Source of the DNA: the human T2T-CHM13v2.0 reference genome, Homo sapiens
Reading direction: 5' to 3'
Length of the DNA stretch: 64,000 bases
NCBI GenBank assembly: GCA_009914755.4
Contig: CP086569.2
Span: 35,808,001 to 35,872,000 of the forward strand
Made by a program: the position numbers and the translations under genes. The notes beneath the pieces are model-generated. The model searched no databases. It was not told the DNA's origin and saw nothing but the letters and a program-made list of their open reading frames with translations. Positions 1 to 64,000 of this stretch are shown in pieces. Numbering within the stretch: the stretch's first letter is position 1; each line of letters opens with the position of its first letter.

Positions 1-3000
1 GACTGGAATGGAATGTTCTCGAAGTGAACGGACTCCAATGGAATGGATTCGAAAGGAATGGAAACTAATGGAATGGAATTAAACGGAAATGAATCAAATA
101 GAATAGAACGGAATTGAATTGAATGGAATCGAATGCAATGGAATCTAATGAAACGGAAAGGAATGGAATGGAATGGGCTGGAATGGAATGGAATCGAAAC
201 GAATGGAATGGAATCGAACTGAAGAGACTGGAATGGAATGCACTGGAATGGAAGGGAATGTAATGGAAGGTTCTCGAAAAAAATGGAATCGAAAGGAATG
301 GAATTGAATGGAACGGAATAGAGTCGAATGGAATTCAATGGAATGGAATGGACTAGAGTGAAATGGAATCGAACCACAAGGAATGGACAGGAATAGAATG
401 GTCTCGAATTGAATGGAATCGTATGGAATGGCATCAAACGGAATGGAATGGACAGCCACGGAATGGAATGGACACCCACGGAATGGAATGCACTCGAATG
501 CAATGGAGTCGACACTAATGGACTGGAATAGAATGGACTCGACTGGTACGGACTCCAATGGAATGGAATCGAATGGAAGGGAATCGAAAGGAATGGACTC
601 GAAGGGAAAAAACTGCAATGGAAAGGTCTCCAATGGAATGGAAATTAATGGAATGGAATGGAATCGAATGAAATGGAGTCAAAAGGAATGGAATCGAATG
701 GCAAGAAATCGAATGTAATGGAATCGCAAGGAATTGATGTGAACGGAACGGAATGGAATGGAATCCAAAGGAATGGAATAGAATGGAATGGAATCGAATG
801 GAAAGGACTCGAATGGAAATCACTCGAATAGAATGCAATTTAATAAAATAGGATCAAATGTAATGGAATGGAATGGAAAGGAATCGAAACGAAAGGAATG
901 GAGACAGATGGAATGGAATGGAACAGAGAGCAATGGTATAGAATGGAATGGAATCATCTGGAATGGAATTGAATGGAATGGAATAATATGAAATGGAATG
1001 GAATGGAATGGAATGCCCTTGAATTAAATGGACTGGAATGCAATGGACTCGAACAGAGTGGAATGGAAAGTGTTGAAATAGAATGGAATGGACTCGTTTG
1101 GAATGGTCTAGTATGCAATGCAATCGACTGGCAGGGAATCAAAAGGAATGTAATCGAATGGATTGGACTGGAATGCAATGGACTCGAATAGATTGGAAAC
1201 GGAAAGCAAAGGAATGGAATGGAATAGTATGGAATGGAATGCAAAGGAATGGAGTGGAATAGACTAGAGTGGAATGGAATGGACTCGAAAGCAATGGACT
1301 GGAATGGAACTTTCTTGAATGGACTGGAATCAAACGGAATGGAATGCAATGCAATCAAATGGCATGGAATAAAATAGAATGAAAGAGAATCAAATGGAAT
1401 TGAATCGAATGGAATCGAATGGATTGGAAAGGAATAGAATGGAATGGAATGGAATTGACTCAAATGGAATGGACTAGAATGGAATGGATTCGAATGGAAG
1501 GCAAAGGAATGGAATCTATTGGAATGGACTGTAATGGAATGGAATGGAAGGGATTGGAATGGACTCGAATGGAATGGACTGCAGTAGAAAGGATTCGAAT
1601 GGAATGAAAAAGAATTGAATGGAATAGAACAGAATGGAATCAAATCGAATGAAATGGAATGGAATAGAAAGGAATGGAATGAAATGGAATGGAAAGGATT
1701 CGAATGGAATGCAATCGAATGGAATGCAATCGAATGGAATGGAATCGAACGGAATGGAATAAAATGGAAGAAAACTGGCAAGAAATGGAATCGAAATGAA
1801 TGGAGTGTTATGGAACGGACTCAAAAGGAATTGAATGTAATAGAATGGAGTGGAGTGGACTCGAATATAATGGACTGGAATGGAATGAAATCACATGGAA
1901 TGGGAACGAATGGAATGGAATGGAAAGGAATGGAATCGAATGCAAAGGAATCGAATGGAAGGGAATGAAATTGAATCAACAGGAATGGAAGGGAGTAGAA
2001 TAGACGGTAATGGAATGGACTCGAATAGAATGGACACGAATGCTCAAATTGAATGGACTCGAATGGAATGGAAACGAAAGGAATGTCATCGAATGGAATT
2101 GAATCGATTGGAATGAAATCACATAGAATGGAGTGGAATCAAATGGAATTGAATCGAAAGGAAAGGAAGCGAATGGACTGAAATGAAATGGAATGGAATT
2201 GAATGGAAATTAATTCAATGGAATAGAATGGAACGAAATTTCACGGAATGGAATCAAACTGAATGGAATCAAATCAATGGAATATAATCAAATGGAATGG
2301 AAAGGAATTGAATGGAGTAGATTGAATTGGATGGGATTGGAATGAAATGTACTGGAAAGGACTCGAATTTCATGAAACGGAATGGAATGAATTAGAACGG
2401 AATGGACTCGAATGGAATGGAATGTCATGGAATGGCATCAAATGGAATGGAATCGAATGCGATGGAATGCTATGGAATGGAATGGAATGCATTGGAATGG
2501 AATGTCCTCTAATGGAATGTATTCGAGTGGAATGGAATCGAATATAATGGAGTCTAATGAAATGGAATTGAAAGGAATGGGACCGAATACAATGGAATAT
2601 ACTGGAATGTAATGTAATGAACTCGAATGTAATTGACTGGAATGGAATGTACATGAATGGAATGTAATCGAATGGAAAGCAATCCAATGGAATAGAATCT
2701 AATGCAATAAAATCGACTCAAATAGAGTAGAATGTAATGGAATGGAGTGCAGTGCAATGGAATGGAATGGAATGGAATGCAATGGAATGGAATGGAATGG
2801 AATGGGATGGAATGGTATGGAATGGATAGTAATGGACTGGAGTGAAATGGACTGGAAAAGAATGGACTCAAATTGAAAGGGCTCGAAAGGAATGGAGTCA
2901 AATGGAATGGTCTGGAATGGAATGAACACGAATGTAATGCAATCCAATAGAATGGAATCGAATGGCATGGAATATAAAGAAATGGAATCGAAGAGAATGG

Positions 3001-3534
3001 AAACAAATGGAATGGAATTGAATGGAATGGAATTGAATGGAATGGGAACGAATGGAGTGAAATTGTATGCAGTAGAAGAGAATAGAATGGAATGCAAGCG
3101 AAAGGAAAGGAATGGATTGGAATGGAATGGAATTCATTGGAATGGAAGGGAATGTAGTGTAATGGACAGGCCTGGAATAAAGTGGAATGCTACGGTCTCG
3201 AATGGAATAAAAATGTATGGAACGGAATGCAATGAAACGGAATCGAATGTCATAGAATGTAATGGAATGCAAAAAAATGGACTCCAAAATCATTGACTGG
3301 AAAGGCTGGGTGTCGAAAGGAATTGACTCCAATGGAATGGAATCGAATGGAATGGAAGTGAATAGAATCGAACTAAATCGAATGGAATGGAATTGATAGG
3401 AACGGAATGGAAAGGAATGCAATGATTTGGCATGGAATGGAATCGAATGGCATCGAATGGAATGGAATGGAATGCAATGGAATGGAATGTATTAGAATGT
3501 AATGAACTTTAATGGAATGTACTCGAATGGATTC
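1..3534 (+). repeat. HSat3 HOR copy 1 (3534 bp), subtype A
   Basis: Starts at landmark gactggaatggaatgttctcgaagtgaacggactcc. Carries two copies of the 15-mer ggaatggacaNccacg (451-480) and the KNCNGK-variant pseudo-ORF at 413-718. Near-identical to copies 9 and 12. Confidence 0.85.
835..866 (+). repeat. AT-rich non-pentameric landmark (gcaatttaataaaataggatcaaatgtaatgg) present once per HOR copy
   Basis: The same 32-mer recurs at about 4384, 7918, 11447, 14959, 18503, 22002, 25550, 29079, 32593, 36141, 39670, 43219, 46753, 50302, 53856, 57360 and 60864. Copies 17/18 read attgcaattt. It is useful as a phase marker. No function is implied. Confidence 0.7.
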
Positions 3535-6500
3535 GACTGGAATGGAATGTTCTCGAAGTGAATGGACTCCAATGGAATGGATTCGAAAGGAATGGAATCT
3601 AATGGAATGGAATTAAATGGAAATGAATCAAATTGAATAGAACGGAATTGAATTGAATGGAATCGAATGCAATGGAATCTAATGAAACGGAAAGGAAAGG
3701 AATGGAATGGATTGGAATGGAATGGGCTGGAATGGAATGGAATCGAAACGAATGGAATGGAATCGAACTGAAGAGACTGGAATGGAATGCACTGGAATGG
3801 AAGGGAATGTAATGGAAGGTTCTCGAAAAAAATGGAATCGAAAGGAATGGAATTGAATGGAACGGAATAGAGTCGAATGGAATTGAATGGAATGGAATGG
3901 ACTAGAGTGAAATGGAATCGAACCACAAGGAATGGACAGGAATAGAATGGTCTCGAATTGAATGGAATCGTATGGAATGGCATCAAACGGAATGGAATGG
4001 ACAGCCACGGAATGGAATGGACACCCACGGAATGGAATGCACTCGAATGCAATGGAGTCGACACTAATGGACTGGAATAGAATGGACTCGACTGGTACGG
4101 ACTCCAATGGAATGGAATCGAATGGAAGGGAATCGAAAGGAATGGACTCGAAGGGAAAAGACTGCAATGGAAAGGTCTCCAATGGAATGGAAATTAATGG
4201 AATGGAATGGAATCGAATGAAATGGAGTCAAAAGGAATGGAATCGAATGGCAAGAAATCGAATGTAATGGAATCGCAAGGAATTGATGTGAACGGAACGG
4301 AATGGAATGGAATCCAAAGGAATGGAATAGAATGGAATGGAATCGAATGGAAAGGACTCGAATGGAAATCACTCGAATAGAATGCAATTTAATAAAATAG
4401 GATCAAATGTAATGGAATGGAATGGAAAGGAATCGAAACGAAAGGAATGGAGACAGATGGAATGGAATGGAACAGAGAGCAATGGTATAGAATGGAATGG
4501 AATCATCTGGAATGGAATTGAATGGAATGGAATAATATGAAATGGAATGGAATGGAATGGAATGCCCTTGAATTAAATGGACTGGAATGCAATGGACTCG
4601 AACAGAGTGGAATGGAATGTGTTGAAATAGAATGGAATGGACTCGTTTGGAATGGTCTAGTATGCAATGCAATCGACTGGCAGGGAATCAAAAGGAATGT
4701 AATCGAATGGATTGGACTGGAATGCAATGGACTCGAATAGATTGGAAGCAGAAAGCAAAGGAATGGAATGGAATAGTATGGAATGGAATGCAAAGGAATG
4801 GAGTGGAATAGACTAGAGTGGAATGGAATGGACTCGAAAGCAATGGACTGGAATGGAACTTTCTTGAATGGACTGGAATCAAACGGAATGGAATGCAATG
4901 CAATCAAATGGCATGGAATAAAATAGAATGAAAGAGAATCAAATGGAATTGAATCGAATGGAATCGAATGGATTGGAAAGGAATAGAATGGAATGGAATG
5001 GAATTGACTCAAATGGAATGGACTAGAATGGAATGGATTCGAATGGAAGGCAAAGGAATGGAATCTATTGGAATGGACTGTAATGGAATGGAATGGAAGG
5101 GATTGGAATGGACTCGAATGGAATGCGCTGCAATAGAAAGGATTCGAATGGAATGAAAAAGAATTGAATGGAATAGAACAGAATGGAATCAAATCGAATG
5201 AAATGGAATGGAATAGAAAGGAATGGAATGAAATGGAATGGAAAGGATTCGAATGGAATGCAATCGAATGGAATGCAATCGAATGGAATGGAATCGAACG
5301 GAATGGAATAAAATGGAAGAAAACTGGCAAGAAATGGAGTCGAAATGAATGGAGTGTTATGGAACGGACTCAAAAGGAATTGAATGTAATAGAATGGAGT
5401 GGAGTGGACTCGAATATAATGGACTGGAGTGGAATGAAATCACATGGAATGGGAACGAATGGAATGGAATGGAAAGGAATGGAATCGAATGGAAAGGAAT
5501 CGAATGGAAGGGAATGAAATTGAATCAACAGGAATGGAAGGGAGTAGAATAGACGGTAATGGAATGGACTCGAATAGAATGGACACGAATGCTCAAATTG
5601 AATGGACTCGAATGGAATGGAAACGAAAGGAATGTCATCGAATGGAATTGAATCTATTGGAATGAAATCACATAGAATGGAGTGGAATCAAATGGAATTG
5701 AATCGAAAGGAAAGGAAGCGAATGGACTGAAATGAAATGGAATGGAATTGAATGGAAATTAATGCAATGGAATAGAATGGAACGAAATTTCACGGAATGG
5801 AATCAAACTGAATGGAATCAAATCAATGGAATATAATCAAATGGAATGGAAAGGAATTGAATGGAGTAGATTGGATTGGATGGGATTGGAATGAAATGTA
5901 CTGGAAAGGACTCGAATTTCATGAAACGGAATGGAATGAATTAGAACGGAATGGACTCGAATGGAATGGAATGTCATGGAATGGCATCAAATGGAATGGA
6001 ATCGAATGCGATGGAATGCTATGGAATGGAATGGAATGCATTGGAATGGAATGTCCTCTAATGGAATGGATTTGAGTGGAATGGAATCGAATATAATGGA
6101 GTCTAATGAAATAGAATTGAAAGGAATGGGACCGAATACAATGGAATATACTGGAATGTAATGTAATGAACTCGAATGTAATTGACTGGAATGGAATGTA
6201 CATGAATGGAATGTAATCGAATGGAAAGCAATCCAATGGAATAGAATCTAATGCAATAAAATCGACTCAAATAGAGTAGAATGTAATGGAATGGAGTGCA
6301 GTGCAATGGAATGGAATGGAATGGAATGCAATGGAATGGAATGGAATGGAATGGGATGGAATGGTATGGAATGGATAGTAATGGACTGGAGTGAAATGGA
6401 CTGGAAAAGAATGGACTCAAATTGAAAGGGCTCGAAAGGAATGGAGTCAAATGGAATGGTCTGGAATGGAATGAACACGAATGTAATGCAATCCAATAGA

Positions 6501-7083
6501 ATGGAATCGAATGGCATGGAATATAAAGAAATGGAATCGAAGAGAATGGAAACAAATGGAATGGAATTGAATGGAATGGAATTGAATGGAATGGGAACGA
6601 ATGGAGTGAAATTGTATGCAGTAGAAGAGAATAGAATGGAATGCAAGCGAAAGGAAAGGAATGGATTGGAATGGAATGGAATTCATTGGAATGGAAGGGA
6701 ATGTAGTGTAATGGACAGGCCTGGAATAAAGTGGAATGCTACGGTCTCGAATGGAATAAAAATGTATGGAACGGAATGCAATGAAACGGAATCGAATGTC
6801 ATAGAATGTAATGGAATGCAAAAAAATGGACTCCAAAATCATTGACTGGAAAGGCTGGGTGTCGAAAGGAATTGACTCCAATGGAATGGAATCGAATGGA
6901 ATGGAAGTGAATAGAATCGAACTAAATCGAATGGAATGGAATTGATAGGAACGGAATGGAAAGGAATGCAATGATTTGGCATGGAATGGAATCGAATGGC
7001 ATCGAATGGAATGGAATGGAATGCAATGGAATGGAATGTATTAGAATGTAATGAACTTTAATGGAATGTACTCGAATGGATTC
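3535..7083 (+). repeat. HSat3 HOR copy 2 (3549 bp), subtype B
   Basis: Same landmark order as copy 1. Has 15 extra bp (aaggaaagg ... ggaatggattggaatgg) near the unit head. Near-identical to copy 13. Confidence 0.85.
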
Positions 7084-10000
7084 GACTGGAATGGAATGTT
7101 CTGGAAGTGAATGGACTCCAATGGAATGGATTCGAAAGGAATGGAAACTAATGGAATGGAATTAAACGGAAATGAATCAAATAGAATAGAACGGAATTGA
7201 ATTGAATGGAATCGAATGCAATGGAATCTAATGAAACGGAAAGGAATGGAATGGAATGGGCTGGAATGGAATGGAATCGAAACGAATGGAATGGAATCGA
7301 ACTGAAGAGACTGGAATGGAATGCACTGGAATGGAAGGGAATGTAATGGAAGGTTCTCGAAAAAAATGGAATCGAAAGGAATGGAATTGAATGGAACGGA
7401 ATAGAGTCGAATGGAATTCAATGGAATGGAATGGACTAGAGTGAAATGGAATCGAACCACAAGGAATGGACAGGAATAGAATGGTCTCGAATTGAATGGA
7501 ATCGTATGGAATGGCATCAAACGGAATGGAATGGACAGCCACGGAATGGAATGGACACCCACGGAATGGAATGCACTCGAATGCAATGGAGTCGACACTA
7601 ATGGACTGGAATAGAATGGACTCGACTGGTACGGACTCCAATGGAATGGAATCGAATGGAAGGGAATCGAACGGAATGGACTCGAAGGGAAAAGACTGCA
7701 ATGGAATGGTCTCGAATGGAATGGAAATTAATGGAATGGAATGGAATCGAATGAAATGGAGTCAAAAGGAATGGAATCGAATGGCAAGAAATCGAATGTA
7801 ATGGAATCGCAAGGAATTGATGTGAACGGAACGGAATGGAATGGAATCCAAAGGAATGGAATAGAATGGAATGGAATCGAATGGAAAGGACTCGAATGGA
7901 AATCACTCGAATAGAATGCAATTTAATAAAATAGGATCAAATGTAATGGAATGGAATGGAAAGGAATCGAAACGAAAGGAATGGAGACAGATGGAATGGA
8001 ATGGAACAGAGAGCAATGGTATAGAATGGAATGGAATCATCTGGAATGGAATTGAATGGAATGGAATAATATGAAATGGAATGGAATGGAATGGAATGCC
8101 CTTGAATTAAATGGACTGGAATGCAATGGACTCGAACAGAGTGGAATGGAAAGTGTTGAAATAGAATGGAATGGACTCGTTTGGAATGGTCTAGTATGCA
8201 ATGCAATCGACTGGCAGGGAATCAAAAGGAATGTAATCGAATGGATTGGACTGGAATGCAATGGACTCGAATAGATTGGAAACGGAAAGCAAAGGAATGG
8301 AATGGAATAGTATGGAATGGAATGCAAAGGAATGGAGTGGAATAGACTAGAGTGGAATGGAATGGACTCGAAAGCAATGGACTGGAATGGAACTTTCTTG
8401 AATGGACTGGAATCAAACGGAATGGAATGCAATGCAATCAAATGGCATGGAATAAAATAGAATGAAAGAGAATCAAATGGAATTGAATCGAATGGAATCG
8501 AATGGATTGGAAAGGAATAGAATGGAATGGAATGGAATTGACTCAAATGGAATGGACTAGAATGGAATGGATTCGAATGGAAGGCAAAGGAATGGAATCT
8601 ATTGGAATGGACTGTAATGGAATGGAATGGAAGGGATTGGAATGGACTCGAATGGAATGGACTGCAGTAGAAAGGATTCGAATGGAATGAAAAAGAATTG
8701 AATGGAATAGAACAGAATGGAATCAAATCGAATGAAATGGAATGGAATAGAAAGGAATGGAATGAAATGGAATGGAAAGGATTCGAATGGAATGCAATCG
8801 AATGGAATGCAATCGAATGGAATGGAATCGAACGGAATGGAATAAAATGGAAGAAAACTGGCAAGAAATGGAATCGAAATGAATGGAGTGTTATGGAACG
8901 GACTCAAAAGGAATTGAATGTAATAGAATGGAGTGGAGTGGACTCGAATATAATGGACTGGAATGGAATGAAATCACATGGAATGGGAACGAATGGAATG
9001 GAATGGAAAGGAATGGAATCGAATGCAAAGGAATCGAATGGAAGGGAATGAAATTGAATCAACAGGAATGGAAGGGAGTAGAATAGACGGTAATGGAATG
9101 GACTCGAATAGAATGGACACGAATGCTCAAATTGAATGGACTCGAATGGAATGGAAACGAAAGGAATGTCATCGAATGGAATTGAATCGATTGGAATGAA
9201 ATCACATAGAATGGAGTGGAATCAAATGGAATTGAATCGAAAGGAAAGGAAGCGAATGGACTGAAATGAAATGGAATGGAATTGAATGGAAAGTAATGCA
9301 ATGGAATAGAATGGAACGAAATTTCACGGAATGGAATCAAACTGAATGGAATCAAATCAATGGAATATAATCAAATGGAATGGAAAGGAATTGAATGGAG
9401 TAGATTGGATTGGATGGGATTGGAATGAAATGTACTGGAAAGGACTCGAAATTCATGAAACGGAATGGAATGAACTGGAACGGAATGGACTCGAATGGAA
9501 TGGAATGTCATGGAATGGCATCAAATGGAATGGAATCGAATGCGATGGAATGCTATGGAATGGAATGGAATGCATTGGAATGGAATGTCCTCTAATGGAA
9601 TGTATTCGAGTGGAATGGAATCGAATATAATGGAGTCTAATGAAATGGAATTGAAAGGAATGGGACCGAATACAATGGAATAAACTGGTATGTAATGTAA
9701 TGAACTCGAATGTAATTGACTGGAATGGAATGTACATGAATGGAATGTAATCGAATGGAAAGCAATCCAATGGAATAGAATCTAATGCAATAAAATCGAC
9801 TCAAATAGAGTAGAATGTAATGGAATGGAGTGCAGTGCAATGGAATGGAATGGAATGCAACGGAATGGAATGGAATGGAATGGAATGGGATGGAATGGTA
9901 TGGAATGGATAGTAATGGACTGGAGTGAAATGGACTGGAAAAGAATGGACTCAAATTGAAAGGGCTCGAAAGGAATGGAGTCAAATGGAATGGTCTGGAA

Positions 10001-10617
10001 TGGAATGAACACGAATGTAATGCAATCCAATAGAATGGAATCGAATGGCATGGAATATAAAGAAATGGAATCGAAGAGAATGGAAACAAATGGAATGGAA
10101 TTGAATGGAATGGAATTGAATGGAATGGGAACGAATGGAGTGAAATTGTATGCAGTAGAAGAGAATAGAATGGAATGCAAGCGAAAGGAAAGGAATGGAT
10201 TGGAATGGAATGGAATTCATTGGAATGGAAGGGAATGTAGTGTAATGGACAGGCCTGGAATAAAGTGGAATGCTACGGTCTCGAATGGAATAAAAATGTA
10301 TGGAATGGAATGCAATGAAACGGAATCGAATGTCATAGAATGTAATGGAATGCAAAAAAATGGACTCCAAAATCATTGACTGGAAAGGCTGGGTGTCGAA
10401 AGGAATTGACTCCAATGGAATGGAATCGAATGGAATGGAAGTGAATAGAATCGAACTAAATCGAATGGAATGGAATTGATAGGAACGGAATGGAAAGGAA
10501 TGCAATGATTTGGCATGGAATGGAATCGAAAGGCATCGAATGGAATGGAATGGAATGCAATGGAATGGAATGTATTAGAATGTAATGAACATTAATGGAA
10601 AGTACTCGAATGGATTC
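7084..10617 (+). repeat. HSat3 HOR copy 3 (3534 bp), subtype C
   Basis: Distinguishing variant ...gactgcaatggaatggtctcg... (pseudo-ORF 7496-7801 reads DCNGMVSNG). The first ~1.8 kb is near-identical to copy 14. The tail (about 8.9-10.6 kb) is more diverged from copy 14. Confidence 0.85.
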
Positions 10618-13600
10618 GACTGGAATGGAATGTTCTGGAAGTGAATGGACTCCAATGGAATGGATTCGAAAGGAATGGAATCGAACGGAATGGAATTAAA
10701 CGGAAATGAATCAAATAGAATAGAACGGAATTGAATTGAATGGAATCGAATGCAATGGAATCTAATGAAACGGAAAGGAATGGAATGGAATGGGCTGGAA
10801 TGGAATGGAATCGAAACGAATGGAATGGAATCGAACTGAAGAGACTGGAATGGAATGCACTGGAATGGAAGGGAATGTAATGGAAGGTTCTCGAAAAAAA
10901 TGGAATCGAAAGGAATGGAATTGAATGGAACGGAATAGAGTCGAATGGAATTCAATGGAATGGAATGGACTAGAGTGAAATGGAATCGAACCACAAGGAA
11001 TGGACAGGAATAGAATGGTCTCGAATTGAATGGAATCGTATGGAATGGCATCAAACGGAATGGAATGGACGGCCACGGAATGGAATGCACTCGAATGCAA
11101 TGGAGTCGAAACTAATGGACTGGAATAGAATGGACTCGACTGGTACGGACTCCAATGGAATGGAATCGAATGGAAGGGAATCGAACGGAAGGGAATCGAA
11201 CGGAATGGACTCGAAGGGAAAAGACTGCAATGGAAAGGTCTCGAATGGAATGGAAATTAATGGAATGGAATGGAATCGAATGAAATGGAGTCAAAAGGAA
11301 TGGAATCGAATGGCAAGAAATCGAATGTAATGGAATCGCAAGGAATTGATGTGAACGGAACGGAATGGAATGGAATCCAAAGGAATGGAATAGAATGGAA
11401 TGGAATCGAATGGAAAGGACTCGAATGGAAATCACTCGAATAGAATGCAATTTAATAAAATAGGATCAAATGTAATGGAATGGAATGGAAAGGAATCGAA
11501 ACGAAAGGAATGGAGACAGATGGAATGGAATGGAACAGAGAGCAATGGTATAGAATGGAATGGAATCATCTGGAATGGAATTGAATGGAATGGAATAATA
11601 TGAAATGGAATGGAATGGAATGGAATGTCCTTGAATTAAATGGACTGGAATGGAATGGACTCGAACAGAGTGGAATGGAAAGTGTTGAAATAGCATGGAA
11701 TGGACTCGTTTGGAATGGTGTAGTATGCAATGCAATCGACTGGCAGGGAATCAAAAGGAATGTAATCGAATGGATTGGACTGGAATGCAATGGACTCGAA
11801 TAGATTGGAAACGGAATGCAAAGGAATGGAATGGAATAGTATGGAATGGAATGGAAAGGAATGGAGTGGAATAGACTAGAGTGGAATGGAGTGGACTCGA
11901 AAGCTATGGACTGGAATGGAACTTTCTTGAATGGACTGGAATCAAACGGAATGGAATGCAATGCAATCAAATGGCATGGAATAAAATGGAATGAAAGAGA
12001 ATCAAACGGAATTGAATCGAATGGAATCGAATGGATTGGAAAGGAATAGAATGGAATGGAATGGAATTGACTCAAATGGAATGGACTAGAATGGAATGGA
12101 TTCGAATGGAAGGCAAAGGAATGGAATCTATTGGAATGGACTGTAATGGAATGGAATGGAAGGGATTGGAATGGACTCGAATGGAATGGACTGCAATAGA
12201 AAGGATTCGAATGGAATGAAAAAGAATTGAATGGAATAGAACAGAATGGAATCAAACCTCATGAAATAGAATGGAATAGAAAGGAATGGAATGAAATCGA
12301 ATGGAAAGGATTCGAATGGAATGCAATCGAATGGAATGCAATCGAATGGAATGGAATCGAACGGAATGGAATAAAATGGAAGAAAACTGGCAAGAAATGG
12401 AATCGAAATGAATGGAGTGTTAAGGAACGGACTCAAAAGGAATTGAATGTAATAGAATGGAGTGGAGTGGACTCGAATATAATGGACTGGAATGGAATGA
12501 AATCACATGGAATGGGAACGAATGGAATGGAATGGAAAGGAATGGAATCGAATGGAAAGGAATCGAATGGAAGGGAATGAAATTGAATCAACAGGAATGG
12601 AAGGGAATAGAATAGACGGTAATGGAATGGACTCGAATAGAATGGACACGAATGCTCAAATTGAATGGACTCGAATGGAATGGAAATGAAAGGAATGTCA
12701 TCGAATGCAATTCAATCGATTGGAATGAAATCGCATAGGATGGAGTGGAATCAAATGGAATTGAATCGAAAGGAAAAGAAGCGAATTGACTGAAATGAAA
12801 TGGAATGGAATTGAATGGAAAGTAATGCAACGGAATAGAATGGATTGAAATTTCACGGAATGGAATCAAACTGAATGGAATCAAATCAATGGAATATAAT
12901 CAAATGGAATGGAAAGGAATTGAATGGAGTAGATTGTATTGGATGGGATTGGAATGAAATGTACTGGAAAGGACTCGAATTTCATGAAACGGAATGGAAT
13001 GTATTAGAACGGAATGGACTCGAATGGAATTGAATGTCACGGAATGGCATCAAATGGAATGGCATCAATTGGAATGGAATCGAATGCAATGGAATGCTAT
13101 GGAATGGAATGGAATGCATTGGAATGGAATGTCCTCTAATGGAATGGATTCGAGTGGAATGGAATCGAATATAATGGAGTCTAATGAAATGGAATTGAAA
13201 GGAATGGGATCCAATACAATGGAATATACTGGAATGTAATGTAATGAACTCGAATGTAATTGACTGGAATGGAATGTACATGAGTGGAATGTAATCGAAT
13301 GGAAAGTAATCCAATGGAATAGAATCTAATGCAATAAAATCGACTCAAATAGAGTAGAATGTAATGGAATGGAGTGCAGTGCAATGGAATGGAATGGAAT
13401 GGGATGGAATGGTATGGAATGGATAGTAATGGACTGGAGTGAAATGGACTGGAAAATAATGGACTCAAATTGAAAGGGCTCGAAAGGAATGGAGTCAAAT
13501 GGAATGGTCTGGAATGGAATGAACACGAATGTAATGCAATCCAATAGAATGGAATCGAATGGCATGGAATATAAAGAAATGGAATCGAAGAGAATGGAAA

Positions 13601-14130
13601 CAAATGGAATGGAATTGAATGGAATGGAATTGAATGGAATGGGAACGAATGGAGTGAAATTGTATGCAGTAGAAGAGAATAGAATGGAATGCAAGCGAAA
13701 GGAAAGGAATGGATTGGAATGGAATGGAATTCATTGGAATGGAAGGGAATGTAGTGTAATGGACAGGCCTGTAATAAAGTGGAATGCTACGGTCTCGAAT
13801 GGAATAAAAATGTATGGAATGGAATGCAATGAAACGGAATCGAATGTCATAGAAGTAATGGAATGCAAAAAAATGGACTCCAAAATCATTGACTGGAAAG
13901 GCTGGGTGTCGAAAGGAATTTACTCCAATGGAATGGAATCGAATGGAATGGAAGTGAATAGAATCGAACTAAATCGAATGGAATGGAATTGATAGGAACG
14001 GAATGGAAAGGAATGCAATGATTTCGCATGGAATGGAATCGAATGGCATCGAATGGAATGGAATGGAATGCAATGGAATGGAATGTATTAAAATGTAATG
14101 AACTTTAATGGAATGTACTCGAATGGATTC
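10618..14130 (+). repeat. HSat3 HOR copy 4 (3513 bp), subtype D
   Basis: Single copy of ggaatggacggccacg instead of two. Private tandem 15-mer duplication ggaagggaatcgaac x2 at 11172-11201. Confidence 0.85.
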
Positions 14131-17100
14131 GACTGGAATGGAATGTTCTCGAAGTGAATGGACTCCAATGGAATGGATTCGAAAGGAATGGAATCTAATG
14201 GAATGGAATTAAATGGAAATGAATCAAATTGAATAGAACGGAATTGAATTGAATGGAATCGAATGCAATGGAATCTAATGAAACGGAAAGGAAAGGAATG
14301 GAATGGAATGGAATGGAATGGGCTGGAATGGAATGGAATCGAAACGAATGGAATGGAATCGAACTGAAGAGACTGGAATGGAATACACTGGAATGGAAGG
14401 GAATGTAATGGAAGGTTCTCGAAAAAATGTAATTGAAAGGAATGGAATTGAGTGGAACGGAATAGAGTCGAATGGAATTCAATGGAATGGAATGGACTAG
14501 AGTGAAATGGAATCGAACCACAAGGAATGGACAGGAATAGAATGGTCTCGAATTGAATGGAATCGTATGGAATGGCATCAAACGGAATGGAATGGACAGC
14601 CACGGAATGGAATGCACTCGAATGCAATGGAGTCGAAACTAATGGACTGGAATAGAATGGACTCGACTGGTACGGACTCCAATGGAATGGAATCGAATGG
14701 AAGGGAATCGAACGGAATGGACTCGAAGGGAAAAGACTGCAATGGAAAGGTCTCGAATGGAATGGAAATTAATGGAATGGAATGGAATCGAATGAAATGG
14801 AGTCAAAAGGAATGGAATCGAATGGCAAGAAATCGGATGTAATGGAATCGCAAGGAATTGATGTGAACGGAACGGAATGGAATGGAATCCAAAGGAATGG
14901 AATAGAATGGAATGGAATCGAATGGAAAGGACTCGAATGGAAATCACTCGAATAGAATGCAATTTAATAAAATAGGATCAAATGTAATGGAATGGAATGG
15001 AAAGGAATCAAAACGAAAGGAATGGAGACAGATGGAATGGAATGGAACAGAGAGCAATGGTATAGAATGGAATGGAATCATCTGGAATGGAATTGAATGG
15101 AATGGAATAACATGAAATGGACTGGAATGGAATGGAATGCCCTTGAATTAAATGGACTGGAATGGAATGGACTCGAACAGAGTGGAATGGAAAGTGTTGA
15201 AATAGAATGGAATGGACTCGTTTGGAATGGTCTAGTATGCAATGCAATCGACTGGCAGGGAATCAAAAGGAATGTAATCGAATGGATTGGACTGGAATGC
15301 AATGGACTCGAATAGATTGGAAACGGAATGCAAAGGAATGGAATGGAATAGTATGGAATGGAATGGAAAGGAATGGAGTGGAATAGACTAGAGTGGAATG
15401 GAATGGACTCGAAAGCAATGGACTGGAATGGAACTTTCTTGAATGGACTGGAATCAAACGGAATGGAATGTAATGCAATCAAATGGCATGGAATAAAATA
15501 GAATGAAAGAGAATCAAATGGAATTGAATCGAATGGAATCGAATGGATTGGAAAGGAATAGAATGGAATGGAATGGAATTGACTCAAATGGAATGGACTA
15601 GAATGGAATGGATTCGAATGGAAGGCAAAGGAATGGAATCTATTGGAATGGACTGTAATGGAATGGAATGGAAGGGATTGGAATGGACTCGAATGGAATG
15701 GACTGCAATAGAAAGGATTCGAATGGAATGAAAAAGAATTGAATGGAATAGAACAGAATGGAATCAAATCGAATGAAATGGAATGGAATAGAAAGGAATG
15801 GAATGAAATGGAATGGAAAGGATTCGAATGGAATGCAATCGAATGGACTGGAATCGAACGGAATGGAATAAAATGGAAGAAAACTGGCAAGAAATGGAAT
15901 CGAAATGAATGGAGTGTTATGGAACGGACTCAAAAGGAATTGAATGTAATAGAATGGAGTGGAGTGGACTCCAATATAATAGACTGGAATGGAATGAAAT
16001 CACATGGAATGGGAACGAATGGAATGGAATGGAAAGGAATGGAATCGAATGGAAAGGAATCGAATGGAAGGGAATGAAATTGAATCAACAGGAATGGAAA
16101 GGAGTAGAATAGACGGTAATGGAATGGGCTCGAATAGAATGGACACGAATGCTCAAATTAAATGGACTCGAATGGAATGGAAACGAAAGGAATGTCATCG
16201 AATGGAATTGAATCGATTGGAATGAAATCACATAGAATGGAGTGGAATCAAATGGAATTGAATCGAAAGGAAAGGAAGCGAATGGACTGAAATGAAATGG
16301 AATGGAATTGAATGGAAATTAATGCAATGGAATAGAATGGAAAGAAATTTCACGGAATGGAATCAAACTGAATGGAATCAAATCAATGGAATATAATCAA
16401 ATGGAATGGAAAGGAATTGAATGGAGTAGATTGGATTGGATGGGATTGGAATGAAATGTACTGGAAAGGACTCGAATTTCATGAAACGGAATGGAATGAA
16501 TTAGAACGGAATGGACTCGAATGGAATGGAATATCACGGAATGGCATCAAATGGAATGGCATCAATTGGAATGGAATCGAATGCAATGGAATGCTATGGA
16601 ATGGAATGGAATGCATTGGAATGGAATGTCCTCTAATGGAATGGATTCGAGTGGAATGGAATCGAATATAATGGAGTCTAATGAAATTGAATTGAAAGGA
16701 ATGGGATCCAATACAATGGAATATACTGGAATGTAATGTAATGAACTCGAATGTAATTGACTGGAATGGAATGTACATGAATGGAATGTAATCGAATGGA
16801 AAGTAATCCAATGGAATAGAATCTAATGCAATAAAATCGACTCAAGTAGAGTAGAATATAATGGAATGGAGTGCAGTGCAATGGAATGGAATGGAATGGA
16901 ATGCAATGGAATGGAATGGAATGGAATGGAATGGAATGGAATGGGATGGAATGGTATGGAATGGATAGTAATGGACTGGAGTGAAATGGACTGGAAAGGA
17001 ATGGACTCAAATTGAAAGGGCTCGAAAGGAATGGAGTCAAATGGAATGGTCTGGAATGGAATGAACACGAATGTAATGCAATCCAATAGAATGGAATCGA

Positions 17101-17673
17101 ATGGCATGGAATGTAAAGAAATGGAATCGAAGAGAATGGAAACAAATGGAATGGAATTGAATGGAATGGAATTGAATGGAATGGGAACGAATGGAGTGAA
17201 ATTGTATGCAGTAGAAGAGAATAGAATGGAATGCAAGCGAAAGGAAAGGAATGGATTGGAATGGAATGGAATTCATTGGAATGGAAGGGAATGTAGTGTA
17301 ATGGACAGGCCTGGAATAAAGTGGAATGCTACGGTCTCGAATGGAATAAAAATGTATGGAATGGAATGCAATGAAACGGAATCGAATGTCATAGAATGTA
17401 ATGGAATGCAAAAAAATGGAATCCAAAATCATTGACTGGAAAGGCTGGGTGTCGAAAGGAATTGACTCCAATGGAATGGAATCGAATGGCATGGAAGTGA
17501 ATAGAATGGAACTAAATCGAATGGAATGGAATTGATAGGAACGGAATGGAAAGGAATGCAATGATTTGGCATGGAATGGAATCGAATGGCATCGAATGGA
17601 ATGGAATGGAATGCAATGGAATGGAATGTATTAGAATGTAATGAACTTTAATGGAATGTACTCGAATGGATTC
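14131..17673 (+). repeat. HSat3 HOR copy 5 (3543 bp), subtype D
   Basis: Same landmarks. MESNHKEW-type read-through pseudo-ORF at 14507-14842. Confidence 0.85.
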
Positions 17674-20600
17674 GACTGGAATGGAATGTTCTCGAAGTGA
17701 ATGGACTCCAATGGAATGGATTCGAAAGGAATGGAATCTAATGGAATGGAATTAAATGGAAATGAATCAAATTGAATAGAACGGAATTGAATTGAATGGA
17801 ATCGAATGCAATGGAATCTAATGAAAAGGAAAGGAAAGGAATGGAATGGATTGGAATGGAATGGGCTGGAATGGAATGGAATCGAAACGAATGGAATGGA
17901 ATCGAACTGAAGAGACTGGAATGGAATGCACTGGAATGGAAGGGAATGTAATGGAAGGTTCTCAAGAAAAATGGAATCGAAAGGAATGGAATTGAATGGA
18001 ACGGAATAGAGTCGAATGGAATTCAATTGAATGGAATGGACTAGAGTGAAATGGAATCGAACCACAAGGAATGGACAGGAATAGAATGGTCTCGAATTGA
18101 ATGGAATCGTATGGAATGGCATCAAACGGAATGGAATGGACAGCCACGGAATGGAATGCACTCGAATGCAATGGAGTCGACACTAACGGAGTGGAATAGA
18201 ATGGACTCGACTGGTACGGACTCCAATGGAATGGAATCGAATGGAAGGGTATCGAACGGAATGGACTCGAAGGGAAAAGACTGCAATGGAAAGGTCTCGA
18301 ATGGAATGGAAATTAATGGAATGGAATGGAATCGAATGAAATGGAGTCAAAAGGAATGGAATCGAATGGCAAGAAATCGAATGTAATGGAATCGCAAGGA
18401 ATTGAAGTGAACGGAACGGAATGCAATGGAATCCAAAGGAATGGAATAGAATGGAATGGAATCGAATGGAAAGGACTCGAATGGAAATCACTCGAATAGA
18501 ATGCAATTTAATAAAATAGGATCAAATGTAATGGAATGGAATGGAAAGGAATCGAAACGAAAGGAATGGAGACAGATGGAATGGAATGGAACAGAGAGCA
18601 ATGGTATAGAATGGAATGGAATCATCTGGAATGGAATTGAATGGAATGGAATAATATGAAATGGAATGGAATGGAATGGAATGCCCTTGAATTAAATGGA
18701 CTGGAATGGAATGGACTCGAACAGAGTGGAATGGAAAGTGTTGAAATAGAATGGAATGGACTCGTTTGGAATGGTCTAGTATGCAATGCAATCGACTGGC
18801 AGGGAATCAAAAGGAATGTAATCGAATGGATTGGACTGGAATGCAATGGACTCGAATAGATTGGAAACGGAAAGCAAAGGAATGGAATGGAATAGTATGG
18901 AATGGAATGGAAAGGAATGGAGTGGAATAGACTAGAGTGGAATGGAATGGACTGGAAAGCAATGGACTGGAATGGAACTTTCTTGAATGGACTGGAATCA
19001 AACGGAATGGAATGCAATGCAATCAAATGGCATGGAATAAAATAGAATGAAAGAGAATCAAATGGAATTGAATCGAATGGAATCGAATGGATTGGAAAGG
19101 AATAGAATGGAATGGAACGGAATTGACTCAAATGGAATGGACTAGAATGGAATGGATTCGAATGGAAGGCAAATGAATGGAATCTATTGGAATGGACTGT
19201 AATGGAATGGAATGGAAGGGATTGGAATGGACTCGAATAGAATGGACTGCAATAGAAAGGATTCGAATGGAATGAAAAAGAATTGAATGAAATAGAAGAG
19301 AATGGAAACAAATCGAATGAAATGGAATGGAAGAGAAAGGAATGGAATGAAATGGAATGGAAAGGATTCGAATGGAATGCAATCGAATGGAATGGAATCG
19401 AACGGAATGGAATAAAATGGAAGAAAACTGGCAAGAAATGGAATCGAAATGAATGGAGTGTTATGGAACGGACTCAAAAGGAATTGAATGTAATAGAATG
19501 GAGTGGAGTGGACTCGAATATAATGGACTGGAATGGAATGAAATCACATGGAATGGGAACGAATGGAATGGAATGGAAAGGAATGGAATCGAATGGAAAG
19601 GAATCGAATGGAAGGGAATGAAATTGAATCAACAGGAATGGAAGGGAGTAGAATAGACGGTAATGGAATGGACTCGAATAGAATGGACACGAATGCTCAA
19701 ATTGAATGGACTCGAATGGAATGGAAACGAAAGGAATGTCATCGAATGGAATTGAATCGATTGGAATGAAATCGCATAGAATGGAGTGGAATCAAATGGA
19801 ATTGAATCGAAAGGAAAGGAAGCGAATGGACTGAAATGAAATGGAATGGAATTGAATGGAAAGTAATGCAATGGAATAGAATGGAACGAAATTTCACGGA
19901 ATGGAATCAAACTGAATGGAATCAAATCAATGGAATATAATCAAATGGAATGGAAAGGAATTGAACGGAGTAGATTGGATTGGATGGGATTGGAATGAAA
20001 TGTACTGGAAAGGACTCGAAATTCATGAAACGGAATGGAATGAACTGGAACGGAATGGAATCGAATGGAATGGAATGTCATGTAATGGCATCAAATGGAA
20101 TGGAATCGAATGCGATGGAATGCTATGGAATGGAATGGAATGCATAGGAATGGAATGTCCTCTAATGGAATGTATTCGAGTGGAATGGAATCGAATATAA
20201 TGCAGTCTAATGAAATGGAATTGAAAGGAATGGGACCGAATACAATGGAATAAACTGGAATGTAATGTAATGAACTCGAATGTAATTGACTGGAATGGAA
20301 TGTACATGAATGGAATGTAATCGCATGGAAAGCAATCCAATGGAATAGAATCTAATGCAATAAAATCGACTCAAATAGAGTAGAATGTAATGGAATGGAG
20401 TGCAGTGCAATGGAATGGAATGGAATGCAACGGAATGGAATGGAATGGAATGGAATGGGATGGAATGGTATGGAATGGATAGTAATGGACTGGAGTGAAA
20501 TGGACTGGAAAAGAATGGACTCAAATTGAAAGGGCTCGAAAGGAATGGAGTCAAATGGAATGGTCTGGAATGGAATGAACACGAATGTAATGCAATCCAA

Positions 20601-21187
20601 TAGAATGGAATCGAATGGCATAGAATATAAAGAAATGGAATCGAAGAGAATGGAAACAAATGGAATGGAATTGAATGGAATGGAATTGAATGGAATGGGA
20701 ACGAATGGAGTGAAATTGTATGCAGTAGAAGAGAATAGAATGGAATGCAAGCGAAAGGAAAGGAATGGATTGGAATGGAATGGAATTCATTGGAATGGAA
20801 GGGAATGTAGTGTAATGGACAGGCCTGGAATAAAGTGGAATGCTACGGTCTCGAATGGAATAAAAATGTATGGAATGGAATGCAATGAAACGGAATCGAA
20901 TGTCATAGAATGTAATGGAATGCAAAAAAATGGAATCCAAAATCATTGACTGGAAAGGCTGGGTGTCGAAAGGAATTGACTCCAATGGAATGGAATCGAA
21001 TGGAATGGAAGTGAATAGAATCGAACTAAATCGAATGGAATGGAATTGATAGGAACGGAATGGAAAGGAATGCAATGATTTGGCATGGAATGGAATCGAA
21101 AGGCATCGAATGGAATGGAATGGAATGCAATGGAATGGAATGTATTAGAATGTAATGAACATTAATGGAAAGTACTCGAATGGATTC
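17674..21187 (+). repeat. HSat3 HOR copy 6 (3514 bp), subtype D
   Basis: Same landmarks. The unit tail (about 19.9 kb onward) begins the 10,591-bp-offset identity block. Confidence 0.85.
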
Positions 21188-24100
21188 GACTGGAATGGAA
21201 TGTTCTGGAAGTGAATGGACTCCAATGGAATGGATTCGAAAGGAATGGAATCGAACGGAATGGAATTAAACGGAAATGAATCAAATAGAATAGAACGGAA
21301 TTGAATTGAATGGAATCGAATGCAATGGAATCTAATGAAACGGAAAGGAATGGAATGGAATGGGCTGGAATGGAATGGAATCGAAACGAATGGAATGGAA
21401 TCGAACTGAAGAGACTGGAATGGAATGCACTGGAATGGAAGGGAATGTAATGGAAGGTTCTCGAAAAAAATGGAATCGAAAGGAATGGAATTGAATGGAA
21501 CGGAATAGAGTCGAATGGAATTCAATGGAATGGAATGGACTAGAGTGAAATGGAATCGAACCACAAGGAATGGACAGGAATAGAATGGTCTCGAATTGAA
21601 TGGAATCTTATGGAATGGCATCAAACGGAATGGAATGGACGGCCACGGAATGGAATGCACTCGAATGCAATGGAGTCGAAACTAATGGACTGGAATAGAA
21701 TGGACTCGACTGGTACGGACTCCAATGGAATGGAATCGAATGGAAGGGAATCGAACGGAATGGACTCGAAGGGAAAAGACTGCAATGGAAAGGTCTCGAA
21801 TGGAATGGAAATTAATGGAATGGAATGGAATCGAATGAAATGGAGTCAAAAGGAATGGAATCGAATGGCAAGAAATCGAATGTAATGGAATCGCAAGGAA
21901 TTGATGTGAACGGAACGGAATGGAATGGAATCCAAAGGAATGGAATAGAATGGAATGGAATCGAATGGAAAGGACTCGAATGGAAATCACTCGAATAGAA
22001 TGCAATTTAATAAAATAGGATCAAATGTAATGGAATGGAATGGAAAGGAATCGAAACGAAAGGAATGGAGACAGATGGAATGGAATGGAACAGAGAGCAA
22101 TGGTATAGAATGGAATGGAATCATCTGGAATGGAATTGAATGGAATGGAATAATATGAAATGGAATGGAATGGAATGGAATACCCTTGAATTAAATGGAC
22201 TGGAATGGAATGGACTCGAACAGAGTGGAATGGAAAGTGTTGAAATAGAATGGAATGGACTCGTTTGGAATGGTCTAGTATGCAATGCAATCGACTGGCA
22301 GGGAATCAAAAGGAATGTAATCGAATGGATTGGACTGGAATGCAATGGACTCGAATAGATTGGAAACGGAAAGCAAAGGAATGGAATGGAATAGTATGGA
22401 ATGGAATGCAAAGGAATGGAGTGGAATAGACTAGAGTGGAATGGAATGGACTGGAAAGCAATGGACTGGAATGGAACTTTCTTGAATGGACTGGAATCAA
22501 ACGGAATGGAATGCAATGCAATCAAATGGCATGGAATAAAATAGAATGAAAGAGAATCAAATGGAATTGAATCGAATGGAATCGAATGGATTGGAAAGGA
22601 ATAGAATGGAATGGAATGGAATTGACTCAAATGGAATGGACTAGAATGGAATGGATTCGAATGGAAGGCAAAGGAATGGAATCTATTGGAATGGACTGTA
22701 ATGGAATGGAATGGAAGGGATTGTAATGGACTCGAATGGAATGGACTGCAGTAGAAAGGATTCGAATGGAATGAAAAAGAATTGAATGGAATAGAACAGA
22801 ATGGAATCAAATCGAATGAAATGGAATGGAATAGAAAGGAATGGAATGAAATGGAATGGAAAGGATTCGAATGGAATGCAATCGAATGGAATGAAATCGA
22901 ATGGAATGGAATCGAACGGAATGGAATAAAATGGAAGAAAACTGGCAAGAAATGGAATCGAAATGAATGGAGTGTTACGGAACGGACTCAAAAGGAATTG
23001 AATGTAATAGAATGGAGTGGAGTGGACTCGAATATAATGGACTAGAATGGAATGAAATCACATGGAATGGGAACGAATGGAATGGAATGGAAAGGAATGG
23101 AATCGAATGGAAAGGAATCGAATGGAAGGGAATGAAATTGAATCAACAGGAATGGAAGGGAGTAGAATAGACGGTAATGGAATGGACTCGAATAGAATGG
23201 ACACGAATGCTCAAATTGAATGGACTCGAATGGAATGGCAACGAAAGGAATGTCATCGAATGGAATTGAATCGTTGGAATGAAATCACATAGAATGGAGT
23301 GGAATCAAATGGAATTGAATCGAAAGGAAAGGAAGCGAATGGACTGAAATGAAATGGAATGGAATTGAATGGAAATTAATGCAATGGAATAGAATGGAAC
23401 GAAATTTCACGGAATGGAATCAAACTGAATGGAATCAAATCAATGGAATATAATCAAATGGAATGGAAAGGAATTGAATGGAGTAGATTGGATTGGATGG
23501 GATTGGAATGAAATGTACTGGAAAGGACTCGAATTTCATGAAACGGAATGGAATGAATTAGAACGGAATGGACTCGAATGGAATGGAATGTCATGGAATG
23601 GCATCAAATGGAATGGAATCGAATGCAATGGAATGCTTTGGAATGGAATGGAATGCATTGGAATGGAATGTCCTCTAATGGAATGTATTCGAGTGGAATG
23701 GAATCGAATATAATGGAGTCTAATGAAATGGAATTGAAAGGAATGGGACCGAATACAATGGAATATACTGGAATGTAATGTAATGAACTCGAATGTAATT
23801 GACTGGAATGGAATGTACATGAATGGAATGTAATCGAATGGAAAGCAATCCAATGGAATAGAATCTAATGCAATAAAATCGACTCAAATAGAGTAGAATG
23901 TAATGGAATGGAGTGCAGTGCAATGGAATGGAATGGAATGGAATGCAATGGAATGGAATGGAATGGAATGGGATGGAATGGTATGGAATGGATAGTAATG
24001 GACTGGAGTGAAATGGACTGGAAAAGAATGGACTCAAATTGAAAGGGCTCGAAAGGAATGGAGTCAAATGGAATGGTCTGGACTGGAATGAACACGAATG

Positions 24101-24700
24101 TAATGCAATCCAATAGAATGGAATCGAATGGCATGGAATATAAAGAAATGGAATCGAAGAGAATGGAAACAAATGGAATGGAATTGAATGGAATGGAATT
24201 GAATGGAATGGGAACGAATGGAGTGAAATTGTATGCAGTAGAAGAGAATAGAATGGAATGCAAGCGAAAGGAAAGGAATGGATTGGAATGGAATGGAATT
24301 CATTGGAATGGAAGGGAATGTAGTGTAATGGACAGGCCTGGAATAAAGTGGAATGCTACGGTCTCGAATGGAATAAAAATGTATGGAACGGAATGCAATG
24401 AAACGGAATCGAATGTCATAGAATGTAATGGAATGCAAAAAAATGGACTCCAAAATCATTGACTGGAAAGGCTGGGTGTCGAAAGGAATTGACTCCAATG
24501 GAATGGAATCGAATGGAATGGAAGTGAATAGAATCGAACTAAATCGAATGGAATGGAATTGATAGGAACGGAATGGAAAGGAATGCAATGATTTGGCATG
24601 GAATGGAATCGAATGGCATCGAATGGAATGGAATGGAATGCAATGGAATGGAATGTATTAGAATGTAATGAACTTTAATGGAATGTACTCGAATGGATTC
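21188..24700 (+). repeat. HSat3 HOR copy 7 (3513 bp), subtype D
   Basis: Near-identical to copy 10 at offset +10,591. Confidence 0.85.
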
Positions 24701-27700
24701 GACTGGAATGGAATGTTCTCGAAGTGAATGGACTCCAATGGAATGGATTCGAAAGGAATGGAATCTAATGGAATGGAATTAAATGGAAATGAATCAAATT
24801 GAATAGAACGGAATTGAATTGAATGGAATCGAATGCAATGGAATCTAATGAAACGGAAAGGAAAGGAATGGAATGGATTGGAATGGAATGGGCTGGAATG
24901 GAATGGAATCGAAACGAATGGAATGGAATCGAACTGAAGAGACTGGAATGGAATGCACTGGAATGGAAGGGAATGTAATGGAAGGTTCTCGAAAAAAATG
25001 GAATCGAAAGGAATGGAATTGAATGGAACGGAATAGAGTCGAATGGAATTGAATGGAATGGAATGGACTAGAGTGAAATGGAATCGAACCACAAGGAATG
25101 GACAGGAATAGAATGGTCTCGAATTGAATGGAATCGTATGGAATGGCATCAAACGGAATGGAATGGACAGCCACGGAATGGAATGGACACCCACGGAATG
25201 GAATGCACTCGAATGCAATGGAGTCGACACTAATGGACTGGAATAGAATGGACTCGACTGGTACGGACTCCAATGGAATGGAATCGAATGGAAGGGAATC
25301 GAAAGGAATGGACTCGAAGGGAAAAGACTGCAATGGAAAGGTCTCGAATGGAATGGAAATTAATGGAATGGAATGGAATCGAATGAAATGGAGTCAAAAG
25401 GAATGGAATCGAATGGCAAGAAATCGAATGTAATGGAATCGCAAGGAATTGATGTGAACGGAACGGAATGGAATGGAATCCAAAGGAATGGAATAGAATG
25501 GAATGGAATCGAATGGAAAGGACTCGAATGGAAATCACTCGAATAGAATGCAATTTAATAAAATAGGATCAAATGTAATGGAATGGAATGGAAAGGAATC
25601 GAAACGAAAGGAATGGAGACAGATGGAATGGAATGGAACAGAGAGCAATGGTATAGAATGGAATGGAATCATCTGGAATGGAATTGAATGGAATGGAATA
25701 ATATGAAATGGAATGGAATGGAATGGAATGCCCTTGAATTAAATGGACTGGAATGCAATGGACTCGAACAGAGTGGAATGGAAAGTGTTGAAATAGAATG
25801 GAATGGACTCGTTTGGAATGGTCTAGTATGCAATGCAATCGACTGGCAGGGAATCAAAAGGAATGTAATCGAATGGATTGGACTGGAATGCAATGGACTC
25901 GAATAGATTGGAAGCGGAAAGCAAAGGAATGGAATGGAATAGTATGGAATGGAATGCAAAGGAATGGAGTGGAATAGACTAGAGTGGAATGGAATGGACT
26001 CGAAAGCAATGGACTGGAATGGAACTTTCTTGAATGGACTGGAATCAAACGGAATGGAATGCAATGCAATCAAATGGCATGGAATAAAATAGAATGAAAG
26101 AGAATCAAATGGAATTGAATCGAATGGAATCGAATGGATTGGAAAGGAATAGAATGGAATGGAATGGAATTGACTCAAATGGAATGGACTAGAATGGAAT
26201 GGATTCGAATGGAAGGCAAAGGAATGGAATCTATTGGAATGGACTGTAATGGAATGGAATGGAAGGGATTGGAATGGACTCGAATGGAATGCGCTGCAAT
26301 AGAAAGGATTCGAATGGAATGAAAAAGAATTGAATGGAATAGAACAGAATGGAATCAAATCGAATGAAATGGAATGGAATAGAAAGGAATGCAATGAAAT
26401 GGAATGGAAAGGATTCCAATGGAATGCAATCGAATGGAATGAAATCGATTGGAATGGAATCGAACGGAATGGAATAAAATGGAAGAAAACTGGCAAGAAA
26501 TGGAGTCGAAATGAATGGAGTGTTATGGAACGGACTCAAAAGGAATTGAATGTAATAGAATGGAGTGGAGTGGACTCGAATATAATGGACTGGAGTGGAA
26601 TGAAATCACATGGAATGGGAACGAATGGAATGGAATGGAAAGGAATGGAATCGAATGGAAAGGAATCGAATGGAAGGGAATGAAATTGAATCAACAGGAA
26701 TGGAAGGGAGTAGAATCGACGGTAATGGAATGGACTCGAATAGAATGGACACGAATGCTCAAATTGAATGGACTCGAATGGAATGGAAACGAAAGGAATG
26801 TCATCGAATGGAATTGAATCGATTGGAATGAAATCACATAGAATGGAGTGGAATCAAATGGAATTGAATCGAAAGGAAAGGAAGCGAATGGACTGAAATG
26901 AAATGGAATGGAATTGAATGGAAATTAATGCAATGGAATAGAATGGAACGAAATTTCACGGAATGGAATCAAACTGAATGGAATCAAATCAATGGAATAT
27001 AATCAAATGGAATGGAAAGGAATTGAATGGAGTAGATTGGATTGGATGGGATTGGAATGAAATGTACTGGAAAGGACTCGAATTTCATGAAACGGAATGG
27101 AATGAATTAGAACGGAATGGACTCGAATGGAATGGAATGTCATGGAATGGCATCAAATGGAATGGAATCGAATGCGATGGAATGCTATGGAATGGAATGG
27201 AATGCATTGGAATGGAATGTCCTCTAATGGAATGGATTCGAGTGGAATGGAATCGAATATAATGGAGTCTAATGAAATAGAATTGAAAGGAATGGGACCG
27301 AATACAATGGAATATACTGGAATGTAATGTAATGAACTCGAATGTAATTGACTGGAATGGAATGTACGTGAATGGAATGTAATCGAATGGAAAGCAATCC
27401 AATGGAATAGAATCTAATGCAATAAAATCGAGTCAAATAGAGTAGAATGTAATGGAATGGAGTGCAGTGCAATGGAATGGAATGGAATGGAATGCAATGG
27501 AATGGAATGGAATGGGATGGAATGGTATGGAATGGATAGTAATGGACTGGAGTGAAATGGACTGGAAAAGAATGGACTCAAATTGAAAGGGCTCGAAAGG
27601 AATGGAGTCAAATGGAATGGTCTGGAATGGAATGAACACGAATGTAATGCAATCCAATAGAATGGAATCGAATGGCATGGAATATAAAGAAATGGAATCG

Positions 27701-28244
27701 AAGAGAATGGAAACAAATGGAATGGAATTGAATGGAATGGAATTGAATGGAATGAGAACGAATGGAGTGAAATTGTATGCAGTAGAAGAGAATAGAATGG
27801 AATGCAAGCGAAAGGAAAGGAATGGATTGGAATGGAATGGAATTCATTGGAATGGAAGGGAATGTAGTGTAATGGACAGGCCTGGAATAAAGTGGAATGC
27901 TACGGTCTCGAATGGAATAAAAATGTATGGAATGGAATGCAATGAAACGGAATCGAATGTCATAGAATGTAATGGAATGCAAAAAAATGGAATCCAAAAT
28001 CATTGACTGGAAAGGCTGGGTGTCGAAAGGAATTGACTCCAATGGAATGGAATCGAATGGAATGGAAGTGAATAGAATCGAACTAAATCGAATGGAATGG
28101 AATTGATAGGAACGGAATGGAAAGGAATGCAATGATTTGGCATGGAATGGAATCGAATGGCATCGAATGGAATGGAATGGAATGCAATGGAATGGAATGT
28201 ATTAGAATGTAATGAACTTTAATGGAATGTACTCGAATGGATTC
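24701..28244 (+). repeat. HSat3 HOR copy 8 (3544 bp), subtype B
   Basis: Near-identical to copy 11 at offset +10,591. Resembles copies 2 and 13. Confidence 0.85.
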
Positions 28245-31200
28245 GACTGGAATGGAATGTTCTCGAAGTGAACGGACTCCAATGGAATGGATTCGAAAGG
28301 AATGGAAACTAATGGAATGGAATTAAACGGAAATGAATCAAATAGAATAGAACGGAATTGAATTGAATGGAATCGAATGCAATGGAATCTAATGAAACGG
28401 AAAGGAATGGAATGGAATGGGCTGGAATGGAATGGAATCGAAACGAATGGAATGGAATCGAACTGAAGAGACTGGAATGGAATGCACTGGAATGGAAGGG
28501 AATGTAATGGAAGGTTCTCGAAAAAAATGGAATCGAAAGGAATGGAATTGAATGGAACGGAATAGAGTCGAATGGAATTGAATGGAATGGAATGGACTAG
28601 AGTGAAATGGAATCGAACCACAAGGAATGGACAGGAATAGAATGGTCTCGAATTGAATGGAATCGTATGGAATGGCATCAAACGGAATGGAATGGACAGC
28701 CACGGAATGGAATGGACACCCACGGAATGGAATGCACTCGAATGCAATGGAGTCGACACTAATGGACTGGAATAGAATGGACTCGACTGGTACGGACTCC
28801 AATGGAATGGAATCGAATGGAAGGGAATCGAAAGGAATGGACTCGAAGGGAAAAAACTGCAATGGAAAGGTCTCCAATGGAATGGAAATTAATGGAATGG
28901 AATGGAATCGAATGAAATGGAGTCAAAAGGAATGGAATCGAATGGCAAGAAATCGAATGTAATGGAATCGCAAGGAATTGATGTGAACGGAACGGAATGG
29001 AATGGAATCCAAAGGAATGGAATAGAATGGAATGGAATCGAATGGAAAGGACTCGAATGGAAATCACTCGAATAGAATGCAATTTAATAAAATAGGATCA
29101 AATGTAATGGAATGGAATGGAAAGGAATCGAAACGAAAGGAATGGAGACAGATGGAATGGAATGGAACAGAGAGCAATGGTATAGAATGGAATGGAATCA
29201 TCTGGAATGGAATTGAATGGAATGGAATAATATGAAATGGAATGGAATGGAATGGAATGCCCTTGAATTAAATGGACTGGAATGCAATGGACTCGAACAG
29301 AGTGGAATGGAAAGTGTTGAAATAGAATGGAATGGACTCGTTTGGAATGGTCTAGTATGCAATGCAATCGACTGGCAGGGAATCAAAAGGAATGTAATCG
29401 AATGGATTGGACTGGAATGCAATGGACTCGAATAGATTGGAAACGGAAAGCAAAGGAATGGAATGGAATAGTATGGAATGGAATGGAAAGGAATGGAGTG
29501 GAATAGACTAGAGTGGAATGGAATGGACTCGAAAGCAATGGACTGGAATGGAACTTTCTTGAATGGACTGGAATCAAACGGAATGGAATGCAATGCAATC
29601 AAATGGCATGGAATAAAATAGAATGAAAGAGAATCAAATGGAATTGAATCGAATGGAATCGAATGGATTGGAAAGGAATAGAATGGAATGGAATGGAATT
29701 GACTCAAATGGAATGGACTAGAATGGAATGGATTCGAATGGAAGGCAAAGGAATGGAATCTATTGGAATGGACTGTAATGGAATGGAATGGAAGGGATTG
29801 GAATGGACTCGAATGGAATGGACTGCAGTAGAAAGGATTCGAATGGAATGAAAAAGAATTGAATGGAATAGAACAGAATGGAATCAAATCGAATGAAATG
29901 GAATGGAATAGAAAGGAATGGAATGAAATGGAATGGAAAGGATTCGAATGGAATGCAATCGAATGGAATGCAATCGAATGGAATGGAATCGAACGGAATG
30001 GAATAAAATGGAAGAAAACTGGCAAGAAATGGAATCGAAATGAATGGAGTGTTATGGAACGGACTCAAAAGGAATTGAATGTAATAGAATGGAGTGGAGT
30101 GGACTCGAATATAATGGACTGGAATGGAATGAAATCACATGGAATGGGAACGAATGGAATGGAATGGAAAGGAATGGAATCGAATGCAAAGGAATCGAAT
30201 GGAAGGGAATGAAATTGAATCAACAGGAATGGAAGGGAGTAGAATAGACGGTAATGGAATGGACTCGAATAGAATGGACACGAATGCTCAAATTGAATGG
30301 ACTCGAATGGAATGGAAACGAAAGGAATGTCATCGAATGGAATTGAATCGATTGGAATGAAATCACATAGAATGGAGTGGAATCAAATGGAATTGAATCG
30401 AAAGGAAAGGAAGCGAATGGACTGAAATGAAATGGAATGGAATTGAATGGAAAGTAATGCAATGGAATAGAATGGAACGAAATTTCACGGAATGGAATCA
30501 AACTGAATGGAATCAAATCAATGGAATATAATCAAATGGAATGGAAAGGAATTGAACGGAGTAGATTGGATTGGATGGGATTGGAATGAAATGTACTGGA
30601 AAGGACTCGAAATTCATGAAACGGAATGGAATGAACTGGAACGGAATGGAATCGAATGGAATGGAATGTCATGTAATGGCATCAAATGGAATGGAATCGA
30701 ATGCGATGGAATGCTATGGAATGGAATGGAATGCATAGGAATGGAATGTCCTCTAATGGAATGTATTCGAGTGGAATGGAATCGAATATAATGCAGTCTA
30801 ATGAAATGGAATTGAAAGGAATGGGACCGAATACAATGGAATAAACTGGAATGTAATGTAATGAACTCGAATGTAATTGACTGGAATGGAATGTACATGA
30901 ATGGAATGTAATCGCATGGAAAGCAATCCAATGGAATAGAATCTAATGCAATAAAATCGACTCAAATAGAGTAGAATGTAATGGAATGGAGTGCAGTGCA
31001 ATGGAATGGAATGGAATGCAACGGAATGGAATGGAATGGAATGGAATGGGATGGAATGGTATGGAATGGATAGTAATGGACTGGAGTGAAATGGACTGGA
31101 AAAGAATGGACTCAAATTGAAAGGGCTCGAAAGGAATGGAGTCAAATGGAATGGTCTGGAATGGAATGAACACGAATGTAATGCAATCCAATAGAATGGA

Positions 31201-31778
31201 ATCGAATGGCATAGAATATAAAGAAATGGAATCGAAGAGAATGGAAACAAATGGAATGGAATTGAATGGAATGGAATTGAATGGAATGGGAACGAATGGA
31301 GTGAAATTGTATGCAGTAGAAGAGAATAGAATGGAATGCAAGCGAAAGGAAAGGAATGGATTGGAATGGAATGGAATTCATTGGAATGGAAGGGAATGTA
31401 GTGTAATGGACAGGCCTGGAATAAAGTGGAATGCTACGGTCTCGAATGGAATAAAAATGTATGGAATGGAATGCAATGAAACGGAATCGAATGTCATAGA
31501 ATGTAATGGAATGCAAAAAAATGGAATCCAAAATCATTGACTGGAAAGGCTGGGTGTCGAAAGGAATTGACTCCAATGGAATGGAATCGAATGGAATGGA
31601 AGTGAATAGAATCGAACTAAATCGAATGGAATGGAATTGATAGGAACGGAATGGAAAGGAATGCAATGATTTGGCATGGAATGGAATCGAAAGGCATCGA
31701 ATGGAATGGAATGGAATGCAATGGAATGGAATGTATTAGAATGTAATGAACATTAATGGAAAGTACTCGAATGGATTC
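28245..31778 (+). repeat. HSat3 HOR copy 9 (3534 bp), subtype A
   Basis: The head carries the gaacggactcc variant. Copy 1 at offset 28,244 matches over the first ~2.2 kb. The first ~1 kb is identical to copy 12, and the remainder matches copy 12 at lower identity. Confidence 0.85.
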
Positions 31779-34700
31779 GACTGGAATGGAATGTTCTGGA
31801 AGTGAATGGACTCCAATGGAATGGATTCGAAAGGAATGGAATCGAACGGAATGGAATTAAACGGAAATGAATCAAATAGAATAGAACGGAATTGAATTGA
31901 ATGGAATCGAATGCAATGGAATCTAATGAAACGGAAAGGAATGGAATGGAATGGGCTGGAATGGAATGGAATCGAAACGAATGGAATGGAATCGAACTGA
32001 AGAGACTGGAATGGAATGCACTGGAATGGAAGGGAATGTAATGGAAGGTTCTCGAAAAAAATGGAATCGAAAGGAATGGAATTGAATGGAACGGAATAGA
32101 GTCGAATGGAATTCAATGGAATGGAATGGACTAGAGTGAAATGGAATCGAACCACAAGGAATGGACAGGAATAGAATGGTCTCGAATTGAATGGAATCGT
32201 ATGGAATGGCATCAAACGGAATGGAATGGACGGCCACGGAATGGAATGCACTCGAATGCAATGGAGTCGAAACTAATGGACTGGAATAGAATGGACTCGA
32301 CTGGTACGGACTCCAATGGAATGGAATCGAATGGAAGGGAATCGAACGGAATGGACTCGAAGGGAAAAGACTGCAATGGAAAGGTCTCGAATGGAATGGA
32401 AATTAATGGAATGGAATGGAATCGAATGAAATGGAGTCAAAAGGAATGGAATCGAATGGCAAGAAATCGAATGTAATGGAATCGCAAGGAATTGATGTGA
32501 ACGGAACGGAATGGAATGGAATCCAAAGGAATGGAATAGAATGGAATGGAATCGAATGGAAAGGACTCGAATGGAAATCACTCGAATAGAATGCAATTTA
32601 ATAAAATAGGATCAAATGTAATGGAATGGAATGGAAAGGAATCGAAACGAAAGGAATGGAGACAGATGGAATGGAATGGAACAGAGAGCAATGGTATAGA
32701 ATGGAATGGAATCATCTGGAATGGAATTGAATGGAATGGAATAATATGAAATGGAATGGAATGGAATGGAATACCCTTGAATTAAATGGACTGGAATGGA
32801 ATGGACTCGAACAGAGTGGAATGGAAAGTGTTGAAATAGAATGGAATGGACTCGTTTGGAATGGTCTAGTATGCAATGCAATCGACTGGCAGGGAATCAA
32901 AAGGAATGTAATCGAATGGATTGGACTGGAATGCAATGGACTCGAATAGATTGGAAACGGAAAGCAAAGGAATGGAATGGAATAGTATGGAATGGAATGC
33001 AAAGGAATGGAGTGGAATAGACTAGAGTGGAATGGAATGGACTGGAAAGCAATGGACTGGAATGGAACTTTCTTGAATGGACTGGAATCAAACGGAATGG
33101 AATGCAATGCAATCAAATGGCATGGAATAAAATAGAATGAAAGAGAATCAAATGGAATTGAATCGAATGGAATCGAATGGATTGGAAAGGAATAGAATGG
33201 AATGGAATGGAATTGACTCAAATGGAATGGACTAGAATGGAATGGATTCGAATGGAAGGCAAAGGAATGGAATCTATTGGAATGGACTGTAATGGAATGG
33301 AATGGAAGGGATTGTAATGGACTCGAATGGAATGGACTGCAGTAGAAAGGATTCGAATGGAATGAAAAAGAATTGAATGGAATAGAACAGAATGGAATCA
33401 AATCGAATGAAATGGAATGGAATAGAAAGGAATGGAATGAAATGGAATGGAAAGGATTCGAATGGAATGCAATCGAATGGAATGAAATCGAATGGAATGG
33501 AATCGAACGGAATGGAATAAAATGGAAGAAAACTGGCAAGAAATGGAATCGAAATGAATGGAGTGTTACGGAACGGACTCAAAAGGAATTGAATGTAATA
33601 GAATGGAGTGGAGTGGACTCGAATATAATGGACTAGAATGGAATGAAATCACATGGAATGGGAACGAATGGAATGGAATGGAAAGGAATGGAATCGAATG
33701 GAAAGGAATCGAATGGAAGGGAATGAAATTGAATCAACAGGAATGGAAGGGAGTAGAATAGACGGTAATGGAATGGACTCGAATAGAATGGACACGAATG
33801 CTCAAATTGAATGGACTCGAATGGAATGGCAACGAAAGGAATGTCATCGAATGGAATTGAATCGTTGGAATGAAATCACATAGAATGGAGTGGAATCAAA
33901 TGGAATTGAATCGAAAGGAAAGGAAGCGAATGGACTGAAATGAAATGGAATGGAATTGAATGGAAATTAATGCAATGGAATAGAATGGAACGAAATTTCA
34001 CGGAATGGAATCAAACTGAATGGAATCAAATCAATGGAATATAATCAAATGGAATGGAAAGGAATTGAATGGAGTAGATTGGATTGGATGGGATTGGAAT
34101 GAAATGTACTGGAAAGGACTCGAATTTCATGAAACGGAATGGAATGAATTAGAACGGAATGGACTCGAATGGAATGGAATGTCATGGAATGGCATCAAAT
34201 GGAATGGAATCGAATGCAATGGAATGCTTTGGAATGGAATGGAATGCATTGGAATGGAATGTCCTCTAATGGAATGTATTCGAGTGGAATGGAATCGAAT
34301 ATAATGGAGTCTAATGAAATGGAATTGAAAGGAATGGGACCGAATACAATGGAATATACTGGAATGTAATGTAATGAACTCGAATGTAATTGACTGGAAT
34401 GGAATGTACATGAATGGAATGTAATCGAATGGAAAGCAATCCAATGGAATAGAATCTAATGCAATAAAATCGACTCAAATAGAGTAGAATGTAATGGAAT
34501 GGAGTGCAGTGCAATGGAATGGAATGGAATGGAATGCAATGGAATGGAATGGAATGGAATGGGATGGAATGGTATGGAATGGATAGTAATGGACTGGAGT
34601 GAAATGGACTGGAAAAGAATGGACTCAAATTGAAAGGGCTCGAAAGGAATGGAGTCAAATGGAATGGTCTGGAATGGAATGAACACGAATGTAATGCAAT

Positions 34701-35291
34701 CCAATAGAATGGAATCGAATGGCATGGAATATAAAGAAATGGAATCGAAGAGAATGGAAACAAATGGAATGGAATTGAATGGAATGGAATTGAATGGAAT
34801 GGGAACGAATGGAGTGAAATTGTATGCAGTAGAAGAGAATAGAATGGAATGCAAGCGAAAGGAAAGGAATGGATTGGAATGGAATGGAATTCATTGGAAT
34901 GGAAGGGAATGTAGTGTAATGGACAGGCCTGGAATAAAGTGGAATGCTACGGTCTCGAATGGAATAAAAATGTATGGAACGGAATGCAATGAAACGGAAT
35001 CGAATGTCATAGAATGTAATGGAATGCAAAAAAATGGACTCCAAAATCATTGACTGGAAAGGCTGGGTGTCGAAAGGAATTGACTCCAATGGAATGGAAT
35101 CGAATGGAATGGAAGTGAATAGAATCGAACTAAATCGAATGGAATGGAATTGATAGGAACGGAATGGAAAGGAATGCAATGATTTGGCATGGAATGGAAT
35201 CGAATGGCATCGAATGGAATGGAATGGAATGCAATGGAATGGAATGTATTAGAATGTAATGAACTTTAATGGAATGTACTCGAATGGATTC
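31779..35291 (+). repeat. HSat3 HOR copy 10 (3513 bp), subtype D
   Basis: Twin of copy 7. Confidence 0.85.
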
Positions 35292-38200
35292 GACTGGAAT
35301 GGAATGTTCTCGAAGTGAATGGACTCCAATGGAATGGATTCGAAAGGAATGGAATCTAATGGAATGGAATTAAATGGAAATGAATCAAATTGAATAGAAC
35401 GGAATTGAATTGAATGGAATCGAATGCAATGGAATCTAATGAAACGGAAAGGAAAGGAATGGAATGGATTGGAATGGAATGGGCTGGAATGGAATGGAAT
35501 CGAAACGAATGGAATGGAATCGAACTGAAGAGACTGGAATGGAATGCACTGGAATGGAAGGGAATGTAATGGAAGGTTCTCGAAAAAAATGGAATCGAAA
35601 GGAATGGAATTGAATGGAACGGAATAGAGTCGAATGGAATTGAATGGAATGGAATGGACTAGAGTGAAATGGAATCGAACCACAAGGAATGGACAGGAAT
35701 AGAATGGTCTCGAATTGAATGGAATCGTATGGAATGGCATCAAACGGAATGGAATGGACAGCCACGGAATGGAATGGACACCCACGGAATGGAATGCACT
35801 CGAATGCAATGGAGTCGACACTAATGGACTGGAATAGAATGGACTCGACTGGTACGGACTCCAATGGAATGGAATCGAATGGAAGGGAATCGAAAGGAAT
35901 GGACTCGAAGGGAAAAGACTGCAATGGAAAGGTCTCGAATGGAATGGAAATTAATGGAATGGAATGGAATCGAATGAAATGGAGTCAAAAGGAATGGAAT
36001 CGAATGGCAAGAAATCGAATGTAATGGAATCGCAAGGAATTGATGTGAACGGAACGGAATGGAATGGAATCCAAAGGAATGGAATAGAATGGAATGGAAT
36101 CGAATGGAAAGGACTCGAATGGAAATCACTCGAATAGAATGCAATTTAATAAAATAGGATCAAATGTAATGGAATGGAATGGAAAGGAATCGAAACGAAA
36201 GGAATGGAGACAGATGGAATGGAATGGAACAGAGAGCAATGGTATAGAATGGAATGGAATCATCTGGAATGGAATTGAATGGAATGGAATAATATGAAAT
36301 GGAATGGAATGGAATGGAATGCCCTTGAATTAAATGGACTGGAATGCAATGGACTCGAACAGAGTGGAATGGAAAGTGTTGAAATAGAATGGAATGGACT
36401 CGTTTGGAATGGTCTAGTATGCAATGCAATCGACTGGCAGGGAATCAAAAGGAATGTAATCGAATGGATTGGACTGGAATGCAATGGACTCGAATAGATT
36501 GGAAGCGGAAAGCAAAGGAATGGAATGGAATAGTATGGAATGGAATGCAAAGGAATGGAGTGGAATAGACTAGAGTGGAATGGAATGGACTCGAAAGCAA
36601 TGGACTGGAATGGAACTTTCTTGAATGGACTGGAATCAAACGGAATGGAATGCAATGCAATCAAATGGCATGGAATAAAATAGAATGAAAGAGAATCAAA
36701 TGGAATTGAATCGAATGGAATCGAATGGATTGGAAAGGAATAGAATGGAATGGAATGGAATTGACTCAAATGGAATGGACTAGAATGGAATGGATTCGAA
36801 TGGAAGGCAAAGGAATGGAATCTATTGGAATGGACTGTAATGGAATGGAATGGAAGGGATTGGAATGGACTCGAATGGAATGCGCTGCAATAGAAAGGAT
36901 TCGAATGGAATGAAAAAGAATTGAATGGAATAGAACAGAATGGAATCAAATCGAATGAAATGGAATGGAATAGAAAGGAATGCAATGAAATGGAATGGAA
37001 AGGATTCCAATGGAATGCAATCGAATGGAATGAAATCGATTGGAATGGAATCGAACGGAATGGAATAAAATGGAAGAAAACTGGCAAGAAATGGAGTCGA
37101 AATGAATGGAGTGTTATGGAACGGACTCAAAAGGAATTGAATGTAATAGAATGGAGTGGAGTGGACTCGAATATAATGGACTGGAGTGGAATGAAATCAC
37201 ATGGAATGGGAACGAATGGAATGGAATGGAAAGGAATGGAATCGAATGGAAAGGAATCGAATGGAAGGGAATGAAATTGAATCAACAGGAATGGAAGGGA
37301 GTAGAATCGACGGTAATGGAATGGACTCGAATAGAATGGACACGAATGCTCAAATTGAATGGACTCGAATGGAATGGAAACGAAAGGAATGTCATCGAAT
37401 GGAATTGAATCGATTGGAATGAAATCACATAGAATGGAGTGGAATCAAATGGAATTGAATCGAAAGGAAAGGAAGCGAATGGACTGAAATGAAATGGAAT
37501 GGAATTGAATGGAAATTAATGCAATGGAATAGAATGGAACGAAATTTCACGGAATGGAATCAAACTGAATGGAATCAAATCAATGGAATATAATCAAATG
37601 GAATGGAAAGGAATTGAATGGAGTAGATTGGATTGGATGGGATTGGAATGAAATGTACTGGAAAGGACTCGAATTTCATGAAACGGAATGGAATGAATTA
37701 GAACGGAATGGACTCGAATGGAATGGAATGTCATGGAATGGCATCAAATGGAATGGAATCGAATGCGATGGAATGCTATGGAATGGAATGGAATGCATTG
37801 GAATGGAATGTCCTCTAATGGAATGGATTCGAGTGGAATGGAATCGAATATAATGGAGTCTAATGAAATAGAATTGAAAGGAATGGGACCGAATACAATG
37901 GAATATACTGGAATGTAATGTAATGAACTCGAATGTAATTGACTGGAATGGAATGTACGTGAATGGAATGTAATCGAATGGAAAGCAATCCAATGGAATA
38001 GAATCTAATGCAATAAAATCGAGTCAAATAGAGTAGAATGTAATGGAATGGAGTGCAGTGCAATGGAATGGAATGGAATGGAATGCAATGGAATGGAATG
38101 GAATGGGATGGAATGGTATGGAATGGATAGTAATGGACTGGAGTGAAATGGACTGGAAAAGAATGGACTCAAATTGAAAGGGCTCGAAAGGAATGGAGTC

Positions 38201-38835
38201 AAATGGAATGGTCTGGAATGGAATGAACACGAATGTAATGCAATCCAATAGAATGGAATCGAATGGCATGGAATATAAAGAAATGGAATCGAAGAGAATG
38301 GAAACAAATGGAATGGAATTGAATGGAATGGAATTGAATGGAATGAGAACGAATGGAGTGAAATTGTATGCAGTAGAAGAGAATAGAATGGAATGCAAGC
38401 GAAAGGAAAGGAATGGATTGGAATGGAATGGAATTCATTGGAATGGAAGGGAATGTAGTGTAATGGACAGGCCTGGAATAAAGTGGAATGCTACGGTCTC
38501 GAATGGAATAAAAATGTATGGAATGGAATGCAATGAAACGGAATCGAATGTCATAGAATGTAATGGAATGCAAAAAAATGGAATCCAAAATCATTGACTG
38601 GAAAGGCTGGGTGTCGAAAGGAATTGACTCCAATGGAATGGAATCGAATGGAATGGAAGTGAATAGAATCGAACTAAATCGAATGGAATGGAATTGATAG
38701 GAACGGAATGGAAAGGAATGCAATGATTTGGCATGGAATGGAATCGAATGGCATCGAATGGAATGGAATGGAATGCAATGGAATGGAATGTATTAGAATG
38801 TAATGAACTTTAATGGAATGTACTCGAATGGATTC
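35292..38835 (+). repeat. HSat3 HOR copy 11 (3544 bp), subtype B
   Basis: Twin of copy 8. Confidence 0.85.
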
Positions 38836-41800
38836 GACTGGAATGGAATGTTCTCGAAGTGAACGGACTCCAATGGAATGGATTCGAAAGGAATGGAAAC
38901 TAATGGAATGGAATTAAACGGAAATGAATCAAATAGAATAGAACGGAATTGAATTGAATGGAATCGAATGCAATGGAATCTAATGAAACGGAAAGGAATG
39001 GAATGGAATGGGCTGGAATGGAATGGAATCGAAACGAATGGAATGGAATCGAACTGAAGAGACTGGAATGGAATGCACTGGAATGGAAGGGAATGTAATG
39101 GAAGGTTCTCGAAAAAAATGGAATCGAAAGGAATGGAATTGAATGGAACGGAATAGAGTCGAATGGAATTCAATGGAATGGAATGGACTAGAGTGAAATG
39201 GAATCGAACCACAAGGAATGGACAGGAATAGAATGGTCTCGAATTGAATGGAATCGTATGGAATGGCATCAAACGGAATGGAATGGACAGCCACGGAATG
39301 GAATGGACACCCACGGAATGGAATGCACTCGAATGCAATGGAGTCGACACTAATGGACTGGAATAGAATGGACTCGACTGGTACGGACTCCAATGGAATG
39401 GAATCGAATGGAAGGGAATCGAAAGGAATGGACTCGAAGGGAAAAAACTGCAATGGAAAGGTCTCCAATGGAATGGAAATTAATGGAATGGAATGGAATC
39501 GAATGAAATGGAGTCAAAAGGAATGGAATCGAATGGCAAGAAATCGAATGTAATGGAATCGCAAGGAATTGATGTGAACGGAACGGAATGGAATGGAATC
39601 CAAAGGAATGGAATAGAATGGAATGGAATCGAATGGAAAGGACTCGAATGGAAATCACTCGAATAGAATGCAATTTAATAAAATAGGATCAAATGTAATG
39701 GAATGGAATGGAAAGGAATCGAAACGAAAGGAATGGAGACAGATGGAATGGAATGGAACAGAGAGCAATGGTATAGAATGGAATGGAATCATCTGGAATG
39801 GAATTGAATGGAATGGAATAATATGAAATGGAATGGAATGGAATGGAATGCCCTTGAATTAAATGGACTGGAATGCAATGGACTCGAACAGAGTGGAATG
39901 GAAAGTGTTGAAATAGAATGGAATGGACTCGTTTGGAATGGTCTAGTATGCAATGCAATCGACTGGCAGGGAATCAAAAGGAATGTAATCGAATGGATTG
40001 GACTGGAATGCAATGGACTCGAATAGATTGGAAATGGAAAGCAAAGGAATGGAATGGAATAGTATGGAATGGAATGCAAAGGAATGGAGTGGAATAGACT
40101 AGAGTGGAATGGAATGGACTCGAAAGCAATGGACTGGAATGGAACTTTCTTGAATGGACTGGAATCAAACGGAATGGAATGCAATGCAATCAAATGGCAT
40201 GGAATAAAATAGAATGAAAGAGAATCAAATGGAATTGAATCGAATGGAATCGAATGGATTGGAAAGGAATAGAATGGAATGGAATGGAATTGACTCAAAT
40301 GGAATGGACTAGAATGGAATGGATTCGAATGGAAGGCAAAGGAATGGAATCTATTGGAATGGACTGTAATGGAATGGAATGGAAGGGATTGGAATGGACT
40401 CGAATGGAATGGACTGCAGTAGAAAGGATTCGAATGGAATGAAAAAGAATTGAATGGAATAGAACAGAATGGAATCAAATCGAATGAAATGGAATGGAAT
40501 AGAAAGGAATGGAATGAAATGGAATGGAAAGGATTCGAATGGAATGCAATCGAATGGAATGCAATCGAATGGAATGGAATCGAACGGAATGGAATAAAAT
40601 GGAAGAAAACTGGCAAGAAATGGAATCGAAATGAATGGAGTGTTATGGAACGGACTCAAAAGGAATTGAATGTAATAGAATGGAGTGGAGTGGACTCGAA
40701 TATAATGGACTGGAATGGAATGAAATCACATGGAATGGGAACGAATGGAATGGAATGGAAAGGAATGGAATCGAATGCAAAGGAATCGAATGGAAGGGAA
40801 CGAAATTGAATCAACAGGAATGGAAGGGAGTAGAATAGACGGTAATGGAATGGACTCGAATAGAATGGACACGAATGCTCAAATTGAATGGACTCGAATG
40901 GAATGGAAACGAAAGGAATGTCATCGAATGGAATTGAATCGATTGGAATGAAATCACATAGAATGGAGTGGAATCAAATGGAATTGAATCGAAAGGAAAG
41001 GAAGCGAATGGACTGAAATGAAATGGAATGGAATTGAATGGAAATTAATTCAATGGAATAGAATGGAACGAAATTTCACGGAATGGAATCAAACTGAATG
41101 GAATCAAATCAATGGAATATAATCAAATGGAATGGAAAGGAATTGAATGGAGTAGATTGAATTGGATGGGATTGGAATGAAATGTACTGGAAAGGACTCG
41201 AATTTCATGAAACGGAATGGAATGAATTAGAACGGAATGGACTCGAATGGAATGGAATGTCATGGAATGGCATCAAATGGAATGGAATCGAATGCGATGG
41301 AATGCTATGGAATGGAATGGAATGCATTGGAATGGAATGTCCTCTAATGGAATGTATTCGAGTGGAATGGAATCGAATATAATGGAGTCTAATGAAATGG
41401 AATTGAAAGGAATGGGACCGAATACAATGGAATATACTGGAATGTAATGTAATGAACTCGAATGTAATTGACTGGAATGGAATGTACATGAATGGAATGT
41501 AATCGAATGGAAAGCAATCCAATGGAATAGAATCTAATGCAATAAAATCGACTCAAATAGAGTAGAATGTAATGGAATGGAGTGCAGTGCAATGGAATGG
41601 AATGGAATGGAATGCAATGGAATGGAATGGAATGGAATGGGATGGAATGGTATGGAATGGATAGTAATGGACTGGAGTGAAATGGACTGGAAAAGAATGG
41701 ACTCAAATTGAAAGGGCTCGAAAGGAATGGAGTCAAATGGAATGGTCTGGAATGGAATGAACACGAATGTAATGCAATCCAATAGAATGGAATCGAATGG

Positions 41801-42369
41801 CATGGAATATAAAGAAATGGAATCGAAGAGAATGGAAACAAATGGAATGGAATTGAATGGAATGGAATTGAATGGAATGGGAACGAATGGAGTGAAATTG
41901 TATGCAGTAGAAGAGAATAGAATGGAATGCAAGCGAAAGGAAAGGAATGGATTGGAATGGAATGGAATTCATTGGAATGGAAGGGAATGTAGTGTAATGG
42001 ACAGGCCTGGAATAAAGTGGAATGCTACGGTCTCGAATGGAATAAAAATGTATGGAACGGAATGCAATGAAACGGAATCGAATGTCATAGAATGTAATGG
42101 AATGCAAAAAAATGGACTCCAAAATCATTGACTGGAAAGGCTGGGTGTCGAAAGGAATTGACTCCAATGGAATGGAATCGAATGGAATGGAAGTGAATAG
42201 AATCGAACTAAATCGAATGGAATGGAATTGATAGGAACGGAATGGAAAGGAATGCAATGATTTGGCATGGAATGGAATCGAATGGCATCGAATGGAATGG
42301 AATGGAATGCAATGGAATGGAATGTATTAGAATGTAATGAACTTTAATGGAATGTACTCGAATGGATTC
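38836..42369 (+). repeat. HSat3 HOR copy 12 (3534 bp), subtype A
   Basis: Near-identical to copy 1 at offset 38,835. Resembles copy 9. Confidence 0.85.
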
Positions 42370-45300
42370 GACTGGAATGGAATGTTCTCGAAGTGAATGG
42401 ACTCCAATGGAATGGATTCGAAAGGAATGGAATCTAATGGAATGGAATTAAATGGAAATGAATCAAATTGAATAGAACGGAATTGAATTGAATGGAATCG
42501 AATGCAATGGAATCTAATGAAACGGAAAGGAAAGGAATGGAATGGATTGGAATGGAATGGGCTGGAATGGAATGGAATCGAAACGAATGGAATGGAATCG
42601 AACTGAAGAGACTGGAATGGAATGCACTGGAATGGAAGGGAATGTAATGGAAGGTTCTCGAAAAAAATGGAATCGAAAGGAATGGAATTGAATGGAACGG
42701 AATAGAGTCGAATGGAATTGAATGGAATGGAATGGACTAGAGTGAAATGGAATCGAACCACAAGGAATGGACAGGAATAGAATGGTCTCGAATTGAATGG
42801 AATCGTATGGAATGGCATCAAACGGAATGGAATGGACAGCCACGGAATGGAATGGACACCCACGGAATGGAATGCACTCGAATGCAATGGAGTCGACACT
42901 AATGGACTGGAATAGAATGGACTCGACTGGTACGGACTCCAATGGAATGGAATCGAATGGAAGGGAATCGAAAGGAATGGACTCGAAGGGAAAAGACTGC
43001 AATGGAAAGGTCTCGAATGGAATGGAAATTAATGGAATGGAATGGAATCGAATGAAATGGAGTCAAAAGGAATGGAATCGAATGGCAAGAAATCGAATGT
43101 AATGGAATCGCAAGGAATTGATGTGAACGGAACGGAATGGAATGGAATCCAAAGGAATGGAATAGAATGGAATGGAATCGAATGGAAAGGACTCGAATGG
43201 AAATCACTCGAATAGAATGCAATTTAATAAAATAGGATCAAATGTAATGGAATGGAATGGAAAGGAATCGAAACGAAAGGAATGGAGACAGATGGAATGG
43301 AATGGAACAGAGAGCAATGGTATAGAATGGAATGGAATCATCTGGAATGGAATTGAATGGAATGGAATAATATGAAATGGAATGGAATGGAATGGAATGC
43401 CCTTGAATTAAATGGACTGGAATGCAATGGACTCGAACAGAGTGGAATGGAATGTGTTGAAATAGAATGGAATGGACTCGTTTGGAATGGTCTAGTATGC
43501 AATGCAATCGACTGGCAGGGAATCAAAAGGAATGTAATCGAATGGATTGGACTGGAATGCAATGGACTCGAATAGATTGGAAGCAGAAAGCAAAGGAATG
43601 GAATGGAATAGTATGGAATGGAATGCAAAGGAATGGAGTGGAATAGACTAGAGTGGAATGGAATGGACTCGAAAGCAATGGACTGGAATGGAACTTTCTT
43701 GAATGGACTGGAATCAAACGGAATGGAATGCAATGCAATCAAATGGCATGGAATAAAATAGAATGAAAGAGAATCAAATGGAATTGAATCGAATGGAATC
43801 GAATGGATTGGAAAGGAATAGAATGGAATGGAATGGAATTGACTCAAATGGAATGGACTAGAATGGAATGGATTCGAATGGAAGGCAAAGGAATGGAATC
43901 TATTGGAATGGACTGTAATGGAATGGAATGGAAGGGATTGGAATGGACTCGAATGGAATGCGCTGCAATAGAAAGGATTCGAATGGAATGAAAAAGAATT
44001 GAATGGAATAGAACAGAATGGAATCAAATCGAATGAAATGGAATGGAATAGAAAGGAATGGAATGAAATGGAATGGAAAGGATTCGAATGGAATGCAATC
44101 GAATGGAATGCAATCGAATGGAATGGAATCGAACGGAATGGAATAAAATGGAAGAAAACTGGCAAGAAATGGAGTCGAAATGAATGGAGTGTTATGGAAC
44201 GGACTCAAAAGGAATTGAATGTAATAGAATGGAGTGGAGTGGACTCGAATATAATGGACTGGAGTGGAATGAAATCACATGGAATGGGAACGAATGGAAT
44301 GGAATGGAAAGGAATGGAATCGAATGGAAAGGAATCGAATGGAAGGGAATGAAATTGAATCAACAGGAATGGAAGGGAGTAGAATAGACGGTAATGGAAT
44401 GGACTCGAATAGAATGGACACGAATGCTCAAATTGAATGGACTCGAATGGAATGGAAACGAAAGGAATGTCATCGAATGGAATTGAATCTATTGGAATGA
44501 AATCACATAGAATGGAGTGGAATCAAATGGAATTGAATCGAAAGGAAAGGAAGCGAATGGACTGAAATGAAATGGAATGGAATTGAATGGAAATTAATGC
44601 AATGGAATAGAATGGAACGAAATTTCACGGAATGGAATCAAACTGAATGGAATCAAATCAATGGAATATAATCAAATGGAATGGAAAGGAATTGAATGGA
44701 GTAGATTGGATTGGATGGGATTGGAATGAAATGTACTGGAAAGGACTCGAATTTCATGAAACGGAATGGAATGAATTAGAACGGAATGGACTCGAATGGA
44801 ATGGAATGTCATGGAATGGCATCAAATGGAATGGAATCGAATGCGATGGAATGCTATGGAATGGAATGGAATGCATTGGAATGGAATGTCCTCTAATGGA
44901 ATGGATTTGAGTGGAATGGAATCGAATATAATGGAGTCTAATGAAATAGAATTGAAAGGAATGGGACCGAATACAATGGAATATACTGGAATGTAATGTA
45001 ATGAACTCGAATGTAATTGACTGGAATGGAATGTACATGAATGGAATGTAATCGAATGGAAAGCAATCCAATGGAATAGAATCTAATGCAATAAAATCGA
45101 CTCAAATAGAGTAGAATGTAATGGAATGGAGTGCAGTGCAATGGAATGGAATGGAATGGAATGCAATGGAATGGAATGGAATGGAATGGGATGGAATGGT
45201 ATGGAATGGATAGTAATGGACTGGAGTGAAATGGACTGGAAAAGAATGGACTCAAATTGAAAGGGCTCGAAAGGAATGGAGTCAAATGGAATGGTCTGGA

Positions 45301-45918
45301 ATGGAATGAACACGAATGTAATGCAATCCAATAGAATGGAATCGAATGGCATGGAATATAAAGAAATGGAATCGAAGAGAATGGAAACAAATGGAATGGA
45401 ATTGAATGGAATGGAATTGAATGGAATGGGAACGAATGGAGTGAAATTGTATGCAGTAGAAGAGAATAGAATGGAATGCAAGCGAAAGGAAAGGAATGGA
45501 TTGGAATGGAATGGAATTCATTGGAATGGAAGGGAATGTAGTGTAATGGACAGGCCTGGAATAAAGTGGAATGCTACGGTCTCGAATGGAATAAAAATGT
45601 ATGGAACGGAATGCAATGAAACGGAATCGAATGTCATAGAATGTAATGGAATGCAAAAAAATGGACTCCAAAATCATTGACTGGAAAGGCTGGGTGTCGA
45701 AAGGAATTGACTCCAATGGAATGGAATCGAATGGAATGGAAGTGAATAGAATCGAACTAAATCGAATGGAATGGAATTGATAGGAACGGAATGGAAAGGA
45801 ATGCAATGATTTGGCATGGAATGGAATCGAATGGCATCGAATGGAATGGAATGGAATGCAATGGAATGGAATGTATTAGAATGTAATGAACTTTAATGGA
45901 ATGTACTCGAATGGATTC
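42370..45918 (+). repeat. HSat3 HOR copy 13 (3549 bp), subtype B
   Basis: Near-identical to copy 2 at offset 38,835. Confidence 0.85.
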
Positions 45919-48900
45919 GACTGGAATGGAATGTTCTGGAAGTGAATGGACTCCAATGGAATGGATTCGAAAGGAATGGAAACTAATGGAATGGAATTAA
46001 ACGGAAATGAATCAAATAGAATAGAACGGAATTGAATTGAATGGAATCGAATGCAATGGAATCTAATGAAACGGAAAGGAATGGAATGGAATGGGCTGGA
46101 ATGGAATGGAATCGAAACGAATGGAATGGAATCGAACTGAAGAGACTGGAATGGAATGCACTGGAATGGAAGGGAATGTAATGGAAGGTTCTCGAAAAAA
46201 ATGGAATCGAAAGGAATGGAATTGAATGGAACGGAATAGAGTCGAATGGAATTCAATGGAATGGAATGGACTAGAGTGAAATGGAATCGAACCACAAGGA
46301 ATGGACAGGAATAGAATGGTCTCGAATTGAATGGAATCGTATGGAATGGCATCAAACGGAATGGAATGGACAGCCACGGAATGGAATGGACACCCACGGA
46401 ATGGAATGCACTCGAATGCAATGGAGTCGACACTAATGGACTGGAATAGAATGGACTCGACTGGTACGGACTCCAATGGAATGGAATCGAATGGAAGGGA
46501 ATCGAACGGAATGGACTCGAAGGGAAAAGACTGCAATGGAATGGTCTCGAATGGAATGGAAATTAATGGAATGGAATGGAATCGAATGAAATGGAGTCAA
46601 AAGGAATGGAATCGAATGGCAAGAAATCGAATGTAATGGAATCGCAAGGAATTGATGTGAACGGAACGGAATGGAATGGAATCCAAAGGAATGGAATAGA
46701 ATGGAATGGAATCGAATGGAAAGGACTCGAATGGAAATCACTCGAATAGAATGCAATTTAATAAAATAGGATCAAATGTAATGGAATGGAATGGAAAGGA
46801 ATCGAAACGAAAGGAATGGAGACAGATGGAATGGAATGGAACAGAGAGCAATGGTATAGAATGGAATGGAATCATCTGGAATGGAATTGAATGGAATGGA
46901 ATAATATGAAATGGAATGGAATGGAATGGAATGCCCTTGAATTAAATGGACTGGAATGCAATGGACTCGAACAGAGTGGAATGGAAAGTGTTGAAATAGA
47001 ATGGAATGGACTCGTTTGGAATGGTCTAGTATGCAATGCAATCGACTGGCAGGGAATCAAAAGGAATGTAATCGAATGGATTGGACTGGAATGCAATGGA
47101 CTCGAATAGATTGGAAACGGAAAGCAAAGGAATGGAATGGAATAGTATGGAATGGAATGCAAAGGAATGGAGTGGAATAGACTAGAGTGGAATGGAATGG
47201 ACTCGAAAGCAATGGACTGGAATGGAACTTTCTTGAATGGACTGGAATCAAACGGAATGGAATGCAATGCAATCAAATGGCATGGAATAAAATAGAATGA
47301 AAGAGAATCAAATGGAATTGAATCGAATGGAATCGAATGGATTGGAAAGGAATAGAATGGAATGGAATGGAATTGACTCAAATGGAATGGACTAGAATGG
47401 AATGGATTCGAATGGAAGGCAAAGGAATGGAATCTATTGGAATGGACTGTAATGGAATGGAATGGAAGGGATTGGAATGGACTCGAATGGAATGGACTGC
47501 AGTAGAAAGGATTCGAATGGAATGAAAAAGAATTGAATGGAATAGAACAGAATGGAATCAAATCGAATGAAATGGAATGGAATAGAAAGGAATGGAATGA
47601 AATGGAATGGAAAGGATTCGAATGGAATGCAATCGAATGGAATGCAATCGAATGGAATGGAATCGAACGGAATGGAATAAAATGGAAGAAAACTGGCAAG
47701 AAATGGAATCGAAATGAATGGAGTGTTATGGAACGGACTCAAAAGGAATTGAATGTAATAGAATGGAGTGGAGTGGACTCGAATATAATGGACTGGAATG
47801 GAATGAAATCACATGGAATGGGAACGAATGGAATGGAATGGAAAGGAATGGAATCGAATGCAAAGGAATCGAAAGGAAGGGAATGAAATTGAATCAACAG
47901 GAATGGAAGGGAGTAGAATAGACGGTAATGGAATGGACTCGAAGAGAATGGACACGAATGCTCAAATTGAATGGACTCGAATGGAATGGCAACGAAAGGA
48001 ATGTCATCGAATGGAATTGAATCGATTGGAATGAAATCACATAGAATGGAGTGGAATCAAATGGAATTGAATCGAAAGGAAAGGAAGCGAATGGACTGAA
48101 ATGAAATGGAATGGAATTGAATGGAAATTAATTCAATGGCATAGAATGGAACGAAATTTCACGGAATGGAATCAAACTGAATGGAATCAAATCAATGGAA
48201 TATAATCAAATGGAATGGAAAGGAATTGAATGGAGTAGATTGAATTGGATGGGATTGGAATGAAATGTACTGGAAAGGACTCGAATTTCATGAAACGGAA
48301 TGGAATGAATTAGAACGGAATGGACTCGAATGGAATGGAATGTCATGGAATGGCATCAAATGGAATGGGATCGAATGCGATGGAATGCTATGGAATGGAA
48401 TGGAATGCATTGGAATGGAATGTCCTCTAATGGAATGTATTCGAGTGGAATGGAATCGAATATAATGGAGTCTAATGAAATGGAATTGAAAGGAATGGGA
48501 CCGAATACAATGGAATATACTGGAATGTAATGTAATGAACTCGAATGTAATTGACTGGAATGGAATGTACATGAATGGAATGTAATCGAATGGAAAGCAA
48601 TCCAATGGAATAGAATCTAATGCAATAAAATCGACTCAAATAGAGTAGAATGTAATGGAATGGAGTGCAGTGCAATGGAATGGAATGGAATGGAATGCAA
48701 TGGAATGGAATGGAATGGAATGGGATGGAATGGTATGGAATGGATAGTAATGGACTGGAGTGAAATGGACTGGAAAAGAATGGACTCAAATTGAAAGGGC
48801 TCGAAAGGAATGGAGTCAAATGGAATGGTCTGGAATGGAATGAACATGAATGTAATGCAATCCAATAGAATGGAATCGAATGGCATGGAATATAAAGAAA

Positions 48901-49452
48901 TGGAATCGAAGAGAATGGAAACAAATGGAATGGAATTGAATGGAATGGAATTGAATGGAATGGGAACGAATGGAGTGAAATTGTATGCAGTAGAAGAGAA
49001 TAGAATGGAATGCAAGCGAAAGGAAAGGAATGGATTGGAATGGAATGGAATTCATTGGAATGGAAGGGAATGTAGTGTAATGGACAGGCCTGGAATAAAG
49101 TGGAATGCTACGGTCTCGAATGGAATAAAAATGTATGGAATGGAATGCAATGAAACGGAATCGAATGTCATAGAATGTAATGGAATGCAAAAAAATGGAA
49201 TCCAAAATCATTGACTGGAAAGGCTGGGTGTCGAAAGGAATTGACTCCAATGGAATGGAATCGAATGGAATGGAAGTGAATAGAATGGAACTAAATCGAA
49301 TGGAATGGAATTCATAGGAACGGAATGGAAAGGAATGCAATGATTTGGCATGGAATGGAATCGAATGGCATCGAATGGAATGGAATGGAATGCAATGGAA
49401 TGGAATGTATTAGAATGTAATGAACTTTAATGGAATGTACTCGAATGGATTC
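45919..49452 (+). repeat. HSat3 HOR copy 14 (3534 bp), subtype C
   Basis: The head matches copy 3 at offset 38,835. The tail (about 47.8-49.4 kb) diverges from copy 3 and resembles the copy 1/12 tail instead. Confidence 0.8.
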
Positions 49453-52400
49453 GACTGGAATGGAATGTTCTCGAAGTGAATGGACTCCAATGGAATGGAT
49501 TCGAAAGGAATGGAATCTAATGGAATGGAATTAAATGGAAATGAATCAAATTGAATAGAACGGAATTGAATTGAATGGAATCGAATGCAATGGAATCTAA
49601 TGAAACGGAAAGGAAAGGAATGGAATAGATTGGAATGGAATGGGCTGGAATGGAATGGAATCGAAACGAATGGAATGGAATCGAACTGAAGAGACTGGAA
49701 TGGAATGCACTGGAATGGAAGGGAATGTAATGGAAGGTTCTCGAAAAAAATGGAATCGAAAGGAATGGAATTGAATGGAACGGAATAGAGTCGAATGGAA
49801 TTCAATGGAATGGAATGGACTAGAGTGAAATGGAATCGAACCACAAGGAATGGACAGGAATAGAATGGTCTCGAATTGAATGGAATCGTATGGAATGGCA
49901 TCAATCGGAATGGAATGGACAGCCACGGAATGGAATGGACACCCACGGAATGGAATGCACTCGAATGCAATGGAGTCGACACTAATGGACTGGAATAGAA
50001 TGGACTCGACTGATACGGACTCCAATGGAATGGAATCGAATGGAAGGGAATCGAACGGAATGGACTCGAAGGAAAAAGACTGCAATGGAAAGGTCTCCAA
50101 TGGAATGGAAATTAATGGAATGGAATGGAATCGAATGAAATGGAGTCAAAAGGAATGGAATCGAATGGCAAGAAATCGAATGTAATGGAATCGCAAGGAA
50201 TTGATGTGAACGGAACGGAATGGAATGGAATCCAAAGGAATGGAATAGAATGGAATGGAATCGAATGGAAAGGACTCGAATGGACATCACTCGAATTGAA
50301 TGCAATTTAATAAAATAGGATCAAATGTAATGGAATGGAATGGAAAGGAATCGAAACGAAAGGAATGGAGACAGATGGAATGGAATGGAACAGAGAGCAA
50401 TGGTATAGAATGGAATGGAATCATCTGTAATGGAATTGAATGGAATGGAATAACATGAAATGGACTGGAATGGAATGGAATGCCCTTGAATTAAATGGAC
50501 TGGAATGGAATGGACTCGAACAGAGTGGAATGGAAAGTGTTGAAATAGAATGGAATGGACTCGTTTGGAATGGTCTAGTATGCAATGCAATCGACTGGCA
50601 GGGAATCAAAAGGAATGTAATCGAATGGATTGGACTGGAATGCAATGGACTCGAATAGATTGGAAACGGAAAGCAAAGGAATGGAATGGAATAGTATGGA
50701 ATGGAATGGAAAGGAATGGAGTGGAATAGACTAGAGTGGAATGGAATGGACTCGAAAGCAATGGACTGGAATGGAACTTTCTTGAATGGACTGGAATCAA
50801 ACGGAATGGAATGCAATGCAATCAAATGGCATGGAAGAAGATAGAATGAAAGAGAATGAAATGGAATTGAATCGAATGGAATCGAATGGATTGGAAAGGA
50901 ATAGAATGGAATGGAATGGAATTGACTCAAATGGAATGGACTAGAATGGAATGGATTCGAATGGAAGGCAAAGGAATGGAATCTATTGGAATGGACTGTA
51001 ATGGAATGGAATGGAAGGGATTGGAATGGACTCGAATGGAATGGACTGCAATAGAAAGGATTCGAATGGAATGAAAAAGAATTGAATGGAATAGAACAGA
51101 ATGGAATCAAATCGAATGAAATGGAATGGAATAGAAAGGAATGGAATGAAATGGAATGGAAAGGATTCGAATGGAATGCAATCGAATGGAATGCAATCTA
51201 ATGGAATGGAATCGAACGGAATGGAATAAAATGGAAGAAAACTGGCAAGAAATGGAGTCGAAATGAATGGAGTGTTATGGAACCGACTCAAAAGGAATTG
51301 AATGTAATAGAATGGAGTGGAGTGGACTCGAATATAATGGACTGGAATGGAATGAAATCACATGGAATGGGAACGAATGGAATGGAATGGAAAGGAATGG
51401 AATAGAATGGAAAGGAATCGAATGGAAGGGAATGAAATTGAATCAACAGGAATGGAAGGGAGTAGAATAGACGGTAATGGAATGGACTCGAATAGAATGG
51501 ACACGAATGCTCAAATTGAATGGACTCGAATGGAATGGAAACGAAAGGAATGTCATCGAATGGAATTGAATCGATTGGAATGAAATCACATAGAATGGAG
51601 TGGAATCAAATGGAATTGAATCGAAAGGAAAGGAAGCGAATGGACTGAAATGAAATGGAATGGAATTGAATGGAAATTAATGCAATGGAATAGAATGGAA
51701 CGAAATTTCACGGAATGGAATCAAACTGAATGGAATCAAATCAATGGAATATAATCAAATGGAATGGAAAGGAATTGAATGGAGTAGATTGGATTGGATG
51801 GGATTGGAATGAAATGTACTGGAAAGGACTCGAATTTCATGAAACGGAATGGAATGAATTAGAACGGAATGGACTCGAATGGAATGGAATGTCATGGAAT
51901 GGCATCAAATGGAATGGAATCGAATGCGATGGAATGCTATGGAATGGAATGGAATGCATTGGAATGGAATGTCCTCTAATGGAATGTATTCGAGTGGAAT
52001 GGAATCGAATATAATGGAGTCTAATGAAATGGAATTGAAAGGAATGGGACCGAATACAATGGAATATACTGGAATGTAATGTAATGAACTCGAATGTAAT
52101 TGACTGGAATGGAATGTACATGAATGGAATGTAATCGAATGGAAAGCAATCCAATGGAATAGAATCTAATGCAATAAAATCGACTCAAATAGAGTAGAAT
52201 GTAATGGAATGGAGTGCAGTGCAATGGAATGGAATGGAATGGAATGCAATGGAATGGAATGGAATGGAATGGAATGAGATGGAATGGTATGGAATGGATA
52301 GTAATGGACTGGAGTGAAATGGACTGGAAAAGAATGGACTCAAATTGAAAGGGCTCGAAAGGAATGGAGTCAAATGGAATGGTCTGGAATGGAATGAACA

Positions 52401-53006
52401 CGAATGTAATGCAATCCAATGGAATGGAATCGAATGGCATGGAATATAAAGAAATGGAATCGAAGAGAATGGAAACAAATGGAATGGAATTGAATGGAAT
52501 GGAATTGAATGGAATGGGAACGAATGGAGTGAAATTGTATGCAGTAGAAGAGAATAGAATGGAATGCAAGCGAAAGGAAAGGAATGGATTGGAATGGAAT
52601 GGAATTCATTGGAATGGAAGGGAATGTAGTGTAATGGACAGGCCTGGAATAAAGTGGAATGCTACGGTCTCGAATGGAATAAAAATGTATGGAATGGAAT
52701 GCAATGAAACGGAATCGAATGTCATAGAATGTAATGGAATGCAAAAAAATGGAATCCAAAATCATTGACTGGAAAGGCTGGGTGTCGAAAGGAATTGACT
52801 CCAATGGAATGGAATCGAATGGAATGGAAGTGAATAGAATGGAACTAAATCGAATGGAATGGAATTCATAGGAACGGAATGGAAAGGAATGCAATGATTT
52901 GGCATGGAATGGAATCGAATGGCATCGAATGGAATGGAATGGAATGCAATGGAATGGAATGTATTAGAATGTAATGAACTTTAATGGAATGTACTCGAAT
53001 GGATTC
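49453..53006 (+). repeat. HSat3 HOR copy 15 (3554 bp), subtype E
   Basis: Private variants shared with copy 16: ggaatggacatcactcgaattgaatgc, gactgatacgg, ggaaaaagactgc. Confidence 0.85.
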
Positions 53007-56000
53007 GACTGGAATGGAATGTTCTCGAAGTGAATGGACTCCAATGGAATGGATTCGAAAGGAATGGAATCTAATGGAATGGAATTAAATGGAAATGAAT
53101 CAAATTGAATAGAACGGAATTGAATTGAATGGAATCGAATGCAATGGAATCTAATGAAACGGAAAGGAAAGGAATGGAATGGATTGGAATGGAATGGGCT
53201 GGAATGGAATGGAATCGAAACGAATGGAATGGAATCGAACTGAAGAGACTGGAATGGAATGCACTGGAATGGAAGGGAATGTAATGGAAGGTTCTCGAAA
53301 AAAATGGAATCGAAAGGAATGGAATTGAATGGAACGGAATAGAGTCGAATGGAATTCAATGGAATGGAATGGACTAGAGTGAAATGGAATCGAACCACAA
53401 GGAATGGACAGGAATAGAATGGTCTCGAATTGAATGGAATCGTATGGAATGGCATCAATCAGAATGGAATGGACAGCCACGGAATGGAATGGACACCCAC
53501 GGAATGGAATGCACTCGAATGCAATGGAGTCGACACTAATGGACTGGAATAGAATGGACTCGACTGATACGGACTCCAATGGAATGGAATCGAATGGAAG
53601 GGAATCGAACGGAATGGACTCGAAGGAAAAAGACTGCAATGGAAAGGTCTCCAATGGAATGGAAATTAATGGAATGGAATGGAATCGAATGAAATGGAGT
53701 CAAAAGGAATGGAATCGAATGGCAAGAAATCGAATGTAATGGAATCGCAAGGAATTGATGTGAACGGAACGGAATGGAATGGAATCCAAAGGAATGGAAT
53801 AGAATGGAATGGAATCGAATGGAAAGGACTCGAATGGACATCACTCGAATTGAATGCAATTTAATAAAATAGGATCAAATGTAATGGAATGGAATGGAAA
53901 GGAATCGAAACGAAAGGAATGGAGACAGATGGAATGGAATGGAACAGAGAGCAATGGTATAGAATGGAATGGAATCATCTGGAATGGAATTGAATGGAAT
54001 GGAATAACATGAAATGGACTGGAATGGAATGGAATGCCCTTGAATTAAATGGACTGGAATGGAATGGACTCGAACAGAGTGGAATGGAAAGTGTTGAAAT
54101 AGAATGGAATGGACTCGTTTGGAATGGTCTAGTATGCAATGCAATCGACTGGCAGGGAATCAAAAGGAATGTAATCGAATGGATTGGACTGGAATGCAAT
54201 GGACTCGAATAGATTGGAAACGGAAAGCAAAGGAATGGAATGGAATAGTATGGAATGGAATGGAAAGGAATGGAGTGGAATAGACTAGAGTGGAATGGAA
54301 TGGACTCGAAAGCAATGGACTGGAATGGAACTTTCTTGAATGGACTGGAATCAAACGGAATGGAATGCAATGCAATCAAATGGCATGGAATAAAATAGAA
54401 TGAAAGAGAATGAAATAGAATTGAATCGAATGGAATCGAATGGATTGGAAAGGAATAGAATGGAATGGAATGGAATTGACTCAAATGGAATGGACTAGAA
54501 TGGAATGGATTCGAATGGAAGGCAAAGGAATGGAATCTATTGGAATGGACTGTAATGGAATGGAATGGAAGGGATTGGAATGGACTCGAATGGAATGGAC
54601 TGCAATAGAAAGGATTCGAATGGAATGAAAAAGAATTGAATGGAATAGAACAGAATGGAATCAAATCGAATGAAATGGAATGGAATAGAAAGGAATGGAA
54701 TGAAATGGAATGGAAAGGATTCGAATGGAATGCAATCGAATGGAATGCAATCTAATGGAATGGAATCGAACGGAATGGAATAAAATGGAAGAAAACTGGC
54801 AAGAAATGGAGTCGAAATGAATGGAGTGTTATGGAACCGACTCAAAAGGAATTGAATGTAATAGAATGGAGTGGAGTGGACTCGAATATAATGGACTGGA
54901 ATGGAATGAAATCACATGGAATGGGAACGAATGGAATGGAATGGAAAGGAATGGAATAGAATGGAAAGGAATCGAATGGAAGGGAATGAAATTGAATCAA
55001 CAGGAATGGAAGGGAGTAGAATAGACGGTAATGGAATGGACTCGAATAGAATGGACACGAATGCTCAAATTGAATGGACTCGAATGGAATGGAAACGAAA
55101 GGAATGTCATCGAATGGAATTGAATCGATTGGAATGAAATCACATAGAATGGAGTGGAATCAAATGGAATTGAATCGAAAGGAAAGGAAGCGAATGGACT
55201 GAAATGAAATGGAATGGAATTGAATGGAAATTAATGCAATGGAATAGAATGGAACGAAATTTCACGGAATGGAATCAAACTGAATGGAATCAAATCAATG
55301 GAATATAATCAAATGGAATGGAAAGGAATTGAATGGAGTAGATTGGATTGGATGGGATTGGAATGAAATGTACTGGAAAGGACTCGAATTTCATGAAACG
55401 GAATGGAATGAATTAGAACGGAATGGACTCGAATGGAATGGAATGTCATGGAATGGCATCAAATGGAATGGAATCGAATGCGATGGAATGCTATGGAATG
55501 GAATGGAATGCATTGGAATGGAATGTCCTCTAATGGAATGTATTCGAGTGGAATGGAATCGAATATAATGGAGTCTAATGAAATGGAATTGAAAGGAATG
55601 GGACCGAATACAATGGAATATACTGGAATGTAATGTAATGAACTCGAATGTAATTGACTGGAATGGAATGTACATGAATGGAATGTAATCGAATGGAAAG
55701 CAATCCAATGGAATAGAATCTAATGCAATAAAATCGACTCAAATAGAGTAGAATGTAATGGAATGGAGTGCAGTGCAATGGAATGGAATGGAATGGAATG
55801 CAATGGAATGGAATGGAATGGGATGGAATGGTATGGAATGGATAGTAATGGACTGGAGTGAAATGGACTGGAAAAGAATGGACTCAAATTGAAAGGGCTC
55901 GAAAGGAATGGAGTCAAATGGAATGGTCTGGAATGGAATGAACACGAATGTAATGCAATCCAATAGAATGGAATCGAATGGCATGGAATATAAAGAAATG

Positions 56001-56535
56001 GAATCGAAGAGAATGGAAACAAATGGAATGGAATTGAATGGAATGGGAACGAATGGAGTGAAATTGTATGCAGTAGAAGAGAATAGAATGGAATGCAAGC
56101 GAAAGGAAAGGAATGGATTGGAATGGAATGGAATTCATTGGAATGGAAGGGAATATAGTGTAATGGACAGGCCTGGAATAAAGTGGAATGCTACGGTCTC
56201 GAATGGAATAAAAATGTATGGAATGGAATGCAATGAAACGGAATCGAATGTCATAGAATGTAATGGAATGCAAAAAAATGGACTCCAAAATCATTGACTG
56301 GAAAGGCTGGGTGTCGAAAGGAATTGCCTCCAATGGAATGGAATCGAATGGAATGGAAGTGAATAGAATGGAACTAAATCGAATGGAATGGAATTGATAG
56401 GAACGGAATGGAAAGGAATGCAATGATTTGGCATGGAATGGAATCGAATGGCATCGAATGGAATGGAATGGAATGCAATGGAATGGAATGTATTAGAATG
56501 TAATGAACTTTAATGGAATGTACTCGAATGGATTC
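53007..56535 (+). repeat. HSat3 HOR copy 16 (3529 bp), subtype E
   Basis: Adjacent near-twin of copy 15. Confidence 0.85.
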
Positions 56536-59500
56536 GACTGGAATGGAATGTTCTTGAAGTGAATGGACTCCAATGGAATGGATTCGAAAGGAATGGAATC
56601 TAATGGAATGGAATTAAATGGAAATGAATCAAATTGAATAGAACGGAATTGAATTGAATGGAATCGAATGCAATGGAATCTAATGAAACGGAAAGGAAAG
56701 GAATGGAATGGAATGGAATGGGCTGGAATGGAAAGGAATCGAAACGAATGGAATGGAATCGAACTGAAGAGACTGGAATGGAATGCACTGGAATGGAAGG
56801 GAATGTAATGGAAGGTTCTCGAAAAAAATGGAATCGAAAGGAATGGAATTGAATGGAACGGAATAGAGTCGAATGGAATTCAATGGAATGGAATGGACTA
56901 GAGTGAAATGGAATCGAACCACAAGGAATGGACAGGAATAGAATGGTCTCGAATTGAATGGAATCGTATGGAATGGCATCAAACGGAATGGAATGGACAC
57001 CCACGGAATGGAATGCACTCGAATGCAATGGAGTCGAAACTAATGGACTGGAATAGAATGGACTCGACTGGTACGGACTCCAATGGAATGGAATCGAATG
57101 GAAGGGAATCGAACGGAATGGACTCGAAGGGAAAAGACTGCAATGGAAAGGTCTCGAATGGAATGGAAATTAATGGAATCGAATGGAATCGAATGAAATG
57201 GAGTCAAAAGGAATGGAATCGAATGGCAAGAAATCGAATGTAATGGAATCGCAAGGAATTGATGTGAACGGAACGGAATGGAATGGAATCCAAAGGAATG
57301 GAATAGAATGGAATGGAATCGAATGGAAAGGACTCGAATGGCAATCACTCGAATAGATTGCAATTTAATAAAATAGGATCAAATGTAATGGAATGGAATG
57401 GAAAGGAATCGAAACGAAAGGAATGGAGACAGATGGAATGGAATGGAACAGAGAGCAATGGTATAGAATGGAATGGAATCATCTGGAATGGAATTGAATG
57501 GAATGGAATAATATGAAATGGAATGGAATGGAATGGAATGCCTTTGAATTAAATGGACTGGAATGGAATGGACTCGAACAGAGTGGAATGGAAAGTGTTG
57601 AAATAGAATGGAATGGACTCGTTTGGAATGGTCTAGTATGCAATGCAATCGACTGGCAGGGAATCAAAAGGAATGTAATCGAATGGATTGGACTGGAATG
57701 CAATGGACTCGAATAGATTGGAAACGGAAAGCAAAGGAATGGAATGGAATAGTATGGAATGGAATGGAAAGGAATGGAGTGGAATAGACTAGAGTGGAAT
57801 GGAATGGACTGGAAAGCAATGGACTGGAATGGAACTTTCTTGAATGGACTGGAATCAAACGGAATGGAATGCAATGCAATCAAATGGCATGGAATAAAAT
57901 AGAATGAAAGAGAATCAAATGGAATTGAATCGAATGGAATCGAATGGATTGGAAAGGAATAGAATGGAATGGAACGGAATTGACTCAAATGGAATGGACT
58001 AGAATGGAATGGATTCGAATGGAAGGCAAAGGAATGGAATCTATTGGAATGGACTGTAATGGAATGGAATGGAAGGGATTGGAATGGACTCGAATGGAAT
58101 GGACTGCCATAGAAAGGATTCGAATGGAATGAAAAAGAATTGAATGGAATAGAACAGAATGGAATCAAATCGAATGAAATGGAATGGAATAGAAAGGAAT
58201 GGAGTGAAATGGAATGGAAAGGATTCGAATGGAATGCAATCGAATGGAATGCAATCGAATGGAATGGAATCGAACGGAATGGAATAAAATGGAAGAAAAC
58301 TGGCAAGAAATGGAATCGAAATGAACGGAGTGTTATGGAACGGACTCAAAAGGAATTGAATGTAATAGAATGGAGTGGAGTGGACTCGAATATAATGGAC
58401 TGGAATGGAATGAAATCACATGGAATGGGAACGAATGGAATGGAATGGAAAGGAATGGAATCGAATGGAAAGGAATCGAATGGAAGGGAATGAAATTGAA
58501 TCAACAGGAATGGAAGGGAGTAGAATAGACGGTAATGGAATGGACTCGAATAGAATGGACACGAATGCTCAAATTGAATGGACTCGAATGGAATGGAAAC
58601 GAAAGGAATGTCATCGAATGGAATTGAATCGATTGGAATGAAATCACATAGAATGGAGTGGAATCAAATGGAATTGAATCGAAAGGAAAGGAAGCGAATG
58701 GACTGAAATGAAATGGAATGGAATTGAATGGAAATTAATGCAATGGAATAGAATGGAACGAAATTTCACGGAATGGAATCAAACTGAATGGAATCAAATC
58801 AATGGAATATAATCAAATGGAATGGAAAGGAATTGAATGGAGTAGATTGGATTGGATGGGATTGGAATGAAATGTACTGGAAAGGACTCGAATTTCATGA
58901 AACGGAATGGAATGAATTAGAACGGAATGGACTCGAATGGAATGGAATGTCATGGAATGGCATCAAATGGAATGGAATCGAATGCGATGGAATGCTATGG
59001 AATGGAATGGAATGCATTGGAATGGAATGTCCTCTAATGGAATGTATTCGAGTGGAATGGAATCGAATATAATGGAGTCTAATGAAATGGAATTGAAAGG
59101 AATGGGACCGAATACAATGGAATATACTGGAATGTAATGTAATGAACTCGAATGTAATTGACTGGAATGGAATGTACATGAATGGAATGTAATCGAATGG
59201 AAAGCAATCCAATGGAATAGAATCTAATGCAATAAAATCGACTCAAATAGAGTAGAATGTAATGAAATGGAGTGCAGTGCAATGGAATGGAATGGAATGG
59301 AATGCAATGGAATGGAATGGAATGGGATGGAATGGTATGGAATGGATAGTAATGGACTGGAGTGAAATGGACTGGAAAAGAATGGACTCAAATTGAAAGG
59401 GCTCGAAAGGAATGGAGTCAAATGGAATGGTCTGGAATGGAATGAACACGAATGTAATGCAATCCAATAGAATGGAATCGAATGGCATGGAATATAAAGA

Positions 59501-60039
59501 AATGGAATCGAAGAGAATGGAAACAAATGGAATGGAATTGAATGGAATGGGAACGAATGGAGTGAAATTGTATGCAGTAGAAGAGAATAGAATGGAATGC
59601 AAGCGAAAGGAAAGGAATGGATTGGAATGGAATGGAATTCATTGGAATGGAAGGGAATGTAGTGTAATGGACAGGCCTGGAATAAAGTGGAATGCTACGG
59701 TCTCGAATGGAATAAAAATGTATGGAATGGAATGCAATGAAACGGAATCGAATGTCATAGAATGTAATGGAATGCAAAAAAATGGACTCCAAAATCATTG
59801 ACTGGAAAGGCTGGGTGTCGAAAGGAATTGCCTCCAATGGAATGGAATCGAATGGAATGGAAGTGAATAGAATGGAACTAAATCGAATGGAATGGAATTG
59901 ATAGGAACGGAATGGAAAGGAATGCAATGATTTGGCATGGAATGGAATCGAATGGCATCGAATGGAATGGAATGGAATGCAATGGAATGGAATGTATTAG
60001 AATGTAATGAACTTTAATGGAATGTACTCGAATGGATTC
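56536..60039 (+). repeat. HSat3 HOR copy 17 (3504 bp), subtype D-prime
   Basis: Private variants shared with copy 18: only one copy of ggaatggaattgaat near 56.03 kb, ggaattgcctcc, ggcaatcactcgaatagattgc, and a single ggaatggacacccacg. Confidence 0.85.
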
Positions 60040-63000
60040 GACTGGAATGGAATGTTCTTGAAGTGAATGGACTCCAATGGAATGGATTCGAAAGGAATGG
60101 AATCTAATGGAATGGAATTAAATGGAAATGAATCAAATTGAATAGAACGGAATTGAATTGAATGGAATCGAATGCAATGGAATCTAATGAAACGGAAAGG
60201 AAAGGAATGGAATGGAATGGAATGGGCTGGAATGGAAAGGAATCGAAACGAATGGAATGGAATCGAACTGAAGAGACTGGAATGGAATGCACTGGAATGG
60301 AAGGGAATGTAATGGAAGGTTCTCGAAAAAAATGGAATCGAAAGGAATGGAATTGAATGGAACGGAATAGAGTCGAATGGAATTCAATGGAATGGAATGG
60401 ACTAGAGTGAAATGGAATCGAACCACAAGGAATGGACAGGAATAGAATGGTCTCGAATTGAATGGAATCGTATGGAATGGCATCAAACGGAATGGAATGG
60501 ACACCCACGGAATGGAATGCACTCGAATGCAATGGAGTCGAAACTAATGGACTGGAATAGAATGGACTCGACTGGTACGGACTCCAATGGAATGGAATCG
60601 AATGGAAGGGAATCGAACGGAATGGACTCGAAGGGAAAAGACTGCAATGGAAAGGTCTCGAATGGAATGGAAATTAATGGAATCGAATGGAATCGAATGA
60701 AATGGAGTCAAAAGGAATGGAATCGAATGGCAAGAAATCGAATGTAATGGAATCGCAAGGAATTGATGTGAACGGAACGGAATGGAATGGAATCCAAAGG
60801 AATGGAATAGAATGGAATGGAATCGAATGGAAAGGACTCGAATGGCAATCACTCGAATAGATTGCAATTTAATAAAATAGGATCAAATGTAATGGAATGG
60901 AATGGAAAGGAATCGAAACGAAAGGAATGGAGACAGATGGAATGGAATGGAACAGAGAGCAATGGTATAGAATGGAATGGAATCATCTGGAATGGAATTG
61001 AATGGAATGGAATAATATGAAATGGAATGGAATGGAATGGAATGCCTTTGAATTAAATGGACTGGAATGGAATGGACTCGAACAGAGTGGAATGGAAAGT
61101 GTTGAGATAGAATGGAATGGACTCCTTTGGAATGGTCTAGTATGCAATGCAATCGACTGGCAGGGAATCAAAAGGAATGTAATCGAATGGATTGGACTGG
61201 AATGCAATGGACTCGAATAGATTGGAAACGGGATGCAAAGGAATGGAATGGAATAGTATGGAATGGAATGGAAAGGAATGGAGTGGAATAGACTAGAGTG
61301 GAATGGAATGGACTGGAAAGCAATGGACTGGAATGGAACTTTCTTGAATGGACTGGAATCAAACGGAATGGAATGCAATGCAATCAAATGGCATGGAATA
61401 AAATAGAATGAGAGAGAATCAAATGGAATTGAATCGAATGGAATCGAATGGATTGGAAAGGAATAGAATGGAATGGAATGGAATGGACTCAAATGGAATG
61501 GACTAGAATGGAATGGATTCGAATGGAAGGCAAAGGAATGGAATCTATTGGAATGGACTGTAATGGAATGGAATGGAAGGGATTGGAATGGACTCGAATG
61601 GAATGGACTGCAATAGAAAGGATTCGAATGGAATGAAAAAGAATTGAATGGAATAGAACAGAATGGAATGAAATCGAATGAAATGGAATGGAATAGAAAG
61701 GAATGGAATGAAATGGAATGGAAAGGATTCGAATGGAATGCAATCGAATGGAATGGAATCGAACGGAATGGAATAAAATGGAAGAAAACTGGCAAGAAAT
61801 GGAATCGAAATGAATGGAGTGTTATGGAACGGACTCAAAAGGAATTGAATGTAATAGAATGGAGTGGAGTGGACTCGAATATAATGGACTGGAATGGAAT
61901 GAAATCACATGGAATGGGAACGAATGGAATGGAATGGAAAGGAATGGAATCGAATGGAAAGGAATCGAATGGAAGGGAATGAAATTGAATCAACAGGAAT
62001 GGAAGGGAATAGAATAGACGGTAATGGAATGGACTCGAATAGAATGGACACGAATGCTCAAATTGAATGGACTCGAATGGAATGGAAACGAAAGGAATGT
62101 CGTCGAATGGAATTGAATCGATTGGAATGAAATCGCATAGAATGGAGTGGAATCAAATGGAATTGAATCGAAAGGAAAGGAAGCGAATGGTCTGAAATGA
62201 AATGGAATGGAATTGAATGGAAAGTAATGCAAGGGAATAGAATGGAACGAAATTTCACGGAATGGAATCAAACTGAATGGAATCAAATCAATGGAATATA
62301 ATCAAATGGCATGGAAAGGAATTGAATGGAGTAGATTGGATTGGATGGGATTGGAATGAAATGTACTGGAAAGGACTCGAATTTCATGAAATGGAATGGA
62401 ATGAACTGGAACGGAATGGACTCGAATGGAATGGAATGTCATGGAATGGCATCAAATGGAATGGCATCAAATGGAATGGAATCGAATGCAATGGAATGCT
62501 ATGGAATGGAATGGAATGCATTGGAATGGAATGTCCCCTAATGGAATGGATTCGAGTGGAATGGAATCGAATATAATGGAGTCGAATGAAATGGAATTGA
62601 AAGGAAAGGGATCGAATACAATGGAATATACTGGAATGTAATGTAATGAACTCGAATGTAATTGACTAGAATGGAATGTACATGAATGGAATGTAATCGA
62701 ATGGAAAATAATCTCATGGAATAGAATCTAATGCAATAAAATCGACTCAAATAGAATAGAATGGAATGGAGTGGAGTGCAGTGCAATGGAATGGAATGGA
62801 ATGGAATGCAATGGAATGGAATGGAATGGGATGGAATGGTATGGGATGGATAGAAATGGACTGGAGTGAAATGGACTGGAAAGTAATGGACTCAAATTGA
62901 AAGAGCTCGAAAGAATGGAGTCAAATGGAATGGTCTGGAATGGAATGAACACGAATGTAATGCAATCCAATAGAATGGAATCGAATGGCATGGAATATAA

Positions 63001-63557
63001 AGAAATGGAATCGAAGAGAATGGAAACGAATGGAATGGAATTGAATGGAATGGAATTGAATGGAATGGGAACGAATGGAGTGAAATTGTATGCAGTAGAA
63101 GAGAATAGAATGGAATGCAAGCGAAATTAAAGGAATGGATTGGAATGGAATGGAATTCATTGGAATGGAAGGTAATGTATTGCAATGGACAGGCCTTTAA
63201 TAAAGTGGAATGCTACGGTCTCGAATGGAATAAAAATGTATGGAATGGAATTCAATGAAACGGAATCGAATGTCATAGAATGTAATGGAATGCAAAAAAA
63301 TGGAATCCAAAATCATTGACTGGAAAGGCTGGGTGTCGAAAGGAATTGACTCCAATGGAATGAAATCGAATGGAATGGAAGTGAATAGAATCGAAGTAAA
63401 TCGAATGGAATGGAATTGTTAGGAACGGAATGGAAAGGAGTGCAATGATTTGGCATGGAATGGAATCGAATGGCATTGAATGGAGTGGAATGGAATGCAA
63501 TGGAATGGAATGTATTAGAATGTAATGAACATTAATGGAATGTACTCGAATGGATTC
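60040..63557 (+). repeat. HSat3 HOR copy 18 (3518 bp), subtype D-prime with a diverged tail
   Basis: Adjacent near-twin of copy 17. The last ~1 kb (62.5-63.5 kb) carries many private substitutions. Confidence 0.8.
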
Positions 63558-64000
63558 GACTGGAATGGAATGTTCTGGAAGTGAATGGACTCCAATGGAA
63601 TGGATTCGAAAGGAATGGAATCTAATGGAATGGAATTAAATGGAAACGAATCAAATTGAATAGCACGGAATTGAATTGAATGGAATCGAATGCAATGGAA
63701 TCTAATGAAATGGAAAGGAAAGGAATGGAATGGAATGGAATGGGCTGGAGTTGAATGGAATCGATACGAATGGAATGGAATAGAACTGAAGAGACTGGAA
63801 TGGAATTCACTGGAATGGAAGGGAGTGTAATGGAAGGATCTCGAAAAAAATGGAATCGAATGGAATGGAATTGAATGGAACGGAATAGAGTCGAATGGAA
63901 TTCAATGGAATTGAATGGACTAGAGTGAAATGGAATCGAACCACAAGGAATGGACAGGAATAGAATGGTCTCGAATTGAATGGAATCGTATGGAATGACA
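63558..64000 (+). repeat. HSat3 HOR copy 19 (partial, truncated by window end)
   Basis: Begins with gactggaatggaatgttctggaagtgaatggactcc. Diverged, for example ggctggagttgaatggaatcgatacg. Confidence 0.8.

What the first reader, a model, noticed from the sequence alone, without database searches (positions are those of the whole stretch)
1..64000. Window is pure HSat3 (GGAAT)n satellite, most likely the Y-chromosome DYZ1 array, not a gene-containing locus
Every part of the 64 kb is built from GGAAT pentamers and close variants. The overarching period is about 3.53 kb. From memory, that period matches the classic DYZ1 (Yq12) EcoRI/HaeIII unit of about 3.4-3.6 kb. I find no hidden gene system. 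The sequence matters as long, uninterrupted satellite in which homogenisation dynamics can be read.
Basis: partly seen in the sequence, partly recalled or inferred. Interest (0 to 1): 0.5.

Follow-up and report, generated by a model that had tools for sequence, protein, structure and literature searches.

The report
Human Y-chromosome DYZ1 satellite array

Summary
The window holds 18 head-to-tail higher-order units (3504-3554 bp, mean 3531) plus partial units at the ends. All lie on one strand and are built from diverged GGAAT pentamers. A published 3564-bp DYZ1 HaeIII unit (PMC3925983) aligns end to end, HaeIII site to HaeIII site, to all 17 complete HaeIII-phased units at 95.2-97.7% identity. 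Out-of-register background is about 71%. The window consensus is 99.0% identical to that unit at aligned bases. Of 14 published HSat2/HSat3 subfamily-diagnostic 24-mers, only the HSat3A6 (DYZ1, Y) one is present. Eight published DYZ1 primers and a Yq12 HSF1-ChIP amplicon also map as expected. GC (38.7%) and CpG density (1 per 34 bp) match published DYZ1 values. Nothing foreign is inserted (largest indel 50 bp), Rfam finds nothing, and the ORFs are repeat-frame artefacts. Refinements: the units are mostly a locally homogenised DYZ1 sub-variant, not the modal 3564/3569-bp type. The array also carries multi-unit block duplications and mosaic units, as unequal exchange and gene conversion would leave. 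Y/Yq12 placement could not be tested directly because no human assembly was available. This is already known; interest is low.

The parts
1..3170 (+). Partial DYZ1 unit (3' 3170 bp of a HaeIII-phased unit); part of a 9.15-kb block repeated 38,835 bp downstream
   Evidence: Aligns to positions 365-3564 of the published unit at 95.5%. The block 1-9154 matches 38836-47989 with 5 mismatches.
3171..63193 (+). 17 complete HaeIII-phased DYZ1 (HSat3A6) units U1-U17. Their starts are 3171, 6720, 10254, 13768, 17310, 20824, 24337, 27881, 31415, 34928, 38472, 42006, 45555, 49089, 52643, 56172 and 59676. Lengths are 3504-3554 bp. The GGAAT strand is the + strand.
   Evidence: Each aligns 1-3564 to the published unit at 95.2-97.7% with 41-62 substitutions. 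The window consensus (3544 bp) shows 34 substitutions in 3509 aligned bases against the published unit.
63194..64000 (+). Partial DYZ1 unit (first 807 bp)
   Evidence: It continues the array after the HaeIII site at 63192, and the anchor recurs at 63567.
3168..3173 (.). Conserved StuI/HaeIII site (AGGCCT) that defines the classical DYZ1 fragment. It recurs once per unit, with GGCC at 3169, 6718, 10252 ... 63192.
   Evidence: 18 StuI sites and 21 HaeIII sites. The three extra HaeIII sites at 11071, 21641 and 32232 mark the 'C-type' units U3, U6 and U9.
19364..41147 (+). About 2 copies of a 10,591-bp (3-unit) super-repeat: 19364-30556 matches 29955-41147
   Evidence: 12 mismatches in 11,193 ungapped bases, with a longest exact run of 4,496 bp. 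U7 and U10 are identical and U6 and U9 differ by 2 substitutions.
38836..47989 (+). Second copy of the 9.15-kb block 1-9154 (lag 38,835 bp, 11 units)
   Evidence: 5 mismatches in 9,154 bases, with a longest exact run of 4,858 bp. U1 and U12 differ by 1 substitution.
3545..3557 (+). Perfect trimeric heat-shock-element-like motif GAAnnTTCnnGAA (GAATGTTCTCGAA). It is one of three per unit, at about 375, 630-645 and 1651-1686 bp from the HaeIII cut; the window has 54 in total.
   Evidence: 54 occurrences against 2.5 expected in pentamer-block shuffles. Positions match the published unit's 375/655/1681. HSF1 binding to Yq12 SATIII was shown by ChIP in PMC7889540.
3163..3329 (+). Published Yq12 HSF1-ChIP amplicon (167 bp), spanning the HaeIII site and the least pentamer-like stretch of the unit
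   Evidence: The reverse primer matches exactly and the forward primer has 1 substitution. The amplicon is 167 bp in 14 units and also in the published unit.
869..892 (-). HSat3A6-specific 24-mer TCGTTTCGATTCCTTTCCATTCCA (first of 19 exact copies)
   Evidence: 19 exact copies and 36 within one mismatch, all on the minus strand. The 24-mers of the other 13 subfamilies have 0 hits.

Best explanation
The window is an internal piece of a DYZ1 (HSat3A6) satellite array, the ~3.5-kb nested repeat of diverged GGAAT/CATTC pentamers. Together with DYZ2, DYZ1 makes up the Yq12 heterochromatin of the human Y chromosome. It encodes no protein or structured RNA. The array is maintained and reshaped by repeat turnover, which shows directly in the sequence. 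(a) Slippage-type indels come in multiples of 5 bp, most often 15 bp. (b) Unequal exchange or tandem duplication has occurred in registers of several units. (c) Exchange or gene-conversion breakpoints inside units leave mosaic units. Most units here are a locally homogenised derived sub-variant. Units U4 and U17 keep an indel pattern closer to the canonical unit. According to the literature, the only sequence-specific activity known for this satellite is as a binding platform. HSF1 binds Yq12 SATIII on heat shock, drives (GGAAU)n transcription and forms nuclear stress bodies, and HSat3 in general carries dense TEAD-type GGAATG sites. The window keeps three perfect HSEs per unit and 34 GGAATG per kb. 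It is therefore inferred, not shown, to be competent for that role.
For: Identity: the full-length, HaeIII-registered alignment to the published DYZ1 unit gives 95.2-97.7%, against about 71% out of register. The consensus is 99.0% identical at aligned bases. Only the HSat3A6 24-mer is present. Eight DYZ1 primers are colinear with 0-1 error. There is one HaeIII/StuI site per unit. GC is 38.7% and CpG 1 per 33.9 bp, against published 38% and 1 per 35 bp. The B-type satellite III motif is absent. The literature describes DYZ1 as a Y-specific HSat3 subfamily with ~3.6-kb nested repeats, in blocks of 80-1600 kb or arrays of 50 kb-3.6 Mb, so 64 kb without a junction is expected. Turnover: indel sizes are 5, 10, 15, 20 and 25 bp, plus a few 1-bp and some larger ones up to 50 bp. 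An 11.2-kb block repeats at a 3-unit lag with 12 mismatches, and a 9.15-kb block at an 11-unit lag with 5 mismatches. Units are mosaic in their nearest-neighbour pattern, with 184 shared-variant columns against 162 singleton columns. T2T-Y reports tandem duplications, unequal exchange and sister-chromatid exchange in Yq12, and pedigree data report gene conversion there. Binding platform: HSEs sit at the same positions as in the published unit, and the ChIP amplicon is present. GGAATG density is, and TEAD/HSF1 binding to HSat3. Independent copies: the same family occurs as human contamination in 7 bacterial assemblies and in 40 metagenome stretches. One long contig runs into a 14%-GC, DYZ2-like stretch.
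Against: No human genome assembly could be searched, so chromosomal position is inferred from subfamily identity. The window contains no DYZ2 junction or other Yq12 landmark. Altemose 2014 lists HSat3A6 as 'Y, 7', so a minor non-Y location exists in the literature. No HaeIII fragment in the window has the canonical 3564 bp or the modal 3569 bp. Most independent public copies match the published unit (99-99.8%) better than they match the window consensus (96-97.7%). This is therefore a variant block rather than typical DYZ1. The perfect identity of U7 and U10 could be a real recent duplication or an assembly artefact, which cannot be tested without reads. HSF1 or TEAD binding to these particular copies was not and cannot be tested here.
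Confidence: 0.94

Rival explanations
1. It is an autosomal HSat3 array (chr9 HSat3B5, chr15 D15Z1/HSat3A5, or an acrocentric HSat3A4 or B-type array) that happens to have a ~3.5-kb higher-order period.
For: All HSat3 arrays share the GGAAT pentamer, and generic similarity to DYZ1 reaches about 71% in any register.
Against: None of the diagnostic 24-mers of those subfamilies occurs, even with one mismatch, whereas the HSat3A6 one occurs 19 times exactly. The published DYZ1 unit aligns full-length in HaeIII register at 95-98%. The B-type motif is absent.
Confidence: 0.01
2. It is genuine HSat3A6/DYZ1-type sequence that lies off Yq12. Candidates are the minor chr7 location listed by Altemose 2014, Yq12 material transposed to an acrocentric short arm, or the DYZ1-derived repeats at the Yq11/Yq12 transition.
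For: Table 1 of Altemose 2014 gives 'Y, 7' for HSat3A6. Hallast et al. describe a 2.7-kb repeat that is 77% DYZ1-derived at the Yq11/Yq12 boundary. The window's units are a sub-variant and none has the modal fragment length.
Against: Units are full-length (3.5 kb) and colinear with the whole DYZ1 unit, not 2.7- or 3.1-kb chimeras. Yq12 holds 7-98 Mb of HSat3A6, so the prior for any non-Yq12 site is very small. A clean array of 64 kb or more fits reported DYZ1 array sizes.
Confidence: 0.04
3. It comes from a non-human great ape whose Y chromosome or autosomes carry a related (AATGG)n satellite.
For: (AATGG)n is abundant in all great apes, and FISH detects it on ape Y chromosomes.
Against: The consensus is 99.0% identical to clones from human males. 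It shares their HaeIII register, all eight primer sites and the HSE positions. One search reports rapid turnover of ape satellite arrays. That a shared 3.5-kb unit would not survive at this identity is my inference from this.
Confidence: 0.01

Closest known systems
DYZ1 / HSat3A6 (human Yq12; Nakahori 1986 3564-bp unit, GenBank X06228; twin-study clones KF941192-9)
   Same: It shares the pentamer base, the nested ~3.5-kb unit and the single HaeIII/StuI site. It is colinear over the full length at 95-98% (consensus 99.0% at aligned bases). It also shares the diagnostic 24-mer, the primer sites, the HSE positions, GC and CpG density.
   Different: Units are 3504-3554 bp rather than 3564 or 3569 bp. 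Most carry a fixed set of 5-20-bp indels relative to the canonical unit. C-type units (U3, U6, U9) have a second HaeIII site, and many units have a second EcoRI site. There is local 2-, 3- and 11-unit super-structure.
Other HSat3 subfamilies (HSat3B5 on 9q12, HSat3A5/D15Z1 on chr15, HSat3A4 on acrocentrics, HSat3A3/DYZ17 on the Y)
   Same: GGAAT/CATTC pentamer ancestry, heterochromatic tandem arrays, and TEAD/HSF1-type motif content.
   Different: Their diagnostic 24-mers are absent here. B-type subfamilies carry a ...CTCGGGTTG... motif that is absent here. Similarity to this window is only the generic ~71% level.
DYZ2 / HSat1B (the satellite that alternates with DYZ1 in Yq12)
   Same: Same chromosomal compartment according to the literature. 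An independent metagenome contig (L027) runs from DYZ1 into a 14%-GC, DYZ2-like stretch.
   Different: It is an unrelated ~2.4-kb unit with an Alu fragment and a >85% AT segment. None of it is present in the window.

Membership tests
DYZ1 / HSat3A6 | Nested tandem repeat of ~3.5-3.6 kb built from diverged CATTC/GGAAT pentamers | tested here: met
   18 units of 3504-3554 bp.
DYZ1 / HSat3A6 | One HaeIII site per unit, giving the classical ~3.4-3.56-kb male-specific HaeIII fragment | tested here: met
   A conserved GGCC (within AGGCCT) occurs once per unit, with spacing of 3504-3554 bp. Three units have an extra site that would give 819 + 2695 bp. No fragment has the canonical 3564 bp or the modal 3569 bp.
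DYZ1 / HSat3A6 | Full-length colinear sequence identity to a published DYZ1 unit | tested here: met
   Positions 1-3564 of the unit from PMC3925983 Additional file 1 align to all 17 complete units at 95.2-97.7%, against about 71% out of register. Consensus: 34 substitutions in 3509 bases.
DYZ1 / HSat3A6 | Carries the HSat3A6-specific 24-mer and lacks those of other HSat2/3 subfamilies (Altemose 2014 Table 1) | tested here: met
   HSat3A6: 19 exact hits and 36 within one mismatch. The other 13 subfamilies: 0 within one mismatch. Only the single most common 24-mer per subfamily was available, not the full sets.
DYZ1 / HSat3A6 | Published DYZ1/Yq12-specific PCR primers bind in the expected order and orientation | tested here: met
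   Eight primers from PMC3925983 map with 0-1 error within one unit. The Yq12 ChIP primers from PMC7889540 give a 167-bp amplicon. Primers recalled from memory (Kogan Y1.1/Y1.2) match exactly and give 154 bp, but no source for them was found in the library.
DYZ1 / HSat3A6 | Base composition of ~38% GC and ~1 CpG per 35 bp | tested here: met
   38.7% GC and 1 CpG per 33.9 bp, against the published values.
DYZ1 / HSat3A6 | Male-specific, located in Yq12, arrays alternating with DYZ2 | not testable with these tools
   No human assembly or sex-stratified read data were available, and the window has no array boundary. There is indirect support only: an independent DYZ1 contig (L027) abuts a 14%-GC, DYZ2-like stretch.
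Autosomal HSat3 (HSat3B5 chr9, HSat3A5 chr15, HSat3A4 acrocentric, and others) and HSat2 | Subfamily-specific 24-mers; B-type CTCGGGTTG-like motif for HSat3B | tested here: not met
   0 hits within one mismatch for all 13. B-type motifs: 0.
HSF1-bound SATIII (nuclear stress body nucleation sites) | Perfect trimeric HSEs (nGAAnnTTCnnGAAn) interspersed in the satellite; HSF1 occupancy on heat shock | tested here: inconclusive
   The sequence part is met: 3 perfect HSEs per unit at the same positions as in the published unit. Occupancy was shown by others for Yq12 in general and cannot be tested here for these copies.

The most novel reading that the evidence does not exclude
The block is a distinct, locally homogenised DYZ1 sub-variant. 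Its units are 3513-3549 bp with a fixed set of pentamer-multiple indels, an extra HaeIII site in every C-type unit, and 7.1-kb and 10.6-kb super-repeats. Such a sub-variant could mark a particular Yq12 array or Y lineage and so serve as an array- or haplogroup-specific marker. A less likely version is that it sits at a non-Yq12 site of HSat3A6.
Probability: 0.25. Interest if true: 0.2.

Novelty: already known. Interest (0 to 1): 0.08.

Why it matters
It matters mainly as a negative result. The window holds no gene system, mobile element or structured RNA. It is a textbook human satellite, now fully represented in T2T Y assemblies. Two practical points follow. First, the same satellite turns up as human contamination in deposited bacterial genome assemblies and in metagenome contigs, so a window like this in a microbial scan should be treated as host DNA. 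Second, the window is a compact worked example of satellite turnover, showing pentamer-multiple indels, multi-unit duplications and mosaic units. These are consistent with the unequal exchange and gene conversion already reported for Yq12.

Tried and rejected
Literal searches of the paper library for the DYZ1 primers I recalled from memory found nothing, so I treat those primers as a lead only and relied on primers printed in PMC3925983 and PMC7889540. A paper found through the term '154 bp' (PMC9187067) was irrelevant, because its 154 bp refers to an STS amplicon. My first fuzzy primer mapping reported 2 errors everywhere because I had not forced best-match mode; I redid it. A self-BLAST meant to list long near-identical blocks returned nothing usable; I replaced it with an ungapped lag scan. 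Rfam at gathering thresholds gave no matches. Pfam on the recurrent 275-aa ORF gave only sub-threshold Extensin and Pentapeptide hits, which are low-complexity artefacts. The paper on acrocentric short arms offered no evidence of DYZ1 on autosomes. A search for statements on whether DYZ1 is human-specific among apes found only general (AATGG)n data. I did not use the phage, plasmid or E. coli collections, protein homology searches or structure prediction, because nothing in the window is coding or prokaryotic.
Full report
OBSERVATION. The window is compositionally uniform from end to end. GC is 0.375-0.399 in every 2-kb bin, with constant strong G>C and A>T skew. GGAAT and its rotations are by far the commonest 5-mers. 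The complementary ATTCC covers only 0.016% of the + strand, so the whole window is one array in one orientation. Base-match autocorrelation peaks at multiples of 5 bp, highest at 15 bp, and again at 3529, 3534 and 3549 bp. An anchor 19-mer recurs 19 times and defines 18 complete higher-order units of 3504-3554 bp (mean 3531). Each is 95.7-100% identical to the unit at 3544-7092. Tandem Repeats Finder sees only the 10-, 15- and 20-bp layers because its period limit is 500 bp. One caveat applies: the pentamers are strongly diverged. Only 32% of bases lie in exact GGAAT and 72% within one mismatch, and exact runs reach at most 7 copies.

WHAT IT IS. I tested the DYZ1 idea against published sequence rather than memory. 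Additional file 1 of PMC3925983 prints a 3564-bp DYZ1 HaeIII unit cloned from a human male, listed in the paper as GenBank KF941192. Its reverse complement aligns over its full length (1-3564) to each of the 17 complete HaeIII-phased units. The alignment runs exactly from one HaeIII site to the next, at 95.2-97.7% identity with only 41-62 substitutions. Every out-of-register alignment of the same query reaches only about 71%, which is the generic pentamer background. The window's majority consensus (3544 bp) differs from the published unit by 34 substitutions in 3509 aligned bases (99.0%) plus 90 gap columns. HaeIII (GGCC, inside a StuI site) cuts once per unit. This is the classical operational definition of DYZ1 and the one Hallast et al. 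used for virtual digestion. All eight DYZ1 primers in Table 5 of PMC3925983 map inside one unit in the published order and orientation, with 0-1 error. GC (38.7%) and CpG density (1 per 33.9 bp) match the published 38% and 1 per 35 bp.

DISCRIMINATION FROM OTHER HSat3. Table 1 of Altemose et al. [quoted passage not shown] Only the HSat3A6 24-mer is present, 19 times exactly and 36 times within one mismatch. That is about two sites per unit, as in the published unit. The other 13 have no hit within one mismatch, including HSat3B5 (chr9), HSat3A5 (chr15), HSat3A4 (acrocentrics) and HSat3A3 (Y). The CTCGGGTTG-type motif seen in B-type subfamily 24-mers is also absent. The T2T-Y paper describes DYZ1 as a Y-specific subfamily of HSat3 occurring as ~3.6-kb nested repeats in blocks of 80-1600 kb. 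Hallast et al. equate it with HSat3A6, give a ~3.5-kb unit, and report arrays of 50 kb to 3.6 Mb. A 64-kb window with no boundary is what one expects inside such an array.

WHAT COULD NOT BE SHOWN. None of the tools holds a human assembly, so placement on Yq12 is inferred from subfamily membership. The window contains no DYZ2 junction. Altemose 2014 lists HSat3A6 as 'Y, 7', so a small non-Y presence is on record. I put about 4% on a non-Yq12 location of genuine HSat3A6, and about 1% each on an autosomal subfamily and on a non-human ape origin.

NO HIDDEN CONTENT. Relative to the published unit, the largest indel in any unit is 50 bp, so no transposon, gene or foreign segment is inserted. Rfam at gathering thresholds returns nothing. 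The only ORFs of 250 aa or more are one 270-275-aa minus-strand ORF in 15 of the units. It translates to ...IPFHSIPFHS..., the expected stop-free reading of (ATTCC)n. Its Pfam matches (Extensin_1 at 31.7 bits against a cut-off of 105; Pentapeptide_4 at 24.6 against 38) are low-complexity artefacts.

REFINEMENT 1: A SUB-VARIANT, NOT THE MODAL UNIT. No HaeIII fragment here has the canonical 3564 bp, or the 3569 bp that Hallast et al. found most abundant in 6 of 7 genomes. I retrieved independent copies from public collections using a 31-mer from the least pentamer-like part of the unit. It hit 7 contigs in 'bacterial' genome assemblies and 40 metagenome stretches. Most of these are short-read collapsed contigs of about one unit, so they represent the commonest type. 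They match the published unit at 99-99.8% but the window consensus at only 96-97.7%. Their best matches within the window fall on units U4, U5 and U17, and U4 and U17 share the canonical indel pattern (32 and 46 gap columns against 81-115 for most other units). Most other units carry the same set of 5-20-bp indels. One metagenome contig (L012) matches window 33825-36401 at 99.0%, against 96.4% to the published unit, so this sub-variant exists in at least one other sample.

REFINEMENT 2: TURNOVER IS READABLE. (a) Indels among units are almost all multiples of 5 bp, with 15 bp the commonest. This fits the modest 15-bp sub-periodicity: P(GGAAT at +15 | GGAAT) is 0.41, against 0.31 at +5. (b) Blocks of several units are duplicated. 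The stretch 19364-30556 recurs 10,591 bp downstream (3 units) with 12 mismatches in 11.2 kb. The stretch 1-9154 recurs 38,835 bp downstream (11 units) with 5 mismatches and may extend beyond the window's left edge. At unit level, U7 and U10 are identical, U6 and U9 differ by 2 substitutions, U1 and U12 by 1, and U14 and U15 by 8. (c) Units are mosaics. For example, U8 matches U11 in its first 600 columns, U2/U13 in the middle and U5 at the end. U16 matches U17 at the start and U14/U15 later. There are 184 shared-variant columns against 162 singleton columns. These patterns are what unequal sister-chromatid exchange, tandem duplication and gene conversion produce. All three are reported for Yq12 from T2T-Y, Strand-seq and pedigree data. 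The mechanism is inferred from pattern, not observed.

FUNCTION. There is no coding or structured-RNA function. The best-supported sequence-specific activity comes from the literature. Penin et al. 2021 showed that Yq12 SATIII is required for HSF1 foci on the Y, and that HSF1 ChIP enriches a Yq12-specific amplicon after heat shock. They also reported four perfect HSEs in the 3564-bp unit. In the window, their reverse primer matches exactly and their forward primer has one substitution. The amplicon is 167 bp, both in 14 window units and in the published unit, although the paper states 154 bp. With the strict pattern GAAnnTTCnnGAA I find three HSEs per unit, 54 in total, against 2.5 expected in pentamer-block shuffles. 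They lie at the same offsets from the HaeIII cut as in the published unit. Because the units are copies, this reflects three conserved sites, not 54 independent events. The TEAD core GGAATG occurs 34 times per kb, in line with the report that HSat3 arrays act as TEAD binding platforms. Whether these particular copies are bound was not tested.

VERDICT. The window is DYZ1/HSat3A6, almost certainly from human Yq12, in a locally homogenised sub-variant block. This is already-known biology and interest is low.

Noticed in passing
L001-L007 (genome contigs): DYZ1 units occur as short contigs (0.5-3.6 kb) in deposited 'bacterial' assemblies. These are Actinomadura cremea JCM 3308 (BMRF01000076.1), Streptosporangium violaceochromogenes JCM 3281, Streptomyces griseoincarnatus JCM 4381, S. 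kurssanovii JCM 4388, Streptomyces sp. NPDC050549, Senimuribacter sp. DSM 106208 and a Polyangiaceae MAG. They are 98.7-99.8% identical to the published human DYZ1 unit, so they are human (male) DNA contamination, as the T2T-Y paper predicted.
   Followed up: partly
L027 (metagenome contig BNJU01004413.1, 54.6 kb), locus 4300-5892: DYZ1 runs for 4.3 kb into a 500-bp bin of 14% GC and then into ~42% GC. This fits the AT-rich and GC-richer parts published for DYZ2, so it is probably a DYZ1/DYZ2 array junction captured in a long metagenome contig. I did not align it to a DYZ2 sequence.
   Followed up: partly
L008, L009, L016, L018, L025, L033, L043 (metagenome contigs): These short-read metagenome contigs join a short DYZ1 fragment (about 130-1340 bp) to non-satellite sequence of 45-65% GC. 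They are likely chimeric assemblies of host satellite with microbial DNA.
   Followed up: no
L021, L045, L017, L042, L047 (metagenome contigs): These contigs carry the DYZ1 probe but are only 86-92% identical to DYZ1, and they also contain 24-mers of other HSat3 subfamilies (for example four HSat3B5 hits in L045). They are either mixed-subfamily mis-assemblies or genuinely divergent DYZ1-like HSat3. L023 (75%) and L044 (81%) are more divergent still.
   Followed up: partly
window 11071, 21641, 32232: A second HaeIII site (GGACGGCCACGG) lies 819 bp after the main one in units U3, U6 and U9 only. These units would give 0.82 + 2.69-kb fragments instead of 3.5 kb. The site marks the C-type unit and the ~10.6-kb spacing.
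   Followed up: yes
window, EcoRI sites (for example 3130 conserved; 331, 7414, 10948 ... variable): One GAATTC is conserved in every unit. A second, about 735-750 bp downstream, is present in roughly half the units, and a few units near the right end have additional sites (49308, 52862, 63248, 63898). EcoRI digestion would therefore give a mix of ~3.5-kb and 2.8 + 0.74-kb fragments.
   Followed up: no
window, whole array: There is a modest 15-bp sub-period on top of the 5-bp one: base-match 0.684 at lag 15 against 0.637 at lag 5. GGAATGGAATCGAAT-type 15-mers are common, and 15 bp is the commonest indel size.
   Followed up: partly
window units U1-U17 (alignment): Variants among units show more transversions (117) than transitions (97). 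Only 13 of 214 are CpG>TpG/CpA, although the unit has 105 CpGs. This is unusual for mammalian DNA. It may reflect conversion between diverged pentamers, alignment effects near indels, or the CpG>TpG depletion reported for satellite-rich regions.
   Followed up: no
window 24337-27880 and 34928-38471: Units U7 and U10 are 100% identical over 3544 bp, inside a 4,496-bp exact repeat. This could be a very recent duplication or an assembly artefact, which cannot be decided without reads.
   Followed up: no
literature versus sequence (window 3162-3186, 3163-3329): There are small discrepancies in published oligos. Primer 'DYZ1 H' of PMC3925983 lacks one G of the GGCC site. Primer 'DYZ1 A' differs by a one-base indel from the window. 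The Yq12 forward ChIP primer of PMC7889540 differs by one base from both the window and the published unit. That paper's stated 154-bp product computes as 167 bp on both.
   Followed up: yes

What the first reader, a model, noticed from the sequence alone, without database searches (positions are those of the whole stretch)
1..63557. Eighteen HOR copies fall into at least five subtypes arranged non-randomly
Diagnostic variants assign copies 1, 9 and 12 to subtype A. Copies 2, 8, 11 and 13 are subtype B. Copies 3 and 14 are subtype C. Copies 4, 5, 6, 7, 10, 17 and 18 are subtype D. Copies 15 and 16 are subtype E. The diagnostic variants include two versus one copy of ggaatggacaNccacg, KNCNGK/KDCNGK/DCNGMV codon-level variants, and a head variant gaacggactcc. 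The order A-B-C at units 1-3 recurs at units 12-14. The order D-B-A recurs at units 7-9 and 10-12. This layered pattern is what repeated unequal crossover between misaligned sister arrays produces.
Basis: seen in the sequence. Interest (0 to 1): 0.5.

Follow-up and report, generated by a model that had tools for sequence, protein, structure and literature searches.

The report
Recent duplications inside Y-chromosome DYZ1 satellite
This window is an ordinary stretch of the human Y-chromosome DYZ1 (HSat3) satellite: 18 copies of a 3.5-kb unit show two very recent multi-unit duplications on top of older exchanges, which is the known way such arrays evolve.

Summary
It is human DYZ1 / HSat3A6. The published HSat3A6-specific 24-mer hits 19 times; the 24-mers of the other 13 HSat2/3 subfamilies never hit. 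Eight published DYZ1 primers map collinearly around one HaeIII site per unit.

Copies do share recurrent variants and are ordered non-randomly, but "five subtypes" is not the natural description. Both recurring orders come from two near-perfect duplications. Block 1 is 1-9038 = 38836-47873 (3 mismatches). Block 2 is 19775-30453 = 30366-41044 (6 mismatches).

Block 2 is a tandem duplication of exactly three units (10,591 bp). Its in-register hybrid junction lies in unit 9, as one unequal exchange predicts.

Classes B and E hold. Unit 9 (class A) and class C hold only for the first half of the unit, because units 3, 9 and 14 are mosaics. Class D is not a clade. It is defined by an ancestral state, since canonical DYZ1 copies from other samples also have one copy of the motif.

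Unequal sister-chromatid exchange is the best explanation, with some conversion-like patches. This is already described for Yq12. Interest is low.

The parts
1..63557 (+). 18 complete DYZ1 (HSat3A6) units, GGAAT-rich strand on +. Unit starts: 1, 3535, 7084, 10618, 14131, 17674, 21188, 24701, 28245, 31779, 35292, 38836, 42370, 45919, 49453, 53007, 56536, 60040.
   Evidence: Anchor search finds 19 hits, all on the + strand, against 0 expected by chance. The HSat3A6 24-mer and the DYZ1 primers match.
63558..64000 (+). Partial 19th unit (443 bp), 3-4% different from the head of every other unit.
   Evidence: 14-19 mismatches in 443 bp against every unit.
1..9038 (+). Block 1, left copy (units 1, 2 and the first 56% of unit 3). 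Its left end is cut by the window edge.
   Evidence: Ungapped comparison at shift 38,835 gives 3 mismatches in 9,038 bp. Divergence then jumps to 6 mismatches in the next 362 bp.
38836..47873 (+). Block 1, right copy (units 12, 13 and the first 56% of unit 14).
   Evidence: The exact tract 4181-9038 = 43016-47873 (4,858 bp) was verified on the raw sequence.
19775..30365 (+). Block 2, first copy of a 10,591-bp (three-unit) tandem duplication: second part of unit 6, units 7 and 8, first part of unit 9.
   Evidence: At shift 10,591 there are 6 mismatches over 19775-30453. The exact tract 24084-28579 = 34675-39170 is 4,496 bp.
30366..40956 (+). Block 2, second copy: second part of unit 9, units 10 and 11, first part of unit 12.
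30366..30453 (+). 88-bp interval in unit 9 that contains the hybrid junction (left side like unit 12, right side like unit 6).
   Evidence: The last difference between units 6 and 9 is at alignment column 2150. The first dense difference between units 9 and 12 is at column 2239.
49453..56535 (+). Units 15 and 16: an older adjacent pair (lag one unit) with 11 substitutions and 3 indels.
   Evidence: Bootstrap support is 100%.
54973..57641 (+). Approximate lag-one tract of about 2.7 kb: unit 16 from column 1967 through unit 17 column 1105. It nearly equals the tract one unit to the right (2 differences). It is shorter than one unit, so it is not a pristine crossover product. Coordinates are approximate, derived from alignment columns.
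   Evidence: differences for 16 vs 17 and 17 vs 18. One search gives the exact sub-tract 56156-57601 = 59660-61105.
440..479 (+). Example of the derived 20-bp internal tandem duplication (the two copies of ggaatggacaNccac) carried by 11 of 18 units.
   Evidence: The second copy is absent from all 9 external DYZ1 units.
3169..3172 (.). The single HaeIII site (GGCC) of unit 1. The same site recurs once per unit. Units 4, 7 and 10 carry an extra site at unit position 454.

Best explanation
The window is part of a human Y-chromosome DYZ1 (HSat3A6) array. It belongs to a locally homogenised, somewhat divergent sub-family of the 3.5-kb unit.

The non-random order of unit variants reflects array turnover by out-of-register but in-phase exchange between sister chromatids.
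1. A very recent unequal exchange paired unit 12 with unit 6, a three-unit offset. It duplicated 10,591 bp and created hybrid unit 9.
2. A second recent event placed a copy of at least 9 kb 38.8 kb away. This is most simply the visible tail of an 8- or 11-unit tandem duplication whose other copy lies left of the window.
3. Older one- to six-unit exchanges and short conversion-like patches made the units mosaics.

Shown: the identity, the blocks, the junction and the mosaicism. Inferred: the molecular mechanism (crossover between sister chromatids) and the full extent of block 1.
For: IDENTITY
- The HSat3A6-specific 24-mer from Altemose 2014 (PMC4022460) occurs 19 times exactly, in 17 of 18 units. 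The 24-mers of the other 13 subfamilies give 0 hits even with one mismatch.
- Eight DYZ1 primers from PMC3925983 match every unit with 0-3 errors, mostly 0-1, except one stray placement of primer B. They are collinear with the published map measured from the HaeIII site.
- There is one HaeIII site per unit.

BLOCKS
- Block 1: 3 mismatches in 9,038 bp at shift 38,835. Block 2: 6 mismatches in 10,679 bp at shift 10,591.
- Block 2 length equals one period plus 88 bp, as a single unequal exchange predicts. Flanking divergence is about 1.4%.

MOSAICISM
- Trees for the two parts of the unit disagree with high bootstrap support. Units 3/14 group at 100% and 1/9/12 at 94% in part a. Units 6/9 group at 100% and 16/17 at 99% in part b.
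- The four-gamete test gives 727 of 3,916 incompatible site pairs and a minimum of 14 exchange events.

ROOTING WITH EXTERNAL COPIES
- The 9 external DYZ1 units differ from one another by 2-42 substitutions; the four collapsed-consensus copies differ by only 2-6. All 18 window units form one clade, 34-62 substitutions away from the external units. They share 6 fixed substitutions and 19 fixed gap columns, mainly deletions of 11 and 5 columns.

LITERATURE
- A pedigree study reports de novo SNVs and gene-conversion-like events in Yq12.
Against: - Block 1 cannot be shown to span a full period, because its left end is the window edge. A long non-reciprocal copy fits equally well.
- Several shared tracts are shorter than their lag (2.7 kb at lag 1, 2.1 kb at lag 2, 1.2-1.7 kb at lags 5-9). 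They are not pristine crossover products.
- Three of the seven distinct differences between the recent duplicates lie at sites already polymorphic among units. This suggests conversion or recurrent mutation.
- No reads were available to validate the assembly. No human reference was available to place the window.
Confidence: 0.72

Rival explanations
1. The two near-identical blocks arose by non-reciprocal templated copying, not by reciprocal unequal crossover. Candidate processes are long-tract gene conversion, break-induced replication, or template switching at a stalled fork.
For: - Block 1 is seen only as a patch of at least 9 kb lying 38.8 kb from its twin. Units 4 and 15, just beyond it, differ by 75 events.
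- Many older shared tracts are shorter than their lag.
- Gene-conversion-like de novo events are reported in Yq12.
- An in-register template switch would give the same tandem product as block 2.
Against: - Block 2 adds exactly three units, with identity of one period plus the junction interval. That is a copy-number gain, which simple conversion does not produce.
- Conversion tracts reported for Y palindromes are short, with a median of 542 bp. These blocks are 9-10.7 kb.
Confidence: 0.2
2. The near-identical blocks are assembly artefacts: a false duplication or mis-join in a hard-to-assemble satellite.
For: Yq12 is described as the hardest part of the Y to assemble. No read data could be examined here.
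Against: - The copies are distinguishable by private differences: two in unit 7 and two in unit 12.
- Their flanks differ at about 1.4%.
- The junction is in perfect register.
- Similar duplications are reported in validated assemblies.
Confidence: 0.04
3. The array consists of five discrete, stable unit subtypes arranged in a conserved super-repeat.
For: - The label string ABCDDDDBADBABCEEDD has three recurring trigrams, with permutation P about 0.046.
- Mean divergence at lag 3 is lower than in permutations, P about 0.01.
Against: - Class D is more diverse within itself than it is from other classes. It is defined by the ancestral one-copy state.
- Units 3, 9 and 14 change affiliation halfway along the unit.
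- The lag-3 signal is largely carried by the single recent duplication.
- No periodicity holds across the whole window.
Confidence: 0.03

Closest known systems
DYZ1 / HSat3A6, the ~3.5-3.6 kb nested repeat of the human Yq12 heterochromatin
   Same: - Built from the GGAAT/CATTC pentamer, with a unit of about 3.5 kb and one HaeIII site per unit.
- Carries the HSat3A6-specific 24-mer and is collinear with the published DYZ1 primers.
- CpG density is 1 per 34 bp, against 1 per 35 bp published.
   Different: - Units here are 3,504-3,554 bp, against the canonical 3,564/3,569 bp.
- They lie 34-62 substitutions from the external DYZ1 copies recovered from other samples. They share 19 fixed gap columns (mainly deletions of 11 and 5 columns) and 6 fixed substitutions relative to those copies.
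- This fits a divergent, possibly peripheral, sub-array (inference).
Iterative tandem duplications in Yq12 described for T2T-Y (Rhie et al., bioRxiv 10.1101/2022.12.01.518724)
   Same: In-register tandem duplication of multi-unit segments, attributed to unequal exchange, with sister-chromatid exchange observed in the region.
   Different: The published examples span whole DYZ1/DYZ2 blocks, up to 5 Mb. The events here are 10.6 kb and at least 9 kb, inside one DYZ1 array.
Alpha-satellite higher-order repeat arrays with local HOR variants and layered expansion
   Same: Both are tandem arrays in which neighbouring copies share variants because of local amplification. Hallast et al. state that DYZ1/DYZ2 arrays appear to evolve 'similarly to the centromeric region'.
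   Different: This array has no 171-bp monomers. The unit is a degenerate pentamer array, and there is no centromere function. 'HOR' is used only loosely here.
Classical unequal-crossover model of tandem-array homogenisation
   Same: The model predicts duplicated blocks that are whole numbers of units, hybrid junction units, and clustering of variants by position.
   Different: The model alone does not account for the shared tracts that are shorter than their lag. Those need conversion or later overwriting.

Membership tests
Human satellite 3 (HSat3) | Derived from tandem (GGAAT)n / (CATTC)n pentamers | tested here: met
   Exact GGAAT makes up 32% of the window. TRF periods of 5, 10, 15 and 20 bp cover the whole window. 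Indels are mostly multiples of 5 bp.
DYZ1 / HSat3A6 | Nested repeat unit of about 3.5-3.6 kb | tested here: met
   The 18 units are 3,504-3,554 bp. This is slightly shorter than the canonical 3,564-3,569 bp.
DYZ1 / HSat3A6 | One HaeIII site per unit, giving the classical 3.4-3.56 kb HaeIII fragment | tested here: met
   There is one GGCC at unit position about 3139-3189 in every unit, plus an extra site at position 454 in units 4, 7 and 10.
DYZ1 / HSat3A6 | Carries the subfamily-specific 24-mer of Altemose 2014 and lacks those of the other subfamilies | tested here: met
   TCGTTTCGATTCCTTTCCATTCCA gives 19 exact hits. The other 13 subfamily 24-mers give 0 hits even with one mismatch allowed.
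DYZ1 / HSat3A6 | Collinear with the published DYZ1 unit map | tested here: met
   Eight primers from PMC3925983 Table 5 match each unit with 0-3 errors (mostly 0-1), apart from one stray placement of primer B. Their distances from the HaeIII site fit the published positions.
DYZ1 / HSat3A6 | Located on Yq12, male-specific, in arrays alternating with DYZ2 (HSat1B) | not testable with these tools
   No human reference was available. The window is entirely DYZ1, and published arrays are 50 kb to 3.6 Mb long, so the absence of DYZ2 in 64 kb says nothing.
Tandem duplication by a single unequal in-register exchange | Two adjacent copies; identity at the shift lasts one period plus the junction interval; a hybrid unit sits at the junction; the period is a whole number of units | tested here: met
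   This holds for block 2. The period is 10,591 bp (three units). Identity covers 10,679 bp (19775-30453). Unit 9 is the hybrid of units 12 and 6.
Tandem duplication by a single unequal in-register exchange | The same criteria applied to block 1 (shift 38,835 bp) | tested here: inconclusive
   Identity covers 1-9038 and is cut by the window edge. The remaining 29.8 kb of the predicted first copy lies outside the window.
Alpha-satellite HOR | Built from ~171-bp monomers | tested here: not met
   TRF reports no 171-bp period. The sequence is pentamer-based.
   Pfam gives only sub-threshold low-complexity hits: 31.7 bits against a cut-off of 105, and 24.6 bits against 38. Rfam has no match at gathering score. 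The long ORFs are a mechanical result of a stop-free pentamer.

The most novel reading that the evidence does not exclude
The 3.5-kb DYZ1 unit may contain preferred exchange points. Independent switch points fall near alignment columns 1044-1106 (pairs 4/7, 2/8 and 17/18). Others fall near columns 1966-2239 (pairs 16/17 and 3/14, and the unit 9 junction). The window's sub-family, marked by fixed deletions and a derived 20-bp duplication, is also seen at 99% identity in an unrelated sample. It could be a stable positional marker of one Yq12 block across human Y lineages.
Probability: 0.1. Interest if true: 0.35.

Novelty: already known. Interest (0 to 1): 0.15.

Why it matters
It matters little beyond serving as a clean worked example. 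DYZ1 arrays are already known to evolve by unequal exchange, and complete Y assemblies have described their duplication structure.

The window does provide one event that passes a strict sequence test for a single three-unit unequal exchange, with the junction narrowed to 88 bp. It also yields variant markers: fixed gap columns (mainly deletions of 11 and 5 columns), a 20-bp duplication, and an extra HaeIII site. These could be used to trace and date this sub-array across Y haplogroups.

It also shows why satellite 'subtypes' called from a few markers at one end of a unit can mislead. The units are mosaics, and one 'subtype' was only the ancestral state.

Tried and rejected
1. I recalled from memory two classical DYZ1 sexing primers. 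Both occur in 14 of 18 units, spaced for a 154-bp product. Three literature searches found no paper printing them. I therefore did not use them as evidence and relied on published 24-mers and primers instead.

2. Coding reading of the 'codon-level variants': the ORFs are pentamer artefacts, with no Pfam match above cut-off.

3. Structured RNA: there is no Rfam match.

5. Persistent three-unit super-repeat: the lag-3 signal (P about 0.01) is mostly the single recent duplication, so I did not claim one.

6. Exchange hot spots: three of ten hand-read switch points lie within 62 columns, P about 0.09. This is not significant. The junction intervals of the two recent events do not overlap (column 1985 or lower, against columns 2151-2238).

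7. Ordering the two recent events: the differences among units 1, 9 and 12 do not resolve it.

8. Long-read metagenome contigs carrying DYZ1 (L004, L005, L012, L020): these have too many indels, 59-375 gap openings, for fine comparison.

9. Inversions: all 19 anchors are on the + strand.
Full report
WHAT IS THERE

The whole window is a GGAAT-rich satellite. GC content is 0.375-0.399 and GC skew is strongly positive throughout. TRF periods of 10, 15 and 20 bp cover positions 26-63997. A 28-base anchor occurs 19 times, always on the + strand, with none expected by chance. The anchors are 3,504-3,554 bp apart. This gives 18 complete units ending at 63557 plus a 443-bp partial unit.

IDENTITY

- Altemose et al. 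2014 (PMC4022460) list one specific 24-mer for each of 14 HSat2/3 subfamilies. Only the HSat3A6 (DYZ1, Y-chromosome) 24-mer is present. It gives 19 exact hits in 17 of 18 units. The other 13 give no hit even with one mismatch.
- Eight DYZ1 primers published with their map positions (PMC3925983) match every unit with 0-3 errors, mostly 0-1, on the expected strands. The one exception is a stray placement of primer B. Their distances from the unit's HaeIII site agree with the published map.
- Each unit has one HaeIII site at position about 3139-3189. This matches the classical definition of DYZ1 as a 3.4-3.56 kb HaeIII fragment.
- CpG density is 1 per 34 bp, against 1 per 35 bp published for DYZ1.
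- I could not place the window on a human reference. Chromosomal location therefore rests on these markers.

CHECKING THE SUBTYPE CLAIM

A MAFFT alignment of the 18 units (3,594 columns) has 354 variable columns, of which 185 are parsimony-informative. A generous star-like null gives 94 +/- 8.

Pairwise substitutions are strikingly uneven: 0 (units 8/11), 1 (2/13), 2 (1/12 and 7/10), 11 (15/16), and 14-87 for the rest.

Neighbour-joining trees support 1/12, 2/13, 7/10, 8/11, {2,8,11,13} and 15/16 at 100%. Trees built from alignment columns 0-1984 and 2151-end contradict each other:
- Units 3/14 (100%) and 1/9/12 (94%) group only in the first part.
- Units 6/9 (100%), 3/6/9 (100%) and 16/17 (99%) group only in the second part.

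So units 3, 9, 14 and others are recombinant mosaics. The four-gamete test finds 727 of 3,916 incompatible site pairs and a minimum of 14 exchange events. Some incompatibilities may instead be recurrent CpG mutation.

- Class B is sound.
- Class E is sound.
- Class A is sound for units 1 and 12. It holds for unit 9 only in the first half.
- Class C holds only up to column 1984.
- Class D has a larger mean distance within the class (57) than to other classes (48.7).

This explains the mismatch.

WHAT THE RECURRING ORDERS REALLY ARE

Ungapped comparison of the raw sequence at fixed shifts shows two blocks.
- Block 1: 1-9038 equals 38836-47873 (shift 38,835 bp, 11 units) with 3 mismatches. Divergence then jumps to 6 mismatches in the next 362 bp.
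- Block 2: 19775-30453 equals 30366-41044 (shift 10,591 bp, 3 units) with 6 mismatches. It is flanked by about 1.4% divergence on both sides.

Exact tracts reach 4,858 bp and 4,496 bp. A-B-C at units 1-3 and 12-14 is block 1. D-B-A at units 7-9 and 10-12 is block 2.

MECHANISM

A single unequal exchange with a three-unit offset between unit 12 on one chromatid and unit 6 on the other makes three predictions:
- Identity at the shift lasts exactly one period, plus the interval in which the two parental units were already identical.
- A hybrid unit forms, with the left part of unit 12 and the right part of unit 6.
- Everything stays in register.

Block 2 shows all three. Its length is 10,591 + 88 bp. 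Unit 9 equals unit 12 up to column 2238, apart from four point differences. Two of those are private to unit 12 and two lie at already polymorphic sites. Unit 9 equals unit 6 exactly from column 2151 onward. The junction therefore lies within 30366-30453. Unit 1 is a full-length twin of unit 12, which shows that unit 12's combination of halves existed before the event.

Block 1 is cut by the window's left edge. It may be the tail of an 11-unit tandem duplication, or an 8-unit one if block 2 came later. It may instead be a long non-reciprocal copy. The window cannot decide.

At the right end there are older lag-one relationships: units 15/16, and a tract of about 2.7 kb shared by 16-17 and 17-18. 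Elsewhere, identical tracts of 1-2 kb occur at lags of 2, 5, 6, 8 and 9 units. These tracts are shorter than their lag, so they are not pristine crossover products. They point to conversion-like patches or to later overwriting.

There are seven distinct differences between the recent duplicates.
- Four are private new alleles. One is a CpG C-to-T change in unit 12.
- Three lie at sites already polymorphic among units. That again suggests short conversion or recurrent mutation.

This agrees with a pedigree report of both de novo SNVs and gene-conversion-like events in Yq12.

That the exchange partners are sister chromatids is inferred from the Y-specific identity and from published Strand-seq evidence of sister-chromatid exchange in Yq12.

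Ages are very rough. With about 3e-8 per bp per generation (a Y euchromatin rate from my own knowledge) the blocks are about 5,500 and 9,400 generations old. With about 2.7e-7 they are about 600 and 1,000 generations old. The second rate is my arithmetic from 40 SNVs in six transmissions, assuming about 25 Mb of Yq12. The Poisson intervals are wide.

RELATED SEQUENCES ELSEWHERE

A 29-mer around the HaeIII site found 32 metagenome loci and 6 loci in bacterial genome assemblies. All of them are human DYZ1-like DNA, evidently contamination. I recovered nine full units from them.

- The nine external units differ from one another by 2-42 substitutions. The four collapsed-consensus copies (L022, L033, L038, L016), each from a different contig, differ by only 2-6 substitutions. 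External unit lengths are mostly 3,539-3,574 bp; one is 3,494 bp.
- All 18 window units are 34-62 substitutions from the external units. Rooted with them, the window units form a single clade. They share 6 fixed substitutions and 19 fixed gap columns, mainly deletions of 11 and 5 columns. The window is thus a locally homogenised, divergent DYZ1 sub-family.
- Published work finds divergent units towards the periphery of arrays and of Yq12. A peripheral position for this window is an inference from that.
The second copy of ggaatggacaNccacg is absent from all nine external units and from class D. Class D is therefore an ancestral-state grade, and the two-copy state is a derived 20-bp duplication carried by 11 units.
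- Canonical external contigs match best to class D units 4, 5, 6, 17 and 18.
- The window-type deletion junction occurs in six external loci and the two-copy motif in three. L002 is 99.0% identical to the unit 10-11 border tract. The sub-family therefore exists in other individuals.

OTHER CHECKS

- ORFs of 150 aa or more are frequent, mostly on the - strand. They are a mechanical result of a stop-free pentamer. Pfam gives only sub-threshold low-complexity hits.
- Rfam finds nothing.
- The 'codon-level variants' are simply SNPs.

COMPARISON WITH WHAT IS KNOWN, AND VERDICT

DYZ1/HSat3A6 and its ~3.5-kb unit are described in the T2T-Y and population Y-assembly papers. So are within-array similarity gradients, tandem duplications attributed to unequal exchange, and ongoing mutation and conversion.

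The interpretation, unequal sister-chromatid exchange, is the best-supported mechanism and is textbook for one event. Nothing here is outside known satellite biology. Novelty: already known. Interest: low.

Noticed in passing
L033-L038 (genome-contig hits): Six contigs in bacterial genome assemblies consist end to end of human DYZ1 satellite, 96-98% identical to the window over their full length. This is human male DNA contamination in the deposited assemblies. The assemblies are Actinomadura cremea JCM 3308, Streptosporangium violaceochromogenes JCM 3281, Streptomyces kurssanovii JCM 4388, Streptomyces sp. NPDC050549, Senimuribacter sp. DSM 106208 and a Polyangiaceae MAG.
   Followed up: partly
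window 1-63557, all units; alignment: All 18 units share 6 fixed substitutions and 19 fixed gap columns (mainly deletions of 11 and 5 columns) relative to canonical DYZ1 copies from other samples. The same deletion junction occurs in six external loci. L002 is 99.0% identical to the unit 10-11 border. This is a distinct DYZ1 sub-family present in several individuals.
   Followed up: partly
units 4, 7, 10: window about 11071, 21641, 32232: There is an extra HaeIII site (GGCC) at unit position 454. Virtual HaeIII digestion of these units would give fragments of about 2.7 kb and 0.8 kb instead of 3.5 kb, a possible restriction-fragment marker for this sub-array.
   Followed up: no
window-wide variable columns: 25% of biallelic substitution columns (53 of 214) lie in CpG context, against 5.9% of bases. 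Of those, 31 are CpG transitions. This fits deamination of methylated CpG in this heterochromatin.
   Followed up: partly
alignment columns 163-177, 470-489, 589-603, 1749-1763, 2472-2486, 2820-2864, 3065-3079: Almost all indels between units are multiples of 5 bp (5, 10, 15, 20, 25). This is the expected result of slippage on the pentamer. The 15-bp indel at column 163 and the 20-bp indel at column 470 show all four combinations among units, so exchange or recurrence has occurred between them.
   Followed up: partly
alignment columns about 1044-1106 and about 1966-2239 of the unit: Several independent switch points between 'identical' and 'divergent' fall in these two zones. The first zone holds pairs 4/7, 2/8 and 17/18. 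The second holds pairs 16/17 and 3/14 and the unit 9 junction. A rough scan test on ten hand-read points gives P about 0.09, which is not significant. A local 23-bp x2 repeat lies at unit position about 2020-2065.
   Followed up: partly
window 56536-64000 (units 17, 18 and partial 19): Divergence rises towards the right end. Unit 18 is 60-87 substitutions from all other units. The first 443 bp of unit 19 are 3-4% from every unit. This may mark the approach to the edge of the homogenised sub-array.
   Followed up: no
L006, L021, L029, L030, L031: Some external contigs carry the same 29-mer but are only 74-87% identical to the window. They may belong to DYZ1-related repeats, such as the 2.7-kb, 3.1-kb or DYZ18 arrays mentioned by Hallast et al., or to other HSat3 loci.
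   Followed up: no

What the first reader, a model, noticed from the sequence alone, without database searches (positions are those of the whole stretch)
1..47735. Second long-range near-identical block at offset 38,835 bp (11 units), plus a 28,244-bp-offset match confined to the first ~2.2 kb
Units 1-3 and 12-14 share lengths (3534/3549/3534) and nearly all translations through about 8.9 kb. The pseudo-ORF at 3679-4182 vs 42514-43002 is the one exception, differing only at its 5' end (METFPLQ vs MQ). Unit 1 also matches unit 9 at offset 28,244, but only up to about position 2200. There unit 9 switches to the variant shared with unit 6, ...ggactcgaaattcatg..., in place of ...gaatttcatg.... Unit 14's tail (48.2-49.4 kb) matches unit 1's tail at offset 45,918 rather than unit 3's. 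Individual copies are therefore mosaics of donor units. This points to frequent intra-array conversion, not simple block duplication.
Basis: seen in the sequence. Interest (0 to 1): 0.55.

Follow-up and report, generated by a model that had tools for sequence, protein, structure and literature searches.

The report
Human Y satellite DYZ1 block duplications
The window is an ordinary stretch of the human Y-chromosome satellite DYZ1, in which two recent multi-unit duplications made by unequal exchange explain the long-range near-identical blocks and the "mosaic" repeat copies; this behaviour is already published for this satellite.

Summary
The window holds 18 tandem ~3.5-kb units of a GGAAT-derived satellite. 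Eight published DYZ1 primers map once per unit in the right order, with the expected amplicon sizes. GC content and CpG density also fit human Y DYZ1/HSat3A6.

- **38,835 offset:** positions 1-9038 differ from their copy at only 3 bases, against about 100 expected.
- **28,244 offset:** positions 1-2209 differ at 2 bases.
- **10,591 offset:** a third block, 19775-30453, differs at 6 bases.

Unit 9 has the head of unit 12 and the tail of unit 6, with one switch inside an 88-bp interval. Units 10 and 11 copy units 7 and 8. The identity run equals the period plus 88 bp. That is the junction expected from a single three-unit unequal exchange, not from conversion. Units 17 and 15 follow the same head-from-the-right, tail-from-the-left rule. 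Unit 3 is probably the junction of the 11-unit duplication, whose left part lies outside the window.

Short gene conversion is a minor contributor. Three of seven post-duplication differences carry alleles found in other units, and one exact 2.1-kb patch is unresolved.

All of this matches published accounts of Yq12. Interest is low.

The parts
1..64000 (+). Tandem array of DYZ1 (HSat3A6-type) units, GGAAT-rich on the + strand. It holds 18 full units plus a 443-bp partial unit.
   Evidence: TRF finds pentamer-multiple periods across the whole window. Unit boundaries come from the MAFFT alignment. Published DYZ1 primers hit once per unit.
1..9038 (.). Left copy of the long-range block (unit 1, unit 2 and the head of unit 3). 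Its left end is cut by the window edge.
   Evidence: 3 mismatches against 38836-47873. Exact runs 1-1199, 1201-1965, 1967-4179 and 4181-9038.
38836..47873 (.). Right copy of the long-range block (unit 12, unit 13 and the head of unit 14).
   Evidence: Offset 38,835.
7715..9038 (.). Interval in unit 3 that must contain the right-hand end of the 38,835-bp-offset identity. Under the tandem-duplication model this is the inferred duplication junction.
   Evidence: Units 3 and 14 are identical over alignment columns 0-1984. The last marker specific to this pair is column 660 (window 7714), and the first difference is at 9039.
19775..30365 (.). First copy of a three-unit (10,591-bp) tandem duplication: unit 6 tail, unit 7, unit 8 and unit 9 head.
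   Evidence: 6 mismatches against the +10,591 copy over 19775-30453. Units 7 and 10 differ at 2 sites, and units 8 and 11 at none.
30366..40956 (.). Second copy of the three-unit tandem duplication: unit 9 tail, unit 10, unit 11 and unit 12 head.
30366..30453 (.). 88-bp switch interval inside hybrid unit 9 (28245-31778). To its left unit 9 matches units 12 and 1; to its right it matches unit 6.
   Evidence: The last difference between units 6 and 9 is at 19774 (equivalent to 30365). The first tail difference between units 9 and 12 is at 30454. The two-parent model leaves 2 differences, against 17 for the best single parent.
56536..60039 (.). Unit 17, an older hybrid with a head like unit 18 (+1 unit) and a tail like unit 16 (-1 unit).
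49453..53006 (.). Unit 15, a weaker hybrid with a head like unit 16 (+1 unit) and its last ~600 bp like unit 14 (-1 unit).
34230..36374 (.). Exact 2,145-bp patch identical to 41308-43452. It spans the unit 10 tail / unit 11 head boundary and matches the unit 12 tail / unit 13 head boundary. It is flanked by about 1% divergence on the left and about 0.6% on the right.
4180..4180 (.). Candidate short-tract conversion site. Unit 2 has C where its twin, unit 13, has G. The C allele is also present in units 1, 9, 12, 15 and 16. This site also creates the TTG pseudo-start.
28580..28580 (.). Candidate short-tract conversion site. Unit 9 has G; units 1 and 12 have C. The G allele is shared with units 2, 8, 11 and 13.
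29486..29486 (.). Candidate short-tract conversion site. Unit 9 has G; units 1 and 12 have C. The G allele is shared with units 4-6 and 15-18.
3033..3186 (.). Example of the 154-bp interval, present once per unit, bounded by two convergent primer sequences recalled from memory as a DYZ1 sexing pair. It contains the HaeIII site at 3169.
3679..4182 (-). It is not a gene. The pentamer repeat lacks stop codons in some frames, and the ORF was called with bacterial start codons.

Best explanation
The window is part of a human Y-chromosome DYZ1 (HSat3A6) satellite array. Its long-range near-identical blocks are recent multi-unit duplications made by unequal exchange between misaligned copies of the array. 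Sister-chromatid exchange is the likely route, though an equivalent homology-driven template switch would give the same sequence. The partners cross over inside a unit, so each event leaves one hybrid junction unit. That unit takes its head from the unit one period to the right and its tail from the unit one period to the left.

**Shown here.**
- One three-unit (10,591-bp) tandem duplication has unit 9 as its junction.
- A block of at least 9 kb is repeated 11 units (38,835 bp) away.
- The 28,244-bp match of unit 1 to unit 9 follows directly from these two events, because 38,835 - 10,591 = 28,244.

**Inferred.**
- The 38,835-bp block is the right-hand end of an 11-unit tandem duplication whose junction lies in unit 3 and whose left part lies outside the window. 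It would have been 8 units if it predates the three-unit event.
- Both events date to roughly 10^2-10^3 generations ago.

Short-tract gene conversion adds isolated single-site changes on top of this.
For: **Identity as DYZ1.**
- Pentamer-derived repeat with 3,489-3,554-bp units.
- Eight DYZ1 primers from PMC3402420 Tables S3/S7 map once per unit in the right order and orientation. Four short in-silico amplicons reproduce the published sizes in all or nearly all units (275, 242, 773, 329 bp); the remaining six fall within tens of bp or include the published size.
- GC is 38-40% and CpG density is 1 per 34 bp. Published values are 38% and 1 per 35 bp.
- One HaeIII site in most units.

**Duplication mechanism.**
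- Identity at offset 10,591 runs from 19775 to 30453, which is 10,679 bp = period + 88 bp, with 6 mismatches.
- Units 7/10 and 8/11 differ at 2 and 0 sites.
- Unit 9 modelled as unit 1/12 head plus unit 6 tail leaves 2 differences, against 17 for the best single parent.
- The head-from-+P, tail-from--P rule is also met by units 17 and 15.
- Painting shows one switch per recent mosaic (two in the older unit 17) and no A-B-A patches.
- An exact 2000-mer dot-plot leaves only offsets 10,591, 38,835 and 7,078.

**Literature.**
- Pedigree studies attribute 17-29% of Yq12 de novo SNVs to interlocus gene conversion. Here the share is 3 of 7.
Against: - The left end of the 38,835-bp block is cut by the window. 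Its tandem nature, and unit 3's role as junction, are therefore inferred; neither unit 3's tail nor unit 14's tail has a near-identical partner inside the window.
- Sequence alone cannot formally separate a 10.6-kb tandem duplication from a 10.6-kb conversion tract that overwrote three pre-existing units.
- The exact 2,145-bp patch, flanked by divergence on both sides, is not explained by a single unequal exchange.
- The units are 15-65 bp shorter than the modal 3,569-bp DYZ1 fragment. They are only 95-97.5% identical to DYZ1 contaminant contigs in public assemblies, so this is a variant sub-array.
- Y-chromosomal location could not be checked against a human assembly.
Confidence: 0.8

Rival explanations
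1. The mosaics arise mainly from frequent intra-array gene conversion. Tracts copied from donor units overwrite parts of recipient units without changing copy number.
For: - Three of seven post-duplication differences carry alleles present at the homologous site of other units. The maximum possible tracts are under 460 bp, and the chance probability is about 3e-4.
- An exact 2,145-bp patch is flanked by divergence on both sides.
- Pedigree studies report interlocus gene conversion in Yq12.
Against: - Where mappable, they lie at the ends of collinear multi-unit blocks.
- Unit 9's two parents sit symmetrically at +3 and -3 units, and the two following units are also copies.
- A conversion tract would have to be 10.6 kb long and lie exactly tandem to its donor.
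- No unit shows an internal multi-marker patch returning to the same donor.
Confidence: 0.1
2. The near-identical long-range blocks are an assembly artefact, that is, a false duplication or mis-join within a satellite array.
For: Satellite arrays are error-prone in assembly. No reads were available here to validate the joins.
Against: - The copies are not identical. They carry 3 and 6 differences, including private substitutions in units 7 and 12.
- The junction structure follows the biological rule for unequal exchange.
- The same kind of structure is reported in validated T2T assemblies.
Confidence: 0.05
3. The 38,835-bp-offset block is a non-tandem copy of a block of about 9 kb or more. This could be a long conversion, or the remnant of a larger duplication later trimmed by deletions, rather than the end of an intact 11-unit tandem duplication.
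For: - Only 9 kb of the identity is visible.
- Neither unit 3's tail nor unit 14's tail has a near-identical partner in the window.
- Other short exact patches at various offsets show that the array's history is layered.
Against: - The testable events in the same window (the 10,591-bp event and units 17 and 15) all fit simple tandem unequal exchange.
- The block runs off the window edge, which the tandem model predicts.
Confidence: 0.15

Closest known systems
Human DYZ1 / HSat3A6 satellite of Yq12 (Rhie et al. T2T-Y, 10.1101/2022.12.01.518724; Hallast et al., 10.1101/2022.12.01.518658)
   Same: - Derived from the CATTC/GGAAT pentamer.
- Nested tandem unit of about 3.5-3.6 kb.
- GC about 38% and CpG about 1 per 35 bp.
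- A HaeIII site in each unit.
- Published DYZ1 primers map in the right order.
- Units more than 97% identical to each other.
   Different: - Units here are 3,489-3,554 bp, against a modal HaeIII fragment of 3,569 bp.
- Three units carry a second HaeIII site.
- No DYZ2 block lies in the window.
- Chromosomal position was not verified.
Iterative tandem duplications by unequal exchange in Yq12 (T2T-Y Extended Data Fig. 8)
   Same: Near-identical blocks appear at multi-unit offsets in an exact-k-mer dot-plot, and the duplications are nested.
   Different: The scale differs: 10.6 kb and 38.8 kb here, against events up to 5 Mb spanning whole DYZ1/DYZ2 blocks in the paper. Here the junction of one event is resolved to 88 bp.
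Interlocus gene conversion in Yq12 seen in pedigrees (PMC12240836; PMC13252187)
   Same: Isolated single-base changes reproduce an allele found at non-orthologous copies. The share here is 3 of 7, against 29% and 17% of de novo SNVs in the pedigree studies.
   Different: Here the events are inferred from diverged duplicate copies rather than observed in a transmission. The donor cannot be identified.

Membership tests
DYZ1 / HSat3A6 | Built from diverged copies of the pentamer GGAAT/CATTC | tested here: met
   TRF consensus units of 10, 15 and 20 bp made of GAATG repeats span 26-63997. Strong G>C and A>T strand skew throughout.
DYZ1 / HSat3A6 | Higher-order tandem unit of about 3.5-3.6 kb | tested here: met
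   18 units of 3,489-3,554 bp. These are slightly shorter than the 3,569-bp modal fragment reported.
DYZ1 / HSat3A6 | Published DYZ1-specific primers present once per unit, in the published order and spacing | tested here: met
   Eight primers from PMC3402420 Table S3 each hit about 18 times within 2 mismatches; primers 6 and 8 need a stricter threshold (1 mismatch or fewer) to be confined to once per unit. The four short amplicons of 275, 242, 773 and 329 bp reproduce Table S7 in all or nearly all units. The other six combinations fall within tens of bp of the published size or include it. Two further primers recalled from memory give a 154-bp product once per unit; no citation for them was found in the library.
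DYZ1 / HSat3A6 | HaeIII (GGCC) site defining the unit-length fragment | tested here: met
   One GGCC in each of 15 units and two in units 4, 7 and 10.
DYZ1 / HSat3A6 | Base composition of about 38% GC and about 1 CpG per 35 bp | tested here: met
   GC 0.375-0.399. CpG 1 per 33.9 bp.
DYZ1 / HSat3A6 | Located in human Yq12, in blocks alternating with DYZ2/HSat1B | not testable with these tools
   There is no DYZ2 in the window and no human genome collection is available. The only external matches are six DYZ1-like contaminant contigs in 'bacterial' assemblies, at 95-97.5% identity.
Tandem duplication by unequal exchange | Identity at the period offset spans one period plus the interval where the two parents were already identical | tested here: met
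   For the 10,591-bp event, 19775-30453 is 10,679 bp = 10,591 + 88. This cannot be tested for the 38,835-bp event because its left end lies outside the window.
Tandem duplication by unequal exchange | A single hybrid junction unit whose head matches the unit at +P and whose tail matches the unit at -P | tested here: met
   Unit 9 has a head like unit 12 (+3) and a tail like unit 6 (-3). Unit 17 follows the rule at +1/-1, and so does unit 15. For unit 3 only the head (unit 14, +11) is visible.
Tandem duplication by unequal exchange | Copy-number gain relative to haplotypes that lack the event | not testable with these tools
   This needs other Y assemblies.
Gene conversion | A patch matching a non-allelic donor, flanked on both sides by the recipient's own sequence, with no length change | tested here: inconclusive
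   - Not met for the large switches in units 9, 3 and 14, which have single switches and no A-B-A patches.
- Compatible for the three single-site changes at 4180, 28580 and 29486.
- Compatible for the 2,145-bp exact patch. Recurrent mutation or two separate exchanges cannot be excluded for either.

The most novel reading that the evidence does not exclude
The two dated duplicate pairs in this window could serve as a natural experiment on Yq12 sequence change. The share of post-duplication differences that look like short-tract conversion is 3 of 7, all transversions to alleles present in other units. This is higher than the 17-29% seen in pedigrees. If it held across many such duplicate pairs, it would mean that conversion, rather than point mutation, dominates the long-term divergence of DYZ1 copies. 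The exact 2.1-kb patch would then be a long-tract event of the same process.
Probability: 0.15. Interest if true: 0.3.

Novelty: already known. Interest (0 to 1): 0.1.

Why it matters
It matters little beyond bookkeeping. The window is a textbook example of how a Y-chromosome satellite array grows by unequal exchange, with one junction resolved to 88 bp. The practical lesson for the scan concerns tandem arrays: mosaic units at the ends of collinear multi-unit blocks are duplication junctions and should not be read as evidence of conversion. The ORFs and 'translations' in this window have no biological meaning.

Tried and rejected
- **Three-unit super-repeat.** I tested for a general A-B-C periodicity of about 10.6 kb across the array. 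Mean divergence by unit lag shows only a slight dip at lag 3 (1.12%, the lowest of all lags), and it disappears once the recent copies (units 9-11) are removed. Rejected.
- **Exchange hotspot.** I looked for clustering of switch points. The intervals are scattered across the unit: alignment columns 2151-2239, 661-1985, 1048-1106, 2999-3075 and 2785-2865, with patch edges at 2517, 1098 and 3352. No clustering was found.
- **Primer citation.** Literature searches for the two primers recalled from memory found nothing, and a search on '154 bp' led to irrelevant papers. I used published primers from PMC3402420 instead.
- **Public genome scan.** The scan gave only six short contaminant contigs at 95-97.5% identity. 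They are too diverged, and probably too collapsed, to polarise the variants.
- **Order of the two duplications.** I tried to order them from the heads of units 1, 9 and 12. These have 0, 2 and 2 private differences, giving a star-like tree with no resolution.
- **Coding reading of the ORFs.** Rejected. Satellite pentamers lack stop codons in several frames, and the 5' difference is a single base that creates a TTG.
Full report
**What the window is**

Tandem Repeats Finder describes the whole window (26-63997) as diverged GAATG pentamers. GC is 38-40%, with strong G>C and A>T skew. A unique internal marker recurs 18 times, 3,489-3,554 bp apart.

Several tests place it in DYZ1:
- Two primers I recalled from memory as the classic DYZ1 sexing pair match once per unit and converge on each other. 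They bound a 154-bp product that contains the HaeIII site. I could not find a citation for them.
- I therefore took eight DYZ1 primers and ten amplicon sizes from PMC3402420, Tables S3 and S7. All eight map once per unit in the expected order and orientation. The four short amplicons of 275, 242, 773 and 329 bp are reproduced in all or nearly all units, and the other six combinations fall within tens of bp of the published size or include it.
- CpG density is 1 per 34 bp. The published DYZ1 values are 1 per 35 bp and 38% GC.

The window is therefore human Y DYZ1 (HSat3A6-type), in a sub-array whose units are 15-65 bp shorter than the modal 3,569-bp fragment. Y-chromosomal location could not be tested directly.

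**Checking the observation**

- **Offset histogram.** A 40-mer offset histogram is dominated by 10,591 and 38,835.
- **Offset 38,835.** Positions 1-9038 have three mismatches (1200, 1966, 4180). Mismatches then run at about 1.5%.
- **Offset 28,244.** Positions 1-2209 have two mismatches, followed by 22 more up to 3518.
- **Offset 10,591.** Positions 19775-30453 have six mismatches.
- **Chance.** Median divergence among the 153 unit pairs is 1.13%. The blocks would then be expected to carry about 102, 25 and 121 mismatches (P from 5e-9 down to 1e-43).
- **Dot-plot.** An exact 2000-mer dot-plot keeps only offsets 10,591, 38,835 and 7,078.
- **Pseudo-ORF.** The difference is the single base at 4180, which makes TTG or TTC on the minus strand.
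- **Unit 14.** Its tail is nearer to unit 1's tail (10 differences) than to unit 3's (23). However, unit 14 is uniformly about 0.45% from unit 1 and shows no switch.

**Anatomy of the mosaics**

*Unit 9.* The multiple alignment and variant matrix show that units 7 and 10 differ at 2 sites and units 8 and 11 at none. Unit 9 is best explained as the head of unit 1/12 plus the tail of unit 6. That model leaves 2 differences, against 17 for the best single parent. In window coordinates the last unit 6/unit 9 difference is at 19774 (equivalent to 30365), and the first tail difference between units 9 and 12 is at 30454. The switch therefore lies in 30366-30453.

This is what one unequal exchange between unit 6 and the present unit 12 predicts. 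The ancestral order 5-6-7-8-12-13 becomes 5-6-7-8-[12 head + 6 tail]-7'-8'-12-13. The model also predicts that identity at the period offset spans the period plus the interval where the parents were already identical. Observed: 10,679 = 10,591 + 88.

Unit 9's head copies unit 12's head, unit 12 is the twin of unit 1, and 38,835 - 10,591 = 28,244.

*Units 3 and 14.* The two are identical over alignment columns 0-1984 and then differ at 23 sites. The end of the 38,835 block therefore lies between 7715 (just after the last marker specific to this pair) and 9038.

Under a tandem model, unit 3 is the junction of an 11-unit duplication. It would have been an 8-unit duplication if the three-unit event came later. 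Unit 14 would be the intact right-hand parent, and unit 3's tail would copy a unit that lies outside the window. This part is inference, because the left end of the block is cut by the window edge.

*Older hybrids.* Two older hybrids follow the same rule of head from +P and tail from -P:
- Unit 17 has a head like unit 18 and a tail like unit 16.
- Unit 15 has a head like unit 16 and its last ~600 bp like unit 14.

A copying-model painting with a switch penalty gives one switch per recent mosaic and two in the older unit 17. It finds no patch that returns to the same donor in any unit.

**Is there gene conversion at all?**

Seven differences separate the recent twins inside the blocks. Four are private, novel substitutions, two in unit 7 and two in unit 12. 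The other three carry an allele already present at the homologous column of other units:
- 4180 in unit 2,
- 28580 in unit 9,
- 29486 in unit 9.

A random substitution would reproduce an existing allele with probability of about 0.02, so three of seven has P of about 3e-4. The largest possible tracts are under 460 bp. Hypermutable sites remain an alternative explanation.

There is also an exact 2,145-bp patch, 34230-36374 = 41308-43452. It spans the boundary between units 10 and 11 and the boundary between units 12 and 13. It is flanked by about 1% divergence on one side and about 0.6% on the other. Either a long conversion tract or two separate exchanges could produce it. I could not decide between them.

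**Comparison with what is known**

- The T2T-Y paper describes DYZ1 as nested tandem repeats of about 3.6 kb derived from CATTC. [quoted passage not shown]
- Hallast et al. describe homogenisation by expansion and contraction within DYZ1 arrays.
- Pedigree work gives a Yq12 SNV rate of 3.86e-7 per bp per generation. It attributes 29% or 17% of de novo SNVs to interlocus gene conversion.

With that rate, the 10,591-bp and 38,835-bp events date to about 730 generations (95% CI 270-1,580) and about 430 generations (95% CI 90-1,260). This is inference and assumes the pedigree rate applies.

Everything in the window therefore fits published behaviour of this satellite. It is one more instance, with one junction resolved to 88 bp.

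**Related sequence elsewhere**

A scan of 185,579 bacterial and archaeal genomes for a DYZ1 23-mer found six short contigs (1.0-3.6 kb). They sit in assemblies labelled Actinomadura, Streptomyces, Streptosporangium, Senimuribacter and a Polyangiaceae MAG. They align to the window at 95-97.5% identity. This matches the human-Y satellite contamination of microbial databases reported by the T2T-Y authors.

**Verdict**

Conversion is a minor contributor, in short tracts.
- Novelty: already known.
- Interest: low.

Noticed in passing
L001-L006 (BMRF01000076.1, CALPCJ010000043.1, NZ_JBFAJD010000109.1, BNBB01000077.1, BMTN01000077.1, CAYVXY010000078.1): Six short contigs in assemblies labelled as bacteria (Actinomadura, Senimuribacter, two Streptomyces, Streptosporangium and a Polyangiaceae MAG) consist of DYZ1-like sequence, 95-97.5% identical to the window. 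They are almost certainly human male DNA contamination, as the T2T-Y paper reported for HSat3 and HSat1B.
   Followed up: partly
window 11071, 21641, 32232: Units 4, 7 and 10 carry a second HaeIII (GGCC) site about 454 bp into the unit. On digestion they would give fragments of about 0.8 kb and 2.7 kb instead of the classic unit-length fragment.
   Followed up: no
window 60040-63557 (unit 18); also units 4-6 (10618-21187): Unit 18 is the most diverged unit, at 1.9-2.7% from all others with 38 private variants. Units 4, 5 and 6 are also outliers, with 28, 20 and 15 private variants. Divergence is therefore uneven along the array and rises toward the right end of the window.
   Followed up: no
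window 34230-36374 and 41308-43452 (also 23639-25783 and 2473-4617): An exact 2,145-bp patch straddling a unit boundary is shared by four unit pairs (1|2, 7|8, 10|11, 12|13). The flanks on both sides are about 0.6-1% diverged. It is either a long conversion tract or the product of two exchanges; this is unresolved.
   Followed up: partly
whole window: All units are 15-65 bp shorter than the modal DYZ1 HaeIII fragment (3,569 bp) reported for assembled Y chromosomes (the 3,564-bp size of the classic clone is recalled from memory, not checked here). The long in-silico amplicons are correspondingly 10-60 bp short. The window therefore comes from a length-variant DYZ1 sub-array.
   Followed up: partly
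window 10366-11190 and 31527-32351 (offset 21,161): A further exact patch of about 825 bp spans the boundary between units 3 and 4 and the boundary between units 9 and 10. Unit 4's head (alignment columns 0-1043) is nearly identical to the heads of units 7 and 10, while its tail is about 2% diverged. This is another old hybrid.
   Followed up: partly

What the first reader, a model, noticed from the sequence alone, without database searches (positions are those of the whole stretch)
19900..39791. Very recent three-unit (10,591-bp) tandem duplication whose identity boundaries lie inside HOR units
About 9.3 kb from roughly 19.9 to 29.2 kb is reproduced at +10,591 bp with no amino-acid-level difference in any six-frame translation. 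Flanking sequence at the same offset is only about 99% similar. The boundaries near 19.9 kb and 29.2 kb are not at HOR junctions. The exchange points were therefore internal to units, possibly gene conversion tracts.
Basis: seen in the sequence. Interest (0 to 1): 0.6.

Follow-up and report, generated by a model that had tools for sequence, protein, structure and literature searches.

The report
Recent three-unit duplication in DYZ1 satellite
A 10.6-kb stretch (three repeat units) of the human Y-chromosome DYZ1 satellite was copied in tandem by one out-of-register exchange; this is the ordinary, already described way such arrays grow, not a new phenomenon.

Summary
The window is 18 units (3,504-3,554 bp) of a GGAAT-based satellite that passes every sequence test I could apply for human DYZ1/HSat3A6. 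The duplicate is 19,775-30,365 against 30,366-40,956, exactly one period, with 6 substitutions. Other three-unit comparisons at lag 3 that do not overlap the duplicate show 92-145 substitutions. Unit U9 (28,274-31,807) is a clean hybrid. It follows U12 at 77 of 80 informative columns to the left of an 88-bp interval (30,366-30,453), and follows U6 at 23 of 23 to the right. So the two "boundaries" are one crossover point seen twice. This is the signature of a single three-unit out-of-register exchange, most likely between sister chromatids, and not of a gene-conversion tract. A break inside a unit is the expected case, because unit phase is a convention. Two other hybrid units in the window (U15, U17) have junctions at other in-unit positions. 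With the published Yq12 mutation rate the event dates to roughly 22,000 years (8,000-48,000). A second, equally recent tract (1-9,292 = 38,836-48,127) shares parent U12. The process is already known, so interest is low.

The parts
19775..30365 (.). Copy 1 of the 10,591-bp tandem duplication (right part of U6, then U7, U8, then left part of U9)
   Evidence: Fixed-offset comparison, BLAST. There are 6 substitutions against copy 2.
30366..40956 (.). Copy 2 of the duplication (right part of U9, then U10, U11, then left part of U12)
   Evidence: Same as copy 1. Unit lengths 3513+3544+3534 repeat exactly. U8 and U11 are identical, and U7 and U10 differ at 2 sites.
28274..31807 (.). U9, the hybrid junction unit: left part derived from U12, right part derived from U6
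   Evidence: Three-way comparison: 77 of 80 informative columns on the left match U12 and 23 of 23 on the right match U6. Two of the three left exceptions are private U12 mutations.
30366..30453 (.). Crossover interval: 88 bp in which the parents U6 and U12 are identical. The outer bound is 30188-30453 if site 30210/40801 is not a later U12 mutation.
   Evidence: Flanking informative sites are 30365 (U9=U12) and 30454 (U9=U6). One search gives a tie for the alternative switch position. The sequence is ordinary degenerate pentamers.
19775..19862 (.). The same crossover interval in upstream parent U6 (U6 = 17703-21216)
   Evidence: 19774 G against A, and 19863 G against T in U12.
40957..41044 (.). 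The same crossover interval in downstream parent U12 (U12 = 38865-42398)
21608..21608 (.). Post-duplication substitution private to U7 (T; the other 17 units have G). A second one is at 24083 (C; the others have A).
40035..40035 (.). Post-duplication substitution private to U12 (CpG C>T; partner site 29444). A second one is at 40801 (T>C; partner site 30210). U1 keeps the ancestral base at both.
28580..28580 (.). U9 carries G, an allele shared with U2, U8, U11 and U13. At 29486, U9 carries G, shared with U4-U6 and U15-U18. Both look like one-site gene-conversion patches or recurrent mutations.
   Evidence: In a pedigree, 29% of Yq12 de novo SNVs matched non-orthologous copies (PMC12240836).
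1..9292 (.). A second recent tract, nearly identical to 38836-48127 (offset 38,835 = 11 units) and cut by the window start. It shares parent U12 with the three-unit duplication.
   Evidence: 3 differences in 1-9038, then 3 clustered differences at 9039-9155, then divergence from 9293.

Best explanation
The window is part of a human Y-chromosome DYZ1 (HSat3A6) array. In an ancestor the array read ...U5 U6 U7 U8 U12 U13.... Two copies of the array paired three units out of register. They were most likely sister chromatids, because this region has no homologue to recombine with. A single homologous crossover then occurred between U12 on one copy and U6 on the other, inside an 88-bp stretch where the two units were identical (unit-alignment columns 2122-2209). 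The product gained 10,591 bp: U6 U7 U8 [U12-left/U6-right = U9] U10 U11 U12. The two copies have since picked up four private point mutations (two in U7, two in U12). U9 also acquired two single-site changes that match alleles of other units, which look like short gene-conversion patches. What is shown: the duplicate structure, its exact length, the hybrid unit with one parental switch, and the low divergence. What is inferred: that the partners were sister chromatids, that the event was a crossover rather than replication-based template switching (which gives the same product), and the date of about 730 generations (270-1,600), or about 22,000 years, using the Yq12 pedigree rate.
For: DYZ1 identity: GGAAT pentamer base and an approximately 3.53-kb period. 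GC is 38.7%, there is 1 CpG per 33.9 bp, and one conserved HaeIII site per unit, matching the published 38% and 1 CpG per 35 bp. Eight published DYZ1 primers hit about once per unit at the published distances from the HaeIII site (primers from PMC3925983). Duplication: the tract at +10,591 runs 19775-30453, which is the period plus the 88 bp in which the parents are identical. There are 6 differences in 10,591 bp, against 92-145 in other lag-3 triples that do not overlap the duplicate. U9 shows a single switch, 77/80 then 23/23. Median lag-3 divergence (0.94%) is no lower than for all pairs (1.08%), so there was no pre-existing three-unit super-repeat to convert. [quoted passage not shown] About one whole-unit de novo structural variant arises per Y transmission, and the Yq12 SNV rate is 3.86e-7 per bp per generation (PMC12240836).
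Against: Nothing contradicts the model, but there are limits. Four of the 6 differences lie in the last 2.1 kb of the tract, U9-left against U12-left (binomial P=0.016; KS P=0.067), which is mildly non-uniform. Two of those four are conversion-like. The crossover position has a tied alternative (30188-30210) if the U12-private C at 40801 predates the event. No reads were available, so a false duplication introduced by the assembler is not formally excluded. The date changes more than tenfold with the rate used: about 280,000 years at a euchromatic rate. The chromosomal origin (Y) rests on sequence hallmarks only.
Confidence: 0.85

Rival explanations
1. Long-tract gene conversion: a pre-existing, about 1%-diverged three-unit paralogue was overwritten by its neighbour without any change in array length.
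For: Gene conversion does operate in Yq12: 29% of de novo SNVs match non-orthologous copies. Two of the six differences here look like one-site conversion patches.
Against: The tract equals exactly one period, and both ends fall in the same inter-informative-site interval of the unit. The probability of that for independent ends is about 0.04, before also requiring a length of three units. A 10.6-kb tract is far longer than usual mammalian conversion tracts (general knowledge). Lag-3 divergence elsewhere is at background level, so no three-unit paralogy is visible that could have been converted.
Confidence: 0.04
2. Assembly artefact: the assembler falsely duplicated about 10.6 kb of a near-identical satellite.
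For: Satellite arrays are the regions most prone to mis-assembly. No read data could be examined here.
Against: The two copies differ at six sites. Four of these are private derived states and two are alleles shared with other units, whereas a falsely duplicated block would normally be identical. The junction unit is a clean recombinant of two real neighbouring units. Other hybrid units of different ages occur in the same window.
Confidence: 0.06
3. Replication-based duplication: fork collapse with break-induced replication or template switching re-initiated three units back. This gives the same tandem product without a reciprocal crossover.
For: The product is indistinguishable in sequence from an unequal crossover, with one homology-mediated junction. 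The overlapping 38,835-bp tract that shares parent U12 and has a similar age could fit a multi-step template-switching episode.
Against: No microhomology-only junction, inserted bases or inverted segment is present. The junction lies in long homology, as expected for homologous exchange. Sister chromatid exchange is directly observed in Yq12.
Confidence: 0.1
4. An emerging or ancient three-unit (10.6-kb) super-higher-order repeat that is being homogenised across the array.
For: Remnants of an older three-unit event exist. There is an extra HaeIII site in U4, U7 and U10, and a shared right-half haplotype in U3, U6 and U9, at offset 10,570.
Against: Median lag-3 divergence (0.94%) is the same as at other lags (1.00-1.32%). 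Triples at lag 3 away from the duplicate differ at 92-145 sites. Only two copies are near-identical.
Confidence: 0.03

Closest known systems
Tandem duplications by unequal exchange in the Yq12 DYZ1/DYZ2 heterochromatin (T2T-Y, Rhie et al., bioRxiv 10.1101/2022.12.01.518724; Hallast et al., bioRxiv 10.1101/2022.12.01.518658)
   Same: Same satellite, same proposed mechanism (unequal exchange, with sister chromatid exchange seen in Yq12), and the same outcome of local expansion and homogenisation inside arrays.
   Different: Those papers describe the pattern at the scale of arrays up to 5 Mb, using dot plots and identity heat maps. Here a single three-unit event is resolved to an 88-bp crossover interval, with its hybrid unit and its six later changes.
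De novo whole-unit structural variants and gene-conversion-like SNVs in Yq12 in a four-generation pedigree (Porubsky et al., Nature 2025, PMC12240836)
   Same: Gain or loss of whole satellite units at about one event per Y transmission, plus point changes that match other copies (29%). Here 2 of the 6 differences match other units.
   Different: The five pedigree events affected DYZ2 units and measured 2.4-4.8 kb. This event is in DYZ1, spans three units (10.6 kb), and is hundreds to thousands of generations old rather than de novo.
Unequal-crossover model of tandem-repeat evolution (Smith 1976; cited from my own knowledge) and localised expansion within alpha-satellite HOR arrays
   Same: Out-of-register exchange at integer multiples of the unit creates hybrid units and blocks of near-identical neighbours. 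The window holds three clear hybrid junction units: U9, U15 and U17.
   Different: This is a pentamer-derived 3.5-kb unit on a non-recombining chromosome, so the partners must be sister chromatids or the same chromatid.

Membership tests
DYZ1 / HSat3A6 satellite of human Yq12 | Tandem unit of about 3.5-3.6 kb built from diverged copies of the pentamer CATTC/TTCCA (GGAAT on the other strand) | tested here: met
   There are 18 units of 3,504-3,554 bp. 59% of bases lie in exact GGAAT-rotation pentamers. TRF reports periods of 5n. Definition taken. The units are 10-65 bp shorter than the canonical 3,564/3,569 bp.
DYZ1 / HSat3A6 satellite of human Yq12 | One HaeIII (GGCC) site per unit, giving the classical ~3.5-kb HaeIII fragment | tested here: met
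   One conserved GGCC per unit; fragments are 3,504-3,554 bp. U4, U7 and U10 carry one extra site. Criterion.
DYZ1 / HSat3A6 satellite of human Yq12 | Base composition of about 38% G+C and about 1 CpG per 35 bp | tested here: met
   38.7% G+C and 1 CpG per 33.9 bp, against the published values.
DYZ1 / HSat3A6 satellite of human Yq12 | Published DYZ1 primer sites present in the published order and spacing | tested here: met
   All 8 primers of PMC3925983 Table 5 hit 13-18 of the 18 units with at most 1 edit. Their median distances from the HaeIII site are 745, 843, 1678, 1679, 2570 and 2629 bp, against published positions 763, 861, 1668, 1669, 2564 and 2637. Two further primers that I recalled from memory hit once per unit and give a 154-bp product. 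I could not find their source in the library.
DYZ1 / HSat3A6 satellite of human Yq12 | Located on the Y chromosome (male-specific) and flanked by DYZ2 blocks | not testable with these tools
   No human genome collection is available, and the window contains only this satellite. The 22 public metagenome contigs that match (host contamination) carry no chromosome label.
Tandem duplication by a single out-of-register homologous exchange | Two head-to-tail copies whose near-identity tract equals one period, which is an integer number of units | tested here: met
   The period is 10,591 bp = U7+U8+U9 = U10+U11+U12. The tract is 10,679 bp, which is the period plus the 88 bp where the parents are identical.
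Tandem duplication by a single out-of-register homologous exchange | A hybrid unit at the junction with one switch between the downstream parent (left part) and the upstream parent (right part) | tested here: met
   U9: 77/80 informative columns match U12, then 23/23 match U6. Two of the three exceptions are later private U12 mutations.
Tandem duplication by a single out-of-register homologous exchange | An ancestral or reciprocal allele (three units fewer) exists in related chromosomes | not testable with these tools
   This needs other Y assemblies (HPRC/HGSVC).
Gene-conversion tract | A non-reciprocal patch with independent ends, no change in copy number, and a pre-existing diverged paralogue at the acceptor site | tested here: not met
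   The ends coincide in unit phase (P about 0.04), the length equals the period, and no lag-3 paralogy exists outside the block. The test is met only, and inconclusively, for the one-site patches at 28580 and 29486.
Multi-unit super-higher-order repeat | Raised identity at the multi-unit lag along the array | tested here: not met
   The lag-3 median is 0.94%, against 1.08% for all pairs.

The most novel reading that the evidence does not exclude
The three-unit duplication and the overlapping 38,835-bp tract (1-9,292 = 38,836-48,127) share parent unit U12. Their ages cannot be told apart: U1, the left part of U9 and U12 form an unresolved trifurcation. Both tracts also end in the same part of the unit, roughly 250 bp wide (columns about 1956-2210). 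They might therefore be products of one complex multi-template event, for example break-induced replication with repeated template switching. Alternatively they might mark a preferred exchange site within the DYZ1 unit, rather than two independent ordinary crossovers.
Probability: 0.08. Interest if true: 0.35.

Novelty: already known. Interest (0 to 1): 0.12.

Why it matters
The finding matters little beyond serving as an illustration. It is a base-pair-resolved example of the unequal-exchange process that is already held to shape Yq12 and other satellite arrays. It includes a hybrid junction unit, a crossover narrowed to 88 bp, and six later changes, of which about a third look like gene conversion; that proportion agrees with pedigree data. 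If the three-unit gain is polymorphic among Y haplogroups, it could serve as a local structural marker within one DYZ1 array. It also offers a calibration point for rates of satellite turnover.

Tried and rejected
1. I searched the paper library for the two DYZ1 primers I recalled from memory. There were no hits, so I replaced them with eight primers taken from PMC3925983.

2. I made one scan of metagenome contigs using a pattern that left the five diagnostic sites around the junction free. The aim was to count hybrid against parental haplotypes in other people. The 22 contigs returned (23 matches) all carry a single haplotype, GGGTG, which is not found in any unit of the window that the pattern matched. 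They are short-read collapses of thousands of units. They say nothing about whether this duplication is polymorphic, and are useful only as a rough outgroup.

3. I considered an exchange hotspot at columns 2122-2209. The U3 and U9 junctions may coincide, but U3's junction is only bounded to columns 1956-2210. The U15 and U17 junctions lie at columns 2466-2816 and 1018-1077, so this is not supported.

4. I considered whether the crossover was placed in the longest identical stretch between the parents. It was not: longer identical runs exist elsewhere (284 and 253 bp), and the best 500-bp window is at columns 2796-3300.

5. I tested for a three-unit super-repeat across the array and rejected it on divergence by lag.

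6. I tested whether the six differences are non-uniformly placed, as a sign of a separate conversion tract. The result is marginal (KS P=0.067; binomial P=0.016). It is no longer significant once the two conversion-like sites are set aside (P=0.18).

7. The order of the three-unit and eleven-unit events cannot be resolved. U1 has no private change, U12 has two, and the left part of U9 has two.
Full report
**What the window is.** The 64-kb window is strongly strand-asymmetric (A 25,952, G 19,234, T 13,275, C 5,539). It is made of diverged GGAAT pentamers arranged in a higher-order unit of about 3.53 kb. Using a 24-mer anchor that occurs once per unit, I cut the window into 18 complete units, U1 to U18. 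Their starts are 30, 3564, 7113, 10647, 14160, 17703, 21217, 24730, 28274, 31808, 35321, 38865, 42399, 45948, 49482, 53036, 56565 and 60069. Their lengths range from 3,504 to 3,554 bp.

The window passes every sequence test I could apply for human DYZ1 (HSat3A6).
- G+C is 38.7% and there is 1 CpG per 33.9 bp. The published values are 38% and 1 per 35 bp (Hallast et al.).
- There is one conserved HaeIII site per unit (criterion).
- All eight DYZ1 primers in Table 5 of PMC3925983 hit about once per unit, at the published distances from the HaeIII site. They hit on the strands expected if the window's + strand is the complement of the TTCCA strand.
- Two further primers that I recalled from memory also hit once per unit and give a 154-bp product. 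I could not find their source in the library.

Y-chromosomal location cannot be tested with these tools.

**The observation.** At offset +10,591 the sequence is nearly identical from 19,775 to 30,453. Single mismatches occur at 21608, 24083, 28580, 29444, 29486 and 30210.

The period equals U7+U8+U9 = U10+U11+U12 = 3513+3544+3534 bp. U8 and U11 are identical, and U7 and U10 differ at two sites.

The flanks at the same register differ by 0.9-1.5%. Three-unit blocks compared at lag 3 away from the duplicate differ at 92-145 sites, against 6 in the duplicate's own frame. The probability of six or fewer differences at 1% divergence is 2e-37. BLAST gives the same picture.

**Anatomy.** The decisive test is a three-way comparison of U6, U9 and U12.
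- Left of window position 30,365, U9 carries the U12 state at 77 of 80 informative alignment columns.
- From position 30,454 onward, U9 carries the U6 state at 23 of 23 columns.
- Two of the three left-side exceptions (columns 1200 and 1966) are bases private to U12. The other 17 units have the alternative base there, including U1, which is otherwise identical to U12. These are therefore later mutations in U12.

U9 is thus a hybrid: U12 on its left, U6 on its right. The switch lies in an 88-bp interval (30,366-30,453) where the parents are identical. There is a tied alternative with the switch at 30,188-30,210. It needs one extra change at 30,365 and is less parsimonious.

The left end of the identity tract (column 2121) and its right end (column 2210) are consecutive informative sites between the parents. 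The tract length, 10,679 bp, equals the period plus those 88 bp. The two 'boundaries' are one crossover point, seen once in each copy.

**Mechanism.** This is the expected product of a single homologous exchange between two copies of the array paired three units out of register.
- Ancestral order: ...U6 U7 U8 U12...
- Product: ...U6 U7 U8 [U12-left/U6-right] U7' U8' U12...

The male-specific Y has no homologue, so the partners were most likely sister chromatids. Sister chromatid exchanges are seen in Yq12 in about 15% of Strand-seq libraries, and the T2T-Y authors attribute Yq12 tandem duplications to unequal exchange. A replication-based template switch would leave the same product and cannot be excluded.

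Gene conversion of a pre-existing paralogue fits poorly for three reasons.
- A converted tract has independent ends. The chance that both ends fall in the same inter-site interval is about 0.04.
- Nothing in that model would make the tract equal the period.
- Divergence at lag 3 elsewhere (median 0.94%) is no lower than at other lags (1.00-1.32%).

That the break lies inside a unit carries no information, because the unit start is a convention. U15 is a hybrid of U16-left and U14-right (67 of 71 columns; switch between columns 2466 and 2816). U17 is a hybrid of U18-left and U16-right (142 of 150 columns; switch between columns 1018 and 1077). Junctions fall anywhere in the unit.

The crossover interval itself consists of ordinary degenerate pentamers. 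It is not the longest identical stretch between the parents.

**After the event.** Four of the six differences are private derived bases.
- Two are in U7: 21608 G>T and 24083 A>C.
- Two are in U12: 40035, a CpG C>T, and 40801, a T>C.

At the other two sites (28580 and 29486), U9 carries an allele that is present in other units. This fraction, 2 of 6, agrees with the 29% of Yq12 de novo SNVs that match non-orthologous copies and were ascribed to interlocus gene conversion (PMC12240836).

With that paper's Yq12 rate (3.86e-7 per bp per generation), six differences in 10,591 bp give about 730 generations (95% range 270-1,600). That is roughly 22,000 years (8,000-48,000). A euchromatic rate would give about 280,000 years. 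The first figure uses the locus-appropriate rate. Either way, 'very recent' is relative. On the first figure the duplication could well be polymorphic among Y lineages.

**Context in the window.** A second tract of similar age was not part of the finding: 1-9,292 matches 38,836-48,127 (offset 38,835, eleven units). It has three differences in the first 9,038 bp, then three clustered differences private to U14, and then ordinary divergence from 9,293. The window start cuts it off. It may be the visible end of an 11-unit tandem duplication with U3 as its junction, or it may be a patch.

This tract shares U12 with the three-unit event. U1, the left part of U9 and U12 form an unresolved trifurcation. 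There are also remnants of an older three-unit event at offset 10,570: an extra HaeIII site in U4, U7 and U10, and a shared right-half haplotype in U3, U6 and U9.

**Related sequences elsewhere.** One scan of metagenome contigs, with a pattern that left the junction's diagnostic sites free, returned 22 contigs, at least one labelled as a human gut metagenome assembly. All carry GGGTG at columns 2121/2210/2215/2313/2325, whereas most window units carry ATGTG. These contigs are short-read collapses of thousands of DYZ1 units. They cannot address polymorphism of this duplication.

They do suggest that the window's array is a locally homogenised variant. In the longest contig alignments (for example L018) U5 and U18 are the closest units, at about 98% identity, while units such as U4 and U16 reach about 96%. 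The window's units are also 10-65 bp shorter than the canonical 3,564/3,569 bp.

**Verdict.** The finding is a real, cleanly resolved three-unit tandem duplication in DYZ1, produced by one out-of-register exchange. The boundary placement, the claim of perfect identity, the weight put on 'internal to units', and the gene-conversion suggestion are not. The process and its occurrence in Yq12 are already described, so novelty is nil and interest is low.

Noticed in passing
window 1-9292 and 38836-48127: A second long near-identical pair at offset 38,835 (11 units). It has 3 differences in the first 9,038 bp and is cut by the window start. It shares parent unit U12 with the three-unit duplication and is of similar age. 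It could be the end of an 11-unit tandem duplication with U3 as its junction.
   Followed up: partly
window 47874, 47944, 47990 (U14): Three U14 differences from U3 within 117 bp, just before the 38,835 tract ends; two are private to U14 and the third (47990) is shared with U7 and U10. This is far more clustered than the 3 differences in the preceding 9 kb. They may be a clustered mutation or a conversion from a donor outside the window.
   Followed up: no
window 49482-53035 (U15); tract 48724-52287 = 52278-55841: U15 is a hybrid of U16-left and U14-right (67 of 71 informative columns; switch between columns 2466 and 2816). This is an older one-unit tandem duplication at offset 3,554, with about 0.34% divergence.
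   Followed up: partly
window 56565-60068 (U17); tract 54823-57729 = 58327-61233: U17 is a hybrid of U18-left and U16-right (142 of 150 informative columns; switch between columns 1018 and 1077). This is another one-unit event, at offset 3,504.
   Followed up: partly
window 11071, 21641, 32232; and 9293-11200, 19863-21764, 30454-32361: U4, U7 and U10 carry an extra HaeIII (GGCC) site, and U3, U6 and U9 share a right-half haplotype. These are remnants of an older three-unit event at offset 10,570, so three-unit slips have recurred here.
   Followed up: partly
whole window; loci L001-L022: Units are 3,504-3,554 bp, shorter than the canonical 3,564/3,569 bp. Twenty-two public metagenome contigs (apparently host DYZ1 contamination) all carry GGGTG at five diagnostic sites, where most window units carry ATGTG. 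In the longest contig alignments U5 and U18 are the closest units (about 98%) and units such as U4 and U16 reach about 96%. The window's array therefore looks like a locally homogenised, somewhat divergent DYZ1 variant.
   Followed up: partly
window 10647-14159 (U4) and 60069-63586 (U18): U4 and U18 are the most divergent units (1.4-2.5% from all others). They share several variants with each other despite lying 14 units apart.
   Followed up: no
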